From the IMG/VR virus record IMGVR_UViG_3300033070_000552, positions 24,799 to 88,798 of that record: a DNA stretch of 64,000 nt. One strand, written 5' to 3'. The notes beneath the pieces are model-generated. The model had not been told where the DNA came from. It did no database searches and saw only the letters and a program-made list of their open reading frames with translations. Positions within the stretch are counted from its first letter, which is position 1. Each line of letters begins with the position of its first letter. This DNA comes from a virus (taxonomy: Duplodnaviria > Caudoviricetes). This document shows positions 1 through 64,000 of this stretch, one piece after another. A program made the position numbers and the translations under genes.

Positions 1-2062
1 CGATCACCTCGACGCCATAGGGTTTAAGCCTGGCGACGATTCTTGCGAGCGTGCGGTCCTGGGTGGCAAGCTGGTGGATGCCCACGCCGTCGCCCATGCC
101 ATACTCACCAAGCACACGAGAGTCGTAGAAGTCCATCGCAAGCCCGTTCACCTCGGCGATGACCGACTTGACCGTTCGCTTGGTCCGCGCGGCGATCAAC
201 TCGGCACACGACGCGATGATCGTGCATGCTTCGAGCCCCAGGAAGTCGACCTTAAGCAACCCCGTCTCGGCGATGTCCTGCGCGGCCTGGCCCTCGCCCC
301 ACGCGGAGACGTACGCGGCCTTATCGCCCGAACCGATCTTGTCGATGGGGAGGTAGTCCACGAGCGGGCCGGGGGCGACGACGTATCCCGCCGCGTGCTG
401 GGTGCGGCCCCTGACACGACCGACCATCGCGAGCGAGTCCATCGCGGCCTGGCGGTGCTTCCCGAAGAACGTCTCAACGTCATCGGGCTTGGCGATCTTG
501 GCGATCTCCTCCTCGGCGTTCTTGAACGCAGCGAGCCGCTCGGACGGCGCGGCCTCGGCGAGCGAATGCTCGACCGACGGCGGGAGCGAGTCGGTAACCG
601 ACGATATCCGAAACGCCGCCTGCATGTCGGCCCCGGACATCTCGCACACGTCGCGGATCGCCGACTTGAGCCCGAAGGTGGAGAGCGAAGAGATACGGGC
701 GATCCGCTCCCGGTCCTTTCCGCCGTACTTGCCGCTGAACCACTCGATCAACTCCTCGCGGCGGGTGGTGTCGATATCGAGATCGAAGTCCGGGGCGTTG
801 GCGCGGGACGGATCGACGAACCGCTCGAAGAGAAGCCCGAAACGAACGGGGTCGACGCGGGTGATCCCGATCGCGGCGGCGACCAGAGACGCGCACCCCG
901 ACCCGCGAGTCCAGAGAAATATCCCACGGTCCTCGGCCTCGCGGGCGATGTCGGCGGTGACCAGATAGAAGTCGCTCATCCCGCACTTCTTGATGACGGA
1001 CATCTCGTGCTTGAGACGCTCGGCGTAGATCGATCGCTGGTCCTTGGGGGCGTACGGGGCAACCCGCTTTGCGAACCCCTCGACGACAGACTTGCGGAGA
1101 TCGCCGAACGGGTCCGACGACGTAACGCCCTGGGGGTTGATGTATCGCGGCGGGCGAAGCGCCCCGTCTCGCGGGTAGATATCGGCGGTGCAACGCGAGG
1201 CGAGCAGGACGGTATTCTCGGCGGCCTCGCGAATGAGCCGCTCGGGGACCCCGCACCTGGTGTCGCGGTTGAGCCGCACGGCGGCCTCGACGCCCGAGTA
1301 GTAGAGGTGCCGGGCCTCGACCTTGAACGCGTTGGGGTCGTCGACGGGAACCCGCCGCGAGACCGCGATCATCTCGTCCTGGAGCCTGGCGTCGCCCGCA
1401 CAGGCGTAGTGAACGTCCGATGTCAGGATCATCGGGATCTTGAGCTGGGCGGCCTCGCGGAGCAGGATCGCGTTCACGCGGCGCTGCTGCTCAAGCTCGT
1501 TGATATGGACCTCGCAGTAGAAGCGGTCCTTGAGAGCGTCCTTGTACTTGCCCAGCATGGCCCGGAGGGCGGGGATATTGCCCGCCGCCGCGTAGCGGCC
1601 GAACTGCGAGCCCAAACACGCCGTCGTGACGATCAGGCCCTCGGAGTGGCGAAGCACAAAGTCGGTGTCGGTGCGGGCCTGGTAGTGATACCCGTTGATC
1701 ACCGAGTCGTGGTTGATGCGGAGGAGGTTCTTCCACCCCTCGTCGTCCATTGCGATCGTCACGAGGTGCGAGTCGATGAACGTCGGGTCCATCGCCACCT
1801 TTTCCTCTTTGGTCAACCGCTTGCCGGTGGAGTTCGCGCGATCGTCATTGACGTACTGCTCGCATCCGAAGATCGGTTTGATACCGACCTTCCTGCACGC
1901 CCGCCGATGCTCGGGGAGCCCATAGAGGTTGCCGTGGTCGGTGATCGCAAGGGCGGGGTGCCCGGCCTCGGCCGCAAGCTCGGCGTACTCGCTCGATCGA
2001 CCCACGCCATCGAGAAACGAGCGGTCGGTGTGGAGGTGTAATTGACAAAACTTCTCCGCCAT
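1..2062 (-). CDS. dnaE: DNA polymerase III alpha subunit (DnaE-type), 3' end runs off the window
   Basis: Manual translation from ATG 2062: MAEKFCQLHLHTDRSFLDG...AITDHGNLYG (PHP domain), later TRGSG, PDFDLD (catalytic) and LLKVDFLGL. Frame still open at position 1, hence absent from the ORF track. Confidence 0.95.
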   Translation of the reverse strand, partial: MAEKFCQLHLHTDRSFLDGVGRSSEYAELAAEAGHPALAITDHGNLYGLPEHRRACRKVGIKPIFGCEQYVNDDRANSTGKRLTKEEKVAMDPTFIDSHLVTIAMDDEGWKNLLRINHDSVINGYHYQARTDTDFVLRHSEGLIVTTACLGSQFGRYAAAGNIPALRAMLGKYKDALKDRFYCEVHINELEQQRRVNAILLREAAQLKIPMILTSDVHYACAGDARLQDEMIAVSRRVPVDDPNAFKVEARHLYYSGVEAAVRLNRDTRCGVPERLIREAAENTVLLASRCTADIYPRDGALRPPRYINPQGVTSSDPFGDLRKSVVEGFAKRVAPYAPKDQRSIYAERLKHEMSVIKKCGMSDFYLVTADIAREAEDRGIFLWTRGSGCASLVAAAIGITRVDPVRFGLLFERFVDPSRANAPDFDLDIDTTRREELIEWFSGKYGGKDRERIARISSLSTFGLKSAIRDVCEMSGADMQAAFRISSVTDSLPPSVEHSLAEAAPSERLAAFKNAEEEIAKIAKPDDVETFFGKHRQAAMDSLAMVGRVRGRTQHAAGYVVAPGPLVDYLPIDKIGSGDKAAYVSAWGEGQAAQDIAETGLLKVDFLGLEACTIIASCAELIAARTKRTVKSVIAEVNGLAMDFYDSRVLGEYGMGDGVGIHQLATQDRTLARIVARLKPYGVEVI

Positions 2063-2295
2063 TATTCGCCCCCGTTATTTCGCCGTGAAATATCGGTCCG
2101 CTGCCACGGGTAGACGACGGGCGGCACGTCGATGGTGGGGTCGAGCCGCTTGGCGAGCCCGGCGGCGATAAACCGGATCAGCTTCAATGTTCTGGTGTTC
2201 TTGGCCAACTGCTCGCCCTCGCATTCGAGGTATTGTCCGGCCTCTTCGGCAAGTTCCATTACCAAGAGAACACATTGGGCCGATCGGTCATTCAT
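2062..2295 (-). CDS. hypothetical protein (77 aa)
   Basis: ATG 3 nt after the CGGGAACGTCT motif; TAA overlaps the dnaE ATG (TAATG). Confidence 0.6.
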   Translation of the reverse strand: MNDRSAQCVLLVMELAEEAGQYLECEGEQLAKNTRTLKLIRFIAAGLAKRLDPTIDVPPVVYPWQRTDISRRNNGGE

Positions 2296-2849
2296 GCTAG
2301 ACGTTCCCGCGAGAGATTAATCAAAGCCCCGGTGATCCGATCGCACGCGACGTAGACGTACCGCTCGCGAACGCGCCCAAACATAGCCATGCCCTTGATC
2401 ACGTCGCCGCATTTGATTCGCTCCCACCTGATCGTCAGCGTGAGTTTGAGCGTGTCGGCGTCGGGCACGACCTCCCACACGTTGTCGTGGCCGCCCACTG
2501 TGCCCGGGGGTAGCGGCCTAACAATCGCCCGCACGTCGCCGGACCTCTCGCCGTTTGCGGAGTAAATGTACGTCCCGGGCTTGGGCGGCTTGGACTTGAA
2601 GCTGGGGAGGTTGGACGATGGGTCGCGGTGGATCTCGTCGCTCGACTCGGGCGCGTCGAACTGCTTGCCGCACTTGTCGCAGACGTAGATCGGGAACTGC
2701 TCGCCCGGCACGCCCGAGGCGACAGCGACGATGTTCCCGGCGTAGACCTTGCCATCGCGGGATGGTTTCTTGTACGAGCCCCCGGCCATGTCGCACGGGT
2801 CGATCTTGTGGTGCCCGTAAACGGTCGGCGACTTCGCGGGCTGGCTCAC
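2292..2849 (-). CDS. hypothetical protein with CxxC (about 185 aa)
   Basis: 3' part of track ORF 2292..3041; GTG 2849 overlaps the exonuclease stop (GTGA); contains YVCDKCGKQF. Confidence 0.6.
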   Translation of the reverse strand: MSQPAKSPTVYGHHKIDPCDMAGGSYKKPSRDGKVYAGNIVAVASGVPGEQFPIYVCDKCGKQFDAPESSDEIHRDPSSNLPSFKSKPPKPGTYIYSANGERSGDVRAIVRPLPPGTVGGHDNVWEVVPDADTLKLTLTIRWERIKCGDVIKGMAMFGRVRERYVYVACDRITGALINLSRERLA

Positions 2850-3901
2850 ACAAACCCCATCGGTCTGAGCACGGTCTCGCACGTCTCGGCGGCGAACCCG
2901 TAGGTGCCCCGAAGCACGCGGGTGGCGTTCGCGAACGAGATCCGACGCTGGCAGTTGGCGATAGTGCCGACGATCGTTCGAGCGGCGGCGCTGGCGGCGG
3001 TTCCGCCCGACCACGCGGCGAGATCCATCTGCGAACGGCAAATTCGCGAGAGCGTGAACGAGAGGTTCGCGGCCTCGACGTTATTGGCAAGAGCCACGTC
3101 GACCGCGTAGGGCTTGGGCTTGGTGATCCGATCGCGGGCGTAGTCGATCGCGGCCATAAGCGAGCCGTGGGCCCCGATATAGGCCGACGCGGTTTTCTCG
3201 CCGAACTTGGGGACGCCGGGGATATTGTCGCCGGTGGCGGGCTCGCCCACCAACGCTTTCCAGTCGACGTACCGATCGGGCGTGAACGGGAATTGAGAGG
3301 CGAACTCCTCGGGGCCGACGAGCTTCTTAGAGACACCTCGCCACACCGAGACGTTGGGGCCGACGAGTTGATAGAAGTCCTTGTCGTCGGAGACGATGAT
3401 CGTTCGCGATGTCATGTTCGCGAGGGCCGTGCCGATCAGATCGTCGGCCTCGAACTGGTTGTGATAGACCTCGGGGAGCCCCAGGTGTTTCACGCCCTTG
3501 ATCGCGACCTCCATCGCGGCCTTGGTGCGCAGGGCCTCGGCGATCTCGTCGTCGGTCTTGGCGGCGTCCTGCCTGAGCTTGTACCCGGGGTGGACCTTCC
3601 GCTTGTTCTCGACGCCGCCGTCCCAAAAGAGCACGAATCGGTTGGTCCGAAAGATCGAGCAGCACGTCGCGACGATCTCAAGGAACCCGTGCAGGCCCCG
3701 CGTGTCCTCGCCGGTGGGGGAGGTAAGGCCGTCGCGGGTGTGGATCGCCCGGTAGACCGCATGGCGGGCGTCGAAGAACAGGGTCGTCTCGTTGACCGGC
3801 CACTCGGCGGTCTTGAGCTTGATCTCGCGGAAAGGGTCCTCGGCCTCGGGGAGGTGAACCTCGCCGAAGTCAACCTGGCGGGACGATGCGGTCTGGGTCA
3901 T
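2846..3901 (-). CDS. 5'-3' exonuclease / flap endonuclease (Pol I N-terminal, T4 RNase H-like)
   Basis: FWDGG...HPGYK, EADDLIGT, SDDKDFYQL, LVGE..GDNIPGVPKFGEKTA motifs. Confidence 0.93.
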   Translation of the reverse strand: MTQTASSRQVDFGEVHLPEAEDPFREIKLKTAEWPVNETTLFFDARHAVYRAIHTRDGLTSPTGEDTRGLHGFLEIVATCCSIFRTNRFVLFWDGGVENKRKVHPGYKLRQDAAKTDDEIAEALRTKAAMEVAIKGVKHLGLPEVYHNQFEADDLIGTALANMTSRTIIVSDDKDFYQLVGPNVSVWRGVSKKLVGPEEFASQFPFTPDRYVDWKALVGEPATGDNIPGVPKFGEKTASAYIGAHGSLMAAIDYARDRITKPKPYAVDVALANNVEAANLSFTLSRICRSQMDLAAWSGGTAASAAARTIVGTIANCQRRISFANATRVLRGTYGFAAETCETVLRPMGFV

Positions 3902-3922
3902 GGGCTGGCCTCGCTGGATATT

Positions 3923-4114
3923 TCATGGTGAAATAAAGGGGATGGTTTCGGGCTCCGGTCGATATCGCAGGGGTGTCGGGGTGGACTTGAATGGAAGGCG
4001 GGCGGTGACGACCCGCCGTGGGTTGGTGCTCCTTCGATCCGGCATCCGGGAATCGAACCCTTCTTCCATCACGATATCTACGCGCCACACGGGTGGTAAT
4101 TTCGATTCGGCCAC
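3923..4114 (-). CDS. hypothetical protein (63 aa)
   Basis: GTG-start ORF whose stop lies inside a palindromic motif. Confidence 0.4.
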   Translation of the reverse strand: MAESKLPPVWRVDIVMEEGFDSRMPDRRSTNPRRVVTARLPFKSTPTPLRYRPEPETIPFISP

Positions 4115-4366
4115 CCGCCTTCAATGGTCCCCGATCACCCGTCGATGATCGAGCCCCAACAGTCCTCCGCGTCGGCGAACCGGCGCTACGTCTTGTTCCT
4201 GTCCCCGAAACTACGACCTCGGTTATCTATCACGGGCTCGCCTGATTGCTCGGTGAGCTTGCGCGACACTTGACGAGATCCAGACGTTTCACCCTCGGGG
4301 TTGGCGGGGTGGGGGCTTTGCGGACCCCTCTGGACTGCGATAGACGTTCCCGCGAGCGGCGATCCC

Positions 4367-4403
4367 AAAAATGAAAGAATGCCCGGGGGAGGCCCTGGGC
4401 ATT
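4367..4403 (-). terminator. intrinsic terminator downstream of the tRNAs
   Basis: Minus strand AATGCCCAGGG-loop-CCCCGGGCATT followed by CTTTCATTTTT. Confidence 0.7.
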
Positions 4404-4445
4404 AAAGATCGGCTTTGAATCCGCCGACAGGAGTTGGTGCTGTAA

Positions 4446-4517
4446 TTGCGGGGCTTGGATTCGAACCAAGGACCATCGGATTATGAGACCGATATTCTGC
4501 CGCTGAACTACCCCGCA
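4446..4517 (-). tRNA. tRNA with CAT anticodon (elongator Met or Ile2); CCA not encoded
   Basis: TGCGGGG/CCCCGCA acceptor, GTTC/GAAT D stem, loop CT-CAT-AA, T arm CTTGG-TTCGAAT-CCAAG. Lacks initiator features. Confidence 0.9.
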
Positions 4518-4518
4518 A

Positions 4519-4592
4519 TGCGAAGGGGAGGACTCGAACTTCCGGCCTTCGGGCTTTTACACCCGACGCTCTACCAACTGAGCTACCTTCGC
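4519..4592 (-). tRNA. tRNA-like gene with atypical 8-nt anticodon loop (identity undetermined)
   Basis: GCGAAGG/CCTTCGC acceptor, GCTC-AGTTGGTA-GAGC D arm, TCGGG-TGTAAAAG-CCCGA anticodon arm, GGAAG-TTCGAGT-CCTCC T arm. Confidence 0.8.
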
Positions 4593-4713
4593 ACAAAGAC
4601 CCGGATCGACAATGTGGTTTTCGAGACTTCAATAACCGTGTAGTCCCGCGAGGCATTCGATCCGAGACGCCAGAATAATACCCGGGAATTCGGGCGAGTC
4701 TAGTTTGGCTGAA

Positions 4714-6474
4714 TCACTTCGACCTCAGGAACGCCCGCACCGCCCCAAGATCCACCGGGGCCGAGTCGAGTTCGTCGACCGAATCCTCCCCGTAAACCTG
4801 ATCGGAGAGGTCCCGTTTCTTTTGCACGAGCCCCAAGAAATACCGATCGATCGGCGCGTACGCGAACCCCTCGGCGACGTACGAGATTACCAGCACCGAC
4901 TTGGCCTTCTGGCCGATGCGGGCAACGCGACCCACCCGCTGCCTGAGCTTGGCGTGGTTCCACGGAAGGTCGAGGTTCACGACGACCGATGCGTCCTGGA
5001 GGTTGAGCCCACGAGCCATCGCCTCGGTGCCAATGAGGATTCGGCCAAGCCCGCCCGGGGAGCAGAACCTTCGACGGATGTCGTCCCGCTGGGCCATCGA
5101 CACGCCGCCGTGGATCATGTACGGCCGGAACTTCGAGAGGCGGATCGCCGCGAACACCGCACACTGGCGGTACTTGGTGAAGATCAAGACCCGCTGGCTC
5201 GATATCTCGCCGTCGAGCAGCTCGATCAGATCGTCGAGTTTGGCCGACTCGGACTTAGGGTTGGTGAGATCGGCGGCAAGGGCCGCTCGCTCGACGGCGG
5301 CGAGCCGGGCGAGCCCGACGGCCCCGGTCTCGTCGTTGGTAACGAACCCGTCGGCGGAAGCCTTGTAGGCGATCCGCTGGGCCTTGCCCGCCGTGACGCT
5401 ACGAACCTCGGAGACGACCCGGGGTATCTCCGACCCTACGTCCTCGTGCCGACGCCCAAACCAGCTCCCGGCCAATCGTAGTCGAAGCTCGGGCATGTTC
5501 CGCGTACCTATCTCGGTTCCGAACTTGGGGTGGAGGTCGAGGTACCGGGTGGAGAAGCAGTCGAATGACCCTAGCACCGGCTCGTCGACGACCGACATCT
5601 GACCGAAGGTATCCGAGAGCTTGTTCTCGATGGGGGTGGCGTTGGTGGCGATCACGAACGAGAGCCCGCGACAAAGAGCCCGAGCCCGGCGGGTGGTCAT
5701 CGATTCGTGGTTGGCGAACGCCGACGACTCGTCAAGGATCGCGCCGACGGAGCGGGCGAACAGTGCCTCGATCGGCTTGGCGTATTGGGGAAGTCTGAGC
5801 ATCTGATGGTGGATCACGTAGACCGTCGCGCCGGGCCTGAGGCGATAGAGGCGTTTATCCTTGTCGCCCGAGACGGCGGAAACTAATCCCGGAGCATCGA
5901 GGGCGAGCACGAAGCGTCGAAGCTCGTCGTACCACTGGCCGACGACCGACGGCGACGACGAAACGATAATCGGCTTGGAGGCCGAGCACAACCCCTCCTC
6001 GATCATGCGGGCGATGATTCCGCAGGCTTGAGGCGTCTTGCCCAGACCCACGTCGTCCTTGAGAATCTGCCCGCGAGAGGTGCGGTTGGGGTCGATCACC
6101 CGAGACCAAAGCCGATCCATCCCCGCGAGCTGGTACTGACGTGGCTTGTACTCGGGCGAGAGCAGGGACGCCCACGGATAGTCGGTGGTCCGCTTGGTGA
6201 TCGCGAGCTTGTCGGCGGTGAGCTTGGCCTCGGTAAGCCATCGACGAACGCGGGCCTTGGTTCGATCGTCGGCGAATCCCGCAAAGCCGGGGAACTGCAT
6301 GAGGATCGGCACGGCGGTGATCGAGAACGCCGCGTCCTCTCCGGGCACGCACCACGCGTCGGTCCACGGGAGGTACGTCTCGTTGATCGCGTTTTGGGTA
6401 TCGGGGGCGGAGTCTTTGAGCACGACCATATTGAGCCGTCGGGCGCGGGGGTCGGCGGGGAGGGCGATCTTCAC
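4714..6474 (-). CDS. SNF2-family (SF2) helicase
   Basis: DDVGLGKT (motif I), ILDES (II), ATPIEN (III), RVLIFT, GLNLQ.A..V...DLPWN...QRVGRVARIGQ. Confidence 0.93.
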   Translation of the reverse strand: MKIALPADPRARRLNMVVLKDSAPDTQNAINETYLPWTDAWCVPGEDAAFSITAVPILMQFPGFAGFADDRTKARVRRWLTEAKLTADKLAITKRTTDYPWASLLSPEYKPRQYQLAGMDRLWSRVIDPNRTSRGQILKDDVGLGKTPQACGIIARMIEEGLCSASKPIIVSSSPSVVGQWYDELRRFVLALDAPGLVSAVSGDKDKRLYRLRPGATVYVIHHQMLRLPQYAKPIEALFARSVGAILDESSAFANHESMTTRRARALCRGLSFVIATNATPIENKLSDTFGQMSVVDEPVLGSFDCFSTRYLDLHPKFGTEIGTRNMPELRLRLAGSWFGRRHEDVGSEIPRVVSEVRSVTAGKAQRIAYKASADGFVTNDETGAVGLARLAAVERAALAADLTNPKSESAKLDDLIELLDGEISSQRVLIFTKYRQCAVFAAIRLSKFRPYMIHGGVSMAQRDDIRRRFCSPGGLGRILIGTEAMARGLNLQDASVVVNLDLPWNHAKLRQRVGRVARIGQKAKSVLVISYVAEGFAYAPIDRYFLGLVQKKRDLSDQVYGEDSVDELDSAPVDLGAVRAFLRSK

Positions 6475-6665
6475 CCGATCCTGTCCGTATGGATCTGCCC
6501 GACCTTGGCGATCTGCACGTCGGTCATCCGAAAGTCGGGGCCCATCGCCTCTAGCTTGCGGGCGAGCCCGTCGACGAACTTCACCTCCCAGTCGGTGAGC
6601 CCGTCCTCAAGGTCAATCAGTTCCTTGAGCATCTCGATCGCGGATTGGAGTTTGGGATCGGGCAT
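6471..6665 (-). CDS. hypothetical protein (64 aa)
   Basis: MPDPKLQSAIEML... from ATG 6665; stop overlaps the helicase GTG. Confidence 0.6.
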   Translation of the reverse strand: MPDPKLQSAIEMLKELIDLEDGLTDWEVKFVDGLARKLEAMGPDFRMTDVQIAKVGQIHTDRIG

Positions 6666-6703
6666 GGGTGATATCCCTGCGATATCGGGGTGGGGGGTGG
6701 GGG

Positions 6704-7186
6704 TCACTCGATCGGAATCCGGCACGCCTTCTCGATCTCGGGCGGCAGAAGATAGTACCGGCACGGGAGGTTGTTGCGGTGGGCGTACACGAGCCGGTGG
6801 TTGCCGTCGATAATGATCCGGCTGCCGACCGACTCGGGGGCGGCACCGATGTCGGGCGGGATGTCGATCGCGTAGAGCGGGCGTGCGAGGTGGGCCGCGT
6901 CCATGCACCGGGCGTACCCCTGGTCGACGTACCCGATCGTGACGGGGTTGGCGGCGACGTAGTGGCGAACGTCGGCGAGCGGCATGGGGTGAACGAGTTT
7001 GTTGAGCACCGACTCGGGGAGCTTGGCGAGGGCCTCACGGATCATGTCGATCGACCACCGAATATGGCCGCCGCCGGGGAGGCCAAAGTCGTAGACCTGG
7101 CCCGAGGTCTTGGCGATCACGCCCGCCTCGATAAGCGAGTTGGTGACGTGGTCGAGGTGGTCGAAGTTGGAGGGTCCCTGGGTCAT
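6704..7186 (-). CDS. ParB/Srx-like domain protein
   Basis: IIIDGNHRL motif; ATG 3 nt after CGGGAACGTCT. Confidence 0.55.
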   Translation of the reverse strand: MTQGPSNFDHLDHVTNSLIEAGVIAKTSGQVYDFGLPGGGHIRWSIDMIREALAKLPESVLNKLVHPMPLADVRHYVAANPVTIGYVDQGYARCMDAAHLARPLYAIDIPPDIGAAPESVGSRIIIDGNHRLVYAHRNNLPCRYYLLPPEIEKACRIPIE

Positions 7187-7201
7187 GCGAGACGTTCCCG
7201 C

Positions 7202-7441
7202 CTACGCCCTGTGCCGCATGCGGTTCGGCTCGATCGCGGGAGCGGGCTCGCTTTCGGTAGCCCACACCTCGACGGTCGATGCCCGGTTGCCGCAGGCGAT
7301 ACACGAGCGGCGTCGACGGATCGTCCGCCCCGACTTTGAGGGTCTGGAGTTGACGACGGTCGTGATCCCGCCGCACTGTGGACATGGCATCGATTGCGGG
7401 TTCTTCCGCATCCTGGGGGTTGTGATAATGGTGTCGCTCAT
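7202..7441 (-). CDS. NrdR-like zinc-ribbon protein lacking the ATP-cone
   Basis: MPCPQCGG.TTVVNSRP...RTIRRRRSCIACGNRASTVE matches the NrdR N-terminal pattern (CP.C...V.DSR....IRRRR.C..C..RF.T.E). Confidence 0.75.
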   Translation of the reverse strand: MSDTIITTPRMRKNPQSMPCPQCGGITTVVNSRPSKSGRTIRRRRSCIACGNRASTVEVWATESEPAPAIEPNRMRHRA

Positions 7442-7998
7442 GATGTCATTGCGTCGAGGTAAACGTGCAGCGCGTCGCGGATCATCTCGTCCCGCCCGTC
7501 CAAGAGGGCGGCGATCCCGACCTTGGCAAGCTCGCTGAACCTCGCGCCCTGGAGCTTGCCGTCGGATGTCATTACCCGGGCGGCCGAGACCGCACCAGAC
7601 GGATCGACGACCGAGTTAATCGCGGTGCGGAGAAACCCCTCCATGAACAACCGGAGCCGCAGCGCCCGATAGTCCGCGAGAAGCTCGTCGGGAGGGTTGA
7701 TCGAAACGATCGACTCAAGCTCGTCCCGAAGTGATGTCATGTGCGCGGTCACGAGGTTCTCGGTTGGGTCGAGAACGACCGCCCCGCCCGATACCTTCCC
7801 GAGCGACGACGACGGCCGCTTGCCGTCGAGGTACGTCATCATCCTGCCCACGATCGGGACCATGAGCCGTCCCGACGACTTAAGCGTGTACGCCCGCTCG
7901 TACGCCGGGTGCTTGACCCGTGGTCCGGGTCCGCAGTCGGTGGCGGTCTTAAGCGGGAGGGGGAATACCGGGGGATGATTTGCGGTGCTTGGAATCAT
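7438..7998 (-). CDS. hypothetical protein (186 aa)
   Basis: ATG 3 nt after CGGGAACGTCT; ATGA coupling to next gene. Confidence 0.65.
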   Translation of the reverse strand: MIPSTANHPPVFPLPLKTATDCGPGPRVKHPAYERAYTLKSSGRLMVPIVGRMMTYLDGKRPSSSLGKVSGGAVVLDPTENLVTAHMTSLRDELESIVSINPPDELLADYRALRLRLFMEGFLRTAINSVVDPSGAVSAARVMTSDGKLQGARFSELAKVGIAALLDGRDEMIRDALHVYLDAMTS

Positions 7999-8320
7999 GC
8001 GAGACGTTCCCGGGAGGGAGTTCCTTGCGTGGTCGCGGATCGGGGATCTGCTCGTCGGGCCCGAGGAGGATATTCCGGGTGAGGTAGAACGGAGTCGAGA
8101 TCAGGGCCTTGACCACAACGACCGCCTCGGACCCAAACCTCCGCTCGATCGCTTGATATGTCGACTCGCGGGTCTTGGGCCTGATGAACTCGTCCGAGAA
8201 CCGGCAGGCGTCGAAGCCGAGGGTGGAGGAGAGGTACTTCCGCACGTCGATCTTGAAAGCGTCCTGAAACCGAGCCGCGAGGCTCTGGTGGTGGAATGGG
8301 CATCGGGCGATGTTGGTCAT
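7949..8320 (-). CDS. hypothetical protein
   Basis: 123-aa ORF in the gene run; overlaps the next gene by 50 nt. Confidence 0.5.
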   Translation of the reverse strand: MTNIARCPFHHQSLAARFQDAFKIDVRKYLSSTLGFDACRFSDEFIRPKTRESTYQAIERRFGSEAVVVVKALISTPFYLTRNILLGPDEQIPDPRPRKELPPGNVSHDSKHRKSSPGIPPPA

Positions 8321-8323
8321 GGG

Positions 8324-8608
8324 TCACCACCTCGCCCATGAACGGAAGGTGTCGGCCATCCGTTGCATCCACCGGATCTCGGCCTGGGGCGAGAGAACCT
8401 TCGAGGCCCCAAGGCTCGTCGCGATGTAGGCCCGCCGATCGGGTCGACCACCGCAGTCCTGAACGAGCCCGAGTTTCTCCGCTCGATAGAGCGTGTCGCG
8501 GAACCGCTTGCCGACCGTCCATCGATACTCGTTGATCTCGATGTACCCCTTCTGGAGAAGGATGCGGACCACGTCCTCGACGGCGAGTTCTTTCCGCTTG
8601 GTGTTCAT
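8324..8608 (-). CDS. hypothetical protein (94 aa)
   Basis: MNTKRKELAVEDVV... ATG 8608 overlaps the upstream TGA. Confidence 0.55.
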   Translation of the reverse strand: MNTKRKELAVEDVVRILLQKGYIEINEYRWTVGKRFRDTLYRAEKLGLVQDCGGRPDRRAYIATSLGASKVLSPQAEIRWMQRMADTFRSWARW

Positions 8609-8883
8609 ACTCCAAGCTCCTTCCGTTTGGCGTCCCACGCCTCGTCGGTCGGTACGTCGATGAACCCCATCGAGGCGAACACACGAAGCTGAATATCGCG
8701 AGCCCCTCGACACAACCGCTTGCCCTCGGGCCATCCCGATGAGTGGCACATCTGCGAGGCATCGGAGAGAATCCGCTTGGTGACCGACGCGGCGACATCC
8801 TGGCACCCGCCGTCGGCGAACGGGCACGTCTTGCACTTGGTTGGCATGACTGGGGTCTTGGATATGTCGTACCGCTTGGACAT
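8605..8883 (-). CDS. small Cys-rich protein
   Basis: CKTCPF...MCHS...RLCRG; ATG 4 nt after CGGGAACGTCT. Confidence 0.65.
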   Translation of the reverse strand: MSKRYDISKTPVMPTKCKTCPFADGGCQDVAASVTKRILSDASQMCHSSGWPEGKRLCRGARDIQLRVFASMGFIDVPTDEAWDAKRKELGV

Positions 8884-8928
8884 CGACAGACGTTCCCGTG
8901 ATCGGACCTCCGATATTTCATGGTGAAA

Positions 8929-9990
8929 TTAGGCCGACCGATCGCTCTGGAGCGAAAGCGGTAGCGACGCCTTGTGGATCTCGCACCACTTGACGATCTT
9001 CGCCGTCTGGGGCTTGGAGAGGTGCGAGCCGAACACGCAAAAGACCATCGCCACCTCGTCGGTGGTGTGTGCGAGCTTCACCCACCCGGCGGTTTCGAGA
9101 TATCGCTCGGGGTCCTTGCCCGCCGCCCTTGATCGAAGATCGTCCGACCCCTCGACCAGCTTGAACGCGAGCCAGCCGTGCCCCATGTAAATGCACGGAT
9201 AGAACCGCCCGTCGGGCGAGAGCCACCCGGCCTTGGGCTTCATCGACGGATCGGGTTCCGGGATCGGCCACTTGTCCATCGCGATCTGGAGGGCGATCGC
9301 GCCGTCGACGTTGCCCCTGAGTTCCCGCATCGCGTAGAAGGGGGTGTTGTCGGGGGTGAGTTCGGCGGCCTTGGGTTGGGCTCGCTCTAATCGCCGCCCC
9401 TCGCGGTCGGCCTGCCGGGCCTCGTGCCTGTCCTTCATCGCGTCGCGAATCTTCGGGCCCCACGTATTCCAGAACACCGACCACTCCTCCTTGGTCGGGC
9501 GAGGCATCATGCGGGCGAGCATGAGCGTCACAATCTCATGCCCGACGTACCCGACCGGCGAGGCATGGGTCACGAGCCCCTCGGCTATAGCCGCACTCCC
9601 GTTGATCGGGGCGCACGGCAAGCCCTGCGCACAGTGCGCGAGAGGCCCGAGCGACTTGATCACCTCGAAGTGCTTGGAGAACTTCTCATACTCCGCGAGC
9701 CGGTCGAGCATGAACCGCATCGACGGGGCCGGGTAGTTGACCCCCTTGCCGTACCGGGCGATCGGGTCCCACGAGTCGCCCGCGATTTGCACAAGCCCTT
9801 TAGGGATCGATCGGAGAGTCAGCGATCCGCCGATGATCGCGAACACCGAGTCGTCGTCGATCCCCGGCAGACCCTCCGAGAGCAATCGGTACGACTGAAC
9901 GTACTTGCCATCGACCCAGAGCGAGCGGGCGATGTCGACAAGACCGGTGGCGTCGATACCCATTGAGAGCGATTCGGTGTGCGTTGTCAT
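8929..9990 (-). CDS. hypothetical protein (353 aa)
   Basis: Long ORF; ATG 3 nt after CGGGAACGTCT. Confidence 0.7.
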   Translation of the reverse strand: MTTHTESLSMGIDATGLVDIARSLWVDGKYVQSYRLLSEGLPGIDDDSVFAIIGGSLTLRSIPKGLVQIAGDSWDPIARYGKGVNYPAPSMRFMLDRLAEYEKFSKHFEVIKSLGPLAHCAQGLPCAPINGSAAIAEGLVTHASPVGYVGHEIVTLMLARMMPRPTKEEWSVFWNTWGPKIRDAMKDRHEARQADREGRRLERAQPKAAELTPDNTPFYAMRELRGNVDGAIALQIAMDKWPIPEPDPSMKPKAGWLSPDGRFYPCIYMGHGWLAFKLVEGSDDLRSRAAGKDPERYLETAGWVKLAHTTDEVAMVFCVFGSHLSKPQTAKIVKWCEIHKASLPLSLQSDRSA

Positions 9991-10213
9991 ACGAGACGTT
10001 CCCGATCGCGAGGCTCCACCGATATTTCATGGTGAAATATCCGACCCCGACTTCCCCTCTCTCAATACCCATATCCCGCGCGGCGTGCGCCTTAAGATTC
10101 CCGCGAAACCGATTCTCAAATCGCCGATTCGGGAAATCTGGTGAAAATAGATCAGATTTTTGAAGATTCTTGGGGTTTATTTCGCCATGAAATAAAACGA
10201 CCCCCTGTTCGGG

Positions 10214-10867
10214 CTAGACCAGACCCCGCTCGATCAGCGATCGAATCTTGCCCTCCAGCCCGTTGCTCATGAACGTGTGGATCGCCGTCGCGGTCGGGTG
10301 GCCCGAAAGATCGGCCGCCTGAAACTGCGCCACCGAATAGGGATGGAAGGCGTTCCACGGCAGCTTGACGACGTGCCCCTGGTGCTTGGCGAACGTCCTC
10401 GCGAAGAACCCCACGCCCGACTGATCGACCCTCCCCCCGAGCCCCTCCTCGCGAAGGTACGACTCGGGGAGATCGCCCACGAGGTCCCACGCGAACGGGC
10501 TCGACCTGCAGACCCCGTATATCCCGTTGTTGATCGTGCCCCTGTGGTTCTCCCTTGCCACAAAGTCGCGCGAGAGATCGACAAGTTCCTCAAGTGGGCG
10601 AAGCCAGATCAGATCGAAGTCGGCGTACACCCCGCCGTACCTCGCCATGATCTCGTACCGCACGATGTCCGACTTGAACGAGAGCCCCTTGACCGAAAGG
10701 TACTCCTTGCGGTTGTAGAGGCCCATCGCGTCGATCTCGCGGTCGGTCCAGAGCCTGACCTCCCACCCCGGGTTGACGCGGAGCATCCGGGCACGAAGGT
10801 GCATAGCCCAATCGGGAATCGGTGAGCCGATCCAGACCTGATGAAAGACGCGGGGGATGTTCGTCAT
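10214..10867 (-). CDS. DXD-motif glycosyltransferase (GT32/OCH1-like)
   Basis: IPRVFHQVWIG, KSDIVRYEIMARYGGVYADFD. Confidence 0.85.
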   Translation of the reverse strand: MTNIPRVFHQVWIGSPIPDWAMHLRARMLRVNPGWEVRLWTDREIDAMGLYNRKEYLSVKGLSFKSDIVRYEIMARYGGVYADFDLIWLRPLEELVDLSRDFVARENHRGTINNGIYGVCRSSPFAWDLVGDLPESYLREEGLGGRVDQSGVGFFARTFAKHQGHVVKLPWNAFHPYSVAQFQAADLSGHPTATAIHTFMSNGLEGKIRSLIERGLV

Positions 10868-10876
10868 GTGGAAACC

Positions 10877-13030
10877 TTATGGGGGGACGCCCGAGCCCGA
10901 CCCGGACCCGTCGGTCTCGGCGTCGCTGCCCGAGGTGTTGCAGCAGTCGAGCCAGCTTCCGTTGTAGCCGTCGCCCCCGCCGCCCCCCGAGTTTCCGCCC
11001 GTGTTGCCGTTGCTTCCGTTGCCGCCGCCCCCGGTGTTGCCGCCCCACCCGCTGCCGGTCGATCCGGTGTTGCCCGTGATCCCCGAGGTCCCGTACACCT
11101 GGTTGGCCTCGAAGTACTGCCGGAACTGCGTCGTGATGTCGAGCGAGTGGAAGGTGTCCGACGAATCGAACCCCACCGAGAGCCGGTAGGCGTCGCGGAG
11201 GTCGGTGAGCCTGAGCGACTGCACGATGACCGGAAGATCGTATGTGGCCCCGTCCGAGCCCCAGTTTCGCATCCGAACGATCGACCCCATCGGGTGGGCC
11301 GTGAACCCCTCGGAGGGCTGTGCGATGACCGTGATCGATCCGTAGACCCGCTTGCGGGAGACGAGGGCGAACAGGGCGTTGGCGTACGCCGTGAGCATCG
11401 TGGTATCGTCCCGGATCACCGTCCCGGCAATGTTGGTGTACTTGAAGAATCGCTGGTCCCAAAGCTCAAGGTGCTTCGAGTACCCGAGCGACGAGTCCGA
11501 CACCTCGATGGTCAGGTCGTCCCCGGCGGTGTAGAGCAGGTAGAGGTCCGAATGGTGGCCCGGATCGCCGTAGCCCCAGTAGCAATAGCACAGGGTGTCG
11601 GCGATGTTGGTCCATTTGGTGTAGTCGTCGGCGCTGGGCGACACGCCGTCAAAGTAGTAGCTCGTCTTGATGACAAGCGGGTTCTGGAGCGTGAAGTAGT
11701 TCTCCTCGAACGCCGCCGGGGTTCCCATCTCAAAGAGCGGAAGCGGGGCCGACGGGTAGTTGGGGTAGAGCCCCGGCTCGGGACGAACGTACCCGAAGTC
11801 GTCCTTGATCCCGTTGGTGAACAGAACGTTCTTCACGCCGTTGTTGAGCGACCCGAGGTAGTAGCCGCCGTCGATCGCGAACCCGATCGGCCCGACATCC
11901 CACCCGTACTGGAGCCGGTACACCCACATCGACCGCTCGGCCGAAACGTATCGCGGGGGCGATACCGAGTCGTCGCGGGTCAGGCGAAGATTGATGATCG
12001 GGTGGGAGACCTTGTACTTGCGATAGGCGTCGCGGTTGACCTGCCGGGTCGAAAGGGCGAAGTAGGGATTTGACGACGACGAGTCGGCGGCAAGAGCCCA
12101 CGCCCCGCCCGACACGCTCGCCGAGAACTGCTCGACCCGGCCCGGGTACGACGCCGAGTCCCGCAGGATGACGGGGTTGCGGTGCGAGGTGAACGTGCCG
12201 TCGCGTGTGTAGTCCCACGCGGGGGTCGCCTGCTCCTGAATCTCGGTCATGTTGCCCCACCCGTGCAGGGTAATCTTGTCGTAGCTTTGCGAGATATCGA
12301 TCGACACCTCGACCGACTCGACGGTCGGCGGGTGCCCGTCGCTTACCCCGTCGCGGCGGGCGATCGTCGCCTCGGCGGTCGTCCCGGTTGTCTTGGAGAG
12401 GTCGTAGAACCGCAGCGTGCCGCCGTCCACGTCCGAGCCCGACGTAGTGGAGGGGTCGTACCACCACCCGAGGGTCGGGACCTCCCCGGCGATCGATTCG
12501 AGAAGCCCAAGCCACGTCTTGCCCCGCGTCTGGAAGTTGTAGATCACAAGGGCCTGGGTCGCGGCGGGGACGCTCGTCCAATCGAACGCGCCGATCGTCT
12601 TGCCGGTTCCAACGATCGAAACAAACTCGGTCTCGATGATCGATCGAATCCCCACGTCGGTCGGGTAGGGATAGATATTGGCGTCGCGGGGCCGGTTGTA
12701 CCACTCGTTCTCCTCGACGATCGGGTTGGTCGCGAGGTACTCCAGCACGTCACCCGCGAGGTACTCGATCTCATCCCGCGAGGCGTCGATCCGCCGGGTC
12801 GCGGGGAGTGTTCGCCCCGCGAAGAGGATCACGCCCCCGAGGGTGAACTTGACTGGCTGGCGATTGGTCATCGCCGACGTATCCCCGAGCCCCGCCGATA
12901 CCGAGAAACGGATCGTCGACGCCCGCTTCATCGAGTGCTGAATCTCGGACACGATATACCCATCGGCGTTGAGTTCGATGATCGTCGGATCGGCGGCGGG
13001 CCGCTTGGTTCGAAGCAGTGTCGTCAGCAT
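10877..13030 (-). CDS. tail protein (hub/central tail candidate) with Gly/Asn/Ser-rich C-terminus
   Basis: 717 aa, last large gene of the tail block after the TMP; position-based call. Confidence 0.6.
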   Translation of the reverse strand: MLTTLLRTKRPAADPTIIELNADGYIVSEIQHSMKRASTIRFSVSAGLGDTSAMTNRQPVKFTLGGVILFAGRTLPATRRIDASRDEIEYLAGDVLEYLATNPIVEENEWYNRPRDANIYPYPTDVGIRSIIETEFVSIVGTGKTIGAFDWTSVPAATQALVIYNFQTRGKTWLGLLESIAGEVPTLGWWYDPSTTSGSDVDGGTLRFYDLSKTTGTTAEATIARRDGVSDGHPPTVESVEVSIDISQSYDKITLHGWGNMTEIQEQATPAWDYTRDGTFTSHRNPVILRDSASYPGRVEQFSASVSGGAWALAADSSSSNPYFALSTRQVNRDAYRKYKVSHPIINLRLTRDDSVSPPRYVSAERSMWVYRLQYGWDVGPIGFAIDGGYYLGSLNNGVKNVLFTNGIKDDFGYVRPEPGLYPNYPSAPLPLFEMGTPAAFEENYFTLQNPLVIKTSYYFDGVSPSADDYTKWTNIADTLCYCYWGYGDPGHHSDLYLLYTAGDDLTIEVSDSSLGYSKHLELWDQRFFKYTNIAGTVIRDDTTMLTAYANALFALVSRKRVYGSITVIAQPSEGFTAHPMGSIVRMRNWGSDGATYDLPVIVQSLRLTDLRDAYRLSVGFDSSDTFHSLDITTQFRQYFEANQVYGTSGITGNTGSTGSGWGGNTGGGGNGSNGNTGGNSGGGGGDGYNGSWLDCCNTSGSDAETDGSGSGSGVPP

Positions 13031-13049
13031 GGGTGTCTCGAACGATCGA

Positions 13050-13571
13050 TCAGGCGGTTAGCTCGACGTAGGTCATGAATCCGCGAACGTTCACGGCCCC
13101 ACCAAGGGTGAGCTTGATCGGCCTGTTGGTGGCGGCCCCCTCGCAGATGTACCCGACCGGCGGATTGAAACTGAGGTTCGACAGAACCGTCATGGGCTGG
13201 ATTAGCGTCGACGTGCCGTCGTCGACCTGAACCGTGACGGACGAGTCGGCAAAAAGGTTCATCGAAAGAATCCGGTATCGTTTGCCCGAGACCGCCGCGA
13301 TAATGATGTTCGCCCCCGACGCCGTGGCGTTGACCGCGACGGTCTTGACCGTGTACGCGGTCCCGGCGATCGTCACCGAGTCCTGTGCGATCGGAAGGGC
13401 CGGGACCCGCGTCAGATCGGCCTTGATCCCGTACGTCGCGTCAACCGAAAGGGGGACCGCCTTGCCGCCCGCCGAGTCGACGATCGCGACGGCCTGGATG
13501 TGCTGCGACGAAACCTCGAAGGTGGCGACCACCTTGGCCGAGCCCTCGTCAACTGTGATATTCGCGGCCAT
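13050..13571 (-). CDS. putative virion/tail protein
   Basis: Beta-rich 173 aa ORF in the tail block. Confidence 0.5.
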   Translation of the reverse strand: MAANITVDEGSAKVVATFEVSSQHIQAVAIVDSAGGKAVPLSVDATYGIKADLTRVPALPIAQDSVTIAGTAYTVKTVAVNATASGANIIIAAVSGKRYRILSMNLFADSSVTVQVDDGTSTLIQPMTVLSNLSFNPPVGYICEGAATNRPIKLTLGGAVNVRGFMTYVELTA

Positions 13572-13591
13572 GATTCAATCTCCGTGGAGTT

Positions 13592-14065
13592 TCAGATTGC
13601 CATTGCGTCGCACACGCGGGCGAACGTGAGTTTGAGAACGATGCCCTCGACCATTGCCTGATCGTCGTCGATCGTGGCCTCGAACAGGGTGCAGTTGTCG
13701 AGCAGGAGCGAGTCGCCGGTCGTGGAGGTCGCGACCAGATCGCCGAAGTTGTTGTACACGTTGGGCATGTACGCCTTGCCCCGTCCGAGCGGGCGAACGA
13801 TCGGCTGGCCCCGCCATACGAGATTCACCTTGAGCGAGTCGAGCCGCTCGACGACGAGCCTGCGGGCCTCGCGGGCGATATCGGGGTTTGAAAGATCGAG
13901 CGGGCTGAAATAGTGGGCGATGACCGCGTACTTGGTCAGCACCGGGTCGGGCTCCTGGCGATAGCTCGAAGGGATCGCGGTCGACCCATCGAGCGAAAGC
14001 GAAAGGGTGGACAGCAACGCCCCCGTCCCCCCCGACCTTCGCTTGAATTTGATCTCGCCAGCCAT
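13592..14065 (-). CDS. putative distal tail protein
   Basis: 157 aa immediately downstream of the TMP; position-based. Confidence 0.45.
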   Translation of the reverse strand: MAGEIKFKRRSGGTGALLSTLSLSLDGSTAIPSSYRQEPDPVLTKYAVIAHYFSPLDLSNPDIAREARRLVVERLDSLKVNLVWRGQPIVRPLGRGKAYMPNVYNNFGDLVATSTTGDSLLLDNCTLFEATIDDDQAMVEGIVLKLTFARVCDAMAI

Positions 14066-14093
14066 GTCTACCGCCCTTTATTTCATGGTGAAA

Positions 14094-17000
14094 TTACGGA
14101 CCCGCGTTGATCGTGATGATACGGGTTCTCTGAACCTCCGCGTCGATCTCGTTGACCCGCACCGTGACCTCGTTCAGGACCGCCACCGCCTCCTTGAGCT
14201 TGTTCGCGGTGCTGGCGATAGCCCCCAGAGACGCCTTGGCCGAGGCGGTTGTCGCCCCGCTCAAAGAGGCCGCCGAGTTGGAGAGGCTGTTAATCGCGTC
14301 AGGAAGCCCCGAGAGCGATCCGTCGTCCGGGGTAGACCCCGAGCCCCCGTAGGGGGCCGGACCGCCCGTAGGGGCCTCATCGCCCCCGTAAATAGGGCTG
14401 GTGGAAAGGTCGGGAAGATTGTCGCCCCCATAGAGCGGGCTGGTGGGGTAGCTCTTGCCCGATTTGGGCTTGCGGACGACCGTACCGGCCTGGGATGCGG
14501 GCGGGGCGGGCTTGCGAAGCTCCGACTCGCGGCGGGCGATCTCATCGAGCAGAATCTTGAACCGGGTCGCGACCTCTTTTTGTTCCTGGGCGATCTTTCT
14601 GGCGGTTTCGAGATCGCCCTTGTTGATCGCCTCGCGGCGCTGCCGCTCCAGAGCGTCGTACTCGGTTTTCTGGGTTTGTGAAACGACATCGCCGAAGCGG
14701 CGGGCCTCGCCCCCGGAGTTGAACTCCGAGAGCTTGCCGCGAACCGCTCCTCGGAACGTGCCCACGTCGCTCGATCCGGCGATCCCCGATTCGGCGGACC
14801 TCGCCGCGTCGAGCACGCCCGCCGAGCCCTGCCCGGCGCGAACCCGGTCGGCGATTTCCTCCTGGAGCAGCTTGAGCCGGTTGGCGGCGAGACGGTTGGC
14901 CTCCTGCTCGCGAACAAGCTGGGCCTTCTCGTACGCGCCCGCCTCTTCGAGCTTGGCGATGTACTTCTTGATCAGGTCGTCGCGGACGGCGAGGTTGTGG
15001 TTCTTCTCGGCGTCGCGGGCGAGCGACCGAAGCTCCTCGGCCTCCTTGAGCTGCGCGATCTTCCGGTTCTCGACCTTATCGGCCTCCCGCTCGGTTTGCT
15101 TGCGAACGGCCTCGGTGATCTTCGACTGGCGAATCGTTTCCGCCGACTGCAACTCCGCCCGGGTCTGATCCTCGATGTTCCTGATCTCGATCTGCCGCTC
15201 GTCGTCCGAAAGACCGATCGCCTCCCGGATCGCCTTGATCCTCGCGTCCCGCTCGTCGTCGATCCGTCGCATGGCCTTGTTGTGGTCGATCTCGATGCGT
15301 ACCCGATCGGCTCCGAGCAGATCGCCCTTGGCCTTGAGCGCCTCGGCCTCGCCCTCGCGGATTTCATCGCTCGCCTTGGACGAGGCGTCCCGCCGCTTGC
15401 GAACCTCGTCATTGTAGAGTTCGGTGTACTGACGCTGGTTATCTTCGAGCACCTGTCTGATCTTCGCAGCCTGGGCGTCGATAACCGCGATCGAGTTGGC
15501 GGCCTCGGGGGAGCTAGCCCCGCCGTCCTTGTCGATCGTTGCCTTGCGGCGAAGTTCGAGGTTCTTGAGCTGTGCTTCGAGCAATACCCGCTCGTCGGCG
15601 AGTTCCTTGGCCTTGGCCTGCGCGGGCGACTGTCCCGACGTTTGGCGGTCCTTGGCGATCTTGTTGAGTTCGGTATCGAAAGCGGCGACGACCTTGGTCG
15701 TCTCGTTGATGATGTCGCGGAGCTTGACGTTGCCGCTGCGAAGGTCGAGTGTGGCGTTGGCGTACTTGTTCGACGCGGTGACGACCGAGTTCATCTGGGA
15801 TTCGATCTCGGCCAGACGGTCCGCGATCTTGAGCCCCTCCGACTCCCCGTACGTTGCGCGAAGCACGGCCCGAAGGTTCGCCGACGTAGCGACAACCTTT
15901 CCGGTGGCCTCGTCGATACGCACATACCCATCGACGTTGTTCCCGGCTTTGGCCTGCTCGACGGTCGCCTCGCGAACCTTGTTGGCGAGCTGCTCGTACT
16001 CCCCGGCCAGCGTATCGACGATAGACGCGGCGGCGTTCTTGCCGTAGGTCCTTTCGAACTCGGCGTTGAGTTCCCTGAGCTTGGCCGCCGCCTCGGCGTT
16101 GCCCGCGTTGGCCGACCTTGCGAGGTCGGCGAGGTTCTGGAGCTTCTCCGCAACGTTGGTCGCGAGTTTGGCGTTCTCGGCCATGCGCTGCTGGAACTTC
16201 TCGTCGTTGGCCTCGGCGTACGACTTCTTCTGGGCCTCGGCGAACTTGAGGAGCTTGTCAGAGGCGACGTCCTGGCCCGACCTGGACTCGATCAGCCCGA
16301 AGAACTCAAGGGCCTTCTCGATCGCCTTGCCGATCGCGTATCCGATCCCGAGGAACACCGCCGCGACGGCCGTCGCGGCCACTACGGCCGTCGCGATGGT
16401 CGCGATCAAAGCACCGATCGATGCAACGGCCGCCCCGATCGCCGCGCCCATCGCGGTAAAGGTGCCCGTCGCAACAACCGCCGTACCGGCGGCCGCGCCG
16501 GTGGCGGTTGCAAGGGCGGCCTCTGCCGCCGCCGCTGATCCCGTTGCCGCCGTGAGCCGAACCATCGCCGCCGACTCGGCCTCGGCCGCGATCGTCGCGG
16601 CGGTGGTTGCCGTCGCGACCTCGGCCTGGGCAACGGTGGTAAGCGACGCGGCGGCGGTGAGGTCCCGCGACGCCGTCGTCGCGATCGTGGTTGTACTCGC
16701 GGCCTTGGCGACGACGGCCTCCCGAGCGGCCGTGGCGCTGGCAAGGGCGGTCTCGGCCGCCGCAAGTTCGTTGTTGGCCGAGACCAGATCGCGTACCGCC
16801 GACGGGATCAGGTTCGCGGCCCCTGGGGTCACGGCCTTGAGCCGACCGTTGGCCCCGCGATTCGACGCGGCGAGGTTGAGACCCGCGACGCGGTTCTCGG
16901 CGACCTCCTGCCGCAGCACGGCGGCGGTGAGGGCGTCCTCGGCGACCCGCTCGGCGATCCGGGCGTCGGTCATGGCCCGCGACGCGGCGGTGGCCGTGGT

Positions 17001-18560
17001 GCTGGCGGCGGTCGACGCTTCGAGGGCCGAGTTGAACGCCGCCGTCGCGAGCCGCGAGTTCTCATGGGCCTGGGCGAGTGCGTTGGTGGCGACCGTTGCC
17101 GCCTGGCGTGCCGCCGACGCCTGGGTGAGCACGGTGTTAAACGTGCCCTGCACCCCGACCAATTGGCCCACGCGGGTGGCGAGCAGTCCCATGCGGTCGG
17201 CGAAGGTCGTCACCGAGGCAATGGCCTCGCCGTTGAAGAATGTACGGACGATCCCGAGCGAGCCCGACAACACCGACAGGCCGATGGAGAGTCCGCCCGC
17301 TGCGAGCTTGACCACGCCGATCGCGACGGCGAGTGCCGAGAGAGCGATCGCGGCCTGGGCGAGCCCGCCCAGGAAGTTGGGGTTGTCCTTGATGAACTTG
17401 TTGATCGCGTCGGTGTAGGAAATAAACGACGTGCGGTTCTTCTCAAAGAACTCGATCAGGGAGTTTTGCGCCGTCGCCTTGAGCTGGGCGACGAGGTTCC
17501 CGAACGACTTGGTCTGGACGTCAAGGGCACGGTTGAGCGTGCCCACGCCGGTCGTGCCGAGCGTCTCCACGTCGTGGGCGAACCGCTCGAACCCCTCGCC
17601 GGTGAGCTTGACCAGGCCCGAGAGGGCCCGCACGTTGGGAAAGAGTTTACCGAGGGCCTCGCTCGATCCGTTGGCCGACGTGATGAGCCTGTAGAGCACC
17701 TTCGAGAACCCCTCGGCCTTGAGGGTCATCTCGATCGTGCCGCCAAGGATCGCCTCGATCTCCGACCGGATCTTGGGCGTGGGTTCGAGCAGGTGCGTGA
17801 GAATCGATCGGATCTGGGTCGCGATCTCGTCAAGGTTCGACTGCTTGCGGGCGAGGGCGGTAAACAGACCAAGCGTCTCGTCGAGGGTGACGTTCATGGC
17901 CGCCGCGAGGGGCGCGATCTCGCCGATGTTGTGGGCAAGCTCCGAGAACTTGAACGTGGACAAATCGACCGACCGCACCATCTTTCCGATCACGGTCTCG
18001 GACTCACCCGCCTTGAGCGCGAACGAGTTGAGGGTCTGGACGAGGGCCTTGGCCGTGATGGCGGCGGTGGTCATGCCCGCCCGGGCTCCCTCGATCGACG
18101 CCTTGAGAACCTTCAGCGCGTCGCCCGCCTCGAACCCCGACTTCACGATCTCGTTGAATCCCTCGGCGGTATCGACGGCCGAGACCTGGAGCGACTGGGC
18201 GAGGGCGAGAACCGCCAGCCGCGTCGCCTTGAACTCCTCGGTCGTCTGGCGGGTGATGAGCCGAACGTTTTCGAGCGAGACGTCGTACTTGCCGATCTCC
18301 TCCAGGAACGTGTGGAGCGAGAACGCCCCGATGGCGGTCGTCACCAGCGAGAACGACTCGGCGAAGTGGTGGAGCTTGTCGGCGGCCTTATCGAACGCCC
18401 CACCGATGTTCGTCGAGATCGCCGTCGCGAACTGGTTCGATCGCTGCACGGCGGTCTGCACCGTCTGATCGAGCTTGGACGCGACGTTCGACATCCCCGC
18501 GACCGCCTTGGTCACGTCGGCCTCGAATACGACGTTGATGGTTCCGAGTGTTGTAGCCAT
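14094..18560 (-). CDS. tape measure protein (TP901-like)
   Basis: 1488 aa, Ala-rich helical, LGTINVVFEADVTK start, TP901-like core, hydrophobic mid-section, position after the tail chaperones. Confidence 0.92.
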   Translation of the reverse strand: MATTLGTINVVFEADVTKAVAGMSNVASKLDQTVQTAVQRSNQFATAISTNIGGAFDKAADKLHHFAESFSLVTTAIGAFSLHTFLEEIGKYDVSLENVRLITRQTTEEFKATRLAVLALAQSLQVSAVDTAEGFNEIVKSGFEAGDALKVLKASIEGARAGMTTAAITAKALVQTLNSFALKAGESETVIGKMVRSVDLSTFKFSELAHNIGEIAPLAAAMNVTLDETLGLFTALARKQSNLDEIATQIRSILTHLLEPTPKIRSEIEAILGGTIEMTLKAEGFSKVLYRLITSANGSSEALGKLFPNVRALSGLVKLTGEGFERFAHDVETLGTTGVGTLNRALDVQTKSFGNLVAQLKATAQNSLIEFFEKNRTSFISYTDAINKFIKDNPNFLGGLAQAAIALSALAVAIGVVKLAAGGLSIGLSVLSGSLGIVRTFFNGEAIASVTTFADRMGLLATRVGQLVGVQGTFNTVLTQASAARQAATVATNALAQAHENSRLATAAFNSALEASTAASTTATAASRAMTDARIAERVAEDALTAAVLRQEVAENRVAGLNLAASNRGANGRLKAVTPGAANLIPSAVRDLVSANNELAAAETALASATAAREAVVAKAASTTTIATTASRDLTAAASLTTVAQAEVATATTAATIAAEAESAAMVRLTAATGSAAAAEAALATATGAAAGTAVVATGTFTAMGAAIGAAVASIGALIATIATAVVAATAVAAVFLGIGYAIGKAIEKALEFFGLIESRSGQDVASDKLLKFAEAQKKSYAEANDEKFQQRMAENAKLATNVAEKLQNLADLARSANAGNAEAAAKLRELNAEFERTYGKNAAASIVDTLAGEYEQLANKVREATVEQAKAGNNVDGYVRIDEATGKVVATSANLRAVLRATYGESEGLKIADRLAEIESQMNSVVTASNKYANATLDLRSGNVKLRDIINETTKVVAAFDTELNKIAKDRQTSGQSPAQAKAKELADERVLLEAQLKNLELRRKATIDKDGGASSPEAANSIAVIDAQAAKIRQVLEDNQRQYTELYNDEVRKRRDASSKASDEIREGEAEALKAKGDLLGADRVRIEIDHNKAMRRIDDERDARIKAIREAIGLSDDERQIEIRNIEDQTRAELQSAETIRQSKITEAVRKQTEREADKVENRKIAQLKEAEELRSLARDAEKNHNLAVRDDLIKKYIAKLEEAGAYEKAQLVREQEANRLAANRLKLLQEEIADRVRAGQGSAGVLDAARSAESGIAGSSDVGTFRGAVRGKLSEFNSGGEARRFGDVVSQTQKTEYDALERQRREAINKGDLETARKIAQEQKEVATRFKILLDEIARRESELRKPAPPASQAGTVVRKPKSGKSYPTSPLYGGDNLPDLSTSPIYGGDEAPTGGPAPYGGSGSTPDDGSLSGLPDAINSLSNSAASLSGATTASAKASLGAIASTANKLKEAVAVLNEVTVRVNEIDAEVQRTRIITINAGP

Positions 18561-18592
18561 ACGCGGGGTTTATTTCATGGTGAAATATCGAC

Positions 18593-18900
18593 TCACTTCT
18601 TGACGACCGCGACCTGCTTGATCTGCCCGAGCTTGCGGGCGAGACTCTCCGTTGTCTCGCTGTCCGCGTCGATCGTGTTGGGGCCGTGGCCCCCTTTAGC
18701 CGCGATCTCCGCCTCGCGATGGGCGAGCACGCCCTCCTCCATCAGGATCGTCGCCCACTTGACCGGAACCCGCATGAAATCCTCGGGGTTTGTGATCCCG
18801 AGTTCCTTGCGGACGAAGTAGATCAGCCTGGACCAGTTGGGAGGCTCGCGATTGCCCCCGGACGACGTGTCGCGGAGGCGAGCGTAGGGCGGATTGCCGA
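18593..18900 (-). CDS. tail assembly chaperone, second (GT-like) segment in the -1 frame
   Basis: Open -1 frame overlapping the end of 18823..19335 (...NWSRLIYFVRKELGITNPEDFMRVPVKW...); lambda G/GT-like position; boundary uncertain. Confidence 0.5.
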
Positions 18901-19335
18901 CACCACGGCGCGGATCACCGACTCCATGTTTTCGGCGTTGATGACCCGCCCCACGTCGTCCTCGGATTTCTCGTCTTTGGTCTTGAGGTCCTGGTTCACC
19001 AAGATCGTGAGCATCTTGACAAGCTCGCGGATCGACCCCCGGAGCTTGTCCTCGCCGGGGATGTCCTGGAGCGATCCGTACTCTTTCTCCATCGTCCCGA
19101 GGCCCTTGAAGTTGATCGGCTTGACGACCACCGTCTGGCCGTCCTCAAGGTTCTCCAGAACCGAATCGCCGAACAGGATGTCGGCGAGCGAGAGCTTGAT
19201 ATCGACCTCGCCCGAGGCGGCGGACTTCTTCCTCTTGAACTCGGACGCGGTGAGGCGGGGAAGCCGCTCGCCCTCCCACACCTCGGTTGGGTCGTTCTCG
19301 ATTCTCGTGGCGGCGGAAGTTTCGACGGTTGACAT
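18823..19335 (-). CDS. tail assembly chaperone (G-like)
   Basis: Between major tail protein and TMP; ATG MSTVET chosen. Confidence 0.65.
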   Translation of the reverse strand: MSTVETSAATRIENDPTEVWEGERLPRLTASEFKRKKSAASGEVDIKLSLADILFGDSVLENLEDGQTVVVKPINFKGLGTMEKEYGSLQDIPGEDKLRGSIRELVKMLTILVNQDLKTKDEKSEDDVGRVINAENMESVIRAVVSAIRPTLASATRRPGAIASLPTGPG

Positions 19336-19348
19336 AAACGGGTTCTCC

Positions 19349-19387
19349 AAATAAAAGGGCCGCCGGGATGGATGACCCGGCGGCCCG
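19349..19387 (-). terminator. intrinsic terminator after the major tail protein gene
   Basis: GGGCCGCCGGG-loop-CCCGGCGGCCC then TTTTATTT on the minus strand. Confidence 0.8.
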
Positions 19388-19418
19388 GCGGACCTAGCCC
19401 TGGGTCGCTTACCGGCGA

Positions 19419-19946
19419 TTACGCGCCGATCTGAATCTTGCCGTACTGCTGGCCCGAGGTGCGCGTGGTGTCGGTCTCGGCAACGAAGTTGACGGGGTAC
19501 TGAAGGAACGAGTCCTCCTTGAAGTCGAGCTGAAAAGCACCGCCGGGGGTCGTCTTGAACATGTCGATCTGGATGACCTGGTTGTCCTCGCGGGTGTTCT
19601 CGAACCGCACCGCGTACCGCGTGATGTTCTTGTGACCGCCGAACATGAACTTCGAGGAGCTGATCTGGCCCGCCGTGGTGGGCTGGAACACCTTCACCAT
19701 GTTGGCCATCGAGGTTTCGGCGAACTGGGCGTCAAGCTCGAAGCGGTCGGTGTAGACGAGCCGCTTCACGAACACGCCCGAGGCGATGAACTCCTTGAGG
19801 TCCCGTTGGTACTTGAAGGTCGCACCCTTCAAGTAGCCAACGTCGGTGTACGTGGTGGGCGAGACGGCGTACGCGGCCATCGCGAGTACGCCGAGACCAA
19901 ACGCGACGGACGACGAGTCCTTGACCTCAGTGAGTGTTGCGGGCAT
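19419..19946 (-). CDS. major tail (tube) protein
   Basis: 175 aa, DVGYLKGATFKYQRD..., beta-rich; position upstream of the chaperones. Confidence 0.75.
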   Translation of the reverse strand: MPATLTEVKDSSSVAFGLGVLAMAAYAVSPTTYTDVGYLKGATFKYQRDLKEFIASGVFVKRLVYTDRFELDAQFAETSMANMVKVFQPTTAGQISSSKFMFGGHKNITRYAVRFENTREDNQVIQIDMFKTTPGGAFQLDFKEDSFLQYPVNFVAETDTTRTSGQQYGKIQIGA

Positions 19947-19996
19947 GGGGGAAACTCCGGGAACGACGGAAGATCGAGAGCGGTTTGTCGGTACCT

Positions 19997-20024
19997 ATTC
20001 TCGCATGCCTTCCGTTTTTGTCAA
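19997..20024 (-). promoter_or_regulatory. sigma70-like promoter upstream of the major tail gene
   Basis: TTGACA-N16-GAGAAT with TG in the extended -10 position. Confidence 0.55.
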
Positions 20025-20043
20025 ACGCCTGGCGGTCCGTCGG

Positions 20044-20484
20044 CTAGAGCGGCCTGTTGCGATCCCTTCCGATGACCTCGAATTGCAGAACCCCGCTGTA
20101 CGAGTTGTCGTCTCCGATTTTTTCCGGGGCGATCGTCATCACGGGTTCGGTCGTTGCCTTCACTACGAGCGATACCGTCGACGGCAGCACTCCCCACACT
20201 CCGGGCGATCCCGGGGGCTTATAGACCGTATCGAAAACCGCCGACAGAACGTCGTAGCACTGCTGCTCGCCCACGCGAACTCCGTAAATGCGAACGGTCG
20301 TCTTGTTGAATCCCCGAAACTCGGCGGGCAACTCTGAAATGATATGAACGTACACGCCCTCGTCGGACGGGTACGACTGCCCGGCGGCGAGAACGGACTT
20401 GCTCCCCTTCGTGAACAGGGACGTGATCGCGCTCTCCGCCGACAGCATGGCAATAAGCCACGCCTTGGTTCGATCGCCCATCAT
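20044..20484 (-). CDS. tail terminator/completion protein
   Basis: MMGDRTKAWLIAMLSAESAIT...; position before the major tail gene; ATGA coupling. Confidence 0.6.
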   Translation of the reverse strand: MMGDRTKAWLIAMLSAESAITSLFTKGSKSVLAAGQSYPSDEGVYVHIISELPAEFRGFNKTTVRIYGVRVGEQQCYDVLSAVFDTVYKPPGSPGVWGVLPSTVSLVVKATTEPVMTIAPEKIGDDNSYSGVLQFEVIGRDRNRPL

Positions 20485-21074
20485 GGGTTGGTGCTCCTGA
20501 ACGCATTGGCGAGACGCTGGTACGCCGCGTCGTAGACCATCTGCGGAAACCTCGCGGAAATCCTCGCGAACGACGGCACGAGCCACGGGCGGGGGGCGAT
20601 ACCGAACCGGGCGATCTTGCGACCGATGAGAAACGTGAGCGACCGGAGATCGCTTTCCTCGGGCCTGCGAGCCCGCCCGCTCTTGGTACGTCCCGACGGG
20701 GCGAGCTGCTTGTAGTGCCGCTTGACCCACTCGTAGATCACGGAGACGGGTGGCCACGCGGCGGTTGCCCCGAGTGTCTTGTTCGATCGCGGGTCCCGCT
20801 CGGAGCCAGCACGCCCGAACTCGACCCATTGGGCGTGGATCGCCCCCGAGTAGACAACCCCCTGTGCGCCGCCGGTGGTCTTGGTTACCTCCTGGGAGAC
20901 CGACGCGCGGAGCAATCCCTGGTCGACGGCGTGGAGGTCGGTCAGGGTTTTCTGTGCGAGCGCGGCGGTTGCGAGCGTGGCCGCCCGACAGGCGTCGTAC
21001 GCGGCCTCGCGGAGAGCGGGCTGCATGAGAACGATCCTCGATCGCGGGTCGCCATTTGGAAACGATACCGGCAT
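20481..21074 (-). CDS. HK97 gp10-like neck/tail completion protein
   Basis: AVDQGLLRAS and HAQWVEFG motifs. Confidence 0.7.
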   Translation of the reverse strand: MPVSFPNGDPRSRIVLMQPALREAAYDACRAATLATAALAQKTLTDLHAVDQGLLRASVSQEVTKTTGGAQGVVYSGAIHAQWVEFGRAGSERDPRSNKTLGATAAWPPVSVIYEWVKRHYKQLAPSGRTKSGRARRPEESDLRSLTFLIGRKIARFGIAPRPWLVPSFARISARFPQMVYDAAYQRLANAFRSTNP

Positions 21075-21081
21075 GGCACCA

Positions 21082-21492
21082 TCATACCCGAGGGTTGATT
21101 TCGGTGTCGCCCTCGTTGTACTTAGTGGTGTTGCCGAGTTCCTTGCGGGCGAGGCTGTACTCGAAGTGGGAGATGCCAACCTCCTGCCGGTTGTCGTCGA
21201 CCCCGAGCACGAGGTAGCTCGCCCCACGAAAGGTCACGTAGTCGCCGATACGTCCGCCCCCGTACTCGGAGAAGAACACCGAGTCACGCTTGGTTCGCAG
21301 GCCCTCGGGATCGCGGGCGGCGAGCCTCGACGACCGGAACCCCGCCCCGCGAGACGCGGACGACTCAAAGAGCCCCGTCGTCGTGACCGGCCACCCCGAG
21401 ACCTCGGTGGTCGATGTCATATTGCCGAGGGCGTCCTTGGTCCCGGCCTGGTATCGGTGAAAGGCGACGGTGTGCGATTCGAGAAGTCCCAT
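21082..21492 (-). CDS. head-tail adaptor / head closure protein
   Basis: GTKDALGN..., GDYVTFRGASYLV; position-based. Confidence 0.6.
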   Translation of the reverse strand: MGLLESHTVAFHRYQAGTKDALGNMTSTTEVSGWPVTTTGLFESSASRGAGFRSSRLAARDPEGLRTKRDSVFFSEYGGGRIGDYVTFRGASYLVLGVDDNRQEVGISHFEYSLARKELGNTTKYNEGDTEINPRV

Positions 21493-21507
21493 GCGGGGAT
21501 TGTACCG

Positions 21508-22488
21508 CTATCCGCCAAACCCGAGCGACTTGGCGATATCGCCCTTGGGGGGCTCGCCGTAGACGTGGCCGAGCAGGGCGGGGTTCTCGATGATCCCGCC
21601 GAGCCGACGGATCAGCGCGTCGCAATCGCGACCGACAAGACGCCTTGGGTCGATGAGCTTCTCGATGTTGTCCATGTCGTCGAGCATGGAGAGACGCCAG
21701 ATATCGAGCGCCTCGAACATGTGCAACGGACGCGGGTAGTCGCGGGGGCGAACCTTGGCCATGCCCGGGACCCGATCCTGCGGACCCTGCCTCGTGGGGA
21801 TTGTCGGCTCGCCCTCGATAAACGAGTACCCCTCCATCATTCGCTCGGCGACGAACCCGGCGGTCACCCCGACGACGCGGCGGTCGCGGTTGAGCATGCG
21901 AACGAACCGGGCCCCCTGCACGTCCTCGGTCTCCTCGGAGATCGGCGGGCGGGTCTCGGTTCGCTTTGAAAGAGCGGCGACGCGGGTCTGGGGTTTGGGA
22001 TCGGGCTTTGGCTGCTCGTCCTCGTCGTCCTTCGGACGCGGCGCACGCTTGACGCGGCGATAGGGCCGCTCGTCCTCGTCGATCCCCTCGATCTTGATTT
22101 TGGTGGGGGTGGGCTCGGAGTCGTCCTCCTCGGGCTCGATCGGGCGAACGGTGATCCGGCCCACGCGGGTCATGGGCGGGGGGCTCCTCGGGGCGGGCTC
22201 GGTAAAGCCCTCGTCCTCCGCGACGCTCCCGGGGCCGGGTTTATTTCGTGGTGAAATAACGGGCCTGGGCTTGGACGCCTTGGGGGGATTGACCGGATTG
22301 GGCGGCTCGACGATCGCGTCCGGGGCGAGGATGAGCGGCCTCTTGGGGGCGACACGGACGGCGGGGGCCGACACCTCCGGTTTATTTCGTGGTGAAATAA
22401 CGGAATCCTTGCGTCGTTCCGGGGGCTTGATCTTCGCGGTTGTCGGTTTGGTGATTCGAACGGACTCGATGCGGGTCTGCTTGGCCAT
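21508..22488 (-). CDS. hypothetical protein, Pro/charged low-complexity N-terminus
   Basis: 326 aa; contains two copies of the palindrome read as ISPRN. Confidence 0.55.
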   Translation of the reverse strand: MAKQTRIESVRITKPTTAKIKPPERRKDSVISPRNKPEVSAPAVRVAPKRPLILAPDAIVEPPNPVNPPKASKPRPVISPRNKPGPGSVAEDEGFTEPAPRSPPPMTRVGRITVRPIEPEEDDSEPTPTKIKIEGIDEDERPYRRVKRAPRPKDDEDEQPKPDPKPQTRVAALSKRTETRPPISEETEDVQGARFVRMLNRDRRVVGVTAGFVAERMMEGYSFIEGEPTIPTRQGPQDRVPGMAKVRPRDYPRPLHMFEALDIWRLSMLDDMDNIEKLIDPRRLVGRDCDALIRRLGGIIENPALLGHVYGEPPKGDIAKSLGFGG

Positions 22489-22506
22489 CGGCGAAATACT
22501 CCTCGG

Positions 22507-23331
22507 CTATTGCTTCCTGAGTGGCAACGGCCGGACGGGGAAGTACGACAGGGCCGAGCATGGCGAAAGGTTCACCACCTCGACCCCGATCTTGGCGGCA
22601 TGATACGCGATTGTTTCGTAGCCCGCGAACATATTGACCCGCTGCGGGTAGTTCTTTGACCTCTCCCCGGCCTCGCGCGTCCCGAACCCGTGGGTCTTGT
22701 CGCCGACACACTGGAGGTCGTGCCCGAGCAGATAGATCGGGCCGCACCCCATCCACATCGCGACTTGGATCGCCGCGACCCCCGACGACCACCCGTGGAA
22801 AAGCTGTCCGACGACATACTCGATGTTTCGAGGGCCAAGCTGGTTGGGGTCCTGCATCGCCCCCGTCGGGGTATAGATGTAATCAACATCCTCCTGGCAC
22901 TCGAACCCCGCGATCAGGAGCGATCCGGGGTTGGCGGCAAGCAGCGCCCGGAGCTGGTGGTAGCGGTCGTCCCAAAGCCCCCCGTCGATAATCATCAGGT
23001 AGTCGAGCCGGGGCACGGGATGGCCGCCCATCGAGCGGTCGGCGTCGTTGGTCGCGAACACGACCGGGTTTGCTTCGTCTAGGAGCCCCCGTACGGCGTT
23101 TGGATCGACAAGACCGCTAGACGGCCCCGAGGCGATCACGAGGGCGGGGCGACCCTTGTGGAGCCCGGGCATGGCCCCGTAGAGCGACCCCCGACGGTCG
23201 GGGTAGGGGTCGGGCTTCCACCCGTCCCTGAGTCGCTCCCTGGCGAGCCACGGGGGCATATCGACCTTGCGTTTTCCATCGGGGGAGATCAGACGGACGG
23301 CGGGCTCGCTCATAGCCGAAAGATTAGCCAC
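22507..23331 (-). CDS. DUF115/Maf-like (glycosyltransferase-related) protein
   Basis: HKGRPALVIASGPS, VFATND, SSGVAAIQVAMWMGCGPIYLLGHDL. Confidence 0.75.
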   Translation of the reverse strand: MANLSAMSEPAVRLISPDGKRKVDMPPWLARERLRDGWKPDPYPDRRGSLYGAMPGLHKGRPALVIASGPSSGLVDPNAVRGLLDEANPVVFATNDADRSMGGHPVPRLDYLMIIDGGLWDDRYHQLRALLAANPGSLLIAGFECQEDVDYIYTPTGAMQDPNQLGPRNIEYVVGQLFHGWSSGVAAIQVAMWMGCGPIYLLGHDLQCVGDKTHGFGTREAGERSKNYPQRVNMFAGYETIAYHAAKIGVEVVNLSPCSALSYFPVRPLPLRKQ

Positions 23332-23338
23332 CGGCGCA

Positions 23339-23375
23339 CGAAAAAACCCGGCGTGGTTCCGTCAACCACGCCGGG
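23339..23375 (-). terminator. intrinsic terminator after the major capsid gene
   Basis: CCCGGCGTGGTT-GACGG-AACCACGCCGGG then TTTTTT. Confidence 0.85.
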
Positions 23376-23415
23376 CCTCTGGAGAACCCGAGCGACGCGC
23401 TCGGCAAACCGCAAC

Positions 23416-24351
23416 TTAGAACGAGGCCTTCATCGAGACGAGCAACTGCGAGTCGAGCGTCTTGACGCCGTAGAGAAGATCGACCGAGATCATCGTGGCG
23501 AAGAAAAGGTGCTGGTAGGAGATCGTCACCCGCAGCGAGAGGCCCGCGTCGGGATCGGTCGCGACCTGCTGCTCAGCGCCCGCCGTGCGGCCCGTCGCCG
23601 TGCCGAGCACGCGGGTGACGAGGGCCATCGCGTCGCGGTGCATCGCGAGGTTGTGGCGAACGTTGGGCGAGCCCGCGTTGATCACGTTGCTCGAACGATA
23701 CACGTCGAACCCGCGAAGCCGACGGATGTACCCATCGCGAAGGGCGGCGTCGCTGCCCGACTCGTTGGTCTTGGTGATCGTGTCGAGGTTCAAGATCGCT
23801 TCCTCGTCGTCGTCGCTGACGATGAGAACGCGGTTGGGCTCAGGGGACTTGTTCTTGTTGAGGCGGGTGCGGGCCTTGACCACCTTCAAACGCCAGTCGT
23901 TGGCCGAGGTGAGGTCGACGCCGTACGAGGCGTCGGGGTAGAGCGCAAGCAGCGACTTGTCGAGCTGGTTGGCGACGGCGAGCATGGCGGGCTCCATGTA
24001 CTCGTTCATGAGGTTCGCGACCGACCGGCTCGCTTCGCGGTCCTTGATCTTGAACGTCGCGTGCTTGTGGTTGTTCAGGGTCACGGCAACGTTGGTCGCC
24101 GAGAGGTTCTGAACACCGAGGCCGCCGTTGATGTCAGCGCCCGAGACGGCGGCGGTGTTGCCCGCGTCGGTATCAACGTCCGAGATCGTCATCGTGCCCG
24201 GCTTGCGGGTGTTGACGACATCGCCCATCTGGGCCAGATCATTCTGGAAATCGAGACGAACGAGCTTGGGGAGGGCGATCTTCTCGTGCAGGATCGCGAT
24301 GCCCTGCTTGGACCAGATCGTGGGGTCGTACGCGGTGATGCTATTGGCCAT
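23416..24351 (-). CDS. major capsid protein (HK97 fold, P22 coat-like)
   Basis: MANSI...GDVVNTRKPG, LNNHKHATF, EPAMLAVANQLD, LRGFDVYRS, DLLYGVK; SD AGGAG upstream. Confidence 0.85.
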   Translation of the reverse strand: MANSITAYDPTIWSKQGIAILHEKIALPKLVRLDFQNDLAQMGDVVNTRKPGTMTISDVDTDAGNTAAVSGADINGGLGVQNLSATNVAVTLNNHKHATFKIKDREASRSVANLMNEYMEPAMLAVANQLDKSLLALYPDASYGVDLTSANDWRLKVVKARTRLNKNKSPEPNRVLIVSDDDEEAILNLDTITKTNESGSDAALRDGYIRRLRGFDVYRSSNVINAGSPNVRHNLAMHRDAMALVTRVLGTATGRTAGAEQQVATDPDAGLSLRVTISYQHLFFATMISVDLLYGVKTLDSQLLVSMKASF

Positions 24352-24423
24352 GTGAGACACTCCTGGGTCGGGATCCGTGCGTCGGAACACCCGACGCTCC
24401 CGGCCCGATTGATGACTCGACCC

Positions 24424-24459
24424 ATTTTCTCACAAACCCAAATTCTGTCAACCTGTCAA
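24424..24459 (-). promoter_or_regulatory. sigma70-like promoter upstream of the major capsid gene
   Basis: Tandem TTGACA (24454-59, 24446-51), N16, TG-A-GAAAAT. Confidence 0.6.
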
Positions 24460-24468
24460 GCCGCCCGG

Positions 24469-24506
24469 AAAACAACACGCCCCGGGTGTGTGACCCCGGG
24501 GCGTGC
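24469..24506 (-). terminator. intrinsic terminator after the scaffold gene
   Basis: CACGCCCCGGG-loop-CCCGGGGCGTG then TTGTTTT. Confidence 0.7.
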
Positions 24507-24543
24507 TCCACTCAACTCCACGGCACCTTGTGTGGGGTTGGCG

Positions 24544-25380
24544 TTATGCGGTCTCGGCGGCCTTGGGGAGCGGGTTGATATGCCGCGTGTTGGAGTCGGC
24601 CTGGGCGAAAATCTTGCTCTTGTTCTTGTTGAACTCCGCGACGGACATGTTGGCGATATCGTCGCTGGAGAACTGGCCGTTGACGCCGGTCCCCGCCCCG
24701 GTCTGCGACTGCGATCCCGATCCGCCCTTGGGCTTGACCGCCGCCGCCCACGCGGTCTTGGCGATCTTGTCGGCGACGAACTCCTCGGGCGTCATGGGGT
24801 TACCCTTCGCGTTGCGGGGCGAGGTCTTGGTGATCGGGTCCTGGATCATAAATGCGCCGGGCACGGCGGGGTTGTCGACGAACCAGTCGGCGAGCCGCAG
24901 GGCCGCGATGATCTGGTCGGCGGGGACCTCGGTGTGCTTGGGGCACTCGTTGGTGAGGAAGTTGGTGAGCCGCATGTCGCGGATGCGGGCGTCGGCCTCC
25001 GCCTTGGCCTTGGAGGCCTCCTGCTGGGCGCTGGCGAGATCGTTCTGGGCCTGGTCGAGAAGTTTCTTCAGCTCGCCCTGTTCGAGCAGTCGCTTGTTCT
25101 CTGCCTCGGCCTTCTCCCTCTTGAGCTTGTCGAGTTCCTTTTTGTCCGCGTCGCTCACGGTGTTCTTCGAGAGGTCCGCGATCTTGGCGTTGAGTTCGGC
25201 AAGCTGGGCGTCGCGGGCGACAAGTTCGTCCCGCAGCCGCTTCTCGTTATCGCTCGGGCCTCCGGGGCCGGGAGCGGGGGGATCGCCTTCGGGGCGATCA
25301 AATCGGGAGGTGATCGATCCCGCCACCAGAAGCATGGCGAGAGCGGAATCGGGGAAGCGACGGCGACGACGGTTTTTCAT
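24544..25380 (-). CDS. capsid scaffolding protein
   Basis: Charged coiled-coil, PKGGSGS near the C-terminus, directly before the MCP. Confidence 0.75.
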   Translation of the reverse strand: MKNRRRRRFPDSALAMLLVAGSITSRFDRPEGDPPAPGPGGPSDNEKRLRDELVARDAQLAELNAKIADLSKNTVSDADKKELDKLKREKAEAENKRLLEQGELKKLLDQAQNDLASAQQEASKAKAEADARIRDMRLTNFLTNECPKHTEVPADQIIAALRLADWFVDNPAVPGAFMIQDPITKTSPRNAKGNPMTPEEFVADKIAKTAWAAAVKPKGGSGSQSQTGAGTGVNGQFSSDDIANMSVAEFNKNKSKIFAQADSNTRHINPLPKAAETA

Positions 25381-25416
25381 GGACGGGGTTCCTTGAGGCG
25401 TTGATCGATCCGGGGT

Positions 25417-25944
25417 TTATCCACGGCCCGTGTACAGGGACGTAACGGCCGAGCGGATCAACCCGGCGCGCTGGAGAATGGTGAGGGTGGCGATCGACAC
25501 GTTCTTGTTGGCGGCGTTGGCCCGCTGGGGGTCGATGCGGTACGAGACCGATCCGACGGACGACTCGACGATGCCCCGCTTGATGTCCTTGGCGATCGCG
25601 TCGATCGCGTTGAAGTACGAGCACGCCTCGGCGACCTGGGCGAGCTTGATCGGGTCGTTGATGACGTTCTCGTTCTCGGGGCGGTCGGTCCCGAGCCTAG
25701 GGCATGCGCGGGACTGGTTCTCATAGGTTTTCTCGCCCTTGAACTGGAGCGAGTCCATCCCGACCGCCGCGTCGATGAGGGCCTGGGTTTGCAGGTCGCT
25801 CGGCGCGGCGACGAACCCCGACGTATCGACCCCGTAGACCTTGTAGGCCGCGAGCCTGGTCGCGTAGGTCAGGGCCTCGGTGAGATCGGCCACGTACGAG
25901 TTGGTGGTGGTGCCGGACCTGGTTGCGTCGAGTGTTGCGGTCAT
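25417..25944 (-). CDS. head-tail connector/adaptor (DnaT-like phage family)
   Basis: TNSYVADLTEALTYA, QALIDA, FKGEK...QSRACPR, VKLAQVAEA. Confidence 0.65.
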   Translation of the reverse strand: MTATLDATRSGTTTNSYVADLTEALTYATRLAAYKVYGVDTSGFVAAPSDLQTQALIDAAVGMDSLQFKGEKTYENQSRACPRLGTDRPENENVINDPIKLAQVAEACSYFNAIDAIAKDIKRGIVESSVGSVSYRIDPQRANAANKNVSIATLTILQRAGLIRSAVTSLYTGRG

Positions 25945-26009
25945 GGTGCGGTTGATAATACCGCATTTGGGAGTCCGCGTCACCTTCGGGGTACGGCTGG
26001 GAGTTTATT

Positions 26010-26744
26010 TCATGGTGAAATAACCCGGAATGGCCGACCCGGCATCCTTCGGCCCGAGGGCTTGTACCCGGGGGAGGCGGCCCCCGAAACGACCGCGATC
26101 TCCCTGAACAGCCCCTCGATCTTCACGAGCCTCTGCCGGATGTACTCCCGCGTGAACCCGAGCGAGTTGCCGACTTGTTCGAGCGTCCGTCCGCTCAACC
26201 TTCCGACGACGATGAGATACTCGATATCGTCCAGCGAGTCCATGATCGCGTGAACCGCCTGCCGCTCGATCGGCGAAAGAGGCTCAGGCGTTTCCGATCG
26301 GTCTACGAGCTGCGAGGCCCGGTCCCACTTGGCGATTTTGCCGTACGGATCGCTCAGCGATTGAACGTACCCGGTCCTTCGCATGATCTCCGCCGTTTGC
26401 TCGGGCATCTGGTGGAAGTCGACGACCCCGCGAATCAGCCTGTCGTTTCGTCTCCGCATACGAACGAGCCAGTGGGGCAGGAAGTTGAACGCGGCGGTCT
26501 TTGGGTCGCACGAGCCGTCGTACTTCGAGAGGCGGTCGCCGACGTACTCGAATGCATAAGACACGTACTCGTCGGCCCGGTCCCCGCAGCACTTCCCGCA
26601 GTGGAACCGGATCAGGCCGATATGTCGCTCGATGAATGCGTTGCGGGCCTGGGTGTCGCCCCTGGAGGCGGCCTCGGCAAGATCGCGATCGGTGCGGGGA
26701 TCGGCGGATCGCTTGGGGTCCTGAACGTAACGGATATTTGACAT
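26010..26744 (-). CDS. RNA polymerase sigma-70-family factor
   Basis: Region 2-like GDTQARNAFIERHIGLI and region 4 HTH GRTLEQVGNSLGFTREYIRQ. Confidence 0.85.
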   Translation of the reverse strand: MSNIRYVQDPKRSADPRTDRDLAEAASRGDTQARNAFIERHIGLIRFHCGKCCGDRADEYVSYAFEYVGDRLSKYDGSCDPKTAAFNFLPHWLVRMRRRNDRLIRGVVDFHQMPEQTAEIMRRTGYVQSLSDPYGKIAKWDRASQLVDRSETPEPLSPIERQAVHAIMDSLDDIEYLIVVGRLSGRTLEQVGNSLGFTREYIRQRLVKIEGLFREIAVVSGAASPGYKPSGRRMPGRPFRVISP

Positions 26745-26777
26745 TCTGGAGACGTTCCCGTTGATAGATCGGCAAGG

Positions 26778-27851
26778 CTAGGGGGTTTTGAGCAGTCGTC
26801 GAATCTGATCGTCGGTCTTGATCGATCCGTCGCGGTTGATCATGTCGGGGAGCGAGAGCTTGCGCGACTCGAACGCCTCCCGCTTGAGGTTCGATGGAAA
26901 GAAGTCGGCCCGGAAGTCTGGTGTCTCATTTCGCAAGAACTTCTCGAACGATCGGTCGGCGTTGCGGAAATACGTCCCGCCGGTGGGGGTCTGGTACGCG
27001 GCGACGTTGTAGGTCTCGTATCCGAGCCTCTTGTCGATCAGGACCGGCAAAAGTATGCACCGACAAAGTTGGTGCTGGGGAACGGGTGGCGCATCATCGA
27101 CCGGGTACTCGCGGCCGTGCAGCGATGAACAACGTAAACAGGTTCTACGGTCGAATGTCGCCTCATAGCGAACCCCATCGATCAAGTCGGAGTTCTTGCG
27201 ATAGGTGTCGAGGTGGGCGGCGTTCGAGGCCGCCATCATCGACGTGCGGGCGAGCGATCGGATCTCGCCGACGACCCTCCCGGCGCCCGCCCGGGCTTTC
27301 CACTTCGAGACCAGATCGCTCAGGAGGTATCCATCGGCGACCGCCGACGCGAGATCGGCCCGCATGAGTGACTCGACCCGGGCGGGGATATTGGCGAGCG
27401 ACTTCATTTCCGATCGGCCCGGCAGATCGGTCATGGCGAGCGACGTCCGCACCGCCGGGATATCCACCTTCGAGAACGAGACCCCGCTGGTCGAGATCGA
27501 CGCGGGGGCGTTGTGGGCGATCCCGGAGGCCACGCGGTAAATCTCCGAACGGTAGACCGCCTCGGCCTCGGCCCCGACGACGGCCTTGATCCTGGCGGCC
27601 TCCGCGGCGGTGATCCGGCGAAGCCCCTGCAAGATCGCCGCGCGGCGGGCGATGATGTCCTTGACCTCTTTCGAGAACGCCCCGCCACCCAAGATCGATC
27701 GAAGCTCGGCATCCCATTGGTCGTAAAGCCGGGAGAGCATCGAGGCCACGCGGGCGTCTAACGCCGCCTCCCGCTGGATCAACCTCGCCCGGAGGTCCAA
27801 GAGGTCGCGTAGGAGGCCCTCGGGGGCGTTCTGTGGGGAGGGGGGTGGCAT
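26778..27851 (-). CDS. minor head protein (SPP1 gp7 / Mu F-like)
   Basis: YEATFDRRTCLRCSSLHG...PQHQLCRC. Confidence 0.88.
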   Translation of the reverse strand: MPPPSPQNAPEGLLRDLLDLRARLIQREAALDARVASMLSRLYDQWDAELRSILGGGAFSKEVKDIIARRAAILQGLRRITAAEAARIKAVVGAEAEAVYRSEIYRVASGIAHNAPASISTSGVSFSKVDIPAVRTSLAMTDLPGRSEMKSLANIPARVESLMRADLASAVADGYLLSDLVSKWKARAGAGRVVGEIRSLARTSMMAASNAAHLDTYRKNSDLIDGVRYEATFDRRTCLRCSSLHGREYPVDDAPPVPQHQLCRCILLPVLIDKRLGYETYNVAAYQTPTGGTYFRNADRSFEKFLRNETPDFRADFFPSNLKREAFESRKLSLPDMINRDGSIKTDDQIRRLLKTP

Positions 27852-28010
27852 TAGGCGGGGTTGGAGGGCGATGCGTCCTGGGGGATCGTAGGGGAAACGG
27901 CGGCGTTATTTCGTGGTGAAATATCGGAGCCCCGAAGGGCCATCCTGGCGAGCTGCGCCCGCTGAACCCCTAGAAGCCCTTTGGAGTATCTCGCCGTGGG
28001 GTTTGCCGCG

Positions 28011-29951
28011 TCAAACACCGCCAGCCTTACCTCGGCCTCGCTTGGTTCTGCCCGAGGTGGCCCCTGCGGTGGTTGGCTGTCCGCTTGCCCCGTCGGTCTG
28101 GGGGGCTGTTCCACTCCCAGAATTTTTCCCAGAGTTTGGAGTAGTCCCATTGGTCTTTTCCTTGGTGGCCGGTCCCGAACCGATCCCGGTGTCGCTGGCG
28201 GTCGGGATATCTCCGCTCTCGCCTCCATCCTCCATCGGCTGGCCCGTGAGAGGATCGATCGGCCCCGTCGGCTCGGGGTGGGTATCCATCGCGTCGCAAA
28301 GCTCGCCCGCAAGCTCCTCGGGGATGCCAAGGGCGGCGATGAGCATGTCGGGCGTGAGCGACGACTCCCGCTTCATGCCCATGAGCGACTCGGTGATCGT
28401 CGGCGACGTATCGAACATCGCGTCCACGTCGTCCACGTACTCCTTGTGCGGGCCGAACGGGTCGATCTTCTGCGAGAGGGCGATCGCTAAACGCCGCTTG
28501 AGCCGTGGGGGAATGAACGAGGCCGATGAAAGCTCGGAGTTCTGCGCGATCAGATCGTCGATCGTGAACACGTCGAACTGCCGGTTGTAGTGGGTCCGCT
28601 TGTGCGTGTCGTCCCCGGGGTAAATCTCCATCGCCACGAGCAGCTTGTTCTCGACGACCTCGACGGTCTCGGCGATCTTGGTGAGCAGCGTGTAGAGGGC
28701 TTCGAGGTCCCGCTTCTTCTTCTCGGCGCTCTCGGCGACGTTCTTCCCCATCGGCGACATCGAGACAAGCTCGAAGATCGCATTCTTGATCTCGTCGCGG
28801 CGGGACATGAGCGACGCGGCCTGCGACGGATCGCCCGCAATGATCCCGACCTTCGAGTTGGGGTTGGGCAGCACCATCGTGTTTCCAGCACCCTTGTCCG
28901 AGCCCGTGATGTTCTCGGCGGTCTCGCCGGTGATGTACCGCTGCGAGAAGGTGTTCTGGTAAAGTTCCTCGTCGAGTACCGACCCGAGGTTGAAGTGCTG
29001 GCGGTTGAGGTCGGCGATGTCCTTGGACGGGAACGGGAAGATCACGCGGAAGAACGGGCATTGCCCGAATAGATGATCGCCCCGCCCGACCTCGATAAGC
29101 CTCTGCTCGTTCTTCTCGGTCACGATCAGCCGGTAGAGCACCCAGTTCGTTTGTGTCCACTCGCGGTAGTAGATTTGGGTGATCGGCGGCGAGGTGATCG
29201 ATCCCTTGGTGACGACGGTTTCCTCGATCACGACCCGGACGATCTCGCCGCCCGACTCCTCAAAGTCGGCGACGCACCTTGGATCGATCCTCACGATGTA
29301 CGGCCTGCCCTTGTGCTTGGGGTCGACCTTGTTGATCTGCGCGGCCGTCATCTTGGTCTTGCCGTCGGTCGCGAGAATGTTCGCGGCGTCGTACCCAATC
29401 CACGCCTCGGTGTACTTGAGCCCGTCGAGGGTCATCTCGTCGATGTTTTTGTCGAGTTCGATCCGCTCGATCTCGGCGACGATCGCTTCGTCCTCGGGCC
29501 GCACGGGATCGACCCCGAGCACGTAGCTCCAGAACTTGTCGATGATCGGCTTGACGAAATTGACATAGCTCGCCATGCGAAGACGGCGGGAATACTTCTC
29601 GGTCTTGAGCGTGGACTCGGACTTGTTGACGATCTGCGACGCGGTGGGAACGGCCTTGGCGGCGAGGAACGGATCGGCCCGCTCGTTCTCGTGCTCGATG
29701 AGGATCATCTGGCCCTTGTAGTCGGCGGCGAGTCGGTACATGGGGCCGCCGACGTACGAGGCGTCGAGGAAGTTGAACATGAGCTTGCGATCCCGGAGGT
29801 TCTCAAGCGGGAACATCGGGTAGCCGATATCGGTAAAGACCGGGGTCGGCGACGATGGGGCCGCGTCGGGCTTGGAGTTGCCTGGCGATGGGGACATCGC
29901 GGGATTGAACGGGGGCGAGAAGCTCGTGAGGTTCGCGGTGCGAGTTGCCAT
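28011..29951 (-). CDS. portal protein
   Basis: 646 aa between terminase and gp7-like gene; YSRRLRMASYVNFVKPII; acidic tail. Confidence 0.8.
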   Translation of the reverse strand: MATRTANLTSFSPPFNPAMSPSPGNSKPDAAPSSPTPVFTDIGYPMFPLENLRDRKLMFNFLDASYVGGPMYRLAADYKGQMILIEHENERADPFLAAKAVPTASQIVNKSESTLKTEKYSRRLRMASYVNFVKPIIDKFWSYVLGVDPVRPEDEAIVAEIERIELDKNIDEMTLDGLKYTEAWIGYDAANILATDGKTKMTAAQINKVDPKHKGRPYIVRIDPRCVADFEESGGEIVRVVIEETVVTKGSITSPPITQIYYREWTQTNWVLYRLIVTEKNEQRLIEVGRGDHLFGQCPFFRVIFPFPSKDIADLNRQHFNLGSVLDEELYQNTFSQRYITGETAENITGSDKGAGNTMVLPNPNSKVGIIAGDPSQAASLMSRRDEIKNAIFELVSMSPMGKNVAESAEKKKRDLEALYTLLTKIAETVEVVENKLLVAMEIYPGDDTHKRTHYNRQFDVFTIDDLIAQNSELSSASFIPPRLKRRLAIALSQKIDPFGPHKEYVDDVDAMFDTSPTITESLMGMKRESSLTPDMLIAALGIPEELAGELCDAMDTHPEPTGPIDPLTGQPMEDGGESGDIPTASDTGIGSGPATKEKTNGTTPNSGKNSGSGTAPQTDGASGQPTTAGATSGRTKRGRGKAGGV

Positions 29952-29981
29952 GCGATCATCATAGCAACCGGCGAGATTCCG

Positions 29982-30539
29982 TCATCGATTGAAGAGTCGC
30001 CCGCAGTCCTGGCACAGATATCGTCCGCTCGAAACGCCCTGATTGGCGACCTCGGTGGCGTGAACATGAAGGCACGGAGGATGGTCTACCTCCTTGGCGA
30101 TTTCCCGCGCGGACTCAACGTCGTTCTTTGGCTTGCCCTGGATGAAGTCGGGAATCGGCCCTTGGACCAACACACCCTTCGGTTCGGTGATCGGATTGCG
30201 ATGCTCGTTCATCGCCGTAACGGCGTGGGCGAGGCAGTTGCGAAGGTTGTTGGCGGTGAACCGGCGTTCCTCCCAATTCGTCCAGCTTCCCGTAACGATG
30301 ATCGACTCGTTGTTCTTTCCGTTGCCCTCGGGATTCTGGCACAGGAAAGTGATCGACGATCCATCTTCCTCGCGAAGCATATCGATCGCCATAGCGATAT
30401 GGGCCATACGGAGAAGCGGCTGGAGGACCTCGGCCGCTTCGAGATGCAAAAGCGATCCGGGCTTGTCGCCGTGTGCCTTGAGGTCGTTGATGAGTTGTTG
30501 GAAGTTGTTCGAGATGTCGGCGAACGATGGATATGGCAC
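29982..30539 (-). CDS. hypothetical protein
   Basis: GTG 30539 with SD GGAGA; C-terminal CxxC. Confidence 0.55.
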   Translation of the reverse strand: MPYPSFADISNNFQQLINDLKAHGDKPGSLLHLEAAEVLQPLLRMAHIAMAIDMLREEDGSSITFLCQNPEGNGKNNESIIVTGSWTNWEERRFTANNLRNCLAHAVTAMNEHRNPITEPKGVLVQGPIPDFIQGKPKNDVESAREIAKEVDHPPCLHVHATEVANQGVSSGRYLCQDCGRLFNR

Positions 30540-30598
30540 TGGGTGGTTCTCCGTACGTGGGGGCGGCGATATTTCACCGTGAAATAAACCGGGTTCGG

Positions 30599-30802
30599 TC
30601 ATATCTGAAAGAGCGTCTCGCACTCCGGGCAGTAGAATCGCCCGGTCGACAGCGACGGGTTGTTCTGCTCGGGGATGCGGCTACGGTGCTCGCACGATCG
30701 CTCGACCTTGAACGGATGGGCGAGGGCCTGCCGGTCCTTCCCGAGATCGGCCTCGATCTTCGTTTCGTACCCCGGTACCGCGATTGTCGGTTGATTGATC
30801 AT
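30599..30802 (-). CDS. small hypothetical protein with CPEC
   Basis: MINQPTIAV...; downstream of a CGGGAACGTCT copy. Confidence 0.45.
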   Translation of the reverse strand: MINQPTIAVPGYETKIEADLGKDRQALAHPFKVERSCEHRSRIPEQNNPSLSTGRFYCPECETLFQI

Positions 30803-30908
30803 GGAGGTGTATCTCAAAAGTCGATCGGCCGTTCGCGAGTCGCTCGCACCGATCGATGGTTCCACCGAGCCACCAAGCTCGTTGACGGGAGACGTTCCCG
30901 CCACTGGA

Positions 30909-31649
30909 TCAACCCTTGACGGTCTCCCTCGGCACGCACCCGTATTCCTCGCTGCCTACGAGCGGGGCGAGTGCCCCGTGCATCTTCACCACGTCTTGCG
31001 GCTCGCGGAGGTAGTGAATCGCCAGCGAGCACGCGGCCCCGAACGTGTTGCCGCTATGCCCGTCGTCCATCGCGGGCACCCTGATCCGCTGCTCGTTGTA
31101 GGGGAGCTTGTAGAACGCCTCGACGGCCTCGGGCGTCTTGAGGGCGTCAGCGAACGCGACCGCCTGGGTGCAGCAGAACATCTCGTAACCCTCGTACTCC
31201 TGTCGAAACTCGGGGTTGTTCGCGCGGAACTTGTCGATCCGCCGCTTGAAGTGGTCGGGGAGGGAGTTGTATTGGGCGTCGAGCTTCGCCCGACCCGTCG
31301 TCTCGAACTCCTCCAACCGCTTTTGCTTGGTCTCGGCCAGATCGGCCTTGAACTGGGCCTCGTGCTCGGCGGCGGTCTGATACCGGGCCGTGCGCCAATT
31401 GATGAGCCCGAGGCCCTCGCCGCCCGGATGATCCTCGCCGATCAATATGCCCCGCACCGGATAGCCCATGCCCCGCCCGTAAAGACGAACGGTGTTGCCA
31501 ATCTTCGGGGGTGGATCGAGTGGCGGACAATGGATCGAGGTTGATCCATCGAAGGTGAGGTAGGTTCCGCCCCCCGTCGCGGGCTCGACCTTCTCGATCG
31601 CGTGCTCTTGAAACTCCATGTCGTCCGACCATTGCTGTGCCATTTGCAT
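30909..31649 (-). CDS. hypothetical protein (246 aa)
   Basis: SD GGAGA before ATG; clean codon usage. Confidence 0.65.
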   Translation of the reverse strand: MQMAQQWSDDMEFQEHAIEKVEPATGGGTYLTFDGSTSIHCPPLDPPPKIGNTVRLYGRGMGYPVRGILIGEDHPGGEGLGLINWRTARYQTAAEHEAQFKADLAETKQKRLEEFETTGRAKLDAQYNSLPDHFKRRIDKFRANNPEFRQEYEGYEMFCCTQAVAFADALKTPEAVEAFYKLPYNEQRIRVPAMDDGHSGNTFGAACSLAIHYLREPQDVVKMHGALAPLVGSEEYGCVPRETVKG

Positions 31650-31691
31650 TTCTCCGTGCCCACGACCGCCGGGAGACGTTCCCCCACCGCC

Positions 31692-33206
31692 CTACGTCCA
31701 AATCATACGAACTCGCGGCGGGACGCGGATCGGGAACAATTCGCCGATCAGATATCGAATCCCGTCCGAGGTATGCGTGAGCGACTTGTCGGTCGTCTTG
31801 TCCATGTCGGAGGTGCCCTTCTTCCACGCGACCATCTCGAAATCGCGGATCGACTGCTCGCACCTGGGATGGATCGCGAACGCCGTCGGGCGGGCCATCA
31901 GAGCGTTGGTCGCGTTGACCGTCTCGATCACCGAGTAGGTCTCCCGCTGGTATTTCTTGGCCATGCTCGCGACGAGCGGGGGAAGGTCCCGCTCGATCAC
32001 GTCGTAGTCCGACTGGAGGTTGCTCGCGGTGCGGCGCTGGTTGCCCGCCGGATCGCCGTAGACAATCACGGCGGGCTTCTCGCCCGGCGGCATCCCCGAG
32101 ATTTGCTTGATCCGCTCGACGACCTTTGTACACATCTCGGTGGTGCCGATATCGACCTCGACCACCTCGTCGATCACGACGAGCCGCTGGCCGCCGTACC
32201 CGCCGAGCGTTGATTGGAGCTGCGCGATCTCGACGCAGAACGGGTTGCGGTTGAAGTCCCACGTCACATGGAAGGGGAGCCGGGGGTCGGCGGTGATCGT
32301 CGGATCGACGTGCCGCTGGCGGTTGAAGGCGTGGTAGACCGCCCCCTCGGTGACCGCCACGAACATCCCCTTGAGTTCTTGTTGGGCGTACTTGCCCGTG
32401 AACGACGCCGCGAGCATCTCGGTGTAGTCGGCGGGCAGATCGGGGTTGCACTCGGTGGGCATGTGGATCACGCGGCGGGCCGCCGACGGTGGCATCTTCG
32501 CGGCGTTGATGATGAGTTCCTTGTAAATCCAGTCGAAGCCGTTGGGCGATGTCGCGATGCGGATCAGCCGCTGGCGTGCCTTCCTGCACCGAATACGACC
32601 GAGCAGCACGAGGAACGCCTTGTGCTTGGCGTCGCGAAGCTCGTCGACGGCCGCCCACCCGAGCGTCATGCCTCGGATCGAGTCGTAGTTTTCGAGCGAG
32701 CGGACGACGGCCTGCCCCCAGTCACGAACCGAGAGCACGCCGTTGTGCTTGCGGAACCGCGACCTGAACCTCGTCACCTCGCCGGTCTTTGAGTCGGTCT
32801 CGGTCCACGTCTTGGGGGGCTCGCGGTTGTACACGAAGTCCTCGCCGTGGCTCATGCCCATCGCTTCGAGCTGCTCCCAGAGCGCCGGGAGGGTGGACTG
32901 CTCAAGCTGCTTGTAGGTGTTGGCGAAGATACCGCCGATCGTTCCGGTACCCGCCTCGGCGAACATGTGCGAGGTGATGAAGAACCCGAGCCCGAACGTC
33001 TTGCCCGAACCGATCCCCCCGACGGCGGCGACGAGAAACGTCGAGAGGTCGGACACGAAGTCGTATTGGGGTTTCGAGTTTGGCGTGATCGTGTAGACGT
33101 TGGGCTCGCGATCGGCCTTGGACGATTCCTCCTCGGGCGTGGTGATTACCGCCCCGGGGTTGGCGATGGCGAGAAGGTCGCGGGGGGATTGAAAGAGAAG
33201 GCTCAT
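31692..33206 (-). CDS. terL: terminase large subunit
   Basis: Walker A GGIGSGKT, Walker B WAAVDE, nuclease WDFN, YGDPAG, HTSDGIRY. Confidence 0.93.
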   Translation of the reverse strand: MSLLFQSPRDLLAIANPGAVITTPEEESSKADREPNVYTITPNSKPQYDFVSDLSTFLVAAVGGIGSGKTFGLGFFITSHMFAEAGTGTIGGIFANTYKQLEQSTLPALWEQLEAMGMSHGEDFVYNREPPKTWTETDSKTGEVTRFRSRFRKHNGVLSVRDWGQAVVRSLENYDSIRGMTLGWAAVDELRDAKHKAFLVLLGRIRCRKARQRLIRIATSPNGFDWIYKELIINAAKMPPSAARRVIHMPTECNPDLPADYTEMLAASFTGKYAQQELKGMFVAVTEGAVYHAFNRQRHVDPTITADPRLPFHVTWDFNRNPFCVEIAQLQSTLGGYGGQRLVVIDEVVEVDIGTTEMCTKVVERIKQISGMPPGEKPAVIVYGDPAGNQRRTASNLQSDYDVIERDLPPLVASMAKKYQRETYSVIETVNATNALMARPTAFAIHPRCEQSIRDFEMVAWKKGTSDMDKTTDKSLTHTSDGIRYLIGELFPIRVPPRVRMIWT

Positions 33207-34087
33207 GGGGCGGGGGTGGGAGTCGATATCCCTGCGATATCGACCCGGAGACGTTTACCGTCGATGGGGGATTCCTTGTAGAGCCGGTCCTTGGCGATCT
33301 CGACGTACTCGGGCGAGATTTCGATGCCCGTGAAGTACCGCCCGTGCTTGGCCGCGATCACGGCGGTGGTGCCCGAGCCGAGAAACGGGTCGAGCACCAT
33401 GTCGCCGGGTCTGGAGAACGTCTGAACGAGATCCTGGCAGAGCCGGTCGGGGAAGGTCGCGGGGTGGCGGAACTTGGTGGGGTTGGCCTCGGTGACGGTG
33501 CCGCGATAGTCCCACACCGTGCCTCGACACATCGTCGCGGGATTGATCAGTACCTTCCCCGGTTTGTTTTTGACCCATCCGTCCTTACCGAGATGTCCGG
33601 TGCTTCCGCTGCTACGAGTTTTCCCCGGTCGCGATGTCGGGATAAACGTTGTCGACTTATCGAACGCCCGCAACTTCTCGCCGTTGCAGAACACAAAGAC
33701 GTGCTCGTGGTCTCCGCGGAAGCACGTCGGGAAAATGCCCGGGATTCCCCCGCGTCGATAGACCAGATCATCGAACAACCGCCACCCCATCTCCATCCAC
33801 GCGGCCGCCATGCGGATCGACGTGCCCGACCTCAGCCCGTTCTTGCGGGCGTCCTGAATGACCACGATCGCCGCCCCCCCGACAACCGTGGCCCGTTTGA
33901 TCTGCTCGCCGAGCCGCTTGAGATCGACCGACCACTTGCCCTTGTAGTTGCGCAGGTCGTCGTACGGCGGGCTCGTGACCGTGCAATGGATCGACCCGGG
34001 GGCGATCTTCCCCAGTACGTCGTGGCACGAGCCGATGAGGATGCGCGAGCCGTCGGTGAGCTGACGCGGCGTGAGGATGTCACCCAT
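33203..34087 (-). CDS. DNA methyltransferase (N4-cytosine/N6-adenine, beta class)
   Basis: TVTSPPY, HPATFP, VLDPFLGSGTT. Confidence 0.92.
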   Translation of the reverse strand: MGDILTPRQLTDGSRILIGSCHDVLGKIAPGSIHCTVTSPPYDDLRNYKGKWSVDLKRLGEQIKRATVVGGAAIVVIQDARKNGLRSGTSIRMAAAWMEMGWRLFDDLVYRRGGIPGIFPTCFRGDHEHVFVFCNGEKLRAFDKSTTFIPTSRPGKTRSSGSTGHLGKDGWVKNKPGKVLINPATMCRGTVWDYRGTVTEANPTKFRHPATFPDRLCQDLVQTFSRPGDMVLDPFLGSGTTAVIAAKHGRYFTGIEISPEYVEIAKDRLYKESPIDGKRLRVDIAGISTPTPAP

Positions 34088-34388
34088 TGCGCACACCCCC
34101 GAGCAACTCCCCCTCCCGCAGAATGATGTGCTTGGCCCCGCTGATCTCGACCTCGGTCCCGGCGTCCTTGCCGTACACCACCTCGTCGCCGACCTTGACG
34201 GCCATCCTGAGCCGCTCGCCGATCGATCCCCGCTTGCCCTCGGCGAGCTTGCCCGGCCCCGCAGCGACGATCGTGCCGCGCACCTGCTTCTCCTTGGCGA
34301 CCTCGGGAAGGTGAAGCCCGCCCGCCGTGATCGACGACGTATCGAGCGGGCGAATGAGAACGCGATCTTGGGTGGGCGTGATCTTCAT
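34080..34388 (-). CDS. groES: co-chaperonin GroES
   Basis: PTQDRVLIRP, TAGGLHLP...KEKQVRGTIVAAGPG, VKVGDEVVY, ILREGELLG. Confidence 0.92.
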   Translation of the reverse strand: MKITPTQDRVLIRPLDTSSITAGGLHLPEVAKEKQVRGTIVAAGPGKLAEGKRGSIGERLRMAVKVGDEVVYGKDAGTEVEISGAKHIILREGELLGGVRNG

Positions 34389-34414
34389 GGAATGAATCTC
34401 CTTGGCGTGGTCTG

Positions 34415-35008
34415 CTAGACGGCAATCGGTATCGGTTCGTTGAACACCGGACGGGTCATTCTAAAACCACTGGAGGCCGCGCGTCGCACGACCCTCGCGT
34501 CGTAGGCGTCGGACTGCCCGCTGGCGCTGGCGTACCGCATGACCTTGTACCCGGCCTGGTCGATCTTCTTGCCCAGAGCGACAAGCTCGGCAGCGTTGGT
34601 CGGGGCGGGGACGACCACCGACGAGAACAGAAGCCCGCCCGAGATCGGAACCTTGGCGTGGCGAAGCCGAACCGCCGCGTGGTCCCACCTGGGGAACATA
34701 TCGAAGCGGTCGTGCATCGGCCTCTCCCCGCAGTATTCCGCGTAGCACGGGAGCGAGAGCTTGAGCCGGATCAGCGTGAGAAGCTGGTCGTCGAAGTACC
34801 GCTCGTCCCCGAGGAACGCGATCATGCGGGGCCTGTCGTCCCCTCGTGGCATCTCGGCGGCGATGCGGTCGAAAAGATCGTGGAGCTTGTAGCTCTTGCA
34901 CTGCCGCTCGTTGAACACGACCGCCATGACCGGGAGCCCGGCGATGTACCCGTCGCCCCCGAGCCACGACGGGATCAGCGTGTAGAGCGGGTAGAGAGAC
35001 TTGCTCAT
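34415..35008 (-). CDS. degenerate QueE-like (radical-SAM fold) protein lacking CxxxCxxC
   Basis: YPLYTLIPSWLGGDGYIAGLPVMAVVF aligns by eye with QueE YPI.EIF.SIQGEG..AG.PAVF; FLGDE~TGGEP; AEYCG~IETNG. Confidence 0.5.
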   Translation of the reverse strand: MSKSLYPLYTLIPSWLGGDGYIAGLPVMAVVFNERQCKSYKLHDLFDRIAAEMPRGDDRPRMIAFLGDERYFDDQLLTLIRLKLSLPCYAEYCGERPMHDRFDMFPRWDHAAVRLRHAKVPISGGLLFSSVVVPAPTNAAELVALGKKIDQAGYKVMRYASASGQSDAYDARVVRRAASSGFRMTRPVFNEPIPIAV

Positions 35009-35691
35009 GGCGCGGCCTCGGCTTCCCTGCCCTTGGGCCGCATCGCGTCGCGGAGCTTCTGCGAGGCGAGGGCCGAGTCGGCGATCCGCTGGTTGTCGTC
35101 GGCGGCGTTGGCGTCGAGCCTCCGCTCGATCGCCCGGAGAACATACGAGACGACCGACCCGTCGGGGAGGATCAGCCCCGCCCCCGAGAGCATCTTGAAG
35201 TGGGAGACCACGCACGAGGACGGCATCGACGTACGCTGGTCGATCGCGAAGAGAACCGCGTTGGCGTGATCGGCGACGCGGGACCAGCACCACGAAAGCA
35301 CCGCCTCATCCCCGACGGCGAGTATCTCGCGAGGGATCGGGTCGCTCGCGGCCACCGATCGAAGCGTGTGCGACGCCGAGGCCCACCCCGAGACGAACTC
35401 GATCCAATACGGGATACCAAAGCACACGCCCATCCTCCACCGCTCGCTCTCGTGGCGAGTAGCGATGGCGGCGACCTCCTGGGCGAACGTCCTCGCCGGT
35501 TCTTGCGATGGCCCTTTGGACTTCACCCTTTGAGTTTCTCCAGACCCTCGATGCCGATCGCGGGGCCGAGCGTCGGGTCCTCGGAGTAAAGCCACCGCTT
35601 CTCGTCGGCGCTGAGCGTCGTGAAGAACATCTCGCGGCACCTGTCGCACCCCCGCTCGGTGACGTGCCAGATCGACGAGATGATCTCGCAC
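35005..35691 (-). CDS. hypothetical protein (start uncertain)
   Basis: 3' half reads as coding; ATGA coupling to the next gene. Confidence 0.45.
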   Translation of the reverse strand: MRDHLVDLARHRAGVRQVPRDVLHDAQRRREAVALLRGPDARPRDRHRGSGETQRVKSKGPSQEPARTFAQEVAAIATRHESERWRMGVCFGIPYWIEFVSGWASASHTLRSVAASDPIPREILAVGDEAVLSWCWSRVADHANAVLFAIDQRTSMPSSCVVSHFKMLSGAGLILPDGSVVSYVLRAIERRLDANAADDNQRIADSALASQKLRDAMRPKGREAEAAP

Positions 35692-35900
35692 CGGCGGGCG
35701 AGCTGCGAGGCCGACTGCTGCTCCTGGGGCGATACCTCAAGGTCGGCGTCGTCCTTCCCGCAGAGCGTGCGGGTCTTGACCGCGTACTCGACCCCCGGCG
35801 TTACAAGGGCGTCGCCGGGGATCACGATCGGGCCACGGCGGACCGTGTAGGGGGCGCGCGGTTTATTCCAGACGATCGGAAGTTGGTGGGGATGCGGCAT
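35523..35900 (-). CDS. hypothetical protein (125 aa)
   Basis: ORF with CxxC (GCDRC). Confidence 0.5.
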   Translation of the reverse strand: MPHPHQLPIVWNKPRAPYTVRRGPIVIPGDALVTPGVEYAVKTRTLCGKDDADLEVSPQEQQSASQLARRCEIISSIWHVTERGCDRCREMFFTTLSADEKRWLYSEDPTLGPAIGIEGLEKLKG

Positions 35901-35997
35901 GACGGAAAGCCTCCATTGGCGATCAGTGTAGACGATCGGGGATTGTTCCGCACAATCGGTGGAGGGGTCGGTTTATTTCACCATGAAATAAAACGGG

Positions 35998-36648
35998 TCA
36001 GCAATCGCGAAGAACCCCGTTCTGGAGCATCGCGTGGTACGAGCCCTTGAGAATCGATCCGCCCCCGGCCCCGCACGTCAGCCCGTTCTTGTCGACGGTG
36101 ATGTTCGGGGCCTCGCCGTGACGCACCCAGCACTTGTGCTCGTGGTCGCCCTTCCTGTCGCAGTTCGAGCATTGCCCGTCGATCATCCAGTCGCCGCCAG
36201 GGGTCCGCACCACGAGGCACCGACCGTCGGGTCCGCGATTGCGTCGATCCTTGTCGCTCTGGTACTGGAGATGACCGTCGACCATCCAGTCGGCGAACCA
36301 CATCGCGCCGGGCGGTGCGTTTCGCATCTCGATAATCTCGCCGGTATCGGTGCGCTTCCAGAAGTTCTTCCACGACGCGACCCGGTAGTCCTTGTCAGTG
36401 AACTCGTACCCGCAGGCGCACCTTCTCGGCCATCGCGGGTCATTGTCGCCCGGGGTCCAGCTATACGACCGCTCGATCTCGCTGGAGGGGTCAACGACGA
36501 GATCGACCTCGGCGTGGCAGTATCCGAGCTTGGGATTTGCCGGGCAGGCGACCCGCCCATCGAACCCACGGAAATAGCTCAGCGTCTTGGGGTGCGGAAG
36601 CGGGGTATCGTGAACCGGATCGATCATAAAGCACTTGATCTCTGCCAT
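35998..36648 (-). CDS. Cys/His-rich protein, DUF6527-like C-terminus
   Basis: MAEIKC... PGAMWF..., HKCWVRHGEAPNITV...GSI...YHAMLQNG. Confidence 0.55.
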   Translation of the reverse strand: MAEIKCFMIDPVHDTPLPHPKTLSYFRGFDGRVACPANPKLGYCHAEVDLVVDPSSEIERSYSWTPGDNDPRWPRRCACGYEFTDKDYRVASWKNFWKRTDTGEIIEMRNAPPGAMWFADWMVDGHLQYQSDKDRRNRGPDGRCLVVRTPGGDWMIDGQCSNCDRKGDHEHKCWVRHGEAPNITVDKNGLTCGAGGGSILKGSYHAMLQNGVLRDC

Positions 36649-36653
36649 TGGGT

Positions 36654-36965
36654 TTATCCCGGTTTCGATGTGATGAGTTCGCCGCTGGTGATGTTGCCGT
36701 GCCAGTGGCCCGTCTTTTCCGCGTTGACCGATGGTTCCAAGGTGATCGTCTCGAACGTGTCGCCGGTTCGATTCCAGACCAGACCCTCGACGTGGGGATG
36801 CGGCCACGGAACCCCAAGCCTGGACAACATCGCGTCGTCGAACGAGGGCTTGAACAAAACCGTAATCCGCGTGGCCCGGCAGTGGGGGCACTCGAACGAA
36901 AGCCCGGTTACGGGTCCGTCTGAGAACGCCCTTGTCCATCGCGGATTAAAGTCCGTCAATCGCAT
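36654..36965 (-). CDS. DUF6527-like protein
   Basis: FECPHC...WNRTGDTFETITLEPSV....HWHGNITSG. Confidence 0.6.
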   Translation of the reverse strand: MRLTDFNPRWTRAFSDGPVTGLSFECPHCRATRITVLFKPSFDDAMLSRLGVPWPHPHVEGLVWNRTGDTFETITLEPSVNAEKTGHWHGNITSGELITSKPG

Positions 36966-36974
36966 GGCTTTATC

Positions 36975-37799
36975 CTATCGCCCCACGATCGGCCTCGCCC
37001 CCGCGTCGAAGATTCGTATCTCGCTCTTAATATCGATCGACCCCCGGAGGATCACGGCCCGGGTCGACGGCACCGACAACGCCCCCGCGACCTGGACCTT
37101 CCAGAACTGGTCCTTGGTGCAGAGCCGGTACCCGCGACCCTCGACGAACCACCCTACGCATGGCGAGAGGGGCTTGCCCGGGGCGATGTACTTTGACCAC
37201 GCCTCCATCGTGCGGTGCTGCTTGTACATCGACGGCGACGGAACCCTCCCGGGCATCGCCGTCGATGGCGTGAAGTCGTCGTCCTCGTGGTAGTAGAGCG
37301 ATGGAGAGATTTCGTCCCACCCCTTGGCGAACTCTTCGAGCATCGCGATACGCGACGGCATGAGCGGGGAGTTCTCGCCGTGGATGAGGTACGCCTGGTC
37401 GACGTACGCCGAGAGCGTGAGGTGGGGGTACGCCGCCCTGATCTCGTCCCTCGCGAGCTTCATCTCGCGGAACGGCCACCCCGCCCACTCGTCCCGTTCC
37501 TCGTGGAAGTGAACAACGATTCGGTAGGGGCCCTGCGCCGGGATCAGTATCTTTCGCTTCGACACCGCGACGAAGGGATCGATCGTTAGCGCCTCGGCGA
37601 ACGAGGGGAAGACGGCCCGGTGCCAGTTGGTCATGAACGCCGTCGTCTGGTGGTTGGCCCCCCACGGGGCCGGGGGATGGCCTAGGAAGCCCCCGGAGCG
37701 ATTCGAGATCGCGGTCGCGTATTCGACGGACCTCCCCGTCGAAACGGCAGGGAAAGGCTTGTAGGGGAAGGAAGCGAGGTCGGACGGGTGGTCGGTCAC
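36975..37799 (-). CDS. hypothetical protein, possible TIM-barrel glycoside hydrolase
   Basis: GTG 37799; VVHFHEE, DEISPSLY, AVILRGS weakly recall GH TIM barrels. Confidence 0.4.
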   Translation of the reverse strand: MTDHPSDLASFPYKPFPAVSTGRSVEYATAISNRSGGFLGHPPAPWGANHQTTAFMTNWHRAVFPSFAEALTIDPFVAVSKRKILIPAQGPYRIVVHFHEERDEWAGWPFREMKLARDEIRAAYPHLTLSAYVDQAYLIHGENSPLMPSRIAMLEEFAKGWDEISPSLYYHEDDDFTPSTAMPGRVPSPSMYKQHRTMEAWSKYIAPGKPLSPCVGWFVEGRGYRLCTKDQFWKVQVAGALSVPSTRAVILRGSIDIKSEIRIFDAGARPIVGR

Positions 37800-37818
37800 A
37801 ACAAATCCCCGTGGGAGG

Positions 37819-38478
37819 TCAAGTCTTGAGGAAGATCGATCCAAGGAACCCGATGATATTGCCGCTGGGGTCACGCAAGACCCTCGCCTCGGCCCGCACC
37901 TTGATGAACCCCTGCGGTGAAACGAGCCGGTACTCCATCTCGAAGTTGCGGTTCTGGGCCGCCGACGCCTGCCACTCCTCGAACACCGCCGGGCGATCCT
38001 CGGGGTGGATGAACGTGAGCCAGCCGTTGCCCCGTGCGTCCTCGATTGTTTTATCGACCATGCGGAGATACGCGCGGTTGGCCCACTCGCACTTGCCGAA
38101 ACGGTCCGAGCGAAAGAGTGGGTCATCGTGCGTGTCGAGCAGGGCCTCGTACGAGCGGTCCTGGAGCACCTGCGAACGTCGGAGCCCGTCGACCGCATCG
38201 CGGAGCGAGGTGCCCCCGTTGGGAAGAAGCTCCTTCTCGATACGCGAGAGGCGGCCGTTGACGGTTTCTTCCATCCGGTCCATGCGGTCGTTGAACGATG
38301 CTGCGAACTTGATCACGGCAATAGCTCCTTGAACGATCTCGGTCGCGTGCTTTGCGAGAGCGACAATCCGCCCGCCGAACTTCCAGACCGCGACGATGGC
38401 GGTCATCGCCGAGCCCGCGAACACGACGACGATATCGAGGTTGTCCTGAGCCCATCGAAGCGAGGCGAGTAGTGACAT
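37819..38478 (-). CDS. holin-like membrane protein fused to a PAS/PAC domain
   Basis: TM IVVVFAGSAMTAIVAVWKF, ELLPNGGTSLRDAV, then ANRAY...GWLTFIHPEDR...FEMEYRL...RDPSGNIIGFLG. Confidence 0.8.
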   Translation of the reverse strand: MSLLASLRWAQDNLDIVVVFAGSAMTAIVAVWKFGGRIVALAKHATEIVQGAIAVIKFAASFNDRMDRMEETVNGRLSRIEKELLPNGGTSLRDAVDGLRRSQVLQDRSYEALLDTHDDPLFRSDRFGKCEWANRAYLRMVDKTIEDARGNGWLTFIHPEDRPAVFEEWQASAAQNRNFEMEYRLVSPQGFIKVRAEARVLRDPSGNIIGFLGSIFLKT

Positions 38479-38514
38479 ACTGACTCCCGTGTAGGTGCGG
38501 TAGCGAAACTCCGA

Positions 38515-40824
38515 TCAGGGGCGGGCAGCGACCCACGCCGAGCCGTTGTAGTACACGACCTTGTTGGTGAGCGTCGACCAATTGGTCGAGGGCGAGCCAC
38601 CCGATCCCGCCGACGAGGTGTTGTAGAAGGTGTCTCCCGTGGTCGGGGTCGTCGCGTTGGTCTTGTCGCCCGCCATCTGCAGGTCCTGATGGTTGACGGT
38701 GTAGTAGTCGGTCGACGCCCCGTTGACGATGAGCTGGTTGGTCGTCGTCACGAAACGAAGCCCAGCCCCGCCCGCGATGCGGAAGTTGGGCGAGCCCGCC
38801 GATCCGCCGCAGCGAATGAAGAACGGAATCTGCGCCGCCGAGAACAGCGTGTCGGAGATCAGCAGCGAACCCTTGCCCGCCGCGTCGATGGCGTACGTCG
38901 CGTAGCCGTTCGAGGTCGCGTAGAACGTGCAACCCGACACGTTGAGGTGGCTCGCGGTAGTCGTGTTGCCCCACCGCACGCCCGTCCCCGTGGACATCGT
39001 TGAGCTAAGCGTGCAGTTGCGGATCGTTCCCGAGGTGACGACCCCGCTCCCGCCGATCTGAAAGAGCTTCCCGAGGTTCCCCGTCCTGGCGTAACAGTTG
39101 GAGACGTTGAGCCAGTTCACGGTCCCGAGGATATTGATCAGCGCCGTCTTGAGCGTCGCGTCGTTCGAGGTCTTGAGGTTCTCGATCACGAGCGAGTCCA
39201 TCGCGGCGGTCGTCTCGACGCGAACCCCGTCGGTGTCGTTGGTCAGCGTGAACACGATCGCCGATGCCGAGTTGCCTGGTGAGGTTGAGAGCACCGCCGT
39301 GTTCGCATTGGTCACCGACGAGATCAGATAGTCGCCGAGCGTCGCCCCTGTCCCGGCGGTGATCGTGACGTACTGGCCCGCGTAGGCGCTGGCGAATGCC
39401 CCCGTGCACGTCAGCGTCGTTCCCGGCGAGCCGTTGGTCGTCCCGCCGGTGAACGTCCCGCTCACCGAGAACCGCATACGCACGTTGCGGACGATCGCGT
39501 CCTTGAGCCCCGCCGCCTGCAGGTAGATCGCGACGGTGGTTGACTGCGCCGCCCCGTCCACCCCGTCGATGACGATCCCCGTCATCGGACCGGAGTAAAT
39601 CCCGTTGTTGATGTCGTCGGTGAAGTTGATGAGTGCGCCGTTGGTGATCACGCCCGAGACGTCGCGGATCAGGACGTTGTTGATCCCGTGGTAGCCCGCG
39701 AAGCGGATCGGCTCGTACCCGCCCGAGTTCTGGATGCCGCGAATCGCCACGTCGTCGAACGCCCCGAACCCCGCGTCGTTCGACGACCACCCGTTGACGA
39801 CGAACGCGATGCCCGTGGCCGATGCGCCGGGCGATGTCGCCAGCACGACCGAGTTCGCGTTGGTCACCGACGAGATCAGATAGTCGCCCGCCGTAGCGCC
39901 CGACCCCGTGCGAATCGAAACGTACTGCCCCGCGAATGCGTTGGTGAACGCACCCGTCTTGGTCAGCGTCGTCCCGGGGGCGCTGTTGGTCGTCCCCCCG
40001 GTCTGATCGGTGTAGGTCCCCGCGTAGCCGAAGTACCCGCCCTCGGAGGTCGTGAACCCGATGAGGTTGTCGCCGGTCTTCCCGCTGATGTTCTCGATGA
40101 TGGTGCGGCTAGCGGGTCCCTCAAAGTGAATCCCGTCGCCGCCCGCGATCGCGTTGAGGATCGTCAGGTTCGAGATGTTCGTGTCGTTGGCGTTGGCCAC
40201 GCAGAGCGAGAACTTGTACGATCTGAGGAACCGGCAGTTGCGGACCGTGAGGCGATCGACCCCGACGAAGAACATCCCGTGCCCGAGCCACCTCGCCGAG
40301 CGTGCGGTGTTATTGACGACCGACGACGAGGCCGAGTCGTTGAAGTCCCAGATGCCCCCGTCGATCGTGATCCCCGAGTTGCCCGCCGCCGCGCCGCTGA
40401 TGGTCTGCGACGAGTTGCAGATCGTGTAGCAGTTCGATGAGGCGGCCTTCTTGATCGTCACGCCGTTTGCGATCCGCATCGACGTGTTCGAGTAGATGAT
40501 CAGGCACGAGTTGTACGTGGAGTTGGGCGCGGTGGGGGTCGTCCCCGCCGCCGTGAGGTACTTCGAGACGATATACGTCCCCGGACGGGTGATTGTGACC
40601 TCTCCGCCCCCGGCGGCGTTCACGGCGTCGAGAGTGGCCTGGATCGCGAGTGTCGCGTCGGTCGTGCCGTCCCCGACCGCCCCGTAGCGTGATACGTCGA
40701 GCGAGTAGATCGCCGGGACCGTGCGGACGACACCCGGTCCGGGCTGGGCTTGGAGTCTGGCGATCGGCGTCAAGAGAACGACGAGGGCAATCAGCAGGGG
40801 CGAGAGGGGGTTCGTGTATTTCAT
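38515..40824 (-). CDS. pectin-lyase-fold beta-helix protein with predicted signal peptide
   Basis: MKYTNPLSPLLIALVVLLTPIARLQAQ, then DVSRYGAVGDGTTDATLAIQA and DGIH; internal duplicated domain. Confidence 0.8.
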   Translation of the reverse strand: MKYTNPLSPLLIALVVLLTPIARLQAQPGPGVVRTVPAIYSLDVSRYGAVGDGTTDATLAIQATLDAVNAAGGGEVTITRPGTYIVSKYLTAAGTTPTAPNSTYNSCLIIYSNTSMRIANGVTIKKAASSNCYTICNSSQTISGAAAGNSGITIDGGIWDFNDSASSSVVNNTARSARWLGHGMFFVGVDRLTVRNCRFLRSYKFSLCVANANDTNISNLTILNAIAGGDGIHFEGPASRTIIENISGKTGDNLIGFTTSEGGYFGYAGTYTDQTGGTTNSAPGTTLTKTGAFTNAFAGQYVSIRTGSGATAGDYLISSVTNANSVVLATSPGASATGIAFVVNGWSSNDAGFGAFDDVAIRGIQNSGGYEPIRFAGYHGINNVLIRDVSGVITNGALINFTDDINNGIYSGPMTGIVIDGVDGAAQSTTVAIYLQAAGLKDAIVRNVRMRFSVSGTFTGGTTNGSPGTTLTCTGAFASAYAGQYVTITAGTGATLGDYLISSVTNANTAVLSTSPGNSASAIVFTLTNDTDGVRVETTAAMDSLVIENLKTSNDATLKTALINILGTVNWLNVSNCYARTGNLGKLFQIGGSGVVTSGTIRNCTLSSTMSTGTGVRWGNTTTASHLNVSGCTFYATSNGYATYAIDAAGKGSLLISDTLFSAAQIPFFIRCGGSAGSPNFRIAGGAGLRFVTTTNQLIVNGASTDYYTVNHQDLQMAGDKTNATTPTTGDTFYNTSSAGSGGSPSTNWSTLTNKVVYYNGSAWVAARP

Positions 40825-40934
40825 GGGTCTATGTCCTTGGGGAATGGGCCGGGGGAGTGGCGATATTTCATGGTGAAATATCGGGTCTGGGATCGGGTTT
40901 ATTTCATGGTGAAATATCGGGCCCTGGAACGGCC

Positions 40935-41267
40935 TTAGAACCGCTCGGTCACCATGTACGCGATATCGGTTGTCGCGCTTGCCGCCTTGACCGTGATTCG
41001 TTCGATCTGGAGGTTGGGGCGGGCGTTGTTGTTGAGCACGCGGAACGTGGCCGCCGTACCGGCGGCGATCGTGCCGTACTCGACGGGGTTGTCCGAGCCG
41101 TCGGAGTTGTGGTGGCCCCTGACGTTGACCAGCAGGTCGACGGCCCCGTTGTTGGAGATCGTGATCGCGGTGGCCCCGTTGATCTGCGAGCCCGAGGCGT
41201 TGGTCGACTTGAAGATCACGGTGTCGGAGGTCGTGATGGTCTGCTTGGCGGTGGCGTTTGCTGCCAT
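40935..41267 (-). CDS. small beta-rich hypothetical (possibly virion) protein
   Basis: MAANATAKQTITTSD...; SD AGGA. Confidence 0.6.
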   Translation of the reverse strand: MAANATAKQTITTSDTVIFKSTNASGSQINGATAITISNNGAVDLLVNVRGHHNSDGSDNPVEYGTIAAGTAATFRVLNNNARPNLQIERITVKAASATTDIAYMVTERF

Positions 41268-41354
41268 TGGATTGGTTCCTTCTAGACGGAAGGGCCCGAA
41301 GGGGCTTTCGCCGAATCGAGCCCGCAAGAGAGAGACAAGACGGCGGGAGAGAGT

Positions 41355-41390
41355 TAAAGCCCGCCCGGGCGAGGGATACCCGGACGGACG
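41355..41390 (-). terminator. probable intrinsic terminator
   Basis: CCGTCCGGG-loop-CCCGGGCGG then CTTT. Confidence 0.45.
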
Positions 41391-41401
41391 AGGGGTGAGA
41401 C

Positions 41402-41836
41402 CTAGATAAACGTTGCCGCGACCTTGAGGGCCGCCGCGAGGATGTCGCTGATCGTCGAGTTGGTCTTGAGCTGCGCGGCGAGGTCGGCCCGGGCTTTGGA
41501 CGCCTTCTCGTAGTCGTAGGTGATCGGGATGATCATCCTCGAAGCGACCGCCTCGCGTGCGGCCCCGAGCGAGACCGAGACGGCGTTCATGTCGGAGTTG
41601 TAGGAAGCGACGAGTTCTTCGAGACGCTGGGCGTGGGTCGCGAGGGCGGCCACCCCCGCCAGAGCGACGAGAACCGCCTGGGCCTGCGGGGCGGTCAGGG
41701 ATGCCCCGGAGATCGATCCGATCCGAAGGGCGGCGATAGCCCCCGCCGCCTCGTCGGACGCGGGAGACGGGCTCGTAGGCCCCGTAGCCGGGGTCGTGGG
41801 GGGTGTGGCGGGAGCGGCGGGGTCGATGGGGGGCAT
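41402..41836 (-). CDS. helical hypothetical protein
   Basis: 144 aa, Pro/Thr N-terminus then coiled coil; SD AAAGG. Confidence 0.6.
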   Translation of the reverse strand: MPPIDPAAPATPPTTPATGPTSPSPASDEAAGAIAALRIGSISGASLTAPQAQAVLVALAGVAALATHAQRLEELVASYNSDMNAVSVSLGAAREAVASRMIIPITYDYEKASKARADLAAQLKTNSTISDILAAALKVAATFI

Positions 41837-41893
41837 GGGGATGGCCTTTCGTTGATCCGGCGAGATGGTGTTCTGATCTGTCCCGGTTGGGGC

Positions 41894-42157
41894 TTACCCC
41901 AGCAGGGCGGTGATCTCGTTGAGCTTGGCAACGACGGCGGCGATGGTCGCGTTGGCGGCGTTGAGGGCCGAGGGATCGGCGGCGGCAACGGCCGTCGCGA
42001 GCTGGGTGGCGAGGTCGGCGTTCTGCGCCGTGAGCGTCACGACCTGGCTCTTAGCCGAGTTGGCGTCGGCGACGATCGAGGATACCCGCGAGCCGATCGC
42101 GGCGAAGGCGGCGACGATCTGATCCTGCGAGGCGTTGTTGGGAAGTGGGTCGGGCAT
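41894..42157 (-). CDS. small coiled-coil protein
   Basis: 87 aa, Ala-rich heptads; SD AGGA. Confidence 0.6.
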   Translation of the reverse strand: MPDPLPNNASQDQIVAAFAAIGSRVSSIVADANSAKSQVVTLTAQNADLATQLATAVAAADPSALNAANATIAAVVAKLNEITALLG

Positions 42158-42196
42158 GGGCGTGGTCCTTTCGTGGAACGGGTTTGGGAACGCGAA

Positions 42197-42892
42197 TCAC
42201 TTGGTGGGGGCGACGACGGGGGCGAGCGATCCGATGAGGTTGAGCACGGAGGTTTGCTTGGCGGGGTCCTTGATGAACGTCTGCGCGGCGAGGGAGAGCG
42301 AGCCCACGATGTCATTGGTCGTGAGCTGCCGCGAGTCGAGCACGGCGCTGAACGCCGTCGAGTTGGAGTCGAGTTCTCCAAGAAGCTTGGCGACCTGGGC
42401 GGCGTGGGTATCGAACGCGGCGAGCAGATCGGCCGAGGCTGAATCGAACTGGACGACGGGAGGGAGGCTCGCGATCCTTGCTCGCCTTGCCTCCCGCGCG
42501 TTGGATAGCTTGCCCATCGCGGCGTAGTCGGAGAGAAGCGTGCGGGCCTGGTCGATCGTGAGATGGCCCTGGCGAACCTCGGCCACGATGGGGTTGACGC
42601 TGGTAGGGTCGCTGGCGAGCTTGTCGAGTGCCTTGGGGTCAAAGTCAGAACCGAGCACCAGCCCGTCGGCGATGATGGCCCGCTCGATGTCGCCGGTGAG
42701 GATTACCCGCTTGGCCTGGAGGCACGTCGCGACGAGCGTGCGGGTGAGCGAGAGGTCCATCGCGTACGACGAGGTGAGCTGGTCGCGTGCCGCCCGATCG
42801 CTGGCGAGAACATCACGGGCGGCCGGTGGCGTCGTGCATCCGAAGAACGCGAGGGCGGAGAGGGAGACGAGAACGACGGAGAGGAATCGCAT
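42197..42892 (-). CDS. predicted lipoprotein
   Basis: MRFLSVVLVSLSALAFFG-C lipobox-like signal. Confidence 0.75.
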   Translation of the reverse strand: MRFLSVVLVSLSALAFFGCTTPPAARDVLASDRAARDQLTSSYAMDLSLTRTLVATCLQAKRVILTGDIERAIIADGLVLGSDFDPKALDKLASDPTSVNPIVAEVRQGHLTIDQARTLLSDYAAMGKLSNAREARRARIASLPPVVQFDSASADLLAAFDTHAAQVAKLLGELDSNSTAFSAVLDSRQLTTNDIVGSLSLAAQTFIKDPAKQTSVLNLIGSLAPVVAPTK

Positions 42893-42931
42893 GGGTGACG
42901 GTCCTTTATTTCATGGTGAAATAACGTGCGG

Positions 42932-43279
42932 CTACCTGGGCTTGACGGCTAGCGGATCGATGACCTTCACCTCGACATCGTTAGCGATGCTCGACGCCTT
43001 GACATCGCCGACGTGATCGGCAACGACATCCATGATCGCGTCGGCCTTCTGGGCGACGATCCTGGTATCGCCCGATTGCGACGACTTGAGCGACGCGATG
43101 AGCGCGACGAACGCGACGACCCCCGCGACGATCTTGTCGATATCCCCGGCGTCGGCGAACTTGTAGAGCCCGACCGAGATGCCAGCGCCGATCAGCCATC
43201 GAATCGCCGAACCGATCAGGGCCTTGCCCTCGGGAGTACGCGGGTCGATATTGAGGTTGAGCAGTGGAATCCTGATCAT
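42932..43279 (-). CDS. holin-like two-TM membrane protein
   Basis: TM segments LIGSAIRWLIGAGISVGLY and IVAGVVAFVALIASL. Confidence 0.6.
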   Translation of the reverse strand: MIRIPLLNLNIDPRTPEGKALIGSAIRWLIGAGISVGLYKFADAGDIDKIVAGVVAFVALIASLKSSQSGDTRIVAQKADAIMDVVADHVGDVKASSIANDVEVKVIDPLAVKPR

Positions 43280-43352
43280 GGTGGCCTTTCGTCTTGCCGA
43301 CGGATGAGACGCCATCATCATAACACACGGGCTGATTCAGGCAAACCCGACA

Positions 43353-43640
43353 CTACCGATCGTCGGAGCCCTCGTCGCTCCGGGGGTCGGAGTCGGACTC
43401 CTGCCTCGCCTCGTTGAGCGTCGTCGTCACAACCGAAACGCGAATGAGTTCCGCGAGCCCGAGGCACGAAAGCTGCTCGCCGATCTTGTGGAACCGCGAG
43501 CACGGCTTCCCCTTCACGTCGACCCGAACGTAGCCGACGATGAGCGATCGGCACCGCGACGCGATCTCGGTGATCAGATCGTCGATCGTGGCAAGCCCGA
43601 GCGGTACGGTGTTGTCGTGTTCAGGCCTTGGTGAGGTCAC
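43353..43640 (-). CDS. hypothetical protein
   Basis: GTG overlapping the upstream TGA. Confidence 0.5.
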   Translation of the reverse strand: MTSPRPEHDNTVPLGLATIDDLITEIASRCRSLIVGYVRVDVKGKPCSRFHKIGEQLSCLGLAELIRVSVVTTTLNEARQESDSDPRSDEGSDDR

Positions 43641-44113
43641 GCGATCTCCGATACGGTTGTTCCCTCGCCGATAACGCACGCCACATCGTCCTCGGTCGCG
43701 ATGACGTAGAGCTTGCCGTCGATCTCGATATCGTGACCGGCGAACCGGCCGAGAGCAACGCGATCCCCGACCTTGAGTTGGGGATCGACGAACACCCCCT
43801 TCTTGTTCTGATCAGACTCGCCGACGCGAACGACCCGGGCCGGGGTCGGGCGGTACCGACGATCCTTGTCCGACTTTCCGACGAGGTGGATATCACCGAA
43901 ACGATCCGGCGGATCTTCCCGCTCAAAGAGAACCCACCCGTCGAGCACCTTGAATGTATCGAGAGTGAGCTTCGAGTTGGCGTTGCTTGTCGTCGCGGCC
44001 CACCCGGTGTGGGTGTTGTTCCGCTCGCCCCTGGCGTTGACGACGAGCGATCCGTCCGAGAGCCGATCGCCGGTGCGGGTGTTGGTTCGATTGATGATAT
44101 CGGGTGTGCTCAT
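43637..44113 (-). CDS. GroES/Cpn10-like protein with N-terminal extension
   Basis: ARVVRVG, PQLKVGDRVALGRFAGHDIEIDGKLYVIATEDDVACVI. Confidence 0.8.
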   Translation of the reverse strand: MSTPDIINRTNTRTGDRLSDGSLVVNARGERNNTHTGWAATTSNANSKLTLDTFKVLDGWVLFEREDPPDRFGDIHLVGKSDKDRRYRPTPARVVRVGESDQNKKGVFVDPQLKVGDRVALGRFAGHDIEIDGKLYVIATEDDVACVIGEGTTVSEIA

Positions 44114-44122
44114 TGGTGAATC

Positions 44123-44370
44123 CTACCCCTTGTGGTCCGCGTTGTTCTTGTCGAGGTGGCGAAGAATCCACTCGACGTAGTTAGCCCCGTCCATGAGTTC
44201 CTGCTGGAGGTGTCGAAGCCGCTCGCGAATCGAGGCGTCGTTTAACGCGAGCGTGGTTCCGTAGTGCCGCTCCCCCTTGCGCGATCGCTCCCGGAGTTGG
44301 GCGACGACCCCTTCGACGATCGGATCGTCGCGTGGTGGTGTGCGGTTCCGATGGGGGCGGGGGTGGTCAC
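44123..44370 (-). CDS. MazG-like all-alpha phage protein; needs a -1 shift from the SD-led GTG
   Basis: Manual translation DDPIVEGVVAQLRERSRKGERHYGTTL...LRHLQQELMDGANY; no in-frame start. Confidence 0.5.
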
Positions 44371-44567
44371 ATATCTCTCCTTCCGCCCTTGACGGTTTCG
44401 GTCGTCGGGACGCGCCACCAGGTTCCCAAGATTCGCTGCCACCACGAGGGTGGGCGAGAGACGACGAAGCACGCGGCGACGATGGCGATGATGGGAATAA
44501 TCGACGGGCGGGGCGGCGAGAGCCGGTCGATCATCGCGGTGATGTACTGGCGGCGGGCGCGGTTCAT
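44367..44567 (-). CDS. small membrane protein
   Basis: IIPIIAIVAACFVV hydrophobic segment. Confidence 0.5.
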   Translation of the reverse strand: MNRARRQYITAMIDRLSPPRPSIIPIIAIVAACFVVSRPPSWWQRILGTWWRVPTTETVKGGRRDM

Positions 44568-45451
44568 GGGGTGACTCCCTTCGTGGCGAAGTCGGCGCGG
44601 ACGGCGGCGACGTCGGATTCAAGGTCGTGACGCAAGAGTGGGTGATCGCCGTTTGCCTTCAACGCACGCATGATGAATGTGACGTTTCGCAGTAGTTCCT
44701 CCACACTTTTCGGCATCGTCGGCTTTGCGTCGGCCAGCTTGCGGAGGCGGGCGATGAAACCCTTGTGAACGTCGGGTGTTGGTCCGTAGTACCAGCGGTC
44801 CATTTCATCCGCGATCTTGCCCACGCTGTCGGCTTCGGGCTGTGGGGCGGCGTTGAAAGATCGACCAATCATCTCCAAACGTTGTGTTTCGGTCGGAAGA
44901 GGCTTGCATGAGAAGGAACACGCCCCGTAGGGGTCAATACCCCTTTGGCAAGTTGCACACCGCAGTATCTCGCGGACGGGCTTCGGGGCGGGCTTGGCGT
45001 CCTTGCTCGGGTATTCGTGACCATTCTCGCATCGGTCATTTCCGTTGAGCCGTCGCTCGCGGACGTATCCCTTGGCTCCGCACTTCGGGCAGAACCCGTA
45101 GACGTTCCCCGCCTCGATGGGCTTCGGTTCCGCCTTCACCGCCTTGAACGCCGCGATGAACGCGCGGAGGGTGGCGATGACGCGGAAAGTCTTCGATCTC
45201 CCACAACACAATGGAATGCTCTCCCCTCGAATGATGCACAAATACCATTCGTTCACCACCCTAGTTTCAACGTCATACCTTCGTTCGTCGCACCAGTCGC
45301 GCACGCGGGCTTCGATGTGGTCTTGGCATTCGTCGTATGTGTGCCATCCTTCATATCTCGCACATGCGCCGCCCCCCCGTGACCGCATGAGTCCTGGCCA
45401 CAGTGCCGCCGCCTCTTCGATGAGGGTTTTCAGTTCGTCCGTGTCTGTCAT
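44564..45451 (-). CDS. hypothetical protein with Zn-finger-like CPKC and CATC motifs
   Basis: MTDTDELKTL...; SD AAGGA. Confidence 0.6.
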   Translation of the reverse strand: MTDTDELKTLIEEAAALWPGLMRSRGGGACARYEGWHTYDECQDHIEARVRDWCDERRYDVETRVVNEWYLCIIRGESIPLCCGRSKTFRVIATLRAFIAAFKAVKAEPKPIEAGNVYGFCPKCGAKGYVRERRLNGNDRCENGHEYPSKDAKPAPKPVREILRCATCQRGIDPYGACSFSCKPLPTETQRLEMIGRSFNAAPQPEADSVGKIADEMDRWYYGPTPDVHKGFIARLRKLADAKPTMPKSVEELLRNVTFIMRALKANGDHPLLRHDLESDVAAVRADFATKGVTP

Positions 45452-45471
45452 TTGGTCCTTTCGGCTGGTGG

Positions 45472-45927
45472 TCACTGGGCTTGATCGAGGACGGCGCGGG
45501 CGTGGGCCAGCATCCGCTTTTCGTCGGGAAGGACTGACGCGGCAAACGCGGCGCGGTCGAGGTGTTTGGTCACACTCGCCAGCGCTTGCTCCAACGCCCC
45601 GCGTAGCTGCTCGTTCTTCTGCGCCAGCCCCGCGATGATCTTCGCGTCGGGGGCGGAGAGGAGTCGCTTGCAATCGTCCAACAACCCGTCGTTGGGGTTG
45701 GCGTCAGGCCCGTGGGTCAAGCGAGCCTGAACGTACGTGACGAACCTTCTTAGGTTTGCAATCATCTCCCCCTGCGTCTTGATCGTCGCGGCGTCGATTG
45801 CCCGCTGGTTGATGACGGCGGTTGACCCCATCCACGCTCCCGCATCGTCGGGGTTTACCAGAAGTCCGGCAAGTTTCCCGTCGTGGACTACGGGCTCAAT
45901 CGTGTATCTCTGTATCTCTCCGCTCAT
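45472..45927 (-). CDS. hypothetical protein
   Basis: MSGEIQRY...; SD GGAG. Confidence 0.55.
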   Translation of the reverse strand: MSGEIQRYTIEPVVHDGKLAGLLVNPDDAGAWMGSTAVINQRAIDAATIKTQGEMIANLRRFVTYVQARLTHGPDANPNDGLLDDCKRLLSAPDAKIIAGLAQKNEQLRGALEQALASVTKHLDRAAFAASVLPDEKRMLAHARAVLDQAQ

Positions 45928-46268
45928 GCCTTCTCCTTGTTGTGCTGCTCCCACGCGGCGATGCAGCACGCGAGGCGAGCGTCGTACTCGGTGGGGCCTT
46001 CGCCTTGAGCCTGTGTTTTTCGATTGCCCGATTTGTCGGCACACGCCTTCCACACTCTCGGAGAAATGGGAAACCAGGTATGTACCACGTCCCACTCCCA
46101 CCCCTCTGGTAGCGCCGACGCAACGAAGTCCAGTGTTTCAAGGATGGGGTGGTGCAGGCTTAGCCCGTGGCCATTGGGGGTTTGCGTCCACCGAACCATC
46201 CCAAAGTTTTCTCCCTGCGTCCACCCCATCAACTTCGCCAGCTTGTCACGCATCTCGTCGCGGCTCAT
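45924..46268 (-). CDS. phage small protein (ABA-sandwich-like)
   Basis: KLAKLMGW...GPTEYDARLACCIAAW. Confidence 0.5.
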   Translation of the reverse strand: MSRDEMRDKLAKLMGWTQGENFGMVRWTQTPNGHGLSLHHPILETLDFVASALPEGWEWDVVHTWFPISPRVWKACADKSGNRKTQAQGEGPTEYDARLACCIAAWEQHNKEKA

Positions 46269-46468
46269 CGCTTGCTCCTTGCTAGCACGAACGGCACCGC
46301 TCGCCAGTCGCGGACGCCCTTGAACGCAATGTCGTTGTTGTATCTGGCGTTGGGCAACGCCTCTAGTTTGCTCCACTTCGCGGCGTAGTCCTTGTCAAAC
46401 CCCTTCGTCGGACTCCATACCGCCCACAGCCTCGGTGGCTTCTTGGTCACTGGCTTCTTGGTGGTCAT
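46265..46468 (-). CDS. small basic hypothetical protein
   Basis: MTTKKPVTKK...; SD GGAGG. Confidence 0.5.
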   Translation of the reverse strand: MTTKKPVTKKPPRLWAVWSPTKGFDKDYAAKWSKLEALPNARYNNDIAFKGVRDWRAVPFVLARSKR

Positions 46469-46646
46469 CGCTTTCCCTCCAAATATGGTCGGTACGCCGT
46501 CATCCATCTCGCGCCGCACGCGAGGCATTGCCAGTGGGTCCACGTCACGAGTCCGCGAACGGCTTGGTGTACGGCGACCCGCACGACGCGAGCATGGGTG
46601 TGTGGGCAGGTTACGGGTCGCTCCTTTCGCCGAAGATCCGTTTATT

Positions 46647-47345
46647 TCATAGTGAAATAAAGACGCCCCTGAGTGTTTCGAGCCCGCGTCTCCATACGTC
46701 GGCCCCGACGTTGACGAAGTTCGAGACAAGCGTCGTCCCCGCCCCGCCGGGGTAGTCGTCGAGTCGGTGCTTGTACTTGGCGAACGAGGGTTCGAGCTTG
46801 TAGTCGCCCGCCCCGATCTTCTCGCTGTCATGCACGACCACGAACATCGAGGTGTCGGCGATGCGAGCGAGGTCAATCGTGCGGCGCTCGCCGGGGGCGT
46901 GGTCGATCAGGGTGATGTCGGGGCGGGACATGCTGGAGTAGCCGTTCGCCCATGCCGTCCAGTTGACGTTGTACGTCACCTCGGGGTCCTTGCCGTGATA
47001 GCACATCGCCGAGAGAACCCCGTCGGCTGTGACTCGTGATTCCGCCTCGAAGAAGTACCGCGAGAAGTATGCTCGGTTGGAATCGGCACAAATCCGGTTG
47101 GCCTTGTGCCTCGCAACGTGCGCCGCGATGAACGGCGTCGAGCCCTCGCCCAACCCCATCTCGGTGATAAGCCTGAGCGGCGGCACGCCCCCGTTGGGAT
47201 CGGACTGGAACCACGCGAGGGCGAGGGCCATGAGCAGACGGTGCGAGCCGTAGCCGGTCGCCCCGGGGATCATGGCGAGGATTGTCGGGTCGTCGATGTC
47301 GCGACCAAAGAGAGAGACGGATTTGGGGAGGCCTGGGTGGGTCAT
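46647..47345 (-). CDS. class I SAM-dependent methyltransferase-like protein
   Basis: EMGLGEGST, TLIDHAPGERR, VVVHDSE; paralog of 51070..51660. Confidence 0.65.
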   Translation of the reverse strand: MTHPGLPKSVSLFGRDIDDPTILAMIPGATGYGSHRLLMALALAWFQSDPNGGVPPLRLITEMGLGEGSTPFIAAHVARHKANRICADSNRAYFSRYFFEAESRVTADGVLSAMCYHGKDPEVTYNVNWTAWANGYSSMSRPDITLIDHAPGERRTIDLARIADTSMFVVVHDSEKIGAGDYKLEPSFAKYKHRLDDYPGGAGTTLVSNFVNVGADVWRRGLETLRGVFISL

Positions 47346-47385
47346 GGGTCGTCCTAATTTCACGGTGAAATAACGGGGCGGATGT

Positions 47386-47718
47386 CTACTCGTTTGGGAT
47401 GGGGAGCCGGAACATCTCGGCGATGAACCGGCGGACCCCGAGATCGTTCGTCGGGTCAACGGTAACCTTAGACGTTTCTCCGGGCCGCGCAATCGCCACA
47501 ACCGCAGAGATCCATTGGATCGATTGTGCGGCTAGAGCCGGGCCAGCGATCCCGTTGATCACCACCGGGTCACGGCGAGCGGCGGCGTATCCGGCCATGA
47601 ACGCGCGGTGAGCAATCTTCCACTCGTACGACTTGTCGTCATGGGTGCCGACCTTGGTGTCGGCGTATCGCCTGGCCCGGGACGCGATCGAAAGGGGTTT
47701 CTTGGTGGTATTGGGCAT
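47386..47718 (-). CDS. hypothetical protein
   Basis: ATG 3 nt after CGGGAACGTCT. Confidence 0.55.
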   Translation of the reverse strand: MPNTTKKPLSIASRARRYADTKVGTHDDKSYEWKIAHRAFMAGYAAARRDPVVINGIAGPALAAQSIQWISAVVAIARPGETSKVTVDPTNDLGVRRFIAEMFRLPIPNE

Positions 47719-47965
47719 GCGAGACGTTCCCGTCGGTCGCCTTGGGGACTTTCTTCAGCAGTCGCACCCTCGGGTCTTTCACGAGCGACTCCAGCGTGTG
47801 CTGGGTGTCGTCGGTGCCGTCGTCCCACCTGATCACGATGTGGGTGAGGTCCATGTCGAGCCCGGCGTGGTGCTTAACCTCCTCGGAGACGATCGCGCCG
47901 CCGTAGGTCTTGCCGTCCTCGGTCCACTCGATCCTGCGACCGGCCTGGGTGTTCTTCGTCGTCAT
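47639..47965 (-). CDS. hypothetical protein
   Basis: SD GGAG; overlaps the next gene by 80 nt. Confidence 0.5.
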   Translation of the reverse strand: MTTKNTQAGRRIEWTEDGKTYGGAIVSEEVKHHAGLDMDLTHIVIRWDDGTDDTQHTLESLVKDPRVRLLKKVPKATDGNVSHAQYHQETPFDRVPGQAIRRHQGRHP

Positions 47966-47977
47966 CTGTGAGGCTCC

Positions 47978-48002
47978 AAAGGCCCGGGCGGAATTGCCCG
48001 GG
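47978..48002 (-). terminator. probable intrinsic terminator
   Basis: CCCGGGC-AATTCC-GCCCGGG then CCTTT. Confidence 0.55.
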
Positions 48003-48044
48003 GTGAATCGGCCCGCCCGACGGGAACGTCGGGCGGTCGCTGGG

Positions 48045-48410
48045 TCAGAGAGAAACCGTCTCGCGTACCTCCGTCCGGATGCGGTGGAACTCCTTGACCT
48101 TCTCGGGGGTCATCGCCGCCATGACCGACGCCCGATCCTTTGCGGCCTCCCAATCGACGAGCCCCTTGATCCGCTCGATCAGAAACCGGCATCCGACCTG
48201 ACGACCGAACTCGGCGATCTTGCACCCGCTCGCGATGTGGGTCACGACGTACGCGCCCATCACGACGCCGGGCGAGTGGTTCAACGCCTTGTGGTACGCG
48301 AGCCCGCCGAGGCAGAGGGCCGGGATGTTCTCGATCGGCTTGGCCTTGTCGGTGTAGATCGTGATCGTCCGCTTCGTGAACTTCGAGTGCTGGGTCTTGG
48401 TCGTCGTCAT
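48045..48410 (-). CDS. small early-type protein; paralog of 59994..60374
   Basis: GLAYH...VTH.ASG..I..F pattern shared; SD AAGGAG. Confidence 0.65.
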   Translation of the reverse strand: MTTTKTQHSKFTKRTITIYTDKAKPIENIPALCLGGLAYHKALNHSPGVVMGAYVVTHIASGCKIAEFGRQVGCRFLIERIKGLVDWEAAKDRASVMAAMTPEKVKEFHRIRTEVRETVSL

Positions 48411-48479
48411 CGTCGGACTCCTTGGGTGAAATCCTCCCGACCGGCCGCTAGGCCGATCGGTGGGTTGTGGTCTGTTGGA

Positions 48480-48848
48480 TCAATCCATATCCATGCCATC
48501 GGTCTCTTGCGCGACCCGAACCGCGACGCTGAAAGACCCGCAGCAGTTGTAGACCTCATATCCGATCATCCCGGTGCCGATCTCGTTGATCTCCGAGATC
48601 CGATCGCGGCTTTGGAACACGCAGTAGACCCCGGCGATGCCGCCGAAGTTGTTCTCGCAGGAGTACGTTGCCTTGGTGGCCGGGTGGAAGGCGGCGTTCG
48701 GGCAACTCTCGACCCCGTCGGTCATCCCGTCGAACTTTGAGGTCTGCCTCACGAGCAGCCCGTTGTCACGATACTTGGCGATGAACTTCTTGAGGTGGGC
48801 GATCGTCGGGCGGCGGGTCGTAGCGGTGGCGGGGGTCGCGGTCGTCAT
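48480..48848 (-). CDS. small early-type protein
   Basis: AAGGAGCCCAGCC-ATG. Confidence 0.65.
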   Translation of the reverse strand: MTTATPATATTRRPTIAHLKKFIAKYRDNGLLVRQTSKFDGMTDGVESCPNAAFHPATKATYSCENNFGGIAGVYCVFQSRDRISEINEIGTGMIGYEVYNCCGSFSVAVRVAQETDGMDMD

Positions 48849-48917
48849 GGCTGGGCTCCTTGAGGGGTGAAAGATTCGGGACAATCGATCGGGCCGGGTT
48901 TCCCCGACCCGGGCGGG

Positions 48918-49148
48918 TTAGAGGAAGAAGTCGACGTTGCGGGTCGACTCGGCGACGGCCTCGTTCAGCTCGTCGGCGTCCATGTCGGACTCGCGGATAT
49001 CGCGAAGGGTGTCGCGAAGCTCCTGGAGGACCCACTCCCGCTCGGAGGAGAACTTGCACCAGAGCACCTTGTCGATCAGGTTCTTGATCTCGTGGATCGC
49101 GTCGGCCTTGGTCGTGGTGGGGGAGGGGTTGGTCTCGTTGGTCGTCAT
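48918..49148 (-). CDS. small acidic early-type protein
   Basis: CAGGAGCCCACCC-ATG directly after the promoter module. Confidence 0.65.
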   Translation of the reverse strand: MTTNETNPSPTTTKADAIHEIKNLIDKVLWCKFSSEREWVLQELRDTLRDIRESDMDADELNEAVAESTRNVDFFL

Positions 49149-49153
49149 GGGTG

Positions 49154-49195
49154 GGCTCCTGTACCGATATGATACAGTCTATCGGCGGGAAGTCC
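49154..49195 (-). promoter_or_regulatory. sigma70-like promoter overlapped by CCGATA-N10-TATCGG inverted repeat (copy A)
   Basis: TGGACT-N16-TATCAT; 24-bp core identical to the copy at 61430. Confidence 0.7.
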
Positions 49196-49260
49196 AGCCG
49201 ATATCCCTGCGATATCGACAATTTCTTTCGACCCCCATCTGGTAGGGATCGGGTAGGTAT

Positions 49261-49292
49261 AAAGAGGGCCGACCCCCGAGGGACCGGCCCCT
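49261..49292 (-). terminator. intrinsic terminator ending the glycosyltransferase block
   Basis: GGGCCGGTCCC-TCG-GGGGTCGGCCC then TCTTT. Confidence 0.6.
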
Positions 49293-49341
49293 AGACCCGC
49301 CAGAATGCCCGTTCCTTAGCCCACGATCCCCCGTGGCGCGT

Positions 49342-51048
49342 TCAGCCCATCCCGGCGGCGAACCGGGCCCGGAAGCCCTCGAAGCCGTCCCCGAGCCCGG
49401 GCTCGAATTGTTCGAGGCAGTACCGGACCCGCTGCCATGCCTCGCCCCCGCACCCGGGCCGGGGGGCGTGGCAATCGACGATCGGGTGGGGCGTGGAGAG
49501 AATGGGCCGGACTGATTCTGCCCAGCACCCGCGATCGATGCGGTCGCGTGGAGGTCCGCCCGGGGCCCGGTCGATCAGCCGGAGCGGCCAATCAGAACCG
49601 CTCGCCCGCTCGGCGATCTTCTTGGAGACAAAGATTTCGTCGAACTCCCACGCGATGCCATCACTGGCCGCGCGTTCGAGGTTGCCGTTGAGCCAGCCCG
49701 AGACCGCCGCCGATGGGTTGGGATAGGTGCCGAGCAACTGCTCCCACTTCACGCGCGTCATCCCGATATAGCAGATCGGCCAATGGGGGCGGCCCTCGTT
49801 GCCGTAGGCGTTCGCGTACAGAATGTTCATCGCCCCGAGATCGGGCTTGTCGAAGAACGTCCGCGAGAGCGGGAGCATGTCGACGTCGGCCGTGAGGATG
49901 TAGTCGTCGTCCTTGAGCCCCGGGGTCGCGCCACCCGCGAGCCGAGCCGTCTGCACAACCGTCGAGTCGCGGTAGCCGTCGACGCGATCGATGAAGTGGA
50001 TCATCGCGCCCTGGGCACGGGCCTCGGCCAAAGCGACCGATCCAAACGGGTGGGCCTTCCACTCTTGCGAGGTCCCCAGCAGATACGCGATCGGACGATA
50101 CCCAAGCCGCATCCAAAGGGCCGAGACGATCGGGAGGTAGAACGCATAGTCGTGGTTGAGGTTCGAGGCGATCGTGACGTAGCGGGCCGGGGGCGGGTTG
50201 CCGTACGCCTGCCCGTCGAGCTGGAGCGACTTCTCGGCGGCGATGATCCTGGCGTATGCGGGTGGAGCGTCTTTGGGAATCGAATCGTTGTAGACGCCCA
50301 CGGCCCCGCACCGATCGAAGCACCCGCCGATGTGCGAGCCCGCCTTGTCGAGCGGGTGGGATTTCTCGGGGATCGCGGCGGCCTGGCGGTAGGCCGACTG
50401 CGTGAGCTTCATGGGGTTGAACGAACAGAACGTCGACGACGAGAGTCGGGGCGCGAACATGGAGTTGAGCACCCGCTGGTCGGCCCCGTGCGAGTTGAGA
50501 TCGAAGCCCGCTGAGTTCGCGTAGGCGATTGCCTCGGCGTAGGGGTTTGCACCGATCACCTCGCGGAGATGCCGACCGACGAACCCCATCATCCCGCCCA
50601 TGTATCCCGAGTGCGAGATCGAGTCGTGGATCGCATGGACGGGCAGCCCCGACGCGATCCACTGATCGACGGCGGCGGCCTCGCGGGGCGTCGGCATCGA
50701 GTCGATATCGCGGCACAAAAACCGATCGACGCTCGGATCGCTCGCGGGCTTGATCCGCCAGAGCATCGATCCGCAAAGGGTCTCGGCGGGGTTGGCGTCG
50801 ACCAGATCGATCTCGCCTTTGGCGGCGAGGGCGAGGAGCACGTCGCCGTAGTAGGTGTTATAGATCGAGTCGTCGTGATAGATCCGCACCCGCCACTCGG
50901 GGAAGCACACGGCGTACCCACGGAGAATCGCGGGCAGGCAGTTGGTGAAGAACCGGCCCCGGCCCTCGCCCGCGTTAGGGTGCTCGTACTGCGACGACGA
51001 GTGGCGAAAGAGGGCGAGCGAGATCACGTTGCGGGGGGTGCCGGTCAT
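49342..51048 (-). CDS. two-domain glycosyltransferase-like protein
   Basis: N-domain VISLALF...MLWR...FLCRDIDS...HAIHDS.SH..YMGGM; C-domain DYAFYLP...YILTADVDMLPL (DXD). Confidence 0.65.
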   Translation of the reverse strand: MTGTPRNVISLALFRHSSSQYEHPNAGEGRGRFFTNCLPAILRGYAVCFPEWRVRIYHDDSIYNTYYGDVLLALAAKGEIDLVDANPAETLCGSMLWRIKPASDPSVDRFLCRDIDSMPTPREAAAVDQWIASGLPVHAIHDSISHSGYMGGMMGFVGRHLREVIGANPYAEAIAYANSAGFDLNSHGADQRVLNSMFAPRLSSSTFCSFNPMKLTQSAYRQAAAIPEKSHPLDKAGSHIGGCFDRCGAVGVYNDSIPKDAPPAYARIIAAEKSLQLDGQAYGNPPPARYVTIASNLNHDYAFYLPIVSALWMRLGYRPIAYLLGTSQEWKAHPFGSVALAEARAQGAMIHFIDRVDGYRDSTVVQTARLAGGATPGLKDDDYILTADVDMLPLSRTFFDKPDLGAMNILYANAYGNEGRPHWPICYIGMTRVKWEQLLGTYPNPSAAVSGWLNGNLERAASDGIAWEFDEIFVSKKIAERASGSDWPLRLIDRAPGGPPRDRIDRGCWAESVRPILSTPHPIVDCHAPRPGCGGEAWQRVRYCLEQFEPGLGDGFEGFRARFAAGMG

Positions 51049-51069
51049 TTGGTTTATTTCCTGGTGAAA

Positions 51070-51660
51070 TTAGACGGGGAGCGGAATTGGCGGGAGTTCC
51101 CACTTGGACACGTCGATGATATCCGAGACGGCCGTCGTCACCGCCCCGGTGTTGGGGTCGTCGATCCGATATCGAAACCGCGAGAGCGGGCCGTCCATCA
51201 TGTACCCCGACCCCTCGGTATCGTGGGCGATAATGATCGGGACGTTGCTCCAATGGAGCTGGTCGATCACCGGGCCGCGAGCCTCGGCGGGGGACAGATC
51301 GACGAACGCGATCAGGGGCGGTCGCATCTTGAGAATCGCGTCAATCTCGGAGTGCCAGCTTGTCGCCTTTGGGTTGAACGCCTCGCACCAGTGGTTCGGG
51401 TTTGGCTTACAGACGGCGAGCACTTCGAGCGCCCACCTTGAGTTGTCGTCAAGCGACTGGAGGTCGATGTTGTGCGATCGGCATAGACGCGAGAGGTACT
51501 GGGTTGATCCCGGACCCATGCCGAGTTCCAAAACGGAGTGGCGATCGAAGAACTCGAACGAGTTGCCTGCAATACCCCACTCGATCGCCGTGAGCAGGAG
51601 CCGCCGGTGCGACGATCCCTGGTTCATGCCGACGAGGAATCCGAATGGGTCCTTGATCAC
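51070..51660 (-). CDS. class I SAM-dependent methyltransferase-like protein
   Basis: VLELGMGPGST, AFVDLSPAEAR, IIAHDTE; GTGA coupling. Confidence 0.7.
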   Translation of the reverse strand: MIKDPFGFLVGMNQGSSHRRLLLTAIEWGIAGNSFEFFDRHSVLELGMGPGSTQYLSRLCRSHNIDLQSLDDNSRWALEVLAVCKPNPNHWCEAFNPKATSWHSEIDAILKMRPPLIAFVDLSPAEARGPVIDQLHWSNVPIIIAHDTEGSGYMMDGPLSRFRYRIDDPNTGAVTTAVSDIIDVSKWELPPIPLPV

Positions 51661-52775
51661 ATCGCCCCCCGAACGACTGCCCGGCGTGCGGCGATCGCAT
51701 CGGCGGAGTCCTGGAGCGTGAACGCGGGAATCCATCCGGTCTCCATGTAGAACCAAGCAAAACTTCCGTCCGAGTAGGCCACGTCCCCGGGCTGGTGGGG
51801 GGCGTCGACGAACCGAACTGGAACGTTGGCCGCGTTCACGAAGTCGACGATCGGGTTCGGGTTTGCGGCGCAGATATTGAACACGCGGGGGTTGCAGTTG
51901 TACTTATCACCGTGCGCGGGCTTGTCGGTGGTATACGCGAAAGTCGCCGCATGCATCATCGCGGCGGAAACGTCCCGCACGTCGATGAAATTTCGCCACG
52001 TCAAACCGTCCCTGGTATCCCGGGCCCTTGACGAAAGGACGACCTGCTCCTGGCGGATCATGTTGTAGCTCAGGCCGCCCGACGGATCGGCGGTGATGAT
52101 GTCCCCGACCCGATCGCTCGCCCCGACCACGTTCGAGAACCGAAGCACCACGTATTTGGAAAACTCCCGGCCCGATGCGAGAGCCCGGATCGCACACTCG
52201 GCGTCCCGCTTGGATCTTCCGTACCCCGTGACCGGACGAATAAAATGATCGCGTCGCTCGTCTGGTGTCTCGCCAAACGGCACGTCGCCGTAGACCGCGA
52301 AGCTCGACGCGAACACCAAAGTCGTATCGATGAGGACCTTGGGGTCGTCGTTGATATCGCTGAGTACATCGGTCACGAGGATCGGGGCGTAGGCGTTGAT
52401 CCGGTACTGGTCCGGGGAAAGGTCGCCGTTTGATACGCACGCCGCGAGAAGGAACACCGCGACTTTTTCCATGCGCGTATCGAAGCGTCCGCCGTTTGCA
52501 ATAGCCGCAGCGTGGGCCGCGAGATGAACGGCCCTGCGAACCGCCTTTCGATCGAGCACGGAACCCTCGACCATATCGAGTTTACCCGATATCGCACCGA
52601 GCCCGCCGGGGCTATTCCTTGAGCAATCGTCGAGAATGACGACCGGAACCCCACGGGCTCGAAGATCGGCGACAAGACGCGACCCGATAAACCCGTACCC
52701 GCCGATGACGACGGCGGCGGTGAACGGGAACGACTTTGGGAAGAACGCGGCGGGCGGTGTGGTGGTTTGGGTCAT
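51657..52775 (-). CDS. NAD-dependent nucleotide-sugar epimerase/dehydratase (extended SDR, GalE-like)
   Basis: IGGYGFIG, FASSFAVYG, YGRSK (YxxxK), LRFSNVVG, RNFIDVRDV. Confidence 0.9.
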   Translation of the reverse strand: MTQTTTPPAAFFPKSFPFTAAVVIGGYGFIGSRLVADLRARGVPVVILDDCSRNSPGGLGAISGKLDMVEGSVLDRKAVRRAVHLAAHAAAIANGGRFDTRMEKVAVFLLAACVSNGDLSPDQYRINAYAPILVTDVLSDINDDPKVLIDTTLVFASSFAVYGDVPFGETPDERRDHFIRPVTGYGRSKRDAECAIRALASGREFSKYVVLRFSNVVGASDRVGDIITADPSGGLSYNMIRQEQVVLSSRARDTRDGLTWRNFIDVRDVSAAMMHAATFAYTTDKPAHGDKYNCNPRVFNICAANPNPIVDFVNAANVPVRFVDAPHQPGDVAYSDGSFAWFYMETGWIPAFTLQDSADAIAARRAVVRGAM

Positions 52776-52805
52776 GCGAGACGTTCCCGTACGTTTGCGA
52801 GCCGA

Positions 52806-53456
52806 TCACCACTCGCGGGCGATGTAAAGGCAATCGACGTACGAGGGCTGACCGCCCCACGGCGGGATCTCGCGGCGGTGCTTGACGATCTCGTAGTTGC
52901 GGGAGAGGAGTTTGGCGATCTGATCGAACCACATCGGACCACCCGGCGGCATCTTCCCGCAATGGTCGTGGTACTCGACGGTGATCTGGCGGGCGAGAGG
53001 TTTCTCGGCGCGAGCGATGTCCTCGATGATCCCATACTCGGAGCCCTCGCAGTCGAGTTTGAGGAGGTCGACGCGGGGCGGACGGGCAACCCCATCGAGA
53101 AACCTCCCGATCGTTGTCGCGGGGGCGTGGGGCATCGCGATTTTCCATTTGCCGACACACGTCGCGGCGGGGTCGCTCGAATGGTGAACGCCGACGAGTT
53201 TCAAGTCGCCGAGGTCGTCGTACTCGGCCGTACCGAGCATCGCAAGATGGTGAAAACTCCTGGCCCAAGACACGACCGCATCGCCGTAGGTCGCCACCCC
53301 GCCGTCGATGTCGAGCGAGTGAACCTTGACGCCGAACGGCACGAGCTGGCGGGCGATGCTGAACCCCCGACACCCCACGTCGATCGCAACGGGGCTCTTG
53401 GCCGAGATCAGGAGGTCGAGATCGAACGAGTGCTCGGAGTGTTGGGCGACGGCCAT
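52806..53456 (-). CDS. FkbM-family methyltransferase
   Basis: AIDVG..., VDLLKLDCEGSEY, QITVEYH. Confidence 0.85.
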   Translation of the reverse strand: MAVAQHSEHSFDLDLLISAKSPVAIDVGCRGFSIARQLVPFGVKVHSLDIDGGVATYGDAVVSWARSFHHLAMLGTAEYDDLGDLKLVGVHHSSDPAATCVGKWKIAMPHAPATTIGRFLDGVARPPRVDLLKLDCEGSEYGIIEDIARAEKPLARQITVEYHDHCGKMPPGGPMWFDQIAKLLSRNYEIVKHRREIPPWGGQPSYVDCLYIAREW

Positions 53457-53460
53457 AGGT

Positions 53461-54192
53461 TCACATTCCCTGGGAGACAAAGTACGAGTTTGGAAGCGAC
53501 GCCCAATCCGGGTGATAGCCGTTGTAGTGCTCGCCGACCTTGTGGACCGGAAGCCCCATGCGGTGGGCGATGAACGACGCACACGCCTCGTCGTGCGAGT
53601 GGCCAAGAACCCTCGGGTCGGCGGACACGAACCCCTCGGACCTTCCGCGATATCCGCCCGCGTACATCCGCTCCCGGTTGATCGTGTTGATCGTGAAACT
53701 CTTGAACATCCCCGCCTCATACCACGCCCACCACTGATCGAAAAACTCTCTGGTTCTTGGGTGGGTGAAGTCGAGCCCGTAGAGCGAACCCCCGAGCATG
53801 GGAACCCCGGCGGCCTGATCACGGGTGAGCCCGGCGTAGGCGAGACACTCGTCGCTGCTATGCGCGTCCATGAGTGCCGTGCCGGTCATGAGGTACACAC
53901 CGTCGCGTTCGAGCATCTCGTAGAACGGATCGATGGGCTTCAAAGCCCACACCCGGGAATCGACCCAGACGATCGAGGTGCATCCCTGGCGAATCGCCTC
54001 GCGGATCACAAAGAGCTTGAATGCGTACGGCTGCTCCTCGTGGGTCGGACACCCCGGAAGATAGTCCTTGAAGAAAACCCGGCGGCCCTTGAACCCGATC
54101 GCGTCGAGCGATCTCCCGAGGCGGTCCTGCCCGGTACCAAAGCCGCCGTAGGCGTGGTTCACGATCGCACGATGGGAGTGGTCGGTGGTCAT
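53461..54192 (-). CDS. glycosyltransferase-like protein
   Basis: PYAFKLFVIREA...IVWVDS, HSHDEAC. Confidence 0.55.
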   Translation of the reverse strand: MTTDHSHRAIVNHAYGGFGTGQDRLGRSLDAIGFKGRRVFFKDYLPGCPTHEEQPYAFKLFVIREAIRQGCTSIVWVDSRVWALKPIDPFYEMLERDGVYLMTGTALMDAHSSDECLAYAGLTRDQAAGVPMLGGSLYGLDFTHPRTREFFDQWWAWYEAGMFKSFTINTINRERMYAGGYRGRSEGFVSADPRVLGHSHDEACASFIAHRMGLPVHKVGEHYNGYHPDWASLPNSYFVSQGM

Positions 54193-54234
54193 GGGTTTAT
54201 TTCACCGTGAAATATCGCGGACGGATAGCCGATC

Positions 54235-54435
54235 TCAAATCGGCAGAACGACCGGCGACGTACCGGCCTTCTTCGAGGCCAACTCTACGCACTCGCGGGA
54301 GCACGCATCCTGGATCTTGCGGGGCGGGTCGAAGTCCTGGCGTTGGAACCACGAGCGGGGCTTGATCCATCCGTCGTGGCCCCTGTCGGCCGGGGCTCGC
54401 TTGCCGCACCCGTCGCAAATGAACTCAGCAGCCAT
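54235..54435 (-). CDS. small Zn-finger protein
   Basis: ICDGCG...ACSRECV; SD AGGAG. Confidence 0.6.
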   Translation of the reverse strand: MAAEFICDGCGKRAPADRGHDGWIKPRSWFQRQDFDPPRKIQDACSRECVELASKKAGTSPVVLPI

Positions 54436-54596
54436 CGTCGCTACTCCTGGTTGACCGGCCCGCGAGACCAACACCGCTGAAACGAAACGAACCCGAGGTT
54501 CAGTGTCCACATCGAGTTGAGCCGATCGCCAATCCCGACCCATCGTCCGAAGTCCCAATGAAATCCAAGCCATTTGTGAAACCAGATTCGCATGGT

Positions 54597-55061
54597 CTAC
54601 TCCTTGAACGTGTACTTGAGATAGATCGGCGACCACCTCGCGGCGTGCGGGATGCGCCGGGGCTTGTACATACGAAAACCGCAGTCGATCAGATTGTTGG
54701 TCGAGGCGACGTTGTGGCGCATCGTGAAGGTCACGATCTCCTTCGCCCCGACCTGGCCGGCGACAACCTTGCGATGCTCGATCATCCTGTCGTGAATCCC
54801 GAGCCCGCGATGGGTCTTGAGGACAAACCCTCGGGTGAACATCATGGTCTTGCGGCTGACCCTTCGCATCGCCGCGTACCCGACCGGGATGCCGCCGTCC
54901 ATCGCGACGAACCAGTACCCGCGATCGAGGCTTTGGGGATCGCGTTGGAAGTCGTTGGCCCTGGCCCGCTCCTGGGATTCGACAAACGATCGGATCTTCG
55001 GGGTCCACTGATTCCGGCCGAGCATTCGAGCGACGCAGAGATGGGTCCAGCTTTTGGTCAT
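54597..55061 (-). CDS. GNAT-family acetyltransferase
   Basis: PVGYA, FVLKTHRGLGI, HNVASTNNLIDCGF. Confidence 0.85.
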   Translation of the reverse strand: MTKSWTHLCVARMLGRNQWTPKIRSFVESQERARANDFQRDPQSLDRGYWFVAMDGGIPVGYAAMRRVSRKTMMFTRGFVLKTHRGLGIHDRMIEHRKVVAGQVGAKEIVTFTMRHNVASTNNLIDCGFRMYKPRRIPHAARWSPIYLKYTFKE

Positions 55062-55064
55062 GGC

Positions 55065-56039
55065 TCAGAACGTTCCCGCCCACGCGGGCATCGTCTCGGG
55101 TGTGCAGATCGCCTTCCACGCCCACTCGTGGAGGTCGAGCCCGGCGATCACCTTGGGATCGACCCTGCCGATGAGCTTCGCCACCGCGTAGGCTTGCCAA
55201 GCGACCTCCGCGAGATCGACGAGCTTCCGACCATCGCCGAACGGATATTTCCACGCGGAGTCGGGAATCTTCTCGTAGTGCTCGCCCTGATCGCGGAGCG
55301 TCCAATCGTACTTGTGGTTGAGCGGTCCGGGCTGCGACTCGTCGCGGTCGGGGAACTTCATACGTTCGACGATCTTGTAGTACGCCGCCTTGGCCCCGAG
55401 CCGCTGGAGCGATGCGTACTGGAGGTGGAAGACCCCCGAGAGCGACGACCGGGTTTCAAGGTTGGTTCGCTGGGCGATCCCCTTGGGCGGGCGGTTGTGG
55501 TAGCAGTACCCGTCGGCGGCGTTCTGCCACGAGAGAGAGGGGTCGTCGCCAAAGGCGAGCGTGATCCGGGCCGACGCGAACACCCCATCGGTGCGGGCGA
55601 AGTCGAGGCACGTCCCGCCCTTCGATGCACCGTGATGCGGCGAGACCATCGGGACTTCGAGTGTCTCGCACGGCTTGAGCTTGAGAACTGTTCCGAGAAT
55701 ATCGGCGATGAGGTCGGCGGTCACGGCCTCGTCGGCGTCGACGATCGCGATATGGGTGGCGTTGAGTTCGCGGGCGCGGGCGAGAAGCCGTTGCCGCATG
55801 TTCATCTCGTCCCATGTCTCGTCGGTAAGAGCGAGCACGTCGATCCTACTGGAGATCGTTGGGTCGGATTCGAGCAACCTGGCGATGATCTTCCACGTCG
55901 GGTCGAGAGCTTTGCCCCCGGGCTCGTGGAGGCCGATCACGATCTCGTCGCACCATTCAAGGGCGGCGTGAATAGCAAGCTCGATGGACCATTGGTCGAG
56001 GCGGGCGAGAAGGGTGGCGACGATTTTGGGTGATGGCAT
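55065..56039 (-). CDS. glycosyltransferase family 2-like protein
   Basis: WCDEIVIG, WDEMNMRQRLL, IAIVDADE, VFHLQY. Confidence 0.75.
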   Translation of the reverse strand: MPSPKIVATLLARLDQWSIELAIHAALEWCDEIVIGLHEPGGKALDPTWKIIARLLESDPTISSRIDVLALTDETWDEMNMRQRLLARARELNATHIAIVDADEAVTADLIADILGTVLKLKPCETLEVPMVSPHHGASKGGTCLDFARTDGVFASARITLAFGDDPSLSWQNAADGYCYHNRPPKGIAQRTNLETRSSLSGVFHLQYASLQRLGAKAAYYKIVERMKFPDRDESQPGPLNHKYDWTLRDQGEHYEKIPDSAWKYPFGDGRKLVDLAEVAWQAYAVAKLIGRVDPKVIAGLDLHEWAWKAICTPETMPAWAGTF

Positions 56040-56053
56040 GGGGGTCTCGTTGA

Positions 56054-56935
56054 TTAGGGCGTCGGCCCGATGACCTCGAACAACTCCGCGTTGCGGTCGT
56101 GGGCGATCTTCCAAAGCTCGGTCTGCCTCTCGGGCGACGACTCGGCCCAATGATCCCGCATTTGAAAGACGGCGATGGAAAGGGACCGGGCGGCGGCGAG
56201 CAACTTGTCGTAATCGGGCGATCCCGGCGTGATATTTCGTGGTGAAATAACCACGTCGCCTCCCCAAGATATCGGCTCGTGGCCGGGATAGCCCTTGGAC
56301 TTGCGGTCGGCGTGGCGGGCCTTGTCGATCTCCCACCGATCCTGGGCGGCGGTCATGTGCGGCGGGCGATGCCGACCCTCACGGGTCCAATGCTGGTGAT
56401 AGTGCGAGAGGTCGCGTCGCTGCCAAAGACACCCGAGCTTCGTCGTGACGTTGAACAACTCCTCGTCGGCGTAGAAGTGGAAATACTCGGGCCAGAGCGG
56501 GCCGCGACCCTTATTGATCCGATTGGCGAACGCCCGGCCCACCCACGGCGATCCGCAGATGCGATCGGTCCCGTCCATCGTGTCTCCGATCGGCTGCATC
56601 ACACCGAACGTGTCGGGAAACTTCTGAAGGAACTCCTCGCGAATCTGCGCGGGCGACTTGAATGGATCGGGGTCCATGTCATCACCGATCAGCACGACGA
56701 CGGGGGCGGCCGAGATGCCCTTGACGGCCCCGTACATTTCGTTGATCGCGGCGGGATAGCCGACGTACGAGCCCGCCGCGTAGACCTCGCAACCCGCGAC
56801 CTCGAACCGGCACTTGGGGTCCTGGAACATCACGACTCGATAGCCCATCGCGACCCACTTGGGGAGGTGGGCCTGGGCCATGCGGGGGTTGGCCGATGGG
56901 AGAATGACGGGAACGCGAAGATCGGTTTCGCTCAT
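56054..56935 (-). CDS. glycosyltransferase family 2-like protein
   Basis: VPVILPS, GYPAAIN, VLIGDDMDP, YFHFYADEEL, HYHQHW. Confidence 0.7.
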   Translation of the reverse strand: MSETDLRVPVILPSANPRMAQAHLPKWVAMGYRVVMFQDPKCRFEVAGCEVYAAGSYVGYPAAINEMYGAVKGISAAPVVVLIGDDMDPDPFKSPAQIREEFLQKFPDTFGVMQPIGDTMDGTDRICGSPWVGRAFANRINKGRGPLWPEYFHFYADEELFNVTTKLGCLWQRRDLSHYHQHWTREGRHRPPHMTAAQDRWEIDKARHADRKSKGYPGHEPISWGGDVVISPRNITPGSPDYDKLLAAARSLSIAVFQMRDHWAESSPERQTELWKIAHDRNAELFEVIGPTP

Positions 56936-56947
56936 GTGTGGGTCATC

Positions 56948-57190
56948 CTAAAAACTCTTGGCGACTTCATCGTGGAGGGCCTTGGTGTACTCGGACTGGG
57001 CAAGCTCCCGCGTCTTGATGGCACGGTGGTACGCGAGACCGGCGTCGATCGACGCCTCAAGGTCGGCGTCCAGCATCGACTTGGCCCGGGTATCGGCGGC
57101 GACAACGGCGATCAACGCCTCGTCCTCGGCGAGTTTGGCCACTATCAATTTGCGATGAACGGATTCGAGGTGCGGAGAGAACTTGCTCAT
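56948..57190 (-). CDS. hypothetical protein
   Basis: 80-aa helical ORF; SD GAGG. Confidence 0.55.
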   Translation of the reverse strand: MSKFSPHLESVHRKLIVAKLAEDEALIAVVAADTRAKSMLDADLEASIDAGLAYHRAIKTRELAQSEYTKALHDEVAKSF

Positions 57191-57657
57191 GGGTTCCTCT
57201 TGGGCGGGGGCTTGATGCTAGTCGGTGCGCCGACGATCTTCCAAACGGTCTTGAGGTGCGAGGCGACCGTCTTGGCGTCGTCGGCCTTGCACACCGGATG
57301 GCCGCCCCCGTAGGTCGACGACGAATCGGGTACGCCGTGCTTGCCCTCGTGCCACTTGCCGATCTGGTACTCGAACCGCAGCCCGCAGAAGCAAACCCCG
57401 CCGGGGACGTAGGCGAGCCGGGCGACCCCCTCGGCCAGCGCGTTGAACGCCTCGGCGCACCCCTTGCCGCCGAACTGGAGAACGTCACCCTTCTCGGCGA
57501 GTATCTGCGAGAGCTTGCCGTTGGTATTGCCGTCGAAGATTTCATCGAGCGTGCGGTGCGAGAGTCGCTCGGCCCATAGCGGCACGGCCATCGAGATCGA
57601 CATCTTGAGGTGCGGCATGATCCGATCGCGAATGACGTCGAACGCGCCCTGGCTCAT
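57187..57657 (-). CDS. hypothetical protein
   Basis: 156 aa; ATGA coupling at both ends. Confidence 0.6.
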   Translation of the reverse strand: MSQGAFDVIRDRIMPHLKMSISMAVPLWAERLSHRTLDEIFDGNTNGKLSQILAEKGDVLQFGGKGCAEAFNALAEGVARLAYVPGGVCFCGLRFEYQIGKWHEGKHGVPDSSSTYGGGHPVCKADDAKTVASHLKTVWKIVGAPTSIKPPPKRNP

Positions 57658-58034
57658 TGAGGTACCTCCGAGGATGTGTCGAATACCGATCCCTTTAAGG
57701 CCTCCTTCGGAATAGGCTCGTAGGGCCGCCTGATCCCCGCCATCTCAAGAAACGTGTCGGCGTACGAGAGCGTGATCTTGGCGATGATCCGCCTGTAGCG
57801 GTCGGGGTCGGCGTCACGAACCTCGTAGTATTTCCTGAGCCACTCCTGCGACGCCCTCTTGTCGTCTCCGTTGAGATCGTCGTCGGCGAAGTACGTTGGC
57901 TCGGGATCAAGCCCGTACTCGTGGGCGATCTCGTGCCGATCGACTTGATATCGATCGGCGATCCAAACCCGCAGAAGGTCGTAGTCATTCGGAGGCCCGT
58001 ACATGGCGAACTTCTTGCTTTCCGGTTGTGGCAT
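57654..58034 (-). CDS. hypothetical protein
   Basis: 126 aa; palindrome and GGAG upstream. Confidence 0.6.
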   Translation of the reverse strand: MPQPESKKFAMYGPPNDYDLLRVWIADRYQVDRHEIAHEYGLDPEPTYFADDDLNGDDKRASQEWLRKYYEVRDADPDRYRRIIAKITLSYADTFLEMAGIRRPYEPIPKEALKGSVFDTSSEVPQ

Positions 58035-58075
58035 CGGGTCACTCCGTTATTTCATGGTGAAATATGGTCGGGCCT

Positions 58076-58314
58076 CTACCTGGACGTAGATGATTGGTTT
58101 GCGATCATCGCGGCCCACTGATCGGCGGGGACCATCACGACATCGATCACCTCGCCCCGAGGTCCGTCGACCTTGGGGCCAAACCTCGCCTCGCGAAAGG
58201 GCTCGGCCTCCATCGCCGTTGAAAACCCGCACCGGTACATCGTGCCGTCGGGGAACCGAACGGCGTGCAGTCGCACGGCGGTGTCGGCGGGTGGGGGGTC
58301 GGGGTGTTGCTCAT
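58076..58314 (-). CDS. small protein; motif-led ATG needs a -1 shift in a C6 run to reach the GC3-rich frame
   Basis: ATG 58314 lies 3 nt after CGGGAACGTCT; track ORF 58076..58276 is in the -1 frame. Confidence 0.45.
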
Positions 58315-58336
58315 GCGAGACGTTCCCGCGACCCGC

Positions 58337-58630
58337 TCACGACTCATGGGCTGGATCCCCGAGGTTCGATGCGTAGAAGTCGGCAAGGGCTCGCGGAGCC
58401 GACGAGGCGTTGCCCTCGGCAACGAAGTATCGCGACGCGAACTCGGACGGGTTCAACCGGGCCGTTCCGAGCGTCCCGTGCTCGTTGAGGAAGCAGAACG
58501 ACACCATCTCGTGCCCGGCCCATGAGTTCGAGATCGACATCACGATCGCGTGCCGCTGGCGGATCGGGGAGGAGTAGCACCGCCCGACCTTGAATCGAGA
58601 GGCGGGGTGTTGAGAGGCGGCGGTGGTCAT
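58337..58630 (-). CDS. hypothetical protein
   Basis: ATGA coupling. Confidence 0.5.
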   Translation of the reverse strand: MTTAASQHPASRFKVGRCYSSPIRQRHAIVMSISNSWAGHEMVSFCFLNEHGTLGTARLNPSEFASRYFVAEGNASSAPRALADFYASNLGDPAHES

Positions 58631-58992
58631 CGGGCGCAGCTCTCCTCGATCTCCCGAATGCACTCATCGCGAACGGACTCCCAATGGTCGTAGATGCACC
58701 GGATCTTCGAAACCACATCGGCACTCCGCTCCCGCCGCGTCTGTCGCTTGCGCCGGGTCTTGGGGTAGTTGGGCGGCGTGTGCTGGTTGCCGTGGCCCCG
58801 CGAGCGGTAGACCGTCGACTCGCGCTGGGGGTTGACGTGGATCTTGCGACGCTTGCGGACGGTGGCGGGTGTTCCGAACGACCTGAACGCTACAAGCCCC
58901 TCGGCCCCGATCGACTGTGTAAAGGTGAGAAACAACGCGGCGTTGGAGGATCGGCGGCGAACAGTTCGGTCGTTGACGAGTTTGTTGCTCAT
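58627..58992 (-). CDS. basic hypothetical protein
   Basis: 121 aa; variant palindrome immediately upstream. Confidence 0.55.
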   Translation of the reverse strand: MSNKLVNDRTVRRRSSNAALFLTFTQSIGAEGLVAFRSFGTPATVRKRRKIHVNPQRESTVYRSRGHGNQHTPPNYPKTRRKRQTRRERSADVVSKIRCIYDHWESVRDECIREIEESCAR

Positions 58993-59100
58993 GGCTGATA
59001 TCCCTGCGATATGGGATGGGAGGTCGGGGGTTTCGGCAATCCGCCCGCGACCCCGGTGGGGTATCGCGGACAGAGGATTTTTCAGAATGGACCACCGTAG

Positions 59101-59154
59101 TTAGCCTTTGACCGGAGGGATCGTGGGCTTTTTCGGTTTGGGCTTCTTTGCCAT
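59101..59154 (-). CDS. 17-aa basic peptide MAKKPKPKKPTIPPVKG
   Basis: SD AAAGGA 8 nt before ATG; below the track length cutoff. Confidence 0.4.
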   Translation of the reverse strand: MAKKPKPKKPTIPPVKG

Positions 59155-59277
59155 GTGGCGATTCCTTTCCGACGGAATGAACGTTCGGTTTGAGTCGGTC
59201 AACGTGTGTGGTTTATCGCATAGGTGGCCTCCTTGTGTGTGGTGTATCGCCTGGATGTCTGAGACGTTCCCGTGAGT

Positions 59278-59574
59278 CTACACGATGGGCTTGTCGCACG
59301 AGAGCAGTTTGGGAACCGGAACCTCGCCCCACCCGACCGAGAACACCGTGCGGCCCTTGACCCGCATCGCAAGATCGACGGTGTACCCCTCGCCCCTGAG
59401 CCAGTCGATGATCTGGTTTTGCACGATCGACGGGACCTCGGGGAACGTGACGCTCGTCGATACCCACCCCTTTGCGATCGCGGCGTCGATCACATCGGTT
59501 ACCGACTTCTTGTGATCGTCCGTGAGGGGGTGGGCGGCGATGGTGGCGGCGAATGCTTCTGCGGCGGTTCTCAT
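59278..59574 (-). CDS. small early-type protein
   Basis: SD AAGGAG; MRTAAEAF... Confidence 0.6.
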   Translation of the reverse strand: MRTAAEAFAATIAAHPLTDDHKKSVTDVIDAAIAKGWVSTSVTFPEVPSIVQNQIIDWLRGEGYTVDLAMRVKGRTVFSVGWGEVPVPKLLSCDKPIV

Positions 59575-59594
59575 TGCTGGATCTCCTTGAAAGT

Positions 59595-59930
59595 CTACCC
59601 GCGAACGGTCGCGGAATCGATCGTGTACCCTTGGGCCTCGACGTACTGCCGCACGCCGATCTCGGGCCCGCGAACCTGCGCCATCCGATCGAAGTTCCCG
59701 CCGAACGCCTGGGCCGTCGCGTACTCCATGTCGCGGCGGTAGCGATCCTCGAACCCGACGATCGTGGCGAGCCTGCGGCCCTTCTTGGTCTCGAAGAAAA
59801 CGATCCACGCGAGCCCGCGATGATCGGCGGTAGCGAACGGGACCGACCCGAATGCCTGAACGTCGGCGAGTACCCGATCGATCGGATCACGTCCGGGCTT
59901 GAGCTTGTTGGTGTCGGTCCTGGCGGTCAT
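59595..59930 (-). CDS. small early-type protein
   Basis: TAGGAGCCCACCC-ATG. Confidence 0.65.
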   Translation of the reverse strand: MTARTDTNKLKPGRDPIDRVLADVQAFGSVPFATADHRGLAWIVFFETKKGRRLATIVGFEDRYRRDMEYATAQAFGGNFDRMAQVRGPEIGVRQYVEAQGYTIDSATVRG

Positions 59931-59993
59931 GGGTGGGCTCCTAGCAAAGTGCGATGTATGCAAAAACGCAGAGGCGAAAGAAAAGTCGGGCGC

Positions 59994-60374
59994 TCACGGC
60001 TTGGCCTTTCGGAAATACTCGCCCGAATCGATCTGCCGATACACGTCCCGCATCTGCGCGTGCTCGTACGCCTTAAAGACCTTGAACAGTTCCTCCTTGG
60101 GAACATTGAAGTTGGCGACCTTGAGCATCTCGCGGATGAACGCCTCGGCGTGCTTCGCCTTTCGGAAATGCTCGATCATCATCCCCGACGGGAGGTGGGT
60201 CACGGTGATCGGATACTTCGACGGCTTGTCGTCGGCGGTCGGCTTGATCCGATCGTGATACGCGAGGCCACACCCCGGAATCGTTTTGGCCGTGACCGGG
60301 CGGGGCTTGATGTTGGTCACGAGCGTCACGGTGATCTGCTCGAACTTCGGATCGGTTGGTTTCGTCGTCGTCAT
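59994..60374 (-). CDS. small early-type protein; paralog of 48045..48410
   Basis: AAGGAGCCCACCC-ATG; GLAYH...VTHLPSG. Confidence 0.7.
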   Translation of the reverse strand: MTTTKPTDPKFEQITVTLVTNIKPRPVTAKTIPGCGLAYHDRIKPTADDKPSKYPITVTHLPSGMMIEHFRKAKHAEAFIREMLKVANFNVPKEELFKVFKAYEHAQMRDVYRQIDSGEYFRKAKP

Positions 60375-60405
60375 GGGTGGGCTCCTTGGGTGGGGTGGTG
60401 GGGGT

Positions 60406-60681
60406 TCAGAAACGAAGGGGGCGGCCGTTGTTCAACGCGGATGCAATCGTCGACCAAGCAAACTCGGCCTCGGCAATCTTGATCGTGCCACCGGCGCGAA
60501 CACTCGCGAAATCGCACATCCGGCCAGCGACGGTGCAAAGCGTCGGCGTCCCGTCGATGATCGCGTAGACGGAAGGGAGGAGCCGCCGTACGTCGGCGAC
60601 GGTCCACGCCTTGTCGGCGGTGAGGACGGCGATCTCGGTATCGGGGTCGGTCTGCTCTTGGAGGATGCTGGGCTTCGTCAT
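60406..60681 (-). CDS. small early-type protein
   Basis: CAGGAGCCACCC-ATG. Confidence 0.65.
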   Translation of the reverse strand: MTKPSILQEQTDPDTEIAVLTADKAWTVADVRRLLPSVYAIIDGTPTLCTVAGRMCDFASVRAGGTIKIAEAEFAWSTIASALNNGRPLRF

Positions 60682-60714
60682 GGGTGGCTCCTGGGGGTTT
60701 GGTGGGTCGAACAA

Positions 60715-60972
60715 TCACTCGGCGAGGAACTCGGTCACCTCGTCGATCTCTTTGTTGCTGATGAACGCGACCGTCTCGATCATGTTCTTTCGGACAAGGT
60801 CGAGGTCCCCGACGTGCCCCCATCCGTTCGGCGCGGCCCCGGCCTTCTCGGCGTGCTTGTCGAGTTCCATCTGCAGCACATCCATCAGGCGGGCGATGTC
60901 GTTCTGCCTCGCGGCGTAGGTCTCGGCGGCGGTGGGTTCGGGCTTGGTGGTCTTCGGGGTGCGCTTCGTCAT
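60715..60972 (-). CDS. small helical early-type protein
   Basis: AAGGAGCACGACC-ATG. Confidence 0.7.
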   Translation of the reverse strand: MTKRTPKTTKPEPTAAETYAARQNDIARLMDVLQMELDKHAEKAGAAPNGWGHVGDLDLVRKNMIETVAFISNKEIDEVTEFLAE

Positions 60973-61011
60973 GGTCGTGCTCCTTTGGGTTGGTGGTCTC
61001 TGGTAAACAGC

Positions 61012-61034
61012 GAAGCCCGCATTACGCGGGCTTC
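61012..61034. terminator. perfect GC hairpin between early genes
   Basis: GAAGCCCGC-ATTAC-GCGGGCTTC. Confidence 0.5.
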
Positions 61035-61383
61035 AGGTCGTCGGGTGGTTGTCGTTCTTGCGGTCCCAACTCGTCGTGTCTTTCGGCTGGCCAACCGCCC
61101 GGAGGTAGTCGACCAACTCGTCGGCGGCCCAGGTGTCGCCGTCGATCGCGTCGTGCTCGTTGGGGGTGTCGGTATCCCGGTCGATCTCGAAGAGGCGGAA
61201 GCCGCCGAGCGCTCCGGGGCGTGGGCCCCAGTGCCCGTCGAGGTGGCGGCCGCGTCCTGCGGGGACCGTCGCGATGTTCCAGGTGCGGCCGTCGGGCGTG
61301 TGGATCTCAATCGCGGGGATGTGGAACCCGCTCTTGGCGAGGGTCTTGGCGAGGTCGAGCGTGGTCTTCGTGGTCGCGTTCAT
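61033..61383 (-). CDS. small early-type protein
   Basis: CAGGAGCACGAAC-ATG; first gene after promoter copy B. Confidence 0.7.
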   Translation of the reverse strand: MNATTKTTLDLAKTLAKSGFHIPAIEIHTPDGRTWNIATVPAGRGRHLDGHWGPRPGALGGFRLFEIDRDTDTPNEHDAIDGDTWAADELVDYLRAVGQPKDTTSWDRKNDNHPTT

Positions 61384-61429
61384 GTTCGTGCTCCTGGGGG
61401 TCTGGTCTTGGGGATCTCGATCCCCACAC

Positions 61430-61470
61430 CGATATGATACAGTCTATCGGCGAGATGTCCACCCCTTGAC
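61430..61470 (-). promoter_or_regulatory. sigma70-like promoter overlapped by CCGATA-N10-TATCGG inverted repeat (copy B)
   Basis: TGGACA-N16-TATCAT; core identical to copy A. Confidence 0.7.
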
Positions 61471-61633
61471 CTAATTTCATGGTGAAATAAACGAGATTTC
61501 TTTCGGAACAATCTGGTAGGGGTCCGGTAGCCTTTCCCGGGGCCGCCAGGGGCCGCCAGGGGCCGCCGTACGGGGCCGGGGGCCCGGACGGGCGGTTACC
61601 CAACCCCGGAGCCCAAACCCCACCCGGGCGATC

Positions 61634-62329
61634 CTAGTGGGCGGCGTCCCGCATCCGGCGGCTGGCCTGCCGGTGGACGATCGCCGGGTCGGCCACGTCA
61701 GGCATGAGATCGGGGATGCAGACAAACCGGGGGTCGAGTTGACCGACCTTGAGCCCGCGTTGCTCGTGCTCGGCCAACACCCGCCCGAGCACATCCTGAT
61801 CGAGGTCCAGGGGCGATGATCGCTGGGCGGCGACCCACGCATCGAGCAGATCGGCAACCGCCTGGCGATCGCGTCGAAAGAGAATCGTTCCCGAGAGGCA
61901 CGCGGAGTTCACAAGCGGCCAACGGCGGCGCTGATCGGGGTCGGGCCGCAAGACCGCGATGTCATATTGGGCGGCGAGGCTATCGATCGGAGAGAGATCC
62001 GCACGCACACCGATCTCCGCATCGGCATCGAGCCAAAGCATCGGCGAGGCGTGGTCGTCGAACCGCTCGCGAAGATACTCGGGCTTGATCGCGCAGTTGG
62101 CGACCCACGATCCGCGAGAGGGCCGGGCCTCGACGCGGTAGTTGGTATGGAAGGACGGGAACCCGATACGCGAGTGGAGCGATCGCAGAAGGTGCGCGTC
62201 CATCACTTCGCGGTACTGCGGGGTGTAGAACGAGACGACCTGGAGCAAGTAGGGGCCGGGCGAGATGATCGACACCGTACCGTCGGGATTAGGGCGTAGC
62301 GACGAATGAACCGAATGGGGAATGGGCAT
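61634..62329 (-). CDS. nucleotide-diphospho-sugar transferase-like protein
   Basis: VVSFYT, SWVANCAIKP, MLWLDADA (DXD), LSGTILF, LDQDVL; ATG 3 nt after CGGGAACGTCT. Confidence 0.75.
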   Translation of the reverse strand: MPIPHSVHSSLRPNPDGTVSIISPGPYLLQVVSFYTPQYREVMDAHLLRSLHSRIGFPSFHTNYRVEARPSRGSWVANCAIKPEYLRERFDDHASPMLWLDADAEIGVRADLSPIDSLAAQYDIAVLRPDPDQRRRWPLVNSACLSGTILFRRDRQAVADLLDAWVAAQRSSPLDLDQDVLGRVLAEHEQRGLKVGQLDPRFVCIPDLMPDVADPAIVHRQASRRMRDAAH

Positions 62330-62379
62330 GGGAGACGTTCCCGGCATTCGCCCAATCCCAAGCGGATCAACGTCAGGGC

Positions 62380-63420
62380 TCATTGATCGAAACCCCTGGT
62401 GGGATCTCCGAACTCGACATTGATCTCACCGCACGCCGCCACGGCCTTCCGCCAATCGCCCTTCACGAACACCAAAACGTTTTGGTGGGTCTTGCCGAGC
62501 TTGCGGCCCGAGACAAATTGTTTGGAGGCGCGAATCGGGAGCGAGCCCAGCGACGTGACCAAGATCGCCTCGTTGTAAAGCCTGAGCCCAGCCGACTCAA
62601 ACGCCGCGATGGTCTCGCTCACGAGATTGAAGTACGGGCCCTCGGGCGAGCGAACGTCACCCACCACAAAGCACGCGAACCGATCATCGGCCAGCATGGA
62701 GCATGACTCAGCGATGATCTTGCGATATGCTGGAAGGAAATCCTTGGGTGCCATCGCCGAAAGATCACGCGGGTCGTCGCTATAGACTTCGAGATCGAAG
62801 TACGGCGGACACGAGAACACAAAGTCGTACGCGCCCTTGGCAAGCTGCCGAACTTTGGTTGAATCGCCGGTGATCCAGCGTGGACGAGGATTGGACTTGA
62901 TCACAATCTCCCCCGCCTGATCCTCGTTGGCCTTGATCTGGCGGACGTTGAGATCGATCCCGGTGTATCGTCTCCCAAGCACCGACGCCACGATCCCACG
63001 AACCGACCCGCCCGCAAATGGATCAAGGATCGCTCCGCCGATCGGGCAGAACCACCGATAGGCCAATTCACAAAGCACCGGATCGAAAATCGAGGTGCCC
63101 GAGCCATCCTCGGGATCGACGGCCATATGAAGATCGGCCCGGGCGAACTTACCATCGGGGCCGAGGGTTGATGCCCGCATCAACCCTCGGCCCGGCGCGG
63201 TGGGCGACTTGCGGCCCGCGTTGAGGATCTTTCGCGAGGTGTCGTCCTTGGACGACACCTCGCGAACCCCTTTCACCAACGTGAGGTTTTTGATGTACTT
63301 GGGCGAGGATTTGGTCTTAGGGCCGCCTATCCAGCAACCACCACCACCACCAGGAGGCAAATGCGGTTTCACTTTAGCGGGCACGCTGTACTCCCCTCGC
63401 ATGATGTCCTGGCCAAACAC
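62380..63420 (-). CDS. DNA methyltransferase, catalytic C-terminal part of a split gene
   Basis: TSIFDPVLCELAYRWF, ILDPFAGGSVRG, FSCPPYFDLEVYS, GKTHQNVLVFVKG. Confidence 0.88.
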   Translation of the reverse strand: MFGQDIMRGEYSVPAKVKPHLPPGGGGGCWIGGPKTKSSPKYIKNLTLVKGVREVSSKDDTSRKILNAGRKSPTAPGRGLMRASTLGPDGKFARADLHMAVDPEDGSGTSIFDPVLCELAYRWFCPIGGAILDPFAGGSVRGIVASVLGRRYTGIDLNVRQIKANEDQAGEIVIKSNPRPRWITGDSTKVRQLAKGAYDFVFSCPPYFDLEVYSDDPRDLSAMAPKDFLPAYRKIIAESCSMLADDRFACFVVGDVRSPEGPYFNLVSETIAAFESAGLRLYNEAILVTSLGSLPIRASKQFVSGRKLGKTHQNVLVFVKGDWRKAVAACGEINVEFGDPTRGFDQ

Positions 63421-63445
63421 CCGACCCGACCCGACCCGACCTGAC
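63421..63445 (+). repeat. pentanucleotide SSR (CCGAC)4 plus one imperfect unit
   Basis: ccgacccgacccgacccgacctgac. Confidence 0.9.
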
Positions 63446-63451
63446 GCTTAC

Positions 63452-64000
63452 TCATATCGGCTTCCCTCGCCCATCGCCCCGTTGCTTTTTGGAATAATCG
63501 CACGCGGGCCTGGGCGATCCGCCGGGCGAGACCTTGGACCTTGGACTGCGCCGAGCTTGTCCTTCATCCATTGGTGATCCTTGTACGCCCGCTTGTCTGT
63601 TTGTTTCGGTCGGTCGGTCGGTCGGAGTCATGGCCGCCTGATCCGCGTAGTTCTTCTGGCGGTCAGACGGACCGCCAGAAGAACTCTCAACCCATACCCC
63701 GGCCCCTCGCCCGAGTTCACTTTTGATCCCCAGCGAGAGCCACGCCCGCTTGCGGTCCTGCCAATACCCCGAGCGAGCATCGAGCACCGAGAACGGCGGC
63801 ACCACAAACCGCTCGCGAAGCTGGTTCGATAGCTTGACCTGAGGTTGATCGAGCCCGCCGAGCAACGCGGATATCTCATCAGTCGTAAACCCCAACTCAA
63901 TGTTCGAGAGATCGCCCAACGATCGGATCTCCTGGCTGAGCAAATCCATGTCCCACTCGGCAATCTCGTTGGTCTTGTTGTCGGCGATACGAAGAGCGGC
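63452..64000 (-). CDS. ParB-like N-terminal part of a phage methyltransferase (5' end off the window)
   Basis: ALRIADNKTNEIAEWDMDLL; LRERFVVPPFSVLDARSGYWQDRKRAWLSLGIKSELGRG. Confidence 0.8.
   Translation of the reverse strand, partial: AALRIADNKTNEIAEWDMDLLSQEIRSLGDLSNIELGFTTDEISALLGGLDQPQVKLSNQLRERFVVPPFSVLDARSGYWQDRKRAWLSLGIKSELGRGAGVWVESSSGGPSDRQKNYADQAAMTPTDRPTETNRQAGVQGSPMDEGQARRSPRSKVSPGGSPRPACDYSKKQRGDGRGKPI
63607..63625 (+). repeat. tetranucleotide SSR (CGGT)4.75
   Basis: cggtcggtcggtcggtcgg. Confidence 0.9.

Follow-up and report, generated by a model that had tools for sequence, protein, structure and literature searches.

KorB of the IncP plasmid RK2, a ParB-family protein and proven CTP clamp with the partners KorA and IncC, reads about a dozen 16-bp OB sites, which lie 4–10 bp, or 45 to >1000 bp, upstream of promoters (PMC11790492). 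For Noc of the firmicute Bacillus subtilis the published consensus of the NBS is TATTTCCC-GGGAAATA and that of parS is TGTTTCAC-GTGAAACA (PMC7383237); many NBS are scattered over the whole chromosome (PMC7383237; abstract of PMC8429893). Chromosomal parS sites are 16 bp long, few in number and close to the origin, and function together with ParA and SMC. Cluster O mycobacteriophages carry a 17-bp dyad repeat, TGTTCGG-N3-CCGAACA, for which the published accounts predict a dimeric DNA-binding protein and give the function as unknown (PMC4351075, PMC6439249). The stoperators of the temperate Cluster A mycobacteriophages (L5 gp71) are summarised in PMC4351075: they are 13 bp long and asymmetric, are bound by an immunity repressor that is a monomer, and occur genome-wide in dozens of copies, in short intergenic gaps and oriented with transcription.

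The window analysed here is a 64,000-nucleotide stretch of an 88,798-bp record from an uncultured phage, in which a 17-bp palindrome, TATTTC-N5-GAAATA, recurs. The phage resembles RK2 in combining a ParB-family protein, for which binding is predicted, with many dispersed palindrome copies on a mobile genome; it differs in having 31 sites of 17 bp, in being apparently lytic, in a GERR box changed to GNTR and in its partners, neither KorA nor ParA having been found. A 17-bp palindrome lies 2–12 bp upstream of each of the five sigma-70-like promoters of the phage (TGGAC[AT]-16/17-TATCAT), much as KorB operators lie a few bp, or far, from promoters; unlike KorB operators, most phage sites fall within transcription units, after a stop codon and before a start codon. 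The motif has the same arms as NBS, TATTTC/GAAATA, its copies are likewise numerous and scattered, and by both sequence and fold the 373-aa phage protein matches Noc best. The NBS, however, is 16 bp long with the centre CC-GG, in contrast to 17 bp and ACCAY; the specificity residues of Noc are changed in the phage protein, for which evidence of membrane targeting was none, and the phage genome is high-GC and non-firmicute. Chromosomal ParB belongs to the same protein family, and the arms of the sister phage G001, TGTTTC/GAAACA, are those of parS; in contrast to parS, no ParA was found alongside the phage sites, which tile the genome and have a centre one bp longer. No 16-bp parS occurs in the phage genome.

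Both the Cluster O repeat and the motif of this phage are 17 bp long with a 7+3+7 layout and occur in 31–34 copies in a ~70-kb high-GC siphophage with a ParB-like protein and no integrase; many copies occupy narrow spaces between genes or the 5' ends of genes. The repeat sequences differ; about one third of the Corndog sites lie well inside genes, whereas 24 of the 31 phage sites are intergenic, and the authors report no meaningful orientation for Corndog, whereas the phage centre is orientation-locked. The phage shares the number, genome-wide spread, short-gap location and orientation of its sites with the stoperators, but the arms of its sites form a dyad and a search for a repressor/integrase module found none.

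Occurrence and placement of the sites

The window contains 18 exact copies, against 0.00 expected from 100 dinucleotide shuffles, and five copies with one arm mismatch (8914, 14079, 47356, 51055 and 61473), which bears out the 23 near-identical copies between 2076 and 61489 listed in the initial annotation. A two-mismatch match at 40559, which would be the 24th, looks like chance. Allowing one mismatch, the whole record contains 31 copies (0 expected). Read on the minus strand, the motif is W-TATTTC-ACCAY-GAAATA-W; its arms are constant among the copies of one genome, its flanks are partly conserved (cgt..aacc) and its spacer is lineage-specific. The motif is AT-rich and the genome has 64% GC. 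Every gene is encoded on the minus strand, and the motif centre is locked to the coding orientation (CCA to TGG 24:2, P = 1e-5), two features that the initial annotation did not record.

Non-coding DNA makes up 11% of the genome but holds 24 of the 31 copies (P = 1e-17). Placement at gene boundaries had been claimed for most copies; it holds for 20 of the 23, the copies at 22242, 22383 and 56233 being inside real ORFs, as are seven of the 31 in the record. Six of these seven are ACCAC variants, read V-I-S-P-R-N-K, where the usual ACCAT would yield a TGA stop. The spacing is about 2.8 kb and is more even than chance (CV 0.56, P = 3e-4), with a largest gap of 5.4 kb (P = 2.5e-4). The copy excess, intergenic bias, retention in ORFs and even spacing place the sites under selection. 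Positions are collected in Table 1.

Table 1. Palindromes (P and P2) and sigma-70-like promoters in window coordinates
Feature	Position	Strand	Remarks
P site	2076..2092	-	Spacer ACGGC (coding strand); 13 nt before dnaE ATG; overlaps 65-aa ORF end
P site	3919..3935	-	17 nt before 5'-3' exonuclease ATG; syntenic G001 site
P site	8914..8930	-	AATTTC variant; upstream TAA overlaps position 1; then GGGAACGTCT and start codon
P site	10023..10039	-	In 250-nt gap; then GGGAACGTCT and ATG
P site	10178..10194	+	One of two reverse-orientation copies
P site	14079..14095	-	Right after tape-measure stop (TAA overlaps position 1); next ATG at 13 nt
P site	18571..18587	-	Tape-measure ATG 10 nt on; syntenic G001 site
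P site	22242..22258	-	ACCAC variant within 326-aa gene; read V-I-S-P-R-N-K
P site	22383..22399	-	ACCAC variant; same 326-aa gene as 22242 copy
P site	26006..26022	-	Contains sigma-gene TGA stop; precedes scaffold-like gene; syntenic in G001, L049, L053
P site	27907..27923	-	Portal/MuF gene junction
P site	30570..30586	-	Spacer ACGGT; GTG start 30 nt on
P site	35974..35990	+	Second reverse-orientation copy; syntenic G001 site
P site	40864..40880	-	Proximal of tandem pair (36 bp apart) ahead of 769-aa tailspike-like gene
P site	40900..40916	-	Distal of the same pair
P site	42907..42923	-	ATG 14 nt on; SD AGGA immediately after
P site	46643..46659	-	Spacer ACTAT; contains upstream TGA stop
P site	47356..47372	-	GAAATT variant; abuts SD AGGA; ATG 10 nt on
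P site	51055..51071	-	Spacer ACCAG, giving SD AGGA; ATG 6 nt downstream
P site	54198..54214	-	Spacer ACGGT, giving SD-like GGTGA; ATG 5 nt downstream
P site	56233..56249	-	ACCAC variant within 293-aa ORF; read V-I-S-P-R-N-I
P site	58048..58064	-	Flanked by two small genes; SD GGAG immediately after
P site	61473..61489	-	GAAATT variant; early-promoter module; extra GAAATC half-site 5 nt upstream
Promoter TGGACA-16-TATCAT	61434..61461	-	P site 11 nt upstream
Promoter TGGACT-16-TATCAT	49169..49196	-	P2 palindrome 2-3 nt upstream (3 by coordinates)
P2 palindrome GATATC-GCAGG-GATATC	49200..49216	-	Occupies P-site place of other promoter modules
P2 palindrome	6670..6686	-	ATG 4 nt on; own GGGA possible SD
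P2 palindrome	33225..33241	-	Large-terminase ATG 18 nt on
P2 palindrome (CATATC variant)	58997..59013	-	ATG 4 nt on

The motif precedes nearly every functional gene block, co-oriented with the genes, and many starts lie 5–40 nt after it. As had been noted, the upstream stop codon does fall within some copies: TAA overlaps position 1 in AATTTC variants, and TGA occupies motif positions 11–13 at 26006 and 46643. Nine genes had been said to lack a clear Shine–Dalgarno sequence (SD), which is true only of the tape-measure gene; the other eight have SD-like runs, either directly after the motif (dnaE GGGGG, exonuclease GAGG, 58034 GGAG, 14065 GGGCGG, and AGGA for both 42892 and 47345) or in its spacer (51048 AGGA, 54192 GGTGA), so that at starts 5–6 nt from the motif the spacer supplies the SD. 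Since the SD lies within or directly after it, the motif must be part of the mRNA.

These SDs bear on the proposal that GAAATA serves as a -10 for short-leader mRNAs, which three results contradict. A phage-specific middle or late promoter, recognised by the host enzyme together with a phage-encoded factor, for instance the ECF-type sigma (26010–26744), would suit a co-oriented, AT-rich motif ahead of nearly every gene block in this genome, and the phage has a sigma. With the SD in or abutting the motif at the closest starts, however, the transcript must begin upstream of the motif, where no conserved element was found; the sigma has no counterpart in G001–G003, which keep sites; palindromy in all lineages is unexpected of a promoter, and there is no -11 A in the arm of G001. 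We regard such a promoter as very improbable.

Related phages and the candidate reader

Conservation in related phages is seen as same-junction sites with lineage-specific arms: 15 sites in G001 (TGTTTC..GAAACA), 47 in G002 (GATTTCG..CGAAATC) and 19 in G003 (AATTGCG..CGCAATT), with 0 in controls. In G001, 10–11 of the 15 lie at junctions syntenic with phage sites, and the gene syntenic to the 326-aa gene holds the relatives' own version of the motif. Site positions are thus kept across relatives while the arms change in concert which, judged from the sequences, indicates a reader of sequence and not of structure. That the copies are a short repeat, selfish or neutral, or recombination linkers, with no reader, is extremely unlikely: the partly conserved flanks and lineage-specific spacer could reflect copying, but the kept positions, the even spacing and the retention of in-ORF copies with forced synonymous-type variants argue against it.

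Action in RNA, through a 6–7-bp stem and 3–5-nt loop that would be the target of a translational repressor or a nuclease cut site (cutting would process the long one-strand transcripts), is quite improbable. The motif is transcribed close before many starts, its loop is locked to the coding-strand orientation and the A-T to G-C arm change in G001 keeps pairing. The hairpin, proposed initially with a 7-bp stem and 3-nt loop, is nevertheless weak (predicted -4.0 kcal/mol), and the non-palindromic version in the relative L051, with the same A.A arm mismatch in 7/7 copies, does not fold as one. One-mismatch copies never carry a compensating change, the outer W positions vary independently of each other, seven copies lie within ORFs and two are reversed, and the three copies upstream of promoters need not be co-transcribed with the gene. 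The best fit among the three readings offered initially is the remaining one, a dimeric DNA-binding protein acting genome-wide.

A 373-aa ParB/Noc/KorB-family protein is encoded outside the window (genome 11125–12246). It matches TIGR04285 Noc (6e-11), parB_part (5e-10), PHROG ParB-like (5e-18) and, over the N-terminal domain and helix-turn-helix (HTH), PDB Noc 7NG0 (3e-5); the best Foldseek matches of its AlphaFold model are Noc 7NFU (5e-10), ParB 7BNK and KorB 8QA9. Full-length orthologues occur in all four site-bearing genomes (G000–G003/G006), whereas G007 and G010, two relatives with complete genomes and no sites, have none. Among recognised DNA-binding proteins only this one fits the site presence/absence profile, which ~16 other proteins, several without assigned function, also fit. 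The candidate readers named initially fared worse: no ParB signature was found in the 6704 ORF, which also fails the profile, and sigma 26010 and the NrdR-like 7202 are both missing from site-bearing relatives.

The C-terminal domain (residues 296–373), modelled as a homodimer, gave an ipSAE of 0.87 (best of three controls 0.00), passing a mark reached by 20 of 30 proteins with structures solved as same-chain pairs and by 1 of 23 solved as single chains. The model runs agreed on at least 98% of contacts with a partner pLDDT of at least 90; the pass may stem from likeness to solved ParB C-terminal dimers. The change of the GERR CTP box to GNTR is common to all of the ParB-like orthologues, and some of the residues with which ParB and Noc contact DNA, among them the conserved K171 and Q162, are not retained; the CTP-clamp mechanism is therefore unproven for this protein. 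Phylogeny confounds the HTH-helix differences between phages with TATTTC arms and those with TGTTTC arms. In the phage, G001 and L059, a palindrome–promoter module precedes the ParB-like gene.

The sites might instead be operators of another dimeric phage protein, a global repressor or activator like those of the Cluster A stoperators or the dispersed P1 C1 operators, and this reader may be found among the conserved proteins that have no annotation. Dyad arms, lineage differences and kept positions would suit it, as would the short-gap location and orientation with transcription (described for stoperators in the discussion of PMC4351075), the function-unassigned proteins of 162, 193 and 351 aa that share the profile, and the existence of a second palindrome family. 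We consider it unlikely: among the proteins that the site-bearing genomes have in common, no other has a recognisable DNA-binding domain; the match of the arms to NBS and parS would have to be coincidence; and no integrase/immunity cassette was found among proteins of at least 300 aa.

The 17-mers as putative ParB docking sites

On balance, we lean slightly towards the view that an orphan ParB of the phage docks at the 17-mers throughout the genome, with binding predicted. Several points count against this: a symmetric dimer does not explain the asymmetric, orientation-locked centre; the L051 version is non-palindromic; the P2 family points either to another reader or to a specificity that is loose; the centre is 5 bp, compared with 4 bp in parS and NBS; and ~16 other proteins share the profile.

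According to the ParB docking model, the 17-mers would act as double-stranded DNA and be read by a phage-encoded sequence-specific dimer, most likely the 373-aa protein, made early from one of the five sigma-70-like promoters. Its C-terminal domain would mediate dimerization, and its HTH domains would read the half-sites TATTTCA(C), each matching an NBS/parS half-site and set one base pair further apart. The analysis shows the sites, the selection on them, their placement and co-evolution in relatives, and the presence and family of the protein, with a supported dimer model; we infer that the protein binds the 17-mers, may slide or spread from them and has a purpose in occupying ~31 sites that tile the chromosome at intervals of about 2.8 kb. 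Where the palindrome is 2–12 bp upstream of the -35, at the five early promoters, it probably represses or otherwise tunes early transcription, like promoter-proximal KorB operators on RK2; the remaining sites would be loading or occupancy points through which RNA polymerase reads. The extra centre base pair would also keep the phage sites apart from host ParB.

Genome and palindrome array

The 88,798-bp IMG/VR phage record, whose final 64 kb form the window, is rated complete by CheckV and has a G+C content of 64%; a codon-usage model assigns all 114 called genes to the minus strand. The genes are those of a tailed phage (terminase, portal, MuF, P22-type coat protein and tape measure), together with replication and repair genes (DnaE, DnaB-like helicase, primase, RecA-like and SbcCD-like proteins), several DNA methylases and an ECF-type sigma factor, and no integrase was found among proteins of 300 aa or more. 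DNA methylases of the N6/N4 type are encoded by at least five genes, four of which are listed in the table, and a ParB_N domain lies in, or adjoins, two of this set. Downstream of the SNF2 helicase gene is an 812-nt gap that contains two adjacent tRNA genes (Rfam scores of 66 and 60 bits). The ECF-type sigma gene lies between the MuF and scaffold genes; several relatives have inteins in MuF instead of this neighbour.

The palindrome TATTTC-N5-GAAATA (P site) is present in the window in 18 exact copies, with 0.00 expected from dinucleotide shuffles, and five additional sites with one arm mismatch give the 23 copies counted in the initial annotation. The whole genome contains 31. All copies are 17 bp long with a 5-bp centre, and the coding-strand consensus is W-TATTTC-ACCAY-GAAATA-W. 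Variation in the arms is confined to the outermost base, which is changed at an overlapping TAA stop codon or to give GAAATT. A 7+3+7 layout (TATTTCA-CCA-TGAAATA) is found in 21 of the 31 sites. The centre is non-palindromic, with C8 opposite A10, and is locked in orientation (CCA:TGG = 24:2 on the coding strand; P = 1e-5), the reversed copies 10178 and 35974 following the same directional consensus after inversion. A plus-strand ORF (36034–37293) was considered as the cause of a reversed site and rejected on the codon-usage assignment of every gene to the minus strand. The flanking W pairs (T/A 16, A/A 7, T/T 5 and A/T 2) match the expectation for independence, and therefore the helix does not extend into them as a longer hairpin. 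A mini-ORF within the motif, ATG-AAA-TAA, was also rejected, as it is missing from the ACCAC and ACCAG variants and from the versions in relatives.

Intergenic positions hold 24 of the 31 P sites, in a genome with 11% non-coding DNA (P = 1e-17). A typical site has its upstream stop codon at −13 to +20 nt and its downstream start at 5–40 nt; the distance from motif to start codon is not fixed and ranges from 5 to >90 nt. The remaining seven copies (7/31) are within ORFs judged real, third-position GC being good on either side of them. Six of these seven are the ACCAC variant, translated V-I-S-P-R-N-K in a frame in which the usual ACCAT would create a TGA stop. Two of these ACCAC sites fall in the part of a gene that encodes the disordered, Pro/Lys/Glu-rich N-terminal region of a 326-aa protein; the peptide VISPRNKP, the translation of the DNA motif, occurs twice in this protein and is also present in three other proteins of the phage. 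The sites are spaced more evenly than under random placement, with a largest gap of 5.4 kb (P = 2.5e-4) and a CV of 0.56 (P = 3e-4).

Messenger RNA context and early promoters

Three P sites lie only 5–6 nt before an ATG, and in these the spacer is off consensus and forms a Shine–Dalgarno sequence (SD): ACCAG supplies AGGA, which accounts for both ACCAG copies (P = 0.006), and ACGGT supplies GGTGA. Likewise, in the site-bearing relative G001, TAGGA supplies AGGAG 2 nt before a GTG start and TGAGA precedes the dnaE ATG by 3 nt. For starts 10–17 nt from the motif, the SD is usually located directly after it. With SDs within or abutting it, the motif is part of the mRNA and any transcription start must therefore lie upstream of it, where no conserved element was found. 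The initial annotation had offered, among its alternatives, a phage-specific promoter with GAAATA as its −10 element; the SDs and the varying start-codon distance are not those of a sigma-dependent promoter, and we regard this reading as very unlikely. A sigma-factor reading is further weakened because the relatives G001–G003, which keep the sites, have no ECF-type sigma counterpart.

As RNA, the P site gives an AU-rich hairpin with a 6–7-bp stem (−4.0 kcal/mol), followed by AAAC and not by a U tract, and no match from a terminator-like scan coincides with a P site. The weak stem and the lack of a U tract set the site apart from intrinsic terminators. In the related locus L051 the motif reads TATATC..GAAATA in 7/7 copies, a fixed mismatch in the would-be stem, and this version does not fold. 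The hairpin signal suggested earlier is made unlikely by both the low stability and the unfolded L051 version. N4-type hairpin promoters have a 5–7-bp stem and a 3-nt loop; this type was considered, and neither a virion RNA polymerase nor a T7-like polymerase was found. The only protein longer than 1200 aa is the tape measure.

The genome contains exactly five sigma-70-like promoters, TGGAC[AT]-16/17-TATCAT, all on the coding strand. They are near-identical: TATCAT leads into ATCGG, after which come a short hairpin and a strong AGGAGC SD, and a small-gene cassette lies behind each promoter. At three of the five, a P site is located 11 nt upstream of the −35 element, and one turn of the helix upstream of the P site is a third half-site, GAAATC. 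The other two have, where these have the P site, a second 17-bp palindrome, GATATC-GCAGG-GATATC (P2), which occurs six times in a single orientation (0 expected). P2 is also found directly ahead of three start codons, that of TerL included. A further recurrent element, GGGAACGTCT, has 21 genome copies on the coding strand (∼15 of them in the window), mostly 3–5 nt before an ATG. The same sequence recurs unchanged in the relatives G001 and L058 despite their changed palindrome arms, and its GGGA could serve as an SD.

Coordinates of features in the window, in the complete genome and in a related locus
Feature	Frame	Coordinates	Strand
Sigma-70-like promoter	window	61434–61461	coding
Sigma-70-like promoter	window	49169–49196	coding
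Sigma-70-like promoter	genome	12594–12621	coding
Sigma-70-like promoter	genome	16438–16465	coding
Sigma-70-like promoter	genome	18195–18222	coding
P2 palindrome	window	6670–6686	
P2 palindrome	window	33225–33241	
P2 palindrome	window	49200–49216	
P2 palindrome	window	58997–59013	
P2 palindrome	genome	16478–16494	
P2 palindrome	genome	10981–10997	
GGGAACGTCT (example)	window	7190–7199	minus
GGGAACGTCT (example)	window	8888–8897	minus
GGGAACGTCT (example)	window	9994–10003	minus
GGGAACGTCT (example)	window	52779–52788	minus
326-aa protein gene	window	21508–22488	minus
tRNA gene	window	4446–4517	minus
tRNA gene	window	4519–4592	minus
ECF-type sigma gene	window	26010–26744	minus
DNA methylase gene	window	33203–34087	
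DNA methylase gene	window	62380–63276	
DNA methylase gene	genome	441–1697	
DNA methylase gene	genome	22648–23412	
373-aa ParB-family gene (outside window)	genome	11125–12246	minus
Block behind ParB-like gene (outside window)	genome	3909–10134	
Near-NBS palindrome of G001	L057	4942–4957	
Near-NBS palindrome of G001	L057	9495–9510	

Related arrays and a candidate reader

Relatives reached via TerL homologues form a clade of uncultured phages in which every lineage has its own palindrome; these lineage-specific arrays extend over TerL identities of 39% or more. G001 (55 kb) carries TGTTTC-N5-GAAACA (15 copies; control 0), G002 (68 kb, complete) GATTTCG-N3-CGAAATC (47 copies) and G003 AATTGCG-N3-CGCAATT (19 copies). 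Locus L059 has the arms of the present genome with a different spacer (three exact copies and one with one mismatch in 13 kb), and loci L052, L053 and L076 have other palindrome forms (4–5 copies in 17–21 kb). Ten or 11 of the 15 G001 sites are at junctions syntenic with sites of this genome, including those before the tape measure, dnaE, exonuclease and scaffold genes, after the primase gene, before the ParB operon and within the same 326-aa-type gene. The sites are therefore conserved in related phages, at the same junctions and with lineage-specific arms. Such kept positions, with arms changing in concert, are the sequence signature of a putative sequence-specific, two-fold symmetric reader co-evolving with its sites. 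The coding-strand centre of G002 is also biased (CCA 21:6; P = 0.006). The real genes of G002 are all on one strand, as they are here, and transcription and genome polarity therefore cannot be separated as bases of the orientation lock.

An exact-motif scan of IMG/VR returned 42 contigs with one copy each, all attributable to chance, and no second phage with the exact array. There was no match to a 20-kb segment by megablast against GenBank phages, to TerL in a single-protein scan of IMG/VR or to the ParB alignment in a metagenome scan.

Our candidate for the reader is a 373-aa protein of the ParB/Noc/KorB family. It matches TIGR04285 (Noc; 6e-11), parB_part (5e-10) and the ParB-like PHROG (5e-18), with a weak match to Pfam ParB_N, and it aligns with Noc (PDB 7NG0; 3e-5) and Spo0J (PDB 4UMK) over the N-terminal domain and helix-turn-helix. 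It thus has the N-terminal ParB domain and central helix-turn-helix by which the family is recognized. The top Foldseek matches of its AlphaFold model (pLDDT 69; 80–90 in the core) are Noc, ParB and KorB. Full-length orthologues are present in four of four site-bearing genomes (this one, G001, G002 and G003/G006), and orthologue and array are both missing from the complete genomes G007 and G010, which are distant relatives and hence a weak test. Locus L061, which carries the ParB orthologue P0065, has no site in its 3.7 kb, a length too short to inform. Some 17 proteins share this presence/absence profile, and the 373-aa protein is the only one with a recognized DNA-binding domain.

The C-terminal domain (residues 296–373) was modelled as a homodimer with an ipSAE of 0.87 (best of three controls 0.00), although this pass may reflect likeness, ParB C-terminal dimers having been solved. 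Of 30 proteins solved as same-chain pairs, 20 reached that ipSAE mark, as did one of 23 solved as single chains. Contact agreement between the homodimer runs is at least 98% and the partner pLDDT at least 90. The modelled dimer and the lineage-varying dyad sites favour the single dimeric, genome-wide regulator of the initial annotation, although not the proteins it named: the NrdR-like ORF 7202, sigma 26010 and ORF 6704 each fail the presence/absence profile, and 6704, described as ParB-like, bears no ParB signature whatsoever. The predicted reader is the 373-aa protein instead.

The CTP-pocket box of this protein reads GNTR instead of GERR, invariantly in 13 orthologues (GDGR in G002 and GAHR in G006), so that a CTP clamp is not assured. 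Only some of the contact residues that ParB and Noc conserve are kept. We rejected applying the specificity code of ParB and Noc (positions 173, 179, 184 and 201; PMC7383237) to this protein, as the phage helix is too diverged for confident alignment. An N or S in this helix separates the TATTTC from the TGTTTC phages, yet G002, with A at the same site position, has S; the helix differences between the two groups (N/S, R/K and A/S) are confounded by descent. No ParA or CbiA-type match was found in ∼90 proteins scanned, with ∼25 small ORFs outside the scan.

The ParB-like gene lies behind an early-promoter module of this kind here, in G001 and in L059, a placement compatible with autoregulation. 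Behind it (locus L055) is a gene block conserved in four genomes, encoding an SMC_N C-terminal-half-like protein (212 aa), proteins of 162, 351 and 193 aa, a RecA-like protein, an AAA_23/SMC_N N-terminal-half-like protein (344 aa) and an SbcD/Mre11-like protein. The block looks like a split Rad50/SbcC-type set.

Known systems and a proposed mechanism

The published consensus sequences are TGTTTCAC-GTGAAACA for the ParB site parS and TATTTCCC-GGGAAATA for NBS, the Noc site of Bacillus (PMC7383237). The arms of NBS are the same as the TATTTC/GAAATA of this phage and those of parS the same as the TGTTTC/GAAACA of G001; the difference between the two phages falls on the very position that discriminates NBS from parS. 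Sites of the parS/NBS/OB class (OB being the KorB operator of plasmid RK2) are 16 bp long with an even 4-bp centre, whereas the phage sites are 17 bp long with a 5-bp centre, and no 16-bp parS is present in the genome within three mismatches. A near-NBS palindrome, (G)ATATTCCGGGAAATATC, is found in G001 13 nt downstream of the main motif in two early-type modules.

The nearest mechanisms are KorB–OB and Noc–NBS, KorB operators being located 4–10 bp, or 45 to >1000 bp, upstream of their target promoters (PMC11790492). The nearest described phenomenon is the 17-bp repeat of Cluster O mycobacteriophages, a dyad of 7+3+7 layout in 31–34 copies, with its function given as unknown, in phages with a ParB-like protein and no integrase (PMC4351075, PMC6439249). 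The present phage resembles them in all of these features (17 bp, 7+3+7, >30 copies, ParB-like protein and no integrase among proteins of 300 aa or more). Cluster A stoperators resemble P sites in their short intergenic gaps and orientation along transcription (24/31 and 24:2 here); they are asymmetric 13-bp sites of a monomeric immunity repressor in temperate phages, whereas P-site arms are dyad-symmetric and this phage has no integrase among proteins of at least 300 aa. Our literature search found no paper describing a ParB docking array in a lytic phage.

On balance, we lean towards a mechanism in which the ParB-type protein would be produced early and would dock on the 17-mers as a dimer. 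Promoter-proximal docking would damp the five early promoters, and the rest of the chromosome would be occupied at ∼2.8-kb intervals, with RNA polymerase and ribosomes still reading through. Any sliding of the protein from its sites, and a purpose for such chromosome-wide occupancy, would belong to the same conjecture. The 5-bp centre, the missing 16-bp parS, the GNTR box and the partly kept contact residues speak against the ParB reading. Hints of a further reader, or of loose specificity, come from the asymmetric arms of L051 and from the P2 family. In a bolder reading, which we regard as unlikely, this apparently lytic phage and its whole clade might use an orphan protein of ParB/Noc type, its nucleotide pocket non-canonical, as a direction-sensitive device acting along the entire chromosome; the odd-centred sites are found inside transcription units, each between a stop and a start codon, and point one way. 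They would be ParB-based stoperators or insulators setting transcription-unit boundaries or early-to-late timing, and the longer centre would insulate them from host ParB–parS.

To our knowledge, genome-wide short phage palindromes such as the Cluster O repeat, on record since 2015, are unexplained, and ParB-like genes, common in lytic phages, have no known job. This case adds arms identical to those of NBS and parS, an odd centre, near-exclusive placement at gene junctions with SDs in the spacer, the orientation lock and a tie to all five early promoters. It joins the phage palindromes with the ParB-like genes through the NBS/parS letters of the arms, the in-step change of the sites and the sole recognized conserved DNA binder. 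If the proposed mechanism is true, ParB/KorB-type proteins would be a general tool of phage chromosome control, beyond plasmid and chromosome partition.

What the first reader, a model, noticed from the sequence alone, without database searches (positions are those of the whole stretch)
2299..62343. Start-associated motif CGGGAACGTCT: probable phage-specific promoter for leaderless mRNAs
Seen: 15 copies, all in the transcription direction. Eleven lie 3-6 nt before an ATG (typically CGGGAACGTCTCGC-ATG) with no room for an SD. Of the four not followed by an ATG, two lead into a leader with its own SD (31674 GGAGA; 59262 AAGGAGG), one precedes a distant start (30890) and one precedes a structured non-coding stretch (4342). 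Inference: this behaves as a DNA promoter element rather than an RBS. The GAACGT-to-ATG distance of 5-8 nt matches -10-to-TSS spacing, and no conserved -35 is visible, as for single-element late promoters such as T4 TATAAATA. It also resembles a fused ECF-like GGAAC/CGTC. Analogy: start-associated sequences of cluster K mycobacteriophages.
Basis: partly seen in the sequence, partly recalled or inferred. Interest (0 to 1): 0.85.

Follow-up and report, generated by a model that had tools for sequence, protein, structure and literature searches.

The report
Phage promoter motif for leaderless genes
An uncultivated 88.8-kb phage carries 22 identical copies of an 11-base motif, most just before start codons with no ribosome-binding site; it is most likely a phage-specific promoter giving leaderless mRNAs, a known kind of device in a new sequence form.

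Summary
CGGGAACGTCT occurs 13 times exactly in the window, plus two GGGGAACGTCT copies, all on the coding (-) strand (0.18 expected). The whole 88.8-kb phage has 22 copies and none on the other strand. The 45100 copy is intragenic and probably chance.

The promoter reading is the best supported, but only indirectly:
- Seven intergenic copies have no adjacent ATG; six precede leaders or a distant start and one a non-coding stretch.
- Two copies follow intrinsic terminators.
- The base at motif+4, which is the A of ATG in 'CGC ATG' copies, is a purine in 21 of 22.
- The geometry matches host-type TATGAT-N6-ATG leaderless starts elsewhere in this genome.
- There is no anti-SD complementarity, and upstream genes end too far away for translational coupling.
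- Two paralogous genes become alike exactly at the motif.

No -35 element and no ECF-type bipartite arrangement exist. The phage encodes one divergent sigma-70-family protein and no RNA polymerase. Its link to the motif is uncertain: it keeps a region 4, and its own gene sits behind a motif copy. No relatives could be reached and there are no transcript data. I rate it a new variant of known single-element phage promoters.

The parts
62333..62343 (-). Motif copy; CCC then ATG 62329 (231-aa glycosyltransferase-like gene, no SD)
   Evidence: the paralog comparison shows similarity starting exactly at the motif
59262..59272 (-). Motif copy with no adjacent ATG; about 270-nt leader with a 2-codon mini-ORF behind AAGGAGG and a 17-codon ORF, then gene start 58992
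58318..58328 (-). Motif copy; CGC then ATG 58314 (55-codon frame of odd composition; a nearby C-run could join it to ORF 58076-58336)
55067..55078 (-). Probable degenerate copy with a 1-nt insertion (CGGGAACGTTCT), GAGCC, then ATG 55061 of an SD-less 154-aa gene
52779..52789 (-). Motif copy; CGC then ATG 52775 (NAD-dependent epimerase). The start is forced: it is the first start codon of the ORF and the Rossmann domain begins at residue 22
47722..47732 (-). Motif copy; CGC then ATG 47718 (110-aa unknown); lies inside the 3' part of the upstream ORF
45100..45110 (-). GGGGAACGTCT variant inside a zinc-ribbon coding sequence; probably chance, not counted as functional
31674..31684 (-). GGGGAACGTCT variant 10 nt after the terminase stop codon; about 21-nt leader with GGAGA, then ATG 31649
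30890..30900 (-). Motif copy 11 nt after the stop of gene 30909-31649; no adjacent ATG; the next plausible start is ATG 30802, about 88 nt downstream
26750..26760 (-). Motif copy; CCAGA then ATG 26744, the start of the sigma-like gene
26010..26744 (-). Divergent sigma-70-family protein (sigma2 domain 19-101, disordered linker, sigma4 domain 158-219); the only recognisable transcription-specificity factor of the phage and the candidate reader of the motif
9994..10004 (-). Motif copy; CGT then ATG 9990 (353-aa unknown); 223 nt after the upstream gene; parS-like palindrome 34 nt upstream
8888..8898 (-). Motif copy; GTCG then ATG 8883 (92-aa unknown); parS-like palindrome 31 nt upstream
8002..8012 (-). 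Motif copy; CGC then ATG 7998 (186-aa unknown); inside the 3' part of ORF 7949-8320
7190..7200 (-). Motif copy; CGC then ATG 7186 (160-aa unknown); 251 nt after the upstream gene
4342..4352 (-). Motif copy between a terminator and a non-coding stretch of about 180 nt (4160-4338); no ATG
4367..4403 (-). Intrinsic terminator (26-nt GC-rich hairpin, -14.8 kcal/mol, then a T-run) ending about 15 nt before the 4342 motif copy, after the two tRNA genes
2299..2309 (-). Motif copy; AGC then ATG 2295 (77-aa gene just upstream of the DNA polymerase III alpha gene); lies in the last codons of the upstream ORF (ATGA overlap)
29951..29985 (-). Comparison element, not a motif copy: host-type promoter ATGACG-N16-TATGAT, N6, then the portal ATG 29951 with no SD. 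It shows the same -10-to-ATG geometry with a canonical -10

Best explanation
CGGGAACGTCT is the core of a phage-specific, single-element (-35-less) promoter read by the host multisubunit RNA polymerase carrying a non-housekeeping specificity factor. Transcription starts at the purine 4 nt after the motif, so the motif spans about -14 to -4, the region a sigma domain 2 contacts (extended -10, -10 hexamer and discriminator).

In 10 copies that purine is the A of an ATG, and in 4 more the ATG lies 1-2 nt further on. These 14 genes would therefore be made from leaderless or near-leaderless mRNAs, translated without a Shine-Dalgarno sequence. At the other intergenic copies the same start gives an ordinary leader with its own SD, or a non-coding RNA.

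The regulon covers recombination and replication genes, sugar-modifying enzymes, packaging genes and the phage's own sigma gene. A separate set of canonical TTGACA/TATAAT-type promoters serves the early cassettes and the structural genes.

Shown: the copy number, strand, positions and statistics, the absence of SD and of -35, and the existence of the sigma. Inferred: that the element acts on DNA, the transcription start position, and the leaderless translation.
For: 1. There are 22 copies against well under 1 expected, all on the coding strand. By a rough gene call that leaves 20% of the genome non-coding, 17 of 22 copies lie wholly in non-coding DNA.
2. 14 of 22 copies have an ATG at +3..+5 (p = 3e-16). 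These genes have no SD, whereas 64 other genes have AAGGA, AGGAG or GGAGG at 4-13 nt. For the epimerase and the sigma gene, this ATG is the first start codon of the ORF.
3. Seven intergenic copies lack an adjacent ATG yet sit upstream of genes with leaders of about 21-270 nt, or of a non-coding stretch. A translation signal cannot explain these.
4. Two of about six strong intergenic terminators are followed by the motif, 24-25 nt after the start of the T-run.
5. The base at motif+4 is a purine in 21 of 22 copies (p = 6e-6).
6. The geometry is the same as host-type -10 hexamers placed directly before SD-less ATGs in this genome: TATGAT-N6-ATG at the portal gene and one other gene, and TANNNT at -13/-12 at three more. 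It also matches the -10 motif about 6-7 bp upstream of ORFs described in Deinococcus (PMC12340547).
7. Pairing with the anti-SD is -4.3 kcal/mol, no better than the shuffled-motif mean of -4.05.
8. The upstream gene ends 21-685 nt before the ATG, or overlaps it by 50-80 nt, in 13 of 14 cases, so translational coupling cannot supply ribosomes.
9. Two paralogous genes are unrelated upstream and become alike exactly at the first base of the motif.
10. There is a precedent: the phiEco32 gp36 sigma reads a single conserved element tAATGTAtA with the start 6-8 bp downstream (PMC8948821).
11. No phage RNA polymerase was found, and there is one sigma-70-family gene.
Against: - There is no transcript 5'-end data of any kind.
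- There is no comparative support.
- The putative -10 region (GGAACG) is GC-rich, which is unusual for a region that must melt.
- The only candidate reader retains a clear region 4. In the phiEco32/7-11 pair, region 4 goes with a bipartite promoter and its absence with a single-element one. Here no -35 is found at fixed or variable spacing.
- The sigma gene is itself behind a motif copy, so its first expression needs read-through or another factor.
- Four consecutive single genes (7190-10004) each have their own copy, which is dense for promoters.
- More than 20 orientation-locked asymmetric intergenic sites is also the signature of mycobacteriophage stoperators.
Confidence: 0.6

Rival explanations
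1. RNA-level start-associated element. The motif is transcribed as part of polycistronic mRNAs and is bound by a phage or host factor (protein or RNA). That factor recruits or blocks ribosomes at the adjacent SD-less AUG, as is suspected for the cluster K start-associated sequences.
For: 14 of 22 copies sit 3-5 nt before an ATG, in one orientation, in the place of the RBS. That is the same placement as the SAS, which lie 3-7 bp from starts, occur in 11-19 copies and favour ATG (PMC3203893). Five copies overlap the end of an upstream ORF, so they are certainly transcribed if that ORF is.
Against: Seven intergenic copies have no adjacent start codon and precede leaders with their own SD or a non-coding stretch. 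Two copies lie just after strong terminators, where little read-through RNA is expected. The motif has no SD core and no anti-SD pairing above shuffled controls, unlike the SAS, which contains AGGAG. The fixed purine at motif+4 also holds at copies without an ATG.
Confidence: 0.14
2. Stoperator- or operator-like DNA sites. The motif is the asymmetric binding site of a phage DNA-binding regulator that blocks or modulates transcription at many gene junctions, as the L5 repressor does at more than 20 orientation-locked 13-mers.
For: There are 22 asymmetric copies, all oriented with transcription, mostly in short intergenic gaps. This matches the published description of stoperators (PMC9283540). 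The motif shows almost no degeneracy, which is more typical of a protein operator than of many sigma-type promoters.
Against: This does not explain why the adjacent genes lack SD, why the spacing to the ATG is fixed at 3 nt in 10 copies, or why motif+4 is a purine. No cognate repressor or integrase family was seen in the Pfam and PHROG scans, although the lists were truncated for one protein group. The copies that follow terminators would have nothing to stop. The genome already has another repeated element with operator character, the palindrome and the inverted repeat over the early promoters.
Confidence: 0.1
3. RNA processing site. A sequence-specific endoribonuclease, from the phage or the host, cuts long transcripts just after the motif. 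The cut creates 5'-AUG ends that are then translated as leaderless mRNAs.
For: This would also explain the fixed distance to the ATG, the strand specificity, the absence of SD, and the copies inside the ends of upstream ORFs.
Against: No nuclease with such specificity was recognised among the phage proteins. The copies right after efficient terminators would rarely be transcribed. A purine preference at the first retained base is typical of initiation rather than of cleavage. The host-type -10 hexamers at the same distance from other SD-less ATGs show that this system makes leaderless mRNAs by initiation.
Confidence: 0.05

Closest known systems
[quoted passage not shown]
   Same: One short, highly conserved element without a -35, found only in the phage genome in front of non-early genes. 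The host core polymerase works with a phage-encoded sigma-70-family protein. The distance from the element to the start is similar.
   Different: The sequence here is GC-rich and unrelated. gp36 lacks region 4, whereas the sigma here has one. Only six gp36 promoters are known, and they are not described as abutting start codons. Here 14 copies sit 3-5 nt before an SD-less ATG. Sigma dependence is untested here.
T4 late promoters (TATAAATA at about -10, read by gp55 with gp33 and the sliding clamp); from my own knowledge
   Same: A single -10-region element, no -35, many copies in front of phage genes, and a phage-encoded divergent sigma.
   Different: T4 late mRNAs have leaders and SDs. The T4 element is AT-rich. 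gp55 has only a region-2-like part. No gp55 or gp33 homologues were found here.
-10 motif adjacent to ORFs giving leaderless mRNAs in Deinococcus-Thermus (PMC12340547); similar arrangements in Actinobacteria
   Same: A -10-type element about 6-7 bp before the start codon, no SD, and a leaderless mRNA. This phage also shows that arrangement with canonical TATGAT hexamers.
   Different: Those motifs are TANNNT-type and read by the housekeeping sigma. Here the hexamer slot holds GGAACG within an invariant 11-mer, which does not resemble any housekeeping -10.
Start-associated sequences (SAS) of cluster K mycobacteriophages (GGGATAGGAGCCC) (PMC3203893, PMC11373665)
   Same: A short asymmetric repeat in one orientation, 11-19 copies, 3-7 bp before mostly ATG starts of non-structural genes, absent from the host, and of unproven function.
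   Different: The SAS contains the SD core AGGAG, and its putative promoters lie upstream in the ESAS. Here there is no SD core, no upstream promoter-like element, and a third of the copies are not next to a start.
Stoperators of cluster A mycobacteriophages (L5 gp71 sites) (PMC9283540)
   Same: More than 20 asymmetric sites, orientation locked to transcription, in short intergenic spaces.
   Different: Stoperators are repressor sites that stop elongation, and genes next to them keep their own translation signals. Here the neighbouring genes lack SD and the spacing to the ATG is fixed.
ECF sigma promoters (GGAAC at -35, N16-17, CGTC at -10)
   Same: The two words GGAAC and CGTC(T) both occur in the motif.
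   Different: They overlap instead of lying 16-17 bp apart. No CGTC lies 15-18 nt after the motif's GAAC at any of the 22 sites, and the genome shows no enrichment of the bipartite pattern.

Membership tests
Single-element (-35-less) phage-specific promoter class (T4 late / phiEco32 gp36 type) | A short conserved element, over-represented in the phage, oriented with transcription, upstream of transcription units | tested here: met
   22 copies against well under 1 expected, all on the coding strand, 17 of 22 in non-coding DNA, and two just after terminators
Single-element (-35-less) phage-specific promoter class (T4 late / phiEco32 gp36 type) | No conserved -35 element | tested here: met
   No position from -50 to -1 exceeds 0.35 bit. 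No k-mer is enriched at variable spacing after correction for multiple tests
Single-element (-35-less) phage-specific promoter class (T4 late / phiEco32 gp36 type) | Transcription starts a few bp downstream of the element | not testable with these tools
   Only indirect evidence: a purine at motif+4 in 21 of 22 copies, and the ATG at that position
Single-element (-35-less) phage-specific promoter class (T4 late / phiEco32 gp36 type) | Dependence on a phage-encoded sigma or polymerase-modifying factor | not testable with these tools
   One sigma-70-family gene is present. No co-occurrence test was possible because no relatives could be reached
Leaderless mRNA genes | The start codon lies at or within 1-2 nt of the transcript 5' end, with no SD | tested here: inconclusive
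   The absence of SD and the forced start codons are shown. The 5' ends are not known
ECF sigma promoter | Bipartite: GGAAC-like -35 and CGTC-like -10, separated by about 16-17 bp | tested here: not met
   0 of 22 sites have CGTC 15-18 nt after the GAAC. Genome counts equal those of shuffles
Cluster K start-associated sequence (SAS) | The 13-bp sequence GGGATAGGAGCCC containing the SD core AGGAG | tested here: not met
   The motif sequence differs and has no AGGAG. Anti-SD duplex energy is -4.3 kcal/mol, equal to the shuffled mean
Cluster K start-associated sequence (SAS) | Virtually all copies lie within 3-7 bp of a start codon | tested here: not met
   Only 14 of 22 do. Seven intergenic copies precede leaders or an RNA-like stretch, and one copy is intragenic
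Stoperator (cluster A mycobacteriophage repressor sites) | More than 20 asymmetric sites, orientation locked to transcription, in short intergenic spaces | tested here: met
   definition from PMC9283540
Stoperator (cluster A mycobacteriophage repressor sites) | A cognate immunity repressor that binds the sites and halts elongation | not testable with these tools
   No repressor family appears in the Pfam and PHROG lists. The lists for one protein group were truncated, and binding cannot be tested
Sigma-70 family (for ORF 26010-26744) | Region 4 (the helix-turn-helix that binds -35) | tested here: met
   PF04545 at E = 1.7e-5, above the curated cut-off. Confident helical domain at residues 158-219
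Sigma-70 family (for ORF 26010-26744) | Region 2 (core binding and -10 recognition) | tested here: met
   Pfam r2 is not detected on the protein itself. However, 21 of 32 full-length homologues carry r2, their profile hits RpoS and SigA over regions 2-4 at 3e-47, the model has a confident domain at residues 19-101, and the Foldseek hits are sigma factors, the best at E = 4e-5
T7-type single-subunit RNA polymerase promoter | A phage-encoded single-subunit RNA polymerase | tested here: not met
   No RNA_pol family appears among the families listed in the Pfam and PHROG scans of the predicted proteins; one Pfam list and one PHROG list were truncated. The only unannotated ORF of near-suitable size (717 aa) has no hit. 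The six-frame PF00940 search was negative, but its controls did not ring either

The most novel reading that the evidence does not exclude
The motif works on RNA. It would be a Shine-Dalgarno-independent start signal, transcribed within polycistronic mRNAs and recognised by a phage-encoded factor that places ribosomes on the AUG 3 nt downstream. That would be a new, programmable mode of bacterial translation initiation, and possibly the long-sought function of SAS-like elements. The copies without an ATG would then need a second role.
Probability: 0.12. Interest if true: 0.85.

Novelty: new variant of a known kind. Interest (0 to 1): 0.5.

Why it matters
If it is confirmed, this phage offers a compact 11-bp, GC-rich promoter that lacks a -35 and fixes the transcription start on the start codon. 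A whole regulon of at least 14 genes, covering recombination, sugar modification and its own sigma, would then be expressed as leaderless mRNAs, alongside SD-led genes driven by ordinary promoters in the same genome.

That would do three things. It would add a new specificity to the small set of known single-element phage promoters. It would raise the question of how a sigma that retains region 4, or some unknown factor, reads a promoter without a -35. It would also give a natural system for comparing leaderless and SD-led expression in one infection.

It also matters for annotation. Gene callers that require an RBS will misplace these starts. The finding is not a new principle: single-element phage promoters and -10-adjacent leaderless genes are both known.

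Tried and rejected
1. SD substitute: rejected. The anti-SD duplex is no better than for shuffled motifs, and the invariant ACGTCT is left unexplained.
2. ECF bipartite promoter, or the motif as a -35 with a downstream -10: rejected. There is no CGTC at 15-18 nt and no conserved positions after the ATG beyond codon effects.
3. Hidden -35 or upstream activator site: none found at fixed or variable spacing. The parS-like palindrome lies 31-62 nt upstream at only 5 copies and is an independent 31-copy element.
4. Phage RNA polymerase (T7-like or other): none found.
5. A second sigma or a gp55-like factor: none found.
6. A third high-copy promoter class that the sigma might read instead: k-mer enrichment in intergenic DNA gives only this motif, the palindrome and the early-promoter module.
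7. Translational coupling: rejected on stop-to-ATG distances.
8. Methylation, restriction, Chi-like, packaging or primase sites: rejected by reasoning, because such sites would not be confined to gene fronts at a fixed distance from ATG.
9. Comparative genomics led nowhere. The extended motif in IMG/VR, JGI metagenomes and GTDB genomes gave only single chance hits with no protein similarity to the phage. Sigma- and terminase-based locus searches found nothing.
10. Literature: the motif occurs only in unrelated primers and constructs.
11. Rfam for the stretch after the 4342 copy: no hit at E <= 1.
12. Host identity: not established.

Full report
**What the window is.** The window is bases 24,799-88,798 of an 88,798-bp IMG/VR virus record, rated complete by CheckV. 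It has 63.7% G+C, and every gene lies on the - strand by GC3 frame bias. Recognisable genes include:
- large terminase, Mu F-like protein, P22-type coat protein, tape measure protein, SNF2 helicase, 5'-3' exonuclease and DNA polymerase III alpha;
- DnaB-like helicase, primase, a RecA/UvsX-like recombinase, ParB-like proteins and several DNA methylases;
- two GroES-like proteins and sugar-modifying enzymes.

No cultured phage is close. Terminase identity is at most 27%, and the sigma has no match in INPHARED. The host is unknown.

**Checking the observation.** CGGGAACGTCT occurs 13 times exactly in the window, always on the - strand, against 0.18 expected. Two more - strand copies begin with G instead of C, at 31674 and 45100. 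The whole genome holds 22 copies of GGGAACGTCT on the coding strand and none on the other. An ATG follows at +3 to +5 in 14 of 22 copies, 10 of them in the window. Only 0.71 such cases are expected (p = 3e-16). The discrepancy is the 45100 copy, which has no ATG and lies inside a zinc-ribbon coding sequence. With about 0.09 chance 10-mers expected per genome (my estimate from base frequencies), it is probably irrelevant. The motif is unusually sharp. Copies with 1-2 mismatches are near background, apart from a 1-nt-insertion variant (CGGGAACGTTCT-GAGCC-ATG) in front of the SD-less gene at 55061.

**Two classes of gene start.** A rough gene call gives 64 genes with AAGGA, AGGAG or GGAGG 4-13 nt before the start. 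It flags 12 starts behind the motif, and the direct count is 14. About 20 genes have neither signal. The genes behind the motif have no SD. For the epimerase (52775) and the sigma gene (26744), the ATG after the motif is the first start codon of the open frame. In the epimerase, the Rossmann domain begins at residue 22. The motif pairs with the canonical anti-SD at -4.3 kcal/mol, the same as shuffled versions (mean -4.05), whereas AAGGAGG gives -11.2. This holds within the limit that the host 16S is unknown.

**Evidence that the element acts on DNA as a promoter.**
- *Copies without an ATG.* Seven intergenic copies lack an adjacent ATG:
  - 31674 lies 10 nt after the terminase stop, with a leader of about 21 nt and GGAGA.
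  - 30890 lies 11 nt after a stop codon, and the next plausible start is about 88 nt away.
  - 59262 heads a leader of about 270 nt with mini-ORFs.
  - Three copies outside the window head leaders that carry an SD.
  - 4342 precedes a non-coding stretch of about 180 nt.
- *Terminators.* Of about six convincing intergenic terminators on the sense strand, two are followed by the motif 24-25 nt after the start of the T-run. One is in the window at 4367-4403. The other is outside it, just upstream of the motif copy at genome 11017-11027. This is the terminator-then-promoter layout of a transcription-unit boundary. A translation signal or processing site in that position would rarely be transcribed.
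- *Fixed purine.* The base 4 nt after the motif is a purine in 21 of 22 copies (A 14, G 7; p = 6e-6), including at the copies without an ATG. In the ten copies with the ATG at +3 (seven of them 'CGC ATG') that base is the A of the ATG. In the other four ATG-adjacent copies a fixed start there would leave a 1-2 nt leader.
- *Shared geometry.* The same geometry appears with canonical -10 hexamers in this genome. The portal gene and one other SD-less gene read TATGAT-N6-ATG, and three more SD-less genes have TANNNT at -13 or -12. With the A of ATG as +1, the motif's GGAACG fills -12..-7 and the whole 11-mer spans -14..-4. This corresponds to the -10 motif about 6-7 bp upstream of ORFs that produces leaderless mRNAs in Deinococcus (PMC12340547).
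- *No coupling.* Translational coupling cannot supply ribosomes. The upstream gene ends 21-685 nt before the ATG, or overlaps it by 50-80 nt, in 13 of 14 cases; only 2295 has an ATGA overlap.
- *Paralogues.* The two paralogous genes at the genome ends are unrelated upstream of the motif. They become alike exactly at its first base, at about 87-100% identity from there on.

**What is not there.** No position between -50 and -1 is conserved. No k-mer is enriched at variable spacing after correction for multiple tests. There is thus no -35. The 'fused ECF' idea fails the defining test. No site has CGTC 15-18 nt after its GAAC, and the bipartite pattern is not enriched in the genome. The AT-rich parS-like palindrome (ATTTCAC-N-GTGAAAT, 31 copies) is an independent element. 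It lies 31-62 nt upstream of the motif at only five copies.

**A second, host-type promoter class.** A sigma-70 consensus scan finds 17 sites on the sense strand and none on the antisense strand. Shuffled intergenic sequence gives 2.4. Five of the sites are copies of one conserved module, TGGAC(A/T)-N16/17-TATCAT, with an inverted repeat over the -10. They head cassettes of small SD-led genes, which is typical of early genes. Others lie in the structural-gene block, where the motif is absent. The motif is concentrated in the replication and recombination arm (13 copies). Five more lie in the sugar-modification and early-cassette arm, one is intragenic at 45100, and three lie around the packaging genes and the sigma gene. 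The two classes interleave, as expected for a temporal programme.

**Who reads the motif.** No RNA polymerase family was found in the predicted proteins. The six-frame PF00940 search was negative, but its controls were silent too. The genome has a single sigma-like gene, 26010-26744. On its own it scores only Pfam region 4. However:
- it has 38 full-length homologues;
- of the 32 aligned, 21 carry region 2 and 29 carry region 4;
- their profile matches RpoS and SigA at 3e-47;
- the AlphaFold model (pLDDT 78) shows a sigma2 domain, a disordered linker and a sigma4 domain;
- the Foldseek hits are sigma factors, the best at E = 4e-5, and the protein atlas places it among small sigma2+sigma4 factors.

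It is therefore a real, divergent sigma. It is also the only recognisable candidate reader of the one phage-specific promoter-like motif.

Two facts weaken the link. First, in the phiEco32/7-11 pair, the sigma without region 4 reads a single element (tAATGTAtA, start 6-8 bp downstream). The sigma with region 4 reads a bipartite promoter (PMC8948821). Our sigma has region 4, yet the motif has no -35. Second, the sigma gene itself follows a motif copy. Its first expression would need read-through, for example from the host-type portal promoter about 3.2 kb upstream, or another factor. I put the sigma-motif link at about 0.35-0.4.

**Rival explanations.**
- *SAS-like RNA-level translation element.* This fits the ATG-adjacent copies. 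It does not fit the seven copies without an ATG, the copies after terminators, or the lack of an SD core. The cluster K SAS contains AGGAG (PMC3203893).
- *Stoperator-like regulator site.* This fits the copy number, the asymmetry and the orientation (PMC9283540). It does not fit the SD-less starts, the fixed spacing or the purine.
- *RNA cleavage site that creates leaderless ends.* This is possible, but no nuclease is evident, and the terminator context and the host-type leaderless promoters argue against it.

**Limits.**
- There are no transcript data.
- Comparative genomics was impossible. The extended motif gave only single chance hits in IMG/VR, JGI metagenomes and GTDB genomes, none related to the phage.
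- Protein-seeded locus searches found nothing.
- The two closest sigma homologues (93% and 42% identity) exist only on Logan contigs of 9,088 and 1,234 nt.
- The motif is not described in the searchable literature.

**Verdict.** The most likely function is a phage-specific, -35-less promoter whose start point coincides with the start codon, giving a regulon of leaderless mRNAs (confidence about 0.6). It is a new sequence variant of a known kind of device, not a member of the ECF, SAS or stoperator classes.

Noticed in passing
window 61474-61488, 58049-58063, 40865-40915, 26007-26021, 10024-10038, 8915-8929 and others (31 copies genome-wide): A parS-like AT-rich palindrome, ATTTCAC-N-GTGAAAT, lies at many gene junctions. 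It often ends ...GAAATAAAC, close to the next start. The phage encodes several ParB-like proteins, so this may be a KorB/Noc/ParB-type regulon.
   Followed up: partly
window 61434-61461 and 49169-49196 (plus three copies outside the window): Five copies of a conserved host-type promoter module, TGGAC(A/T)-N16/17-TATCAT, carry an inverted repeat CCGATA...TATCGG across the -10. They head cassettes of small SD-led genes and are probably early promoters with an operator. Three of them are preceded by the palindrome.
   Followed up: partly
window 29951-29985; also ATGs at 23313, 10867 and 25944: Host-type -10 hexamers sit directly before SD-less ATGs. The portal gene reads TATGAT-N6-ATG. TAATCT lies at -13 of ATG 23313, right after a strong terminator. 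This phage-host system therefore seems to use leaderless mRNAs from ordinary promoters too.
   Followed up: partly
window 4446-4592 (- strand): Two adjacent tRNA genes lie behind a TAGACT-N16-TATTAT promoter (4675-4702). One is tRNA-Met (CAT). The other has an enlarged or odd anticodon loop that ARAGORN cannot name, although Rfam scores it as tRNA at 60 bits.
   Followed up: no
window 4160-4338 (- strand): A non-coding, GC-rich stretch of about 180 nt starts 4 nt after the 4342 motif copy. It has no Rfam match even at E <= 1. It could be a phage small RNA whose 5' end would be set by the motif.
   Followed up: partly
window 58147-58336 (- strand): The ATG at 58314 after the motif opens a 55-codon frame with non-coding-like composition (GC2 0.80). 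A run of six C about 20 nt downstream could join it by a 1-nt indel to the well-behaved ORF 58076-58336. This may be an assembly error or a slippery site.
   Followed up: no
window 59100-59260 (- strand): The strong AAGGAGG after the 59262 motif copy serves only a 2-codon mini-ORF (ATG CGA TAA). A 17-codon lysine- and proline-rich ORF follows, and then the 121-aa arginine-rich gene at 58992. It looks like a regulatory leader.
   Followed up: no
window 61634-62329 versus genome 1-414 (L013:1-414): Paralogous glycosyltransferase-like genes lie at the two ends of the linear record, each behind a motif copy. The second runs off the end of the contig, so the record may be permuted or slightly incomplete.
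   Followed up: partly
window 44100-46650 (- strand): A block of small genes has weaker GC3 bias than the rest of the genome, and several encode zinc-ribbon (CxxC) motifs. It may be a recently acquired insert. The intragenic GGGGAACGTCT copy lies here.
   Followed up: no
L015:628-654 (genome 22627-22653, outside the window): The motif copy there is followed after 4 nt by a second, degenerate copy (CGGGAACGATT). It is the only tandem arrangement, and the only copy whose motif+4 base is a pyrimidine.
   Followed up: no
window 26010-26744 versus P0001: The 93%-identical sigma homologue from another sample differs almost only in its first ~30 residues and starts 12 codons later. The 5' end of the gene, where the motif sits, is therefore the variable part between the two phages.
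   Followed up: no

Follow-up and report, generated by a model that had tools for sequence, protein, structure and literature searches.

A phage gene joining the membrane module of a lysis-cassette protein family to a PAS domain, a candidate regulator of lysis timing

The timing of lysis sets the burst size and the fitness of a phage. The textbook case of signal-responsive timing is the lysis inhibition of T4, which involves the holin T and the antiholin RI, and apart from T4-type lysis inhibition we know of little work on how signals tune the moment of lysis. T4 T is a class III holin of about 218 amino acids, in which one transmembrane domain (TMD) is joined to a large globular domain that retimes lysis on an external cue.

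Single-TMD proteins of another design have been described from mycobacteriophages. According to two reports, LysF1b and LysA2b each have one TMD, an N-out/C-in orientation and a helical, charged cytoplasmic tail; phages deleted for lysF1b or lysA2b show severe defects in lysis, LysF1b makes good the deletion of lysA2b in D29, and the authors' proposal is activation of a 2-TMD partner by the 1-TMD protein (PMC13056207; bioRxiv 10.64898/2026.08.27.747656). The same reports identify LysF1b as Girr gp35 / NormanBulbieJr gp33 (Ms6 gene 27) and place the gene for LysA2b (D29 gp30) with the tail genes and not with those for the lysins (PMC13056207; bioRxiv 10.64898/2026.08.27.747656), and one of them states that F1 phages keeping only lysF1b are still lysis competent (PMC13056207). 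A phage-encoded PAS domain is known from VqmA-Phage of vibriophage VP882, a soluble transcription factor and quorum-sensing receptor that combines PAS with HTH and acts in a lysogeny-lysis switch (PMC8284805). A search of the literature on PAS domains with holins or phage lysis found no description of the fusion reported here.

We analysed a 64,000-nt stretch of DNA, hereafter the window, which comprises bases 24799-88798 of an 88,798-bp IMG/VR virus record from an uncultured phage (GC 63.7%; CheckV completeness 100%) whose minus strand carries nearly all genes. Within the window lies a gene for a 219-residue protein that is a concrete candidate for a sensor domain joined to a lysis-cassette membrane module. 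Its features, and those of the genes discussed with it, are collected in Table 1.

Table 1. Coordinates of the PAS gene, its parts and other genes of the same phage. Positions are those of the window unless stated otherwise.
Feature	Position	Strand	Evidence or remark
Complete 219-aa gene: TM helix, then a helical linker bearing the PNGG motif, then PAS	37819..38478	(-)	ORF list, ATG start; also called as a gene in the protein collection (P0001)
Single N-terminal TM helix, about aa 14-36, predicted N-out/C-in	38371..38439	(-)	Hydropathy scans
Signature E83-L-L-P-N-G-G-T-S-L-R-D94, break between two long helices	38197..38232	(-)	Alignments A1, A3, A7; PHROG; AF2
PAS domain, PAS_3 type, about aa 110-214, predicted cytoplasmic	37837..38151	(-)	Pfam, AF2, Foldseek
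Upstream gene, 36 nt away: 769-aa beta-helix tailspike-like protein, signal-peptide-like N-terminus	38515..40824	(-)	PHROG 2234
Downstream gene, 19 nt away: 274-aa protein, GTG start	36975..37799	(-)	Start agrees with collection gene call P0165
DUF6527 gene, two genes downstream	36654..36965	(-)	Pfam DUF6527 E=3.9e-6; PHROGs 34484, 15183
Upstream 231-aa protein, lipobox-like N-terminus (LAFFGC), envelope-targeted	42197-42892	(-)	
129-aa protein, internal TM helix, precedes the 231-aa lipoprotein-like gene	42932-43321	(-)	
68-aa protein, two hydrophobic helices, 4-bp overlap with next gene	L329:3035-3241 = genome 14034-14240, outside window	(-)	

Anatomy, origin and predicted topology of the 219-residue protein

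The reading frame has a strong coding signature, with GC by codon position of 0.63/0.42/0.81 matching the genome's other genes, and it carries all of the landmarks listed for it in the initial annotation, with NRAY, GW..IHPEDR, EYRL and RDPSGNIIGFLG present. Its anatomy is far beyond chance, a profile of the N-terminal module (the first 90-110 residues) having matched 1110 proteins at E<=1e-3 among 1.84 billion cluster representatives, and we conclude that it is a real gene. It is single copy, no second PNGG gene being found in the phage's own genome, and a scan for promoters and terminators gave background level only. The closest homologues (P0002-P0006) are 52-72% identical to the 219-residue protein, a metagenome scan returned relatives of <=35% identity only, and tblastn of the protein, as well as of a PAS-fused relative from locus L143, found no match in 50,697 cultured-phage records.

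The C-terminal part of the protein is a PAS domain, matched by Pfam PAS_3 (PF08447) over aa 133-214 at E=1.9e-13 (50.9 bits vs a gathering cut-off of 25.6), by PAS (PF00989) at E=3.7e-11 (43.5 bits vs 22.6) and by PAS_4 at 28.8 bits vs 23.1. An AF2 model, built from a 15-sequence alignment, shows PAS topology with pLDDT 87-94 over aa 110-219, in which a five-stranded sheet (residues 121-125, 130-133, 179-187, 190-202 and 208-217) has helices between the strands. Foldseek gave probability 1.0 to PAS, LOV, HIF-ARNT, DosP and FixL structures, and a profile search of PDB sequences matched the PAS domains of phytochrome A, a GGDEF protein and WalK. The protein ends GSIFLKT, 5-6 residues past the last PAS strand, and there is therefore no output domain; the earlier description of a complete PAS_3-type domain standing without one is borne out by the full Pfam match and by the position of the stop codon.

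The initial annotation had further supposed that this domain senses redox, a ligand or light, a proposal for which the family offers no flavin (LOV) or conserved haem-ligand signature. The LOV motif NC[RK]F[LM] (NCRFL type) occurs in none of 76 PAS-fused members, and His158, a possible haem ligand, is kept in only 28 of 71, so that a LOV or haem sensor was ruled out. The positions that are conserved (G128, W153, W169, R162, R177, G210 and G213) are structural features of the PAS_3 family. It is possible that the role of the domain is purely oligomerising; a two-copy complex prediction of aa 62-219 scored 0.02, which is evidence neither for nor against.

A PAS domain in a phage genome might be a piece of a host kinase, and homology to fragments of host histidine kinases had been named at the outset as an outcome that would undo the annotation. 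When checked, the protein and its relatives proved to be whole phage genes. In bacterial genomes, across many phyla, the PAS part matches histidine kinases with several domains as well as GGDEF/EAL proteins at 30-45% identity, with the same fold and Pfam family, and the matched bacterial proteins do not have the N-terminal module. The nearest ESM-Atlas clusters consist of PAS proteins of 183-228 aa and are 99-100% viral, one of them with 1142 members. The fusion of the PNGG module to PAS is therefore recurrent and virus-specific, not a kinase fragment. In contrast to the bacterial PAS_3 proteins, which carry kinase, cyclase or other outputs, this one has no such domain and is the product of a complete 219-aa gene on a viral genome; neither its own reading frame nor the following one contains HisKA/HATPase or another output domain, and the next gene is unrelated. 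A host kinase fragment was accordingly ruled out by the stop 5 residues after PAS, the unrelated next gene and the viral record.

At the other end of the protein, hydropathy gives one hydrophobic segment, in agreement with the single N-terminal TM helix originally described. A clear TMD is evident in 264 family members, and in 259 of them the C-terminal flank is more basic than the N-terminal flank; over all 264 the means are 3.18 and 0.24 K+R, respectively, in the 15 residues on each side; the 219-residue protein itself has three on the C side and one on the N side. By the positive-inside rule the short N-tail is therefore predicted to lie outside, in the periplasm, and the PNGG motif and the PAS domain in the cytoplasm. 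The cytoplasm is the usual location of canonical PAS domains.

This arrangement differs from those of canonical holins, of which classes I and II have three or two TMDs and class III is N-in/C-out with a periplasmic globular domain. The comparison with T4 T is accordingly one of size and plan. T4 T is N-in/C-out, its globular domain is periplasmic and its signal arrives via a second protein, whereas the protein described here has the opposite predicted topology and a cytoplasmic PAS domain, and no sequence relation was seen between the two. A T4 T-like class III holin was ruled out on the opposite predicted topology. VqmA-Phage shares with the present protein a phage-encoded PAS domain, which in VqmA-Phage reads a small molecule and takes part in deciding when the host dies; here, by contrast, there is a TM anchor and no DNA-binding domain, and the protein would act post-translationally at the membrane.

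The PNGG family and its genomic contexts

Between the TM helix and the PAS domain lies a helical linker interrupted by the PNGG signature. PHROG 9869, whose function is not annotated, matches aa 21-101 at E=1.8e-5, and the motif ELxPNGGxSLRD is invariant or nearly so in every alignment made; in close homologues (30-72% identity, 183-220 aa) E83, P86, N87, G88, G89, S91, L92, R93 and D94 are invariant. AF2 places low-confidence long helices at residues 3-33, 39-84 and 92-115, with a break at PNGGTSL (85-91). The assignment of the N-terminal module to PHROG 9869, a family of single-pass phage membrane proteins with the sequence motif ELxPNGGxS[LIM][RK]D, is secure.

The family comes in two forms. 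About half of the best 150 of the 1110 profile matches are stand-alone proteins of 60-140 aa and about half are PAS fusions of ~180-245 aa. Of 159 family proteins collected (P0001-P0159), 76 are short, mostly 75-140 aa, and 83 have >=150 aa, 75 of the latter (about 180-245 aa) carrying a PAS domain. A word-based search with aa 1-110 found no short stand-alone relatives, which came to light only with the exhaustive profile search. At least 120 loci in IMG/VR (L094-L213) match a DNA pattern of the motif, and 118 of the 120 listed encode tiny proteins of 63-100 aa in which a TM helix is followed by WLVKHYLxELKPNGGSSxKD and then a short helix; those of 63-72 aa are extremely abundant.

Stand-alone members are found in lysis cassettes. 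In one locus (L010) an endolysin gene (PHROG 13480, E=1.5e-34) is followed by, and overlaps, the gene for a 105-aa stand-alone member (PHROG 9869, E=1.2e-17), which also has a weak match to 'holin' PHROG 15431 (E=1.7e-4). The order in Streptomyces phage mu1/6 is endolysin gp50, holin gp51 and then member gp52 (family HMM E=3e-20), that in phage TurkishDelight is tailspike, hypothetical gene, endolysin, holin and member gp37, and in Thermobifida phage P1312 member gene 040 is followed by an amidase; the family HMM gave E=1e-14 to 6e-21 on the proteins of these three phages. The PNGG protein of P1312 (L092:4851-5294) appears in GenBank under the apparent misannotation 'sensory protein kinase CreC'.

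Among the 108 genes directly downstream of the listed tiny IMG/VR members, endolysin PHROGs reached tallies of 12, 7 and 3 (the tally of 12 applying to each of three PHROG families, apparently for the same proteins), tail-lysozyme families 9 and lysin-activity 5. The gene upstream of the listed tiny members encodes a 630-750-aa protein (PHROG 11667, 35 cases) or, alternatively, a 60-67-aa TM protein (PHROG 37724, 26 cases), the latter usually with a 4-bp overlap, and an overlapping small TM partner lies directly upstream in 29 of them. A separate observation is that PHROG 32486 lies directly downstream in 20 of the 108, and may be an unrecognised lysis gene.

A lysis role for the stand-alone module is thus well supported by synteny, and it is moderately supported by remote homology to the mycobacteriophage proteins. 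An hhalign comparison of nine LysF1b/LysA2b-family sequences with the PNGG module gave 86.5% probability and E=4.6e-6 over 47 columns, and placed NtH.tNLRDD in register with PNGGsSLRDA; D29 gp30 itself contains KIDSQVSNSHDENLRDEI, and its relatives carry NtH.tNLRDD. The motif alone gave 37%, and the controls gave 2.1% (reversed) and 0.2% (unrelated small-TM proteins). A direct family-HMM search of D29 gp30 reached 5.2 bits, which is not significant. The link is moderate, and homology of the PNGG module to LysF1b/LysA2b is probable but unproven; the stand-alone members, with their lysis-cassette function, are probably distant kin of the mycobacteriophage proteins. Many LysA2b/LysF1b-family genes (L323, L324 and L326; the D29 gp30 family) are annotated, apparently wrongly, as 'minor tail protein'.

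The likeness extends to layout and gene order. Both families have one N-terminal TMD, a predicted N-out/C-in topology with basic residues after the TMD, and a helical cytoplasmic part with the motif N-x-x-x-(x)-[SN]-L-R-D aligning in register; the gene often has a 4-bp overlap with a small TM holin-like gene and may, like that of D29 gp30, sit in the tail region at a distance from the lysins. As judged from sequence, the PNGG protein would work like the LysF1b/LysA2b family in topology and synteny. There are also differences. LysF1b/LysA2b have a short, highly charged C-terminal helix, and the cytoplasmic helix of LysF1b is >50% KRHDE with no globular domain, whereas here a linker (aa 37-110) with 31% charged residues is followed by a 110-aa PAS domain; nor is there an adjacent 2-TMD partner in the window.

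These comparisons bear on the two claims first made for the N-terminal module. Its signature, given as ELxxNGGxSLRDAV, was correctly recognised as that of small phage membrane proteins, and proves to be a hallmark of lysis-cassette members. The label of a holin-like anchor fits less well, the module resembling the 1-TMD, N-out/C-in regulators LysF1b and LysA2b more than a canonical holin. We nevertheless considered that the protein might itself be the holin, a new kind of single-TMD, N-out/C-in hole-former whose oligomerisation is gated by PAS. Many tiny members lie between a large gene of tail-fibre size and an endolysin gene and have no further TM gene as a neighbour, an arrangement shared with the T7 holin; a PAS-fused member described below (L009) occupies the position of the T7 holin, and the L010 member has its weak holin match (PHROG 15431, E=1.7e-4). 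The reported lysis competence of F1 phages with lysF1b alone (PMC13056207) points the same way. Against this, the annotated actinophages have a separate holin gene alongside the module, 29 listed tiny members have the overlapping upstream TM partner, the LysF1b/LysA2b authors favour a regulator model, and one TM helix with a 180-aa soluble domain is atypical of known hole-formers with this topology. We regard a hole-forming role as quite unlikely.

The PAS-fused members, sampled as 16 clades, have more varied surroundings. In the T7-like locus L009 the order is internal virion protein, 825-aa gene, member, TerS and TerL, a position that we take from the T7 map to be the slot of the T7 holin gp17.5. 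In locus L143 the member stands between genes for a 103-aa protein with 3 TM helices and a 153-aa TM protein, after which comes an endolysin (E=9e-23), and in L153 the member is followed by a 117-aa gene with 2 TM helices. The L220 member has a 1519-aa protein on one side and tail-fibre genes on the other, that of L218 precedes a head-closure gene, and the remaining ones are among tail-fibre, head-closure or packaging genes. Pfam tallies over the six genes nearest to the members of the 16 clades revealed no endolysin enrichment, with two weak CHAP matches, the other tallies being terminase, portal, adaptor and tail genes; tblastn of 18 neighbours from the window against all PAS-fused loci found no shared neighbours. 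The synteny survey called for at the outset therefore gives a divided answer: stand-alone members lie in lysis cassettes, but PAS-fused ones only sometimes lie beside lysis genes.

That most PAS-fused members are not beside recognised lysis genes would also be expected if the protein acted on host signalling, apart from lysis. Acting as a decoy or modulator, the tethered PAS domain might heterodimerise with PAS kinases or c-di-GMP enzymes of the host; alternatively it might report the state of infection to some other process, of which superinfection exclusion is an example. Heterodimers between PAS domains are well documented, and one of them, HIF-ARNT, is among the fold matches; the domain is 30-45% identical to the PAS domains of host kinases and GGDEF/EAL proteins, and its structural neighbours in the Atlas are such kinases. 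However, a signalling role of this sort leaves unexplained both the repeated and specific fusion of PAS to a lysis-cassette module and the lysis-slot positions of the L143, L153 and L009 members, and it points to no specific host partner. Taken together, the two variants are in our judgement fairly unlikely.

Proposed function of the fusion

Since the module is found in lysis cassettes, the PAS domain is complete and the gene is a whole phage gene, signal-tuned lysis is the leading hypothesis. The reading that we favour, and hold to be slightly likelier right than wrong, is a lysis-timing regulator in which PAS is a cytoplasmic input or oligomerisation domain. The signal-responsive lysis timer proposed in the initial annotation survives in this form through the membership of the module in a lysis-cassette family, while the lysis context at this locus is unproven. 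We infer a role of this gene in lysis, signal sensing by its PAS domain and the nature of its partner.

In such a regulator the short N-tail would face the periplasm and the TM helix would anchor the protein. The cytoplasmic helix-PNGG-helix would engage a hole-forming or 2-TMD partner, or would self-assemble, and would thereby determine when the membrane is permeabilised. At the C-terminus, PAS would stand in for the short charged tail of the stand-alone forms, and as a cytoplasmic input or dimerisation module it could bias permeabilisation by a cue from the state of the host (metabolite, redox or energy state).

The fusion is abundant, accounting for about half of the best 150 family clusters and for one Atlas cluster of 1142 members. 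A broader reading, which we put forward tentatively and think somewhat doubtful, is that a widespread, virus-only family of lysis regulators captured PAS and that many uncultured phages retime or gate lysis post-translationally on an intracellular cue. If it were true, the cue might be, for example, energy or redox state, a metabolite or light, and the protein would be a single-protein equivalent of T4 lysis inhibition, operating from inside the cell. The analysis also ties a huge unannotated family of tiny membrane proteins, PHROG 9869 and the 63-72-aa proteins from IMG/VR, to the newly defined LysF1b/LysA2b regulators, and this tie suggests that their mechanism reaches far beyond actinophages. 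As tools, PNGG-PAS modules could serve as ligand-gated lysis switches.

Gene neighbourhood in this phage

The gene had been placed in a membrane- or lysis-like block, a description that its neighbours do not sustain: they encode a beta-helix protein and a possible glycosidase, and no recognised endolysin or holin adjoins the PAS gene in the window. The 769-aa upstream protein matches the tail spike family PHROG 2234 at E=7e-15, with a weak pectate-lyase-like Pfam match, and has a hydrophobic segment at aa 4-22; its N-terminus (MKYTNPLSPLLIALVVLLTPIARLQAQ) points more to an exported glycanase than to a spike of the virion. The close spacing of this gene, the PAS gene and the 274-aa gene (Table 1) means that the three are probably co-transcribed, and the tight packing of the PAS gene, with the glycanase-like beta-helix gene and its signal peptide on one side and a possible glycosidase on the other, is supporting evidence for the lysis-timing reading.

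A position behind a tailspike-like gene might instead indicate a virion or tail-associated accessory protein, and the L220 and L218 members do lie near tail-fibre and head-closure genes, just as 'minor tail protein' is a frequent annotation in the D29 gp30 family. Those labels are positional, however, and D29 gp30 is genetically a lysis regulator. Virion proteins are not built as a TM anchor carrying cytoplasmic PAS, and the T7 holin also follows a tail-fibre gene. A virion role seems to us very improbable.

The 274-aa downstream neighbour belongs to an unannotated family with 8 homologues, and searches of Pfam, PHROG and PDB sequences gave no match, nor did Foldseek at E<=0.001. Its AF2 model (pLDDT 58) aligned in VIA-align to GH5, PgaB, GH20 and GH56 barrels with Z 6.0-6.8, a range that the tool calls common, and the Atlas gave a lead to a GH56-containing cluster; the protein thus weakly resembles, and is possibly, a TIM-barrel glycoside hydrolase. 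Pfam searches of the whole 88,798-bp genome for Amidase_2, Phage_lysozyme, SLT, GH25, PG_binding_1 and Peptidase_M15_4 found none, and GH19 and GH108 were likewise absent, uninformatively so, as control genomes also had none. With CheckV completeness at 100%, these Pfam-family searches leave this phage with an endolysin of some unrecognised type. Since no recognised endolysin family is present in the genome, the 274-aa neighbour is a candidate lytic enzyme, perhaps a novel endolysin or glycanase, and no more. A homologue of this neighbour (P0168) and a PAS homologue (P0004) each come from a contig 8673 bp long, which suggests that their adjacency is conserved.

The only small 2-TM gene seen in the genome lies about 49 kb from the PAS gene (Table 1), and its 68-aa product is the only pinholin- or LysF1a-like candidate partner; PDB-sequence searches with the two genes beside it returned nothing. 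Two further genes upstream of the PAS gene encode the lipoprotein-like and TM proteins listed in Table 1. Farther downstream come the DUF6527 gene, small genes of no assigned function, GroES, a methylase, TerL, portal and head genes. In locus L223 the second gene after a PAS-fused member (L223:7218-7670) matches PHROG 15183, as the DUF6527 gene of the window does, and the order PAS gene, one intervening gene, DUF6527-like gene may therefore be recurrent.
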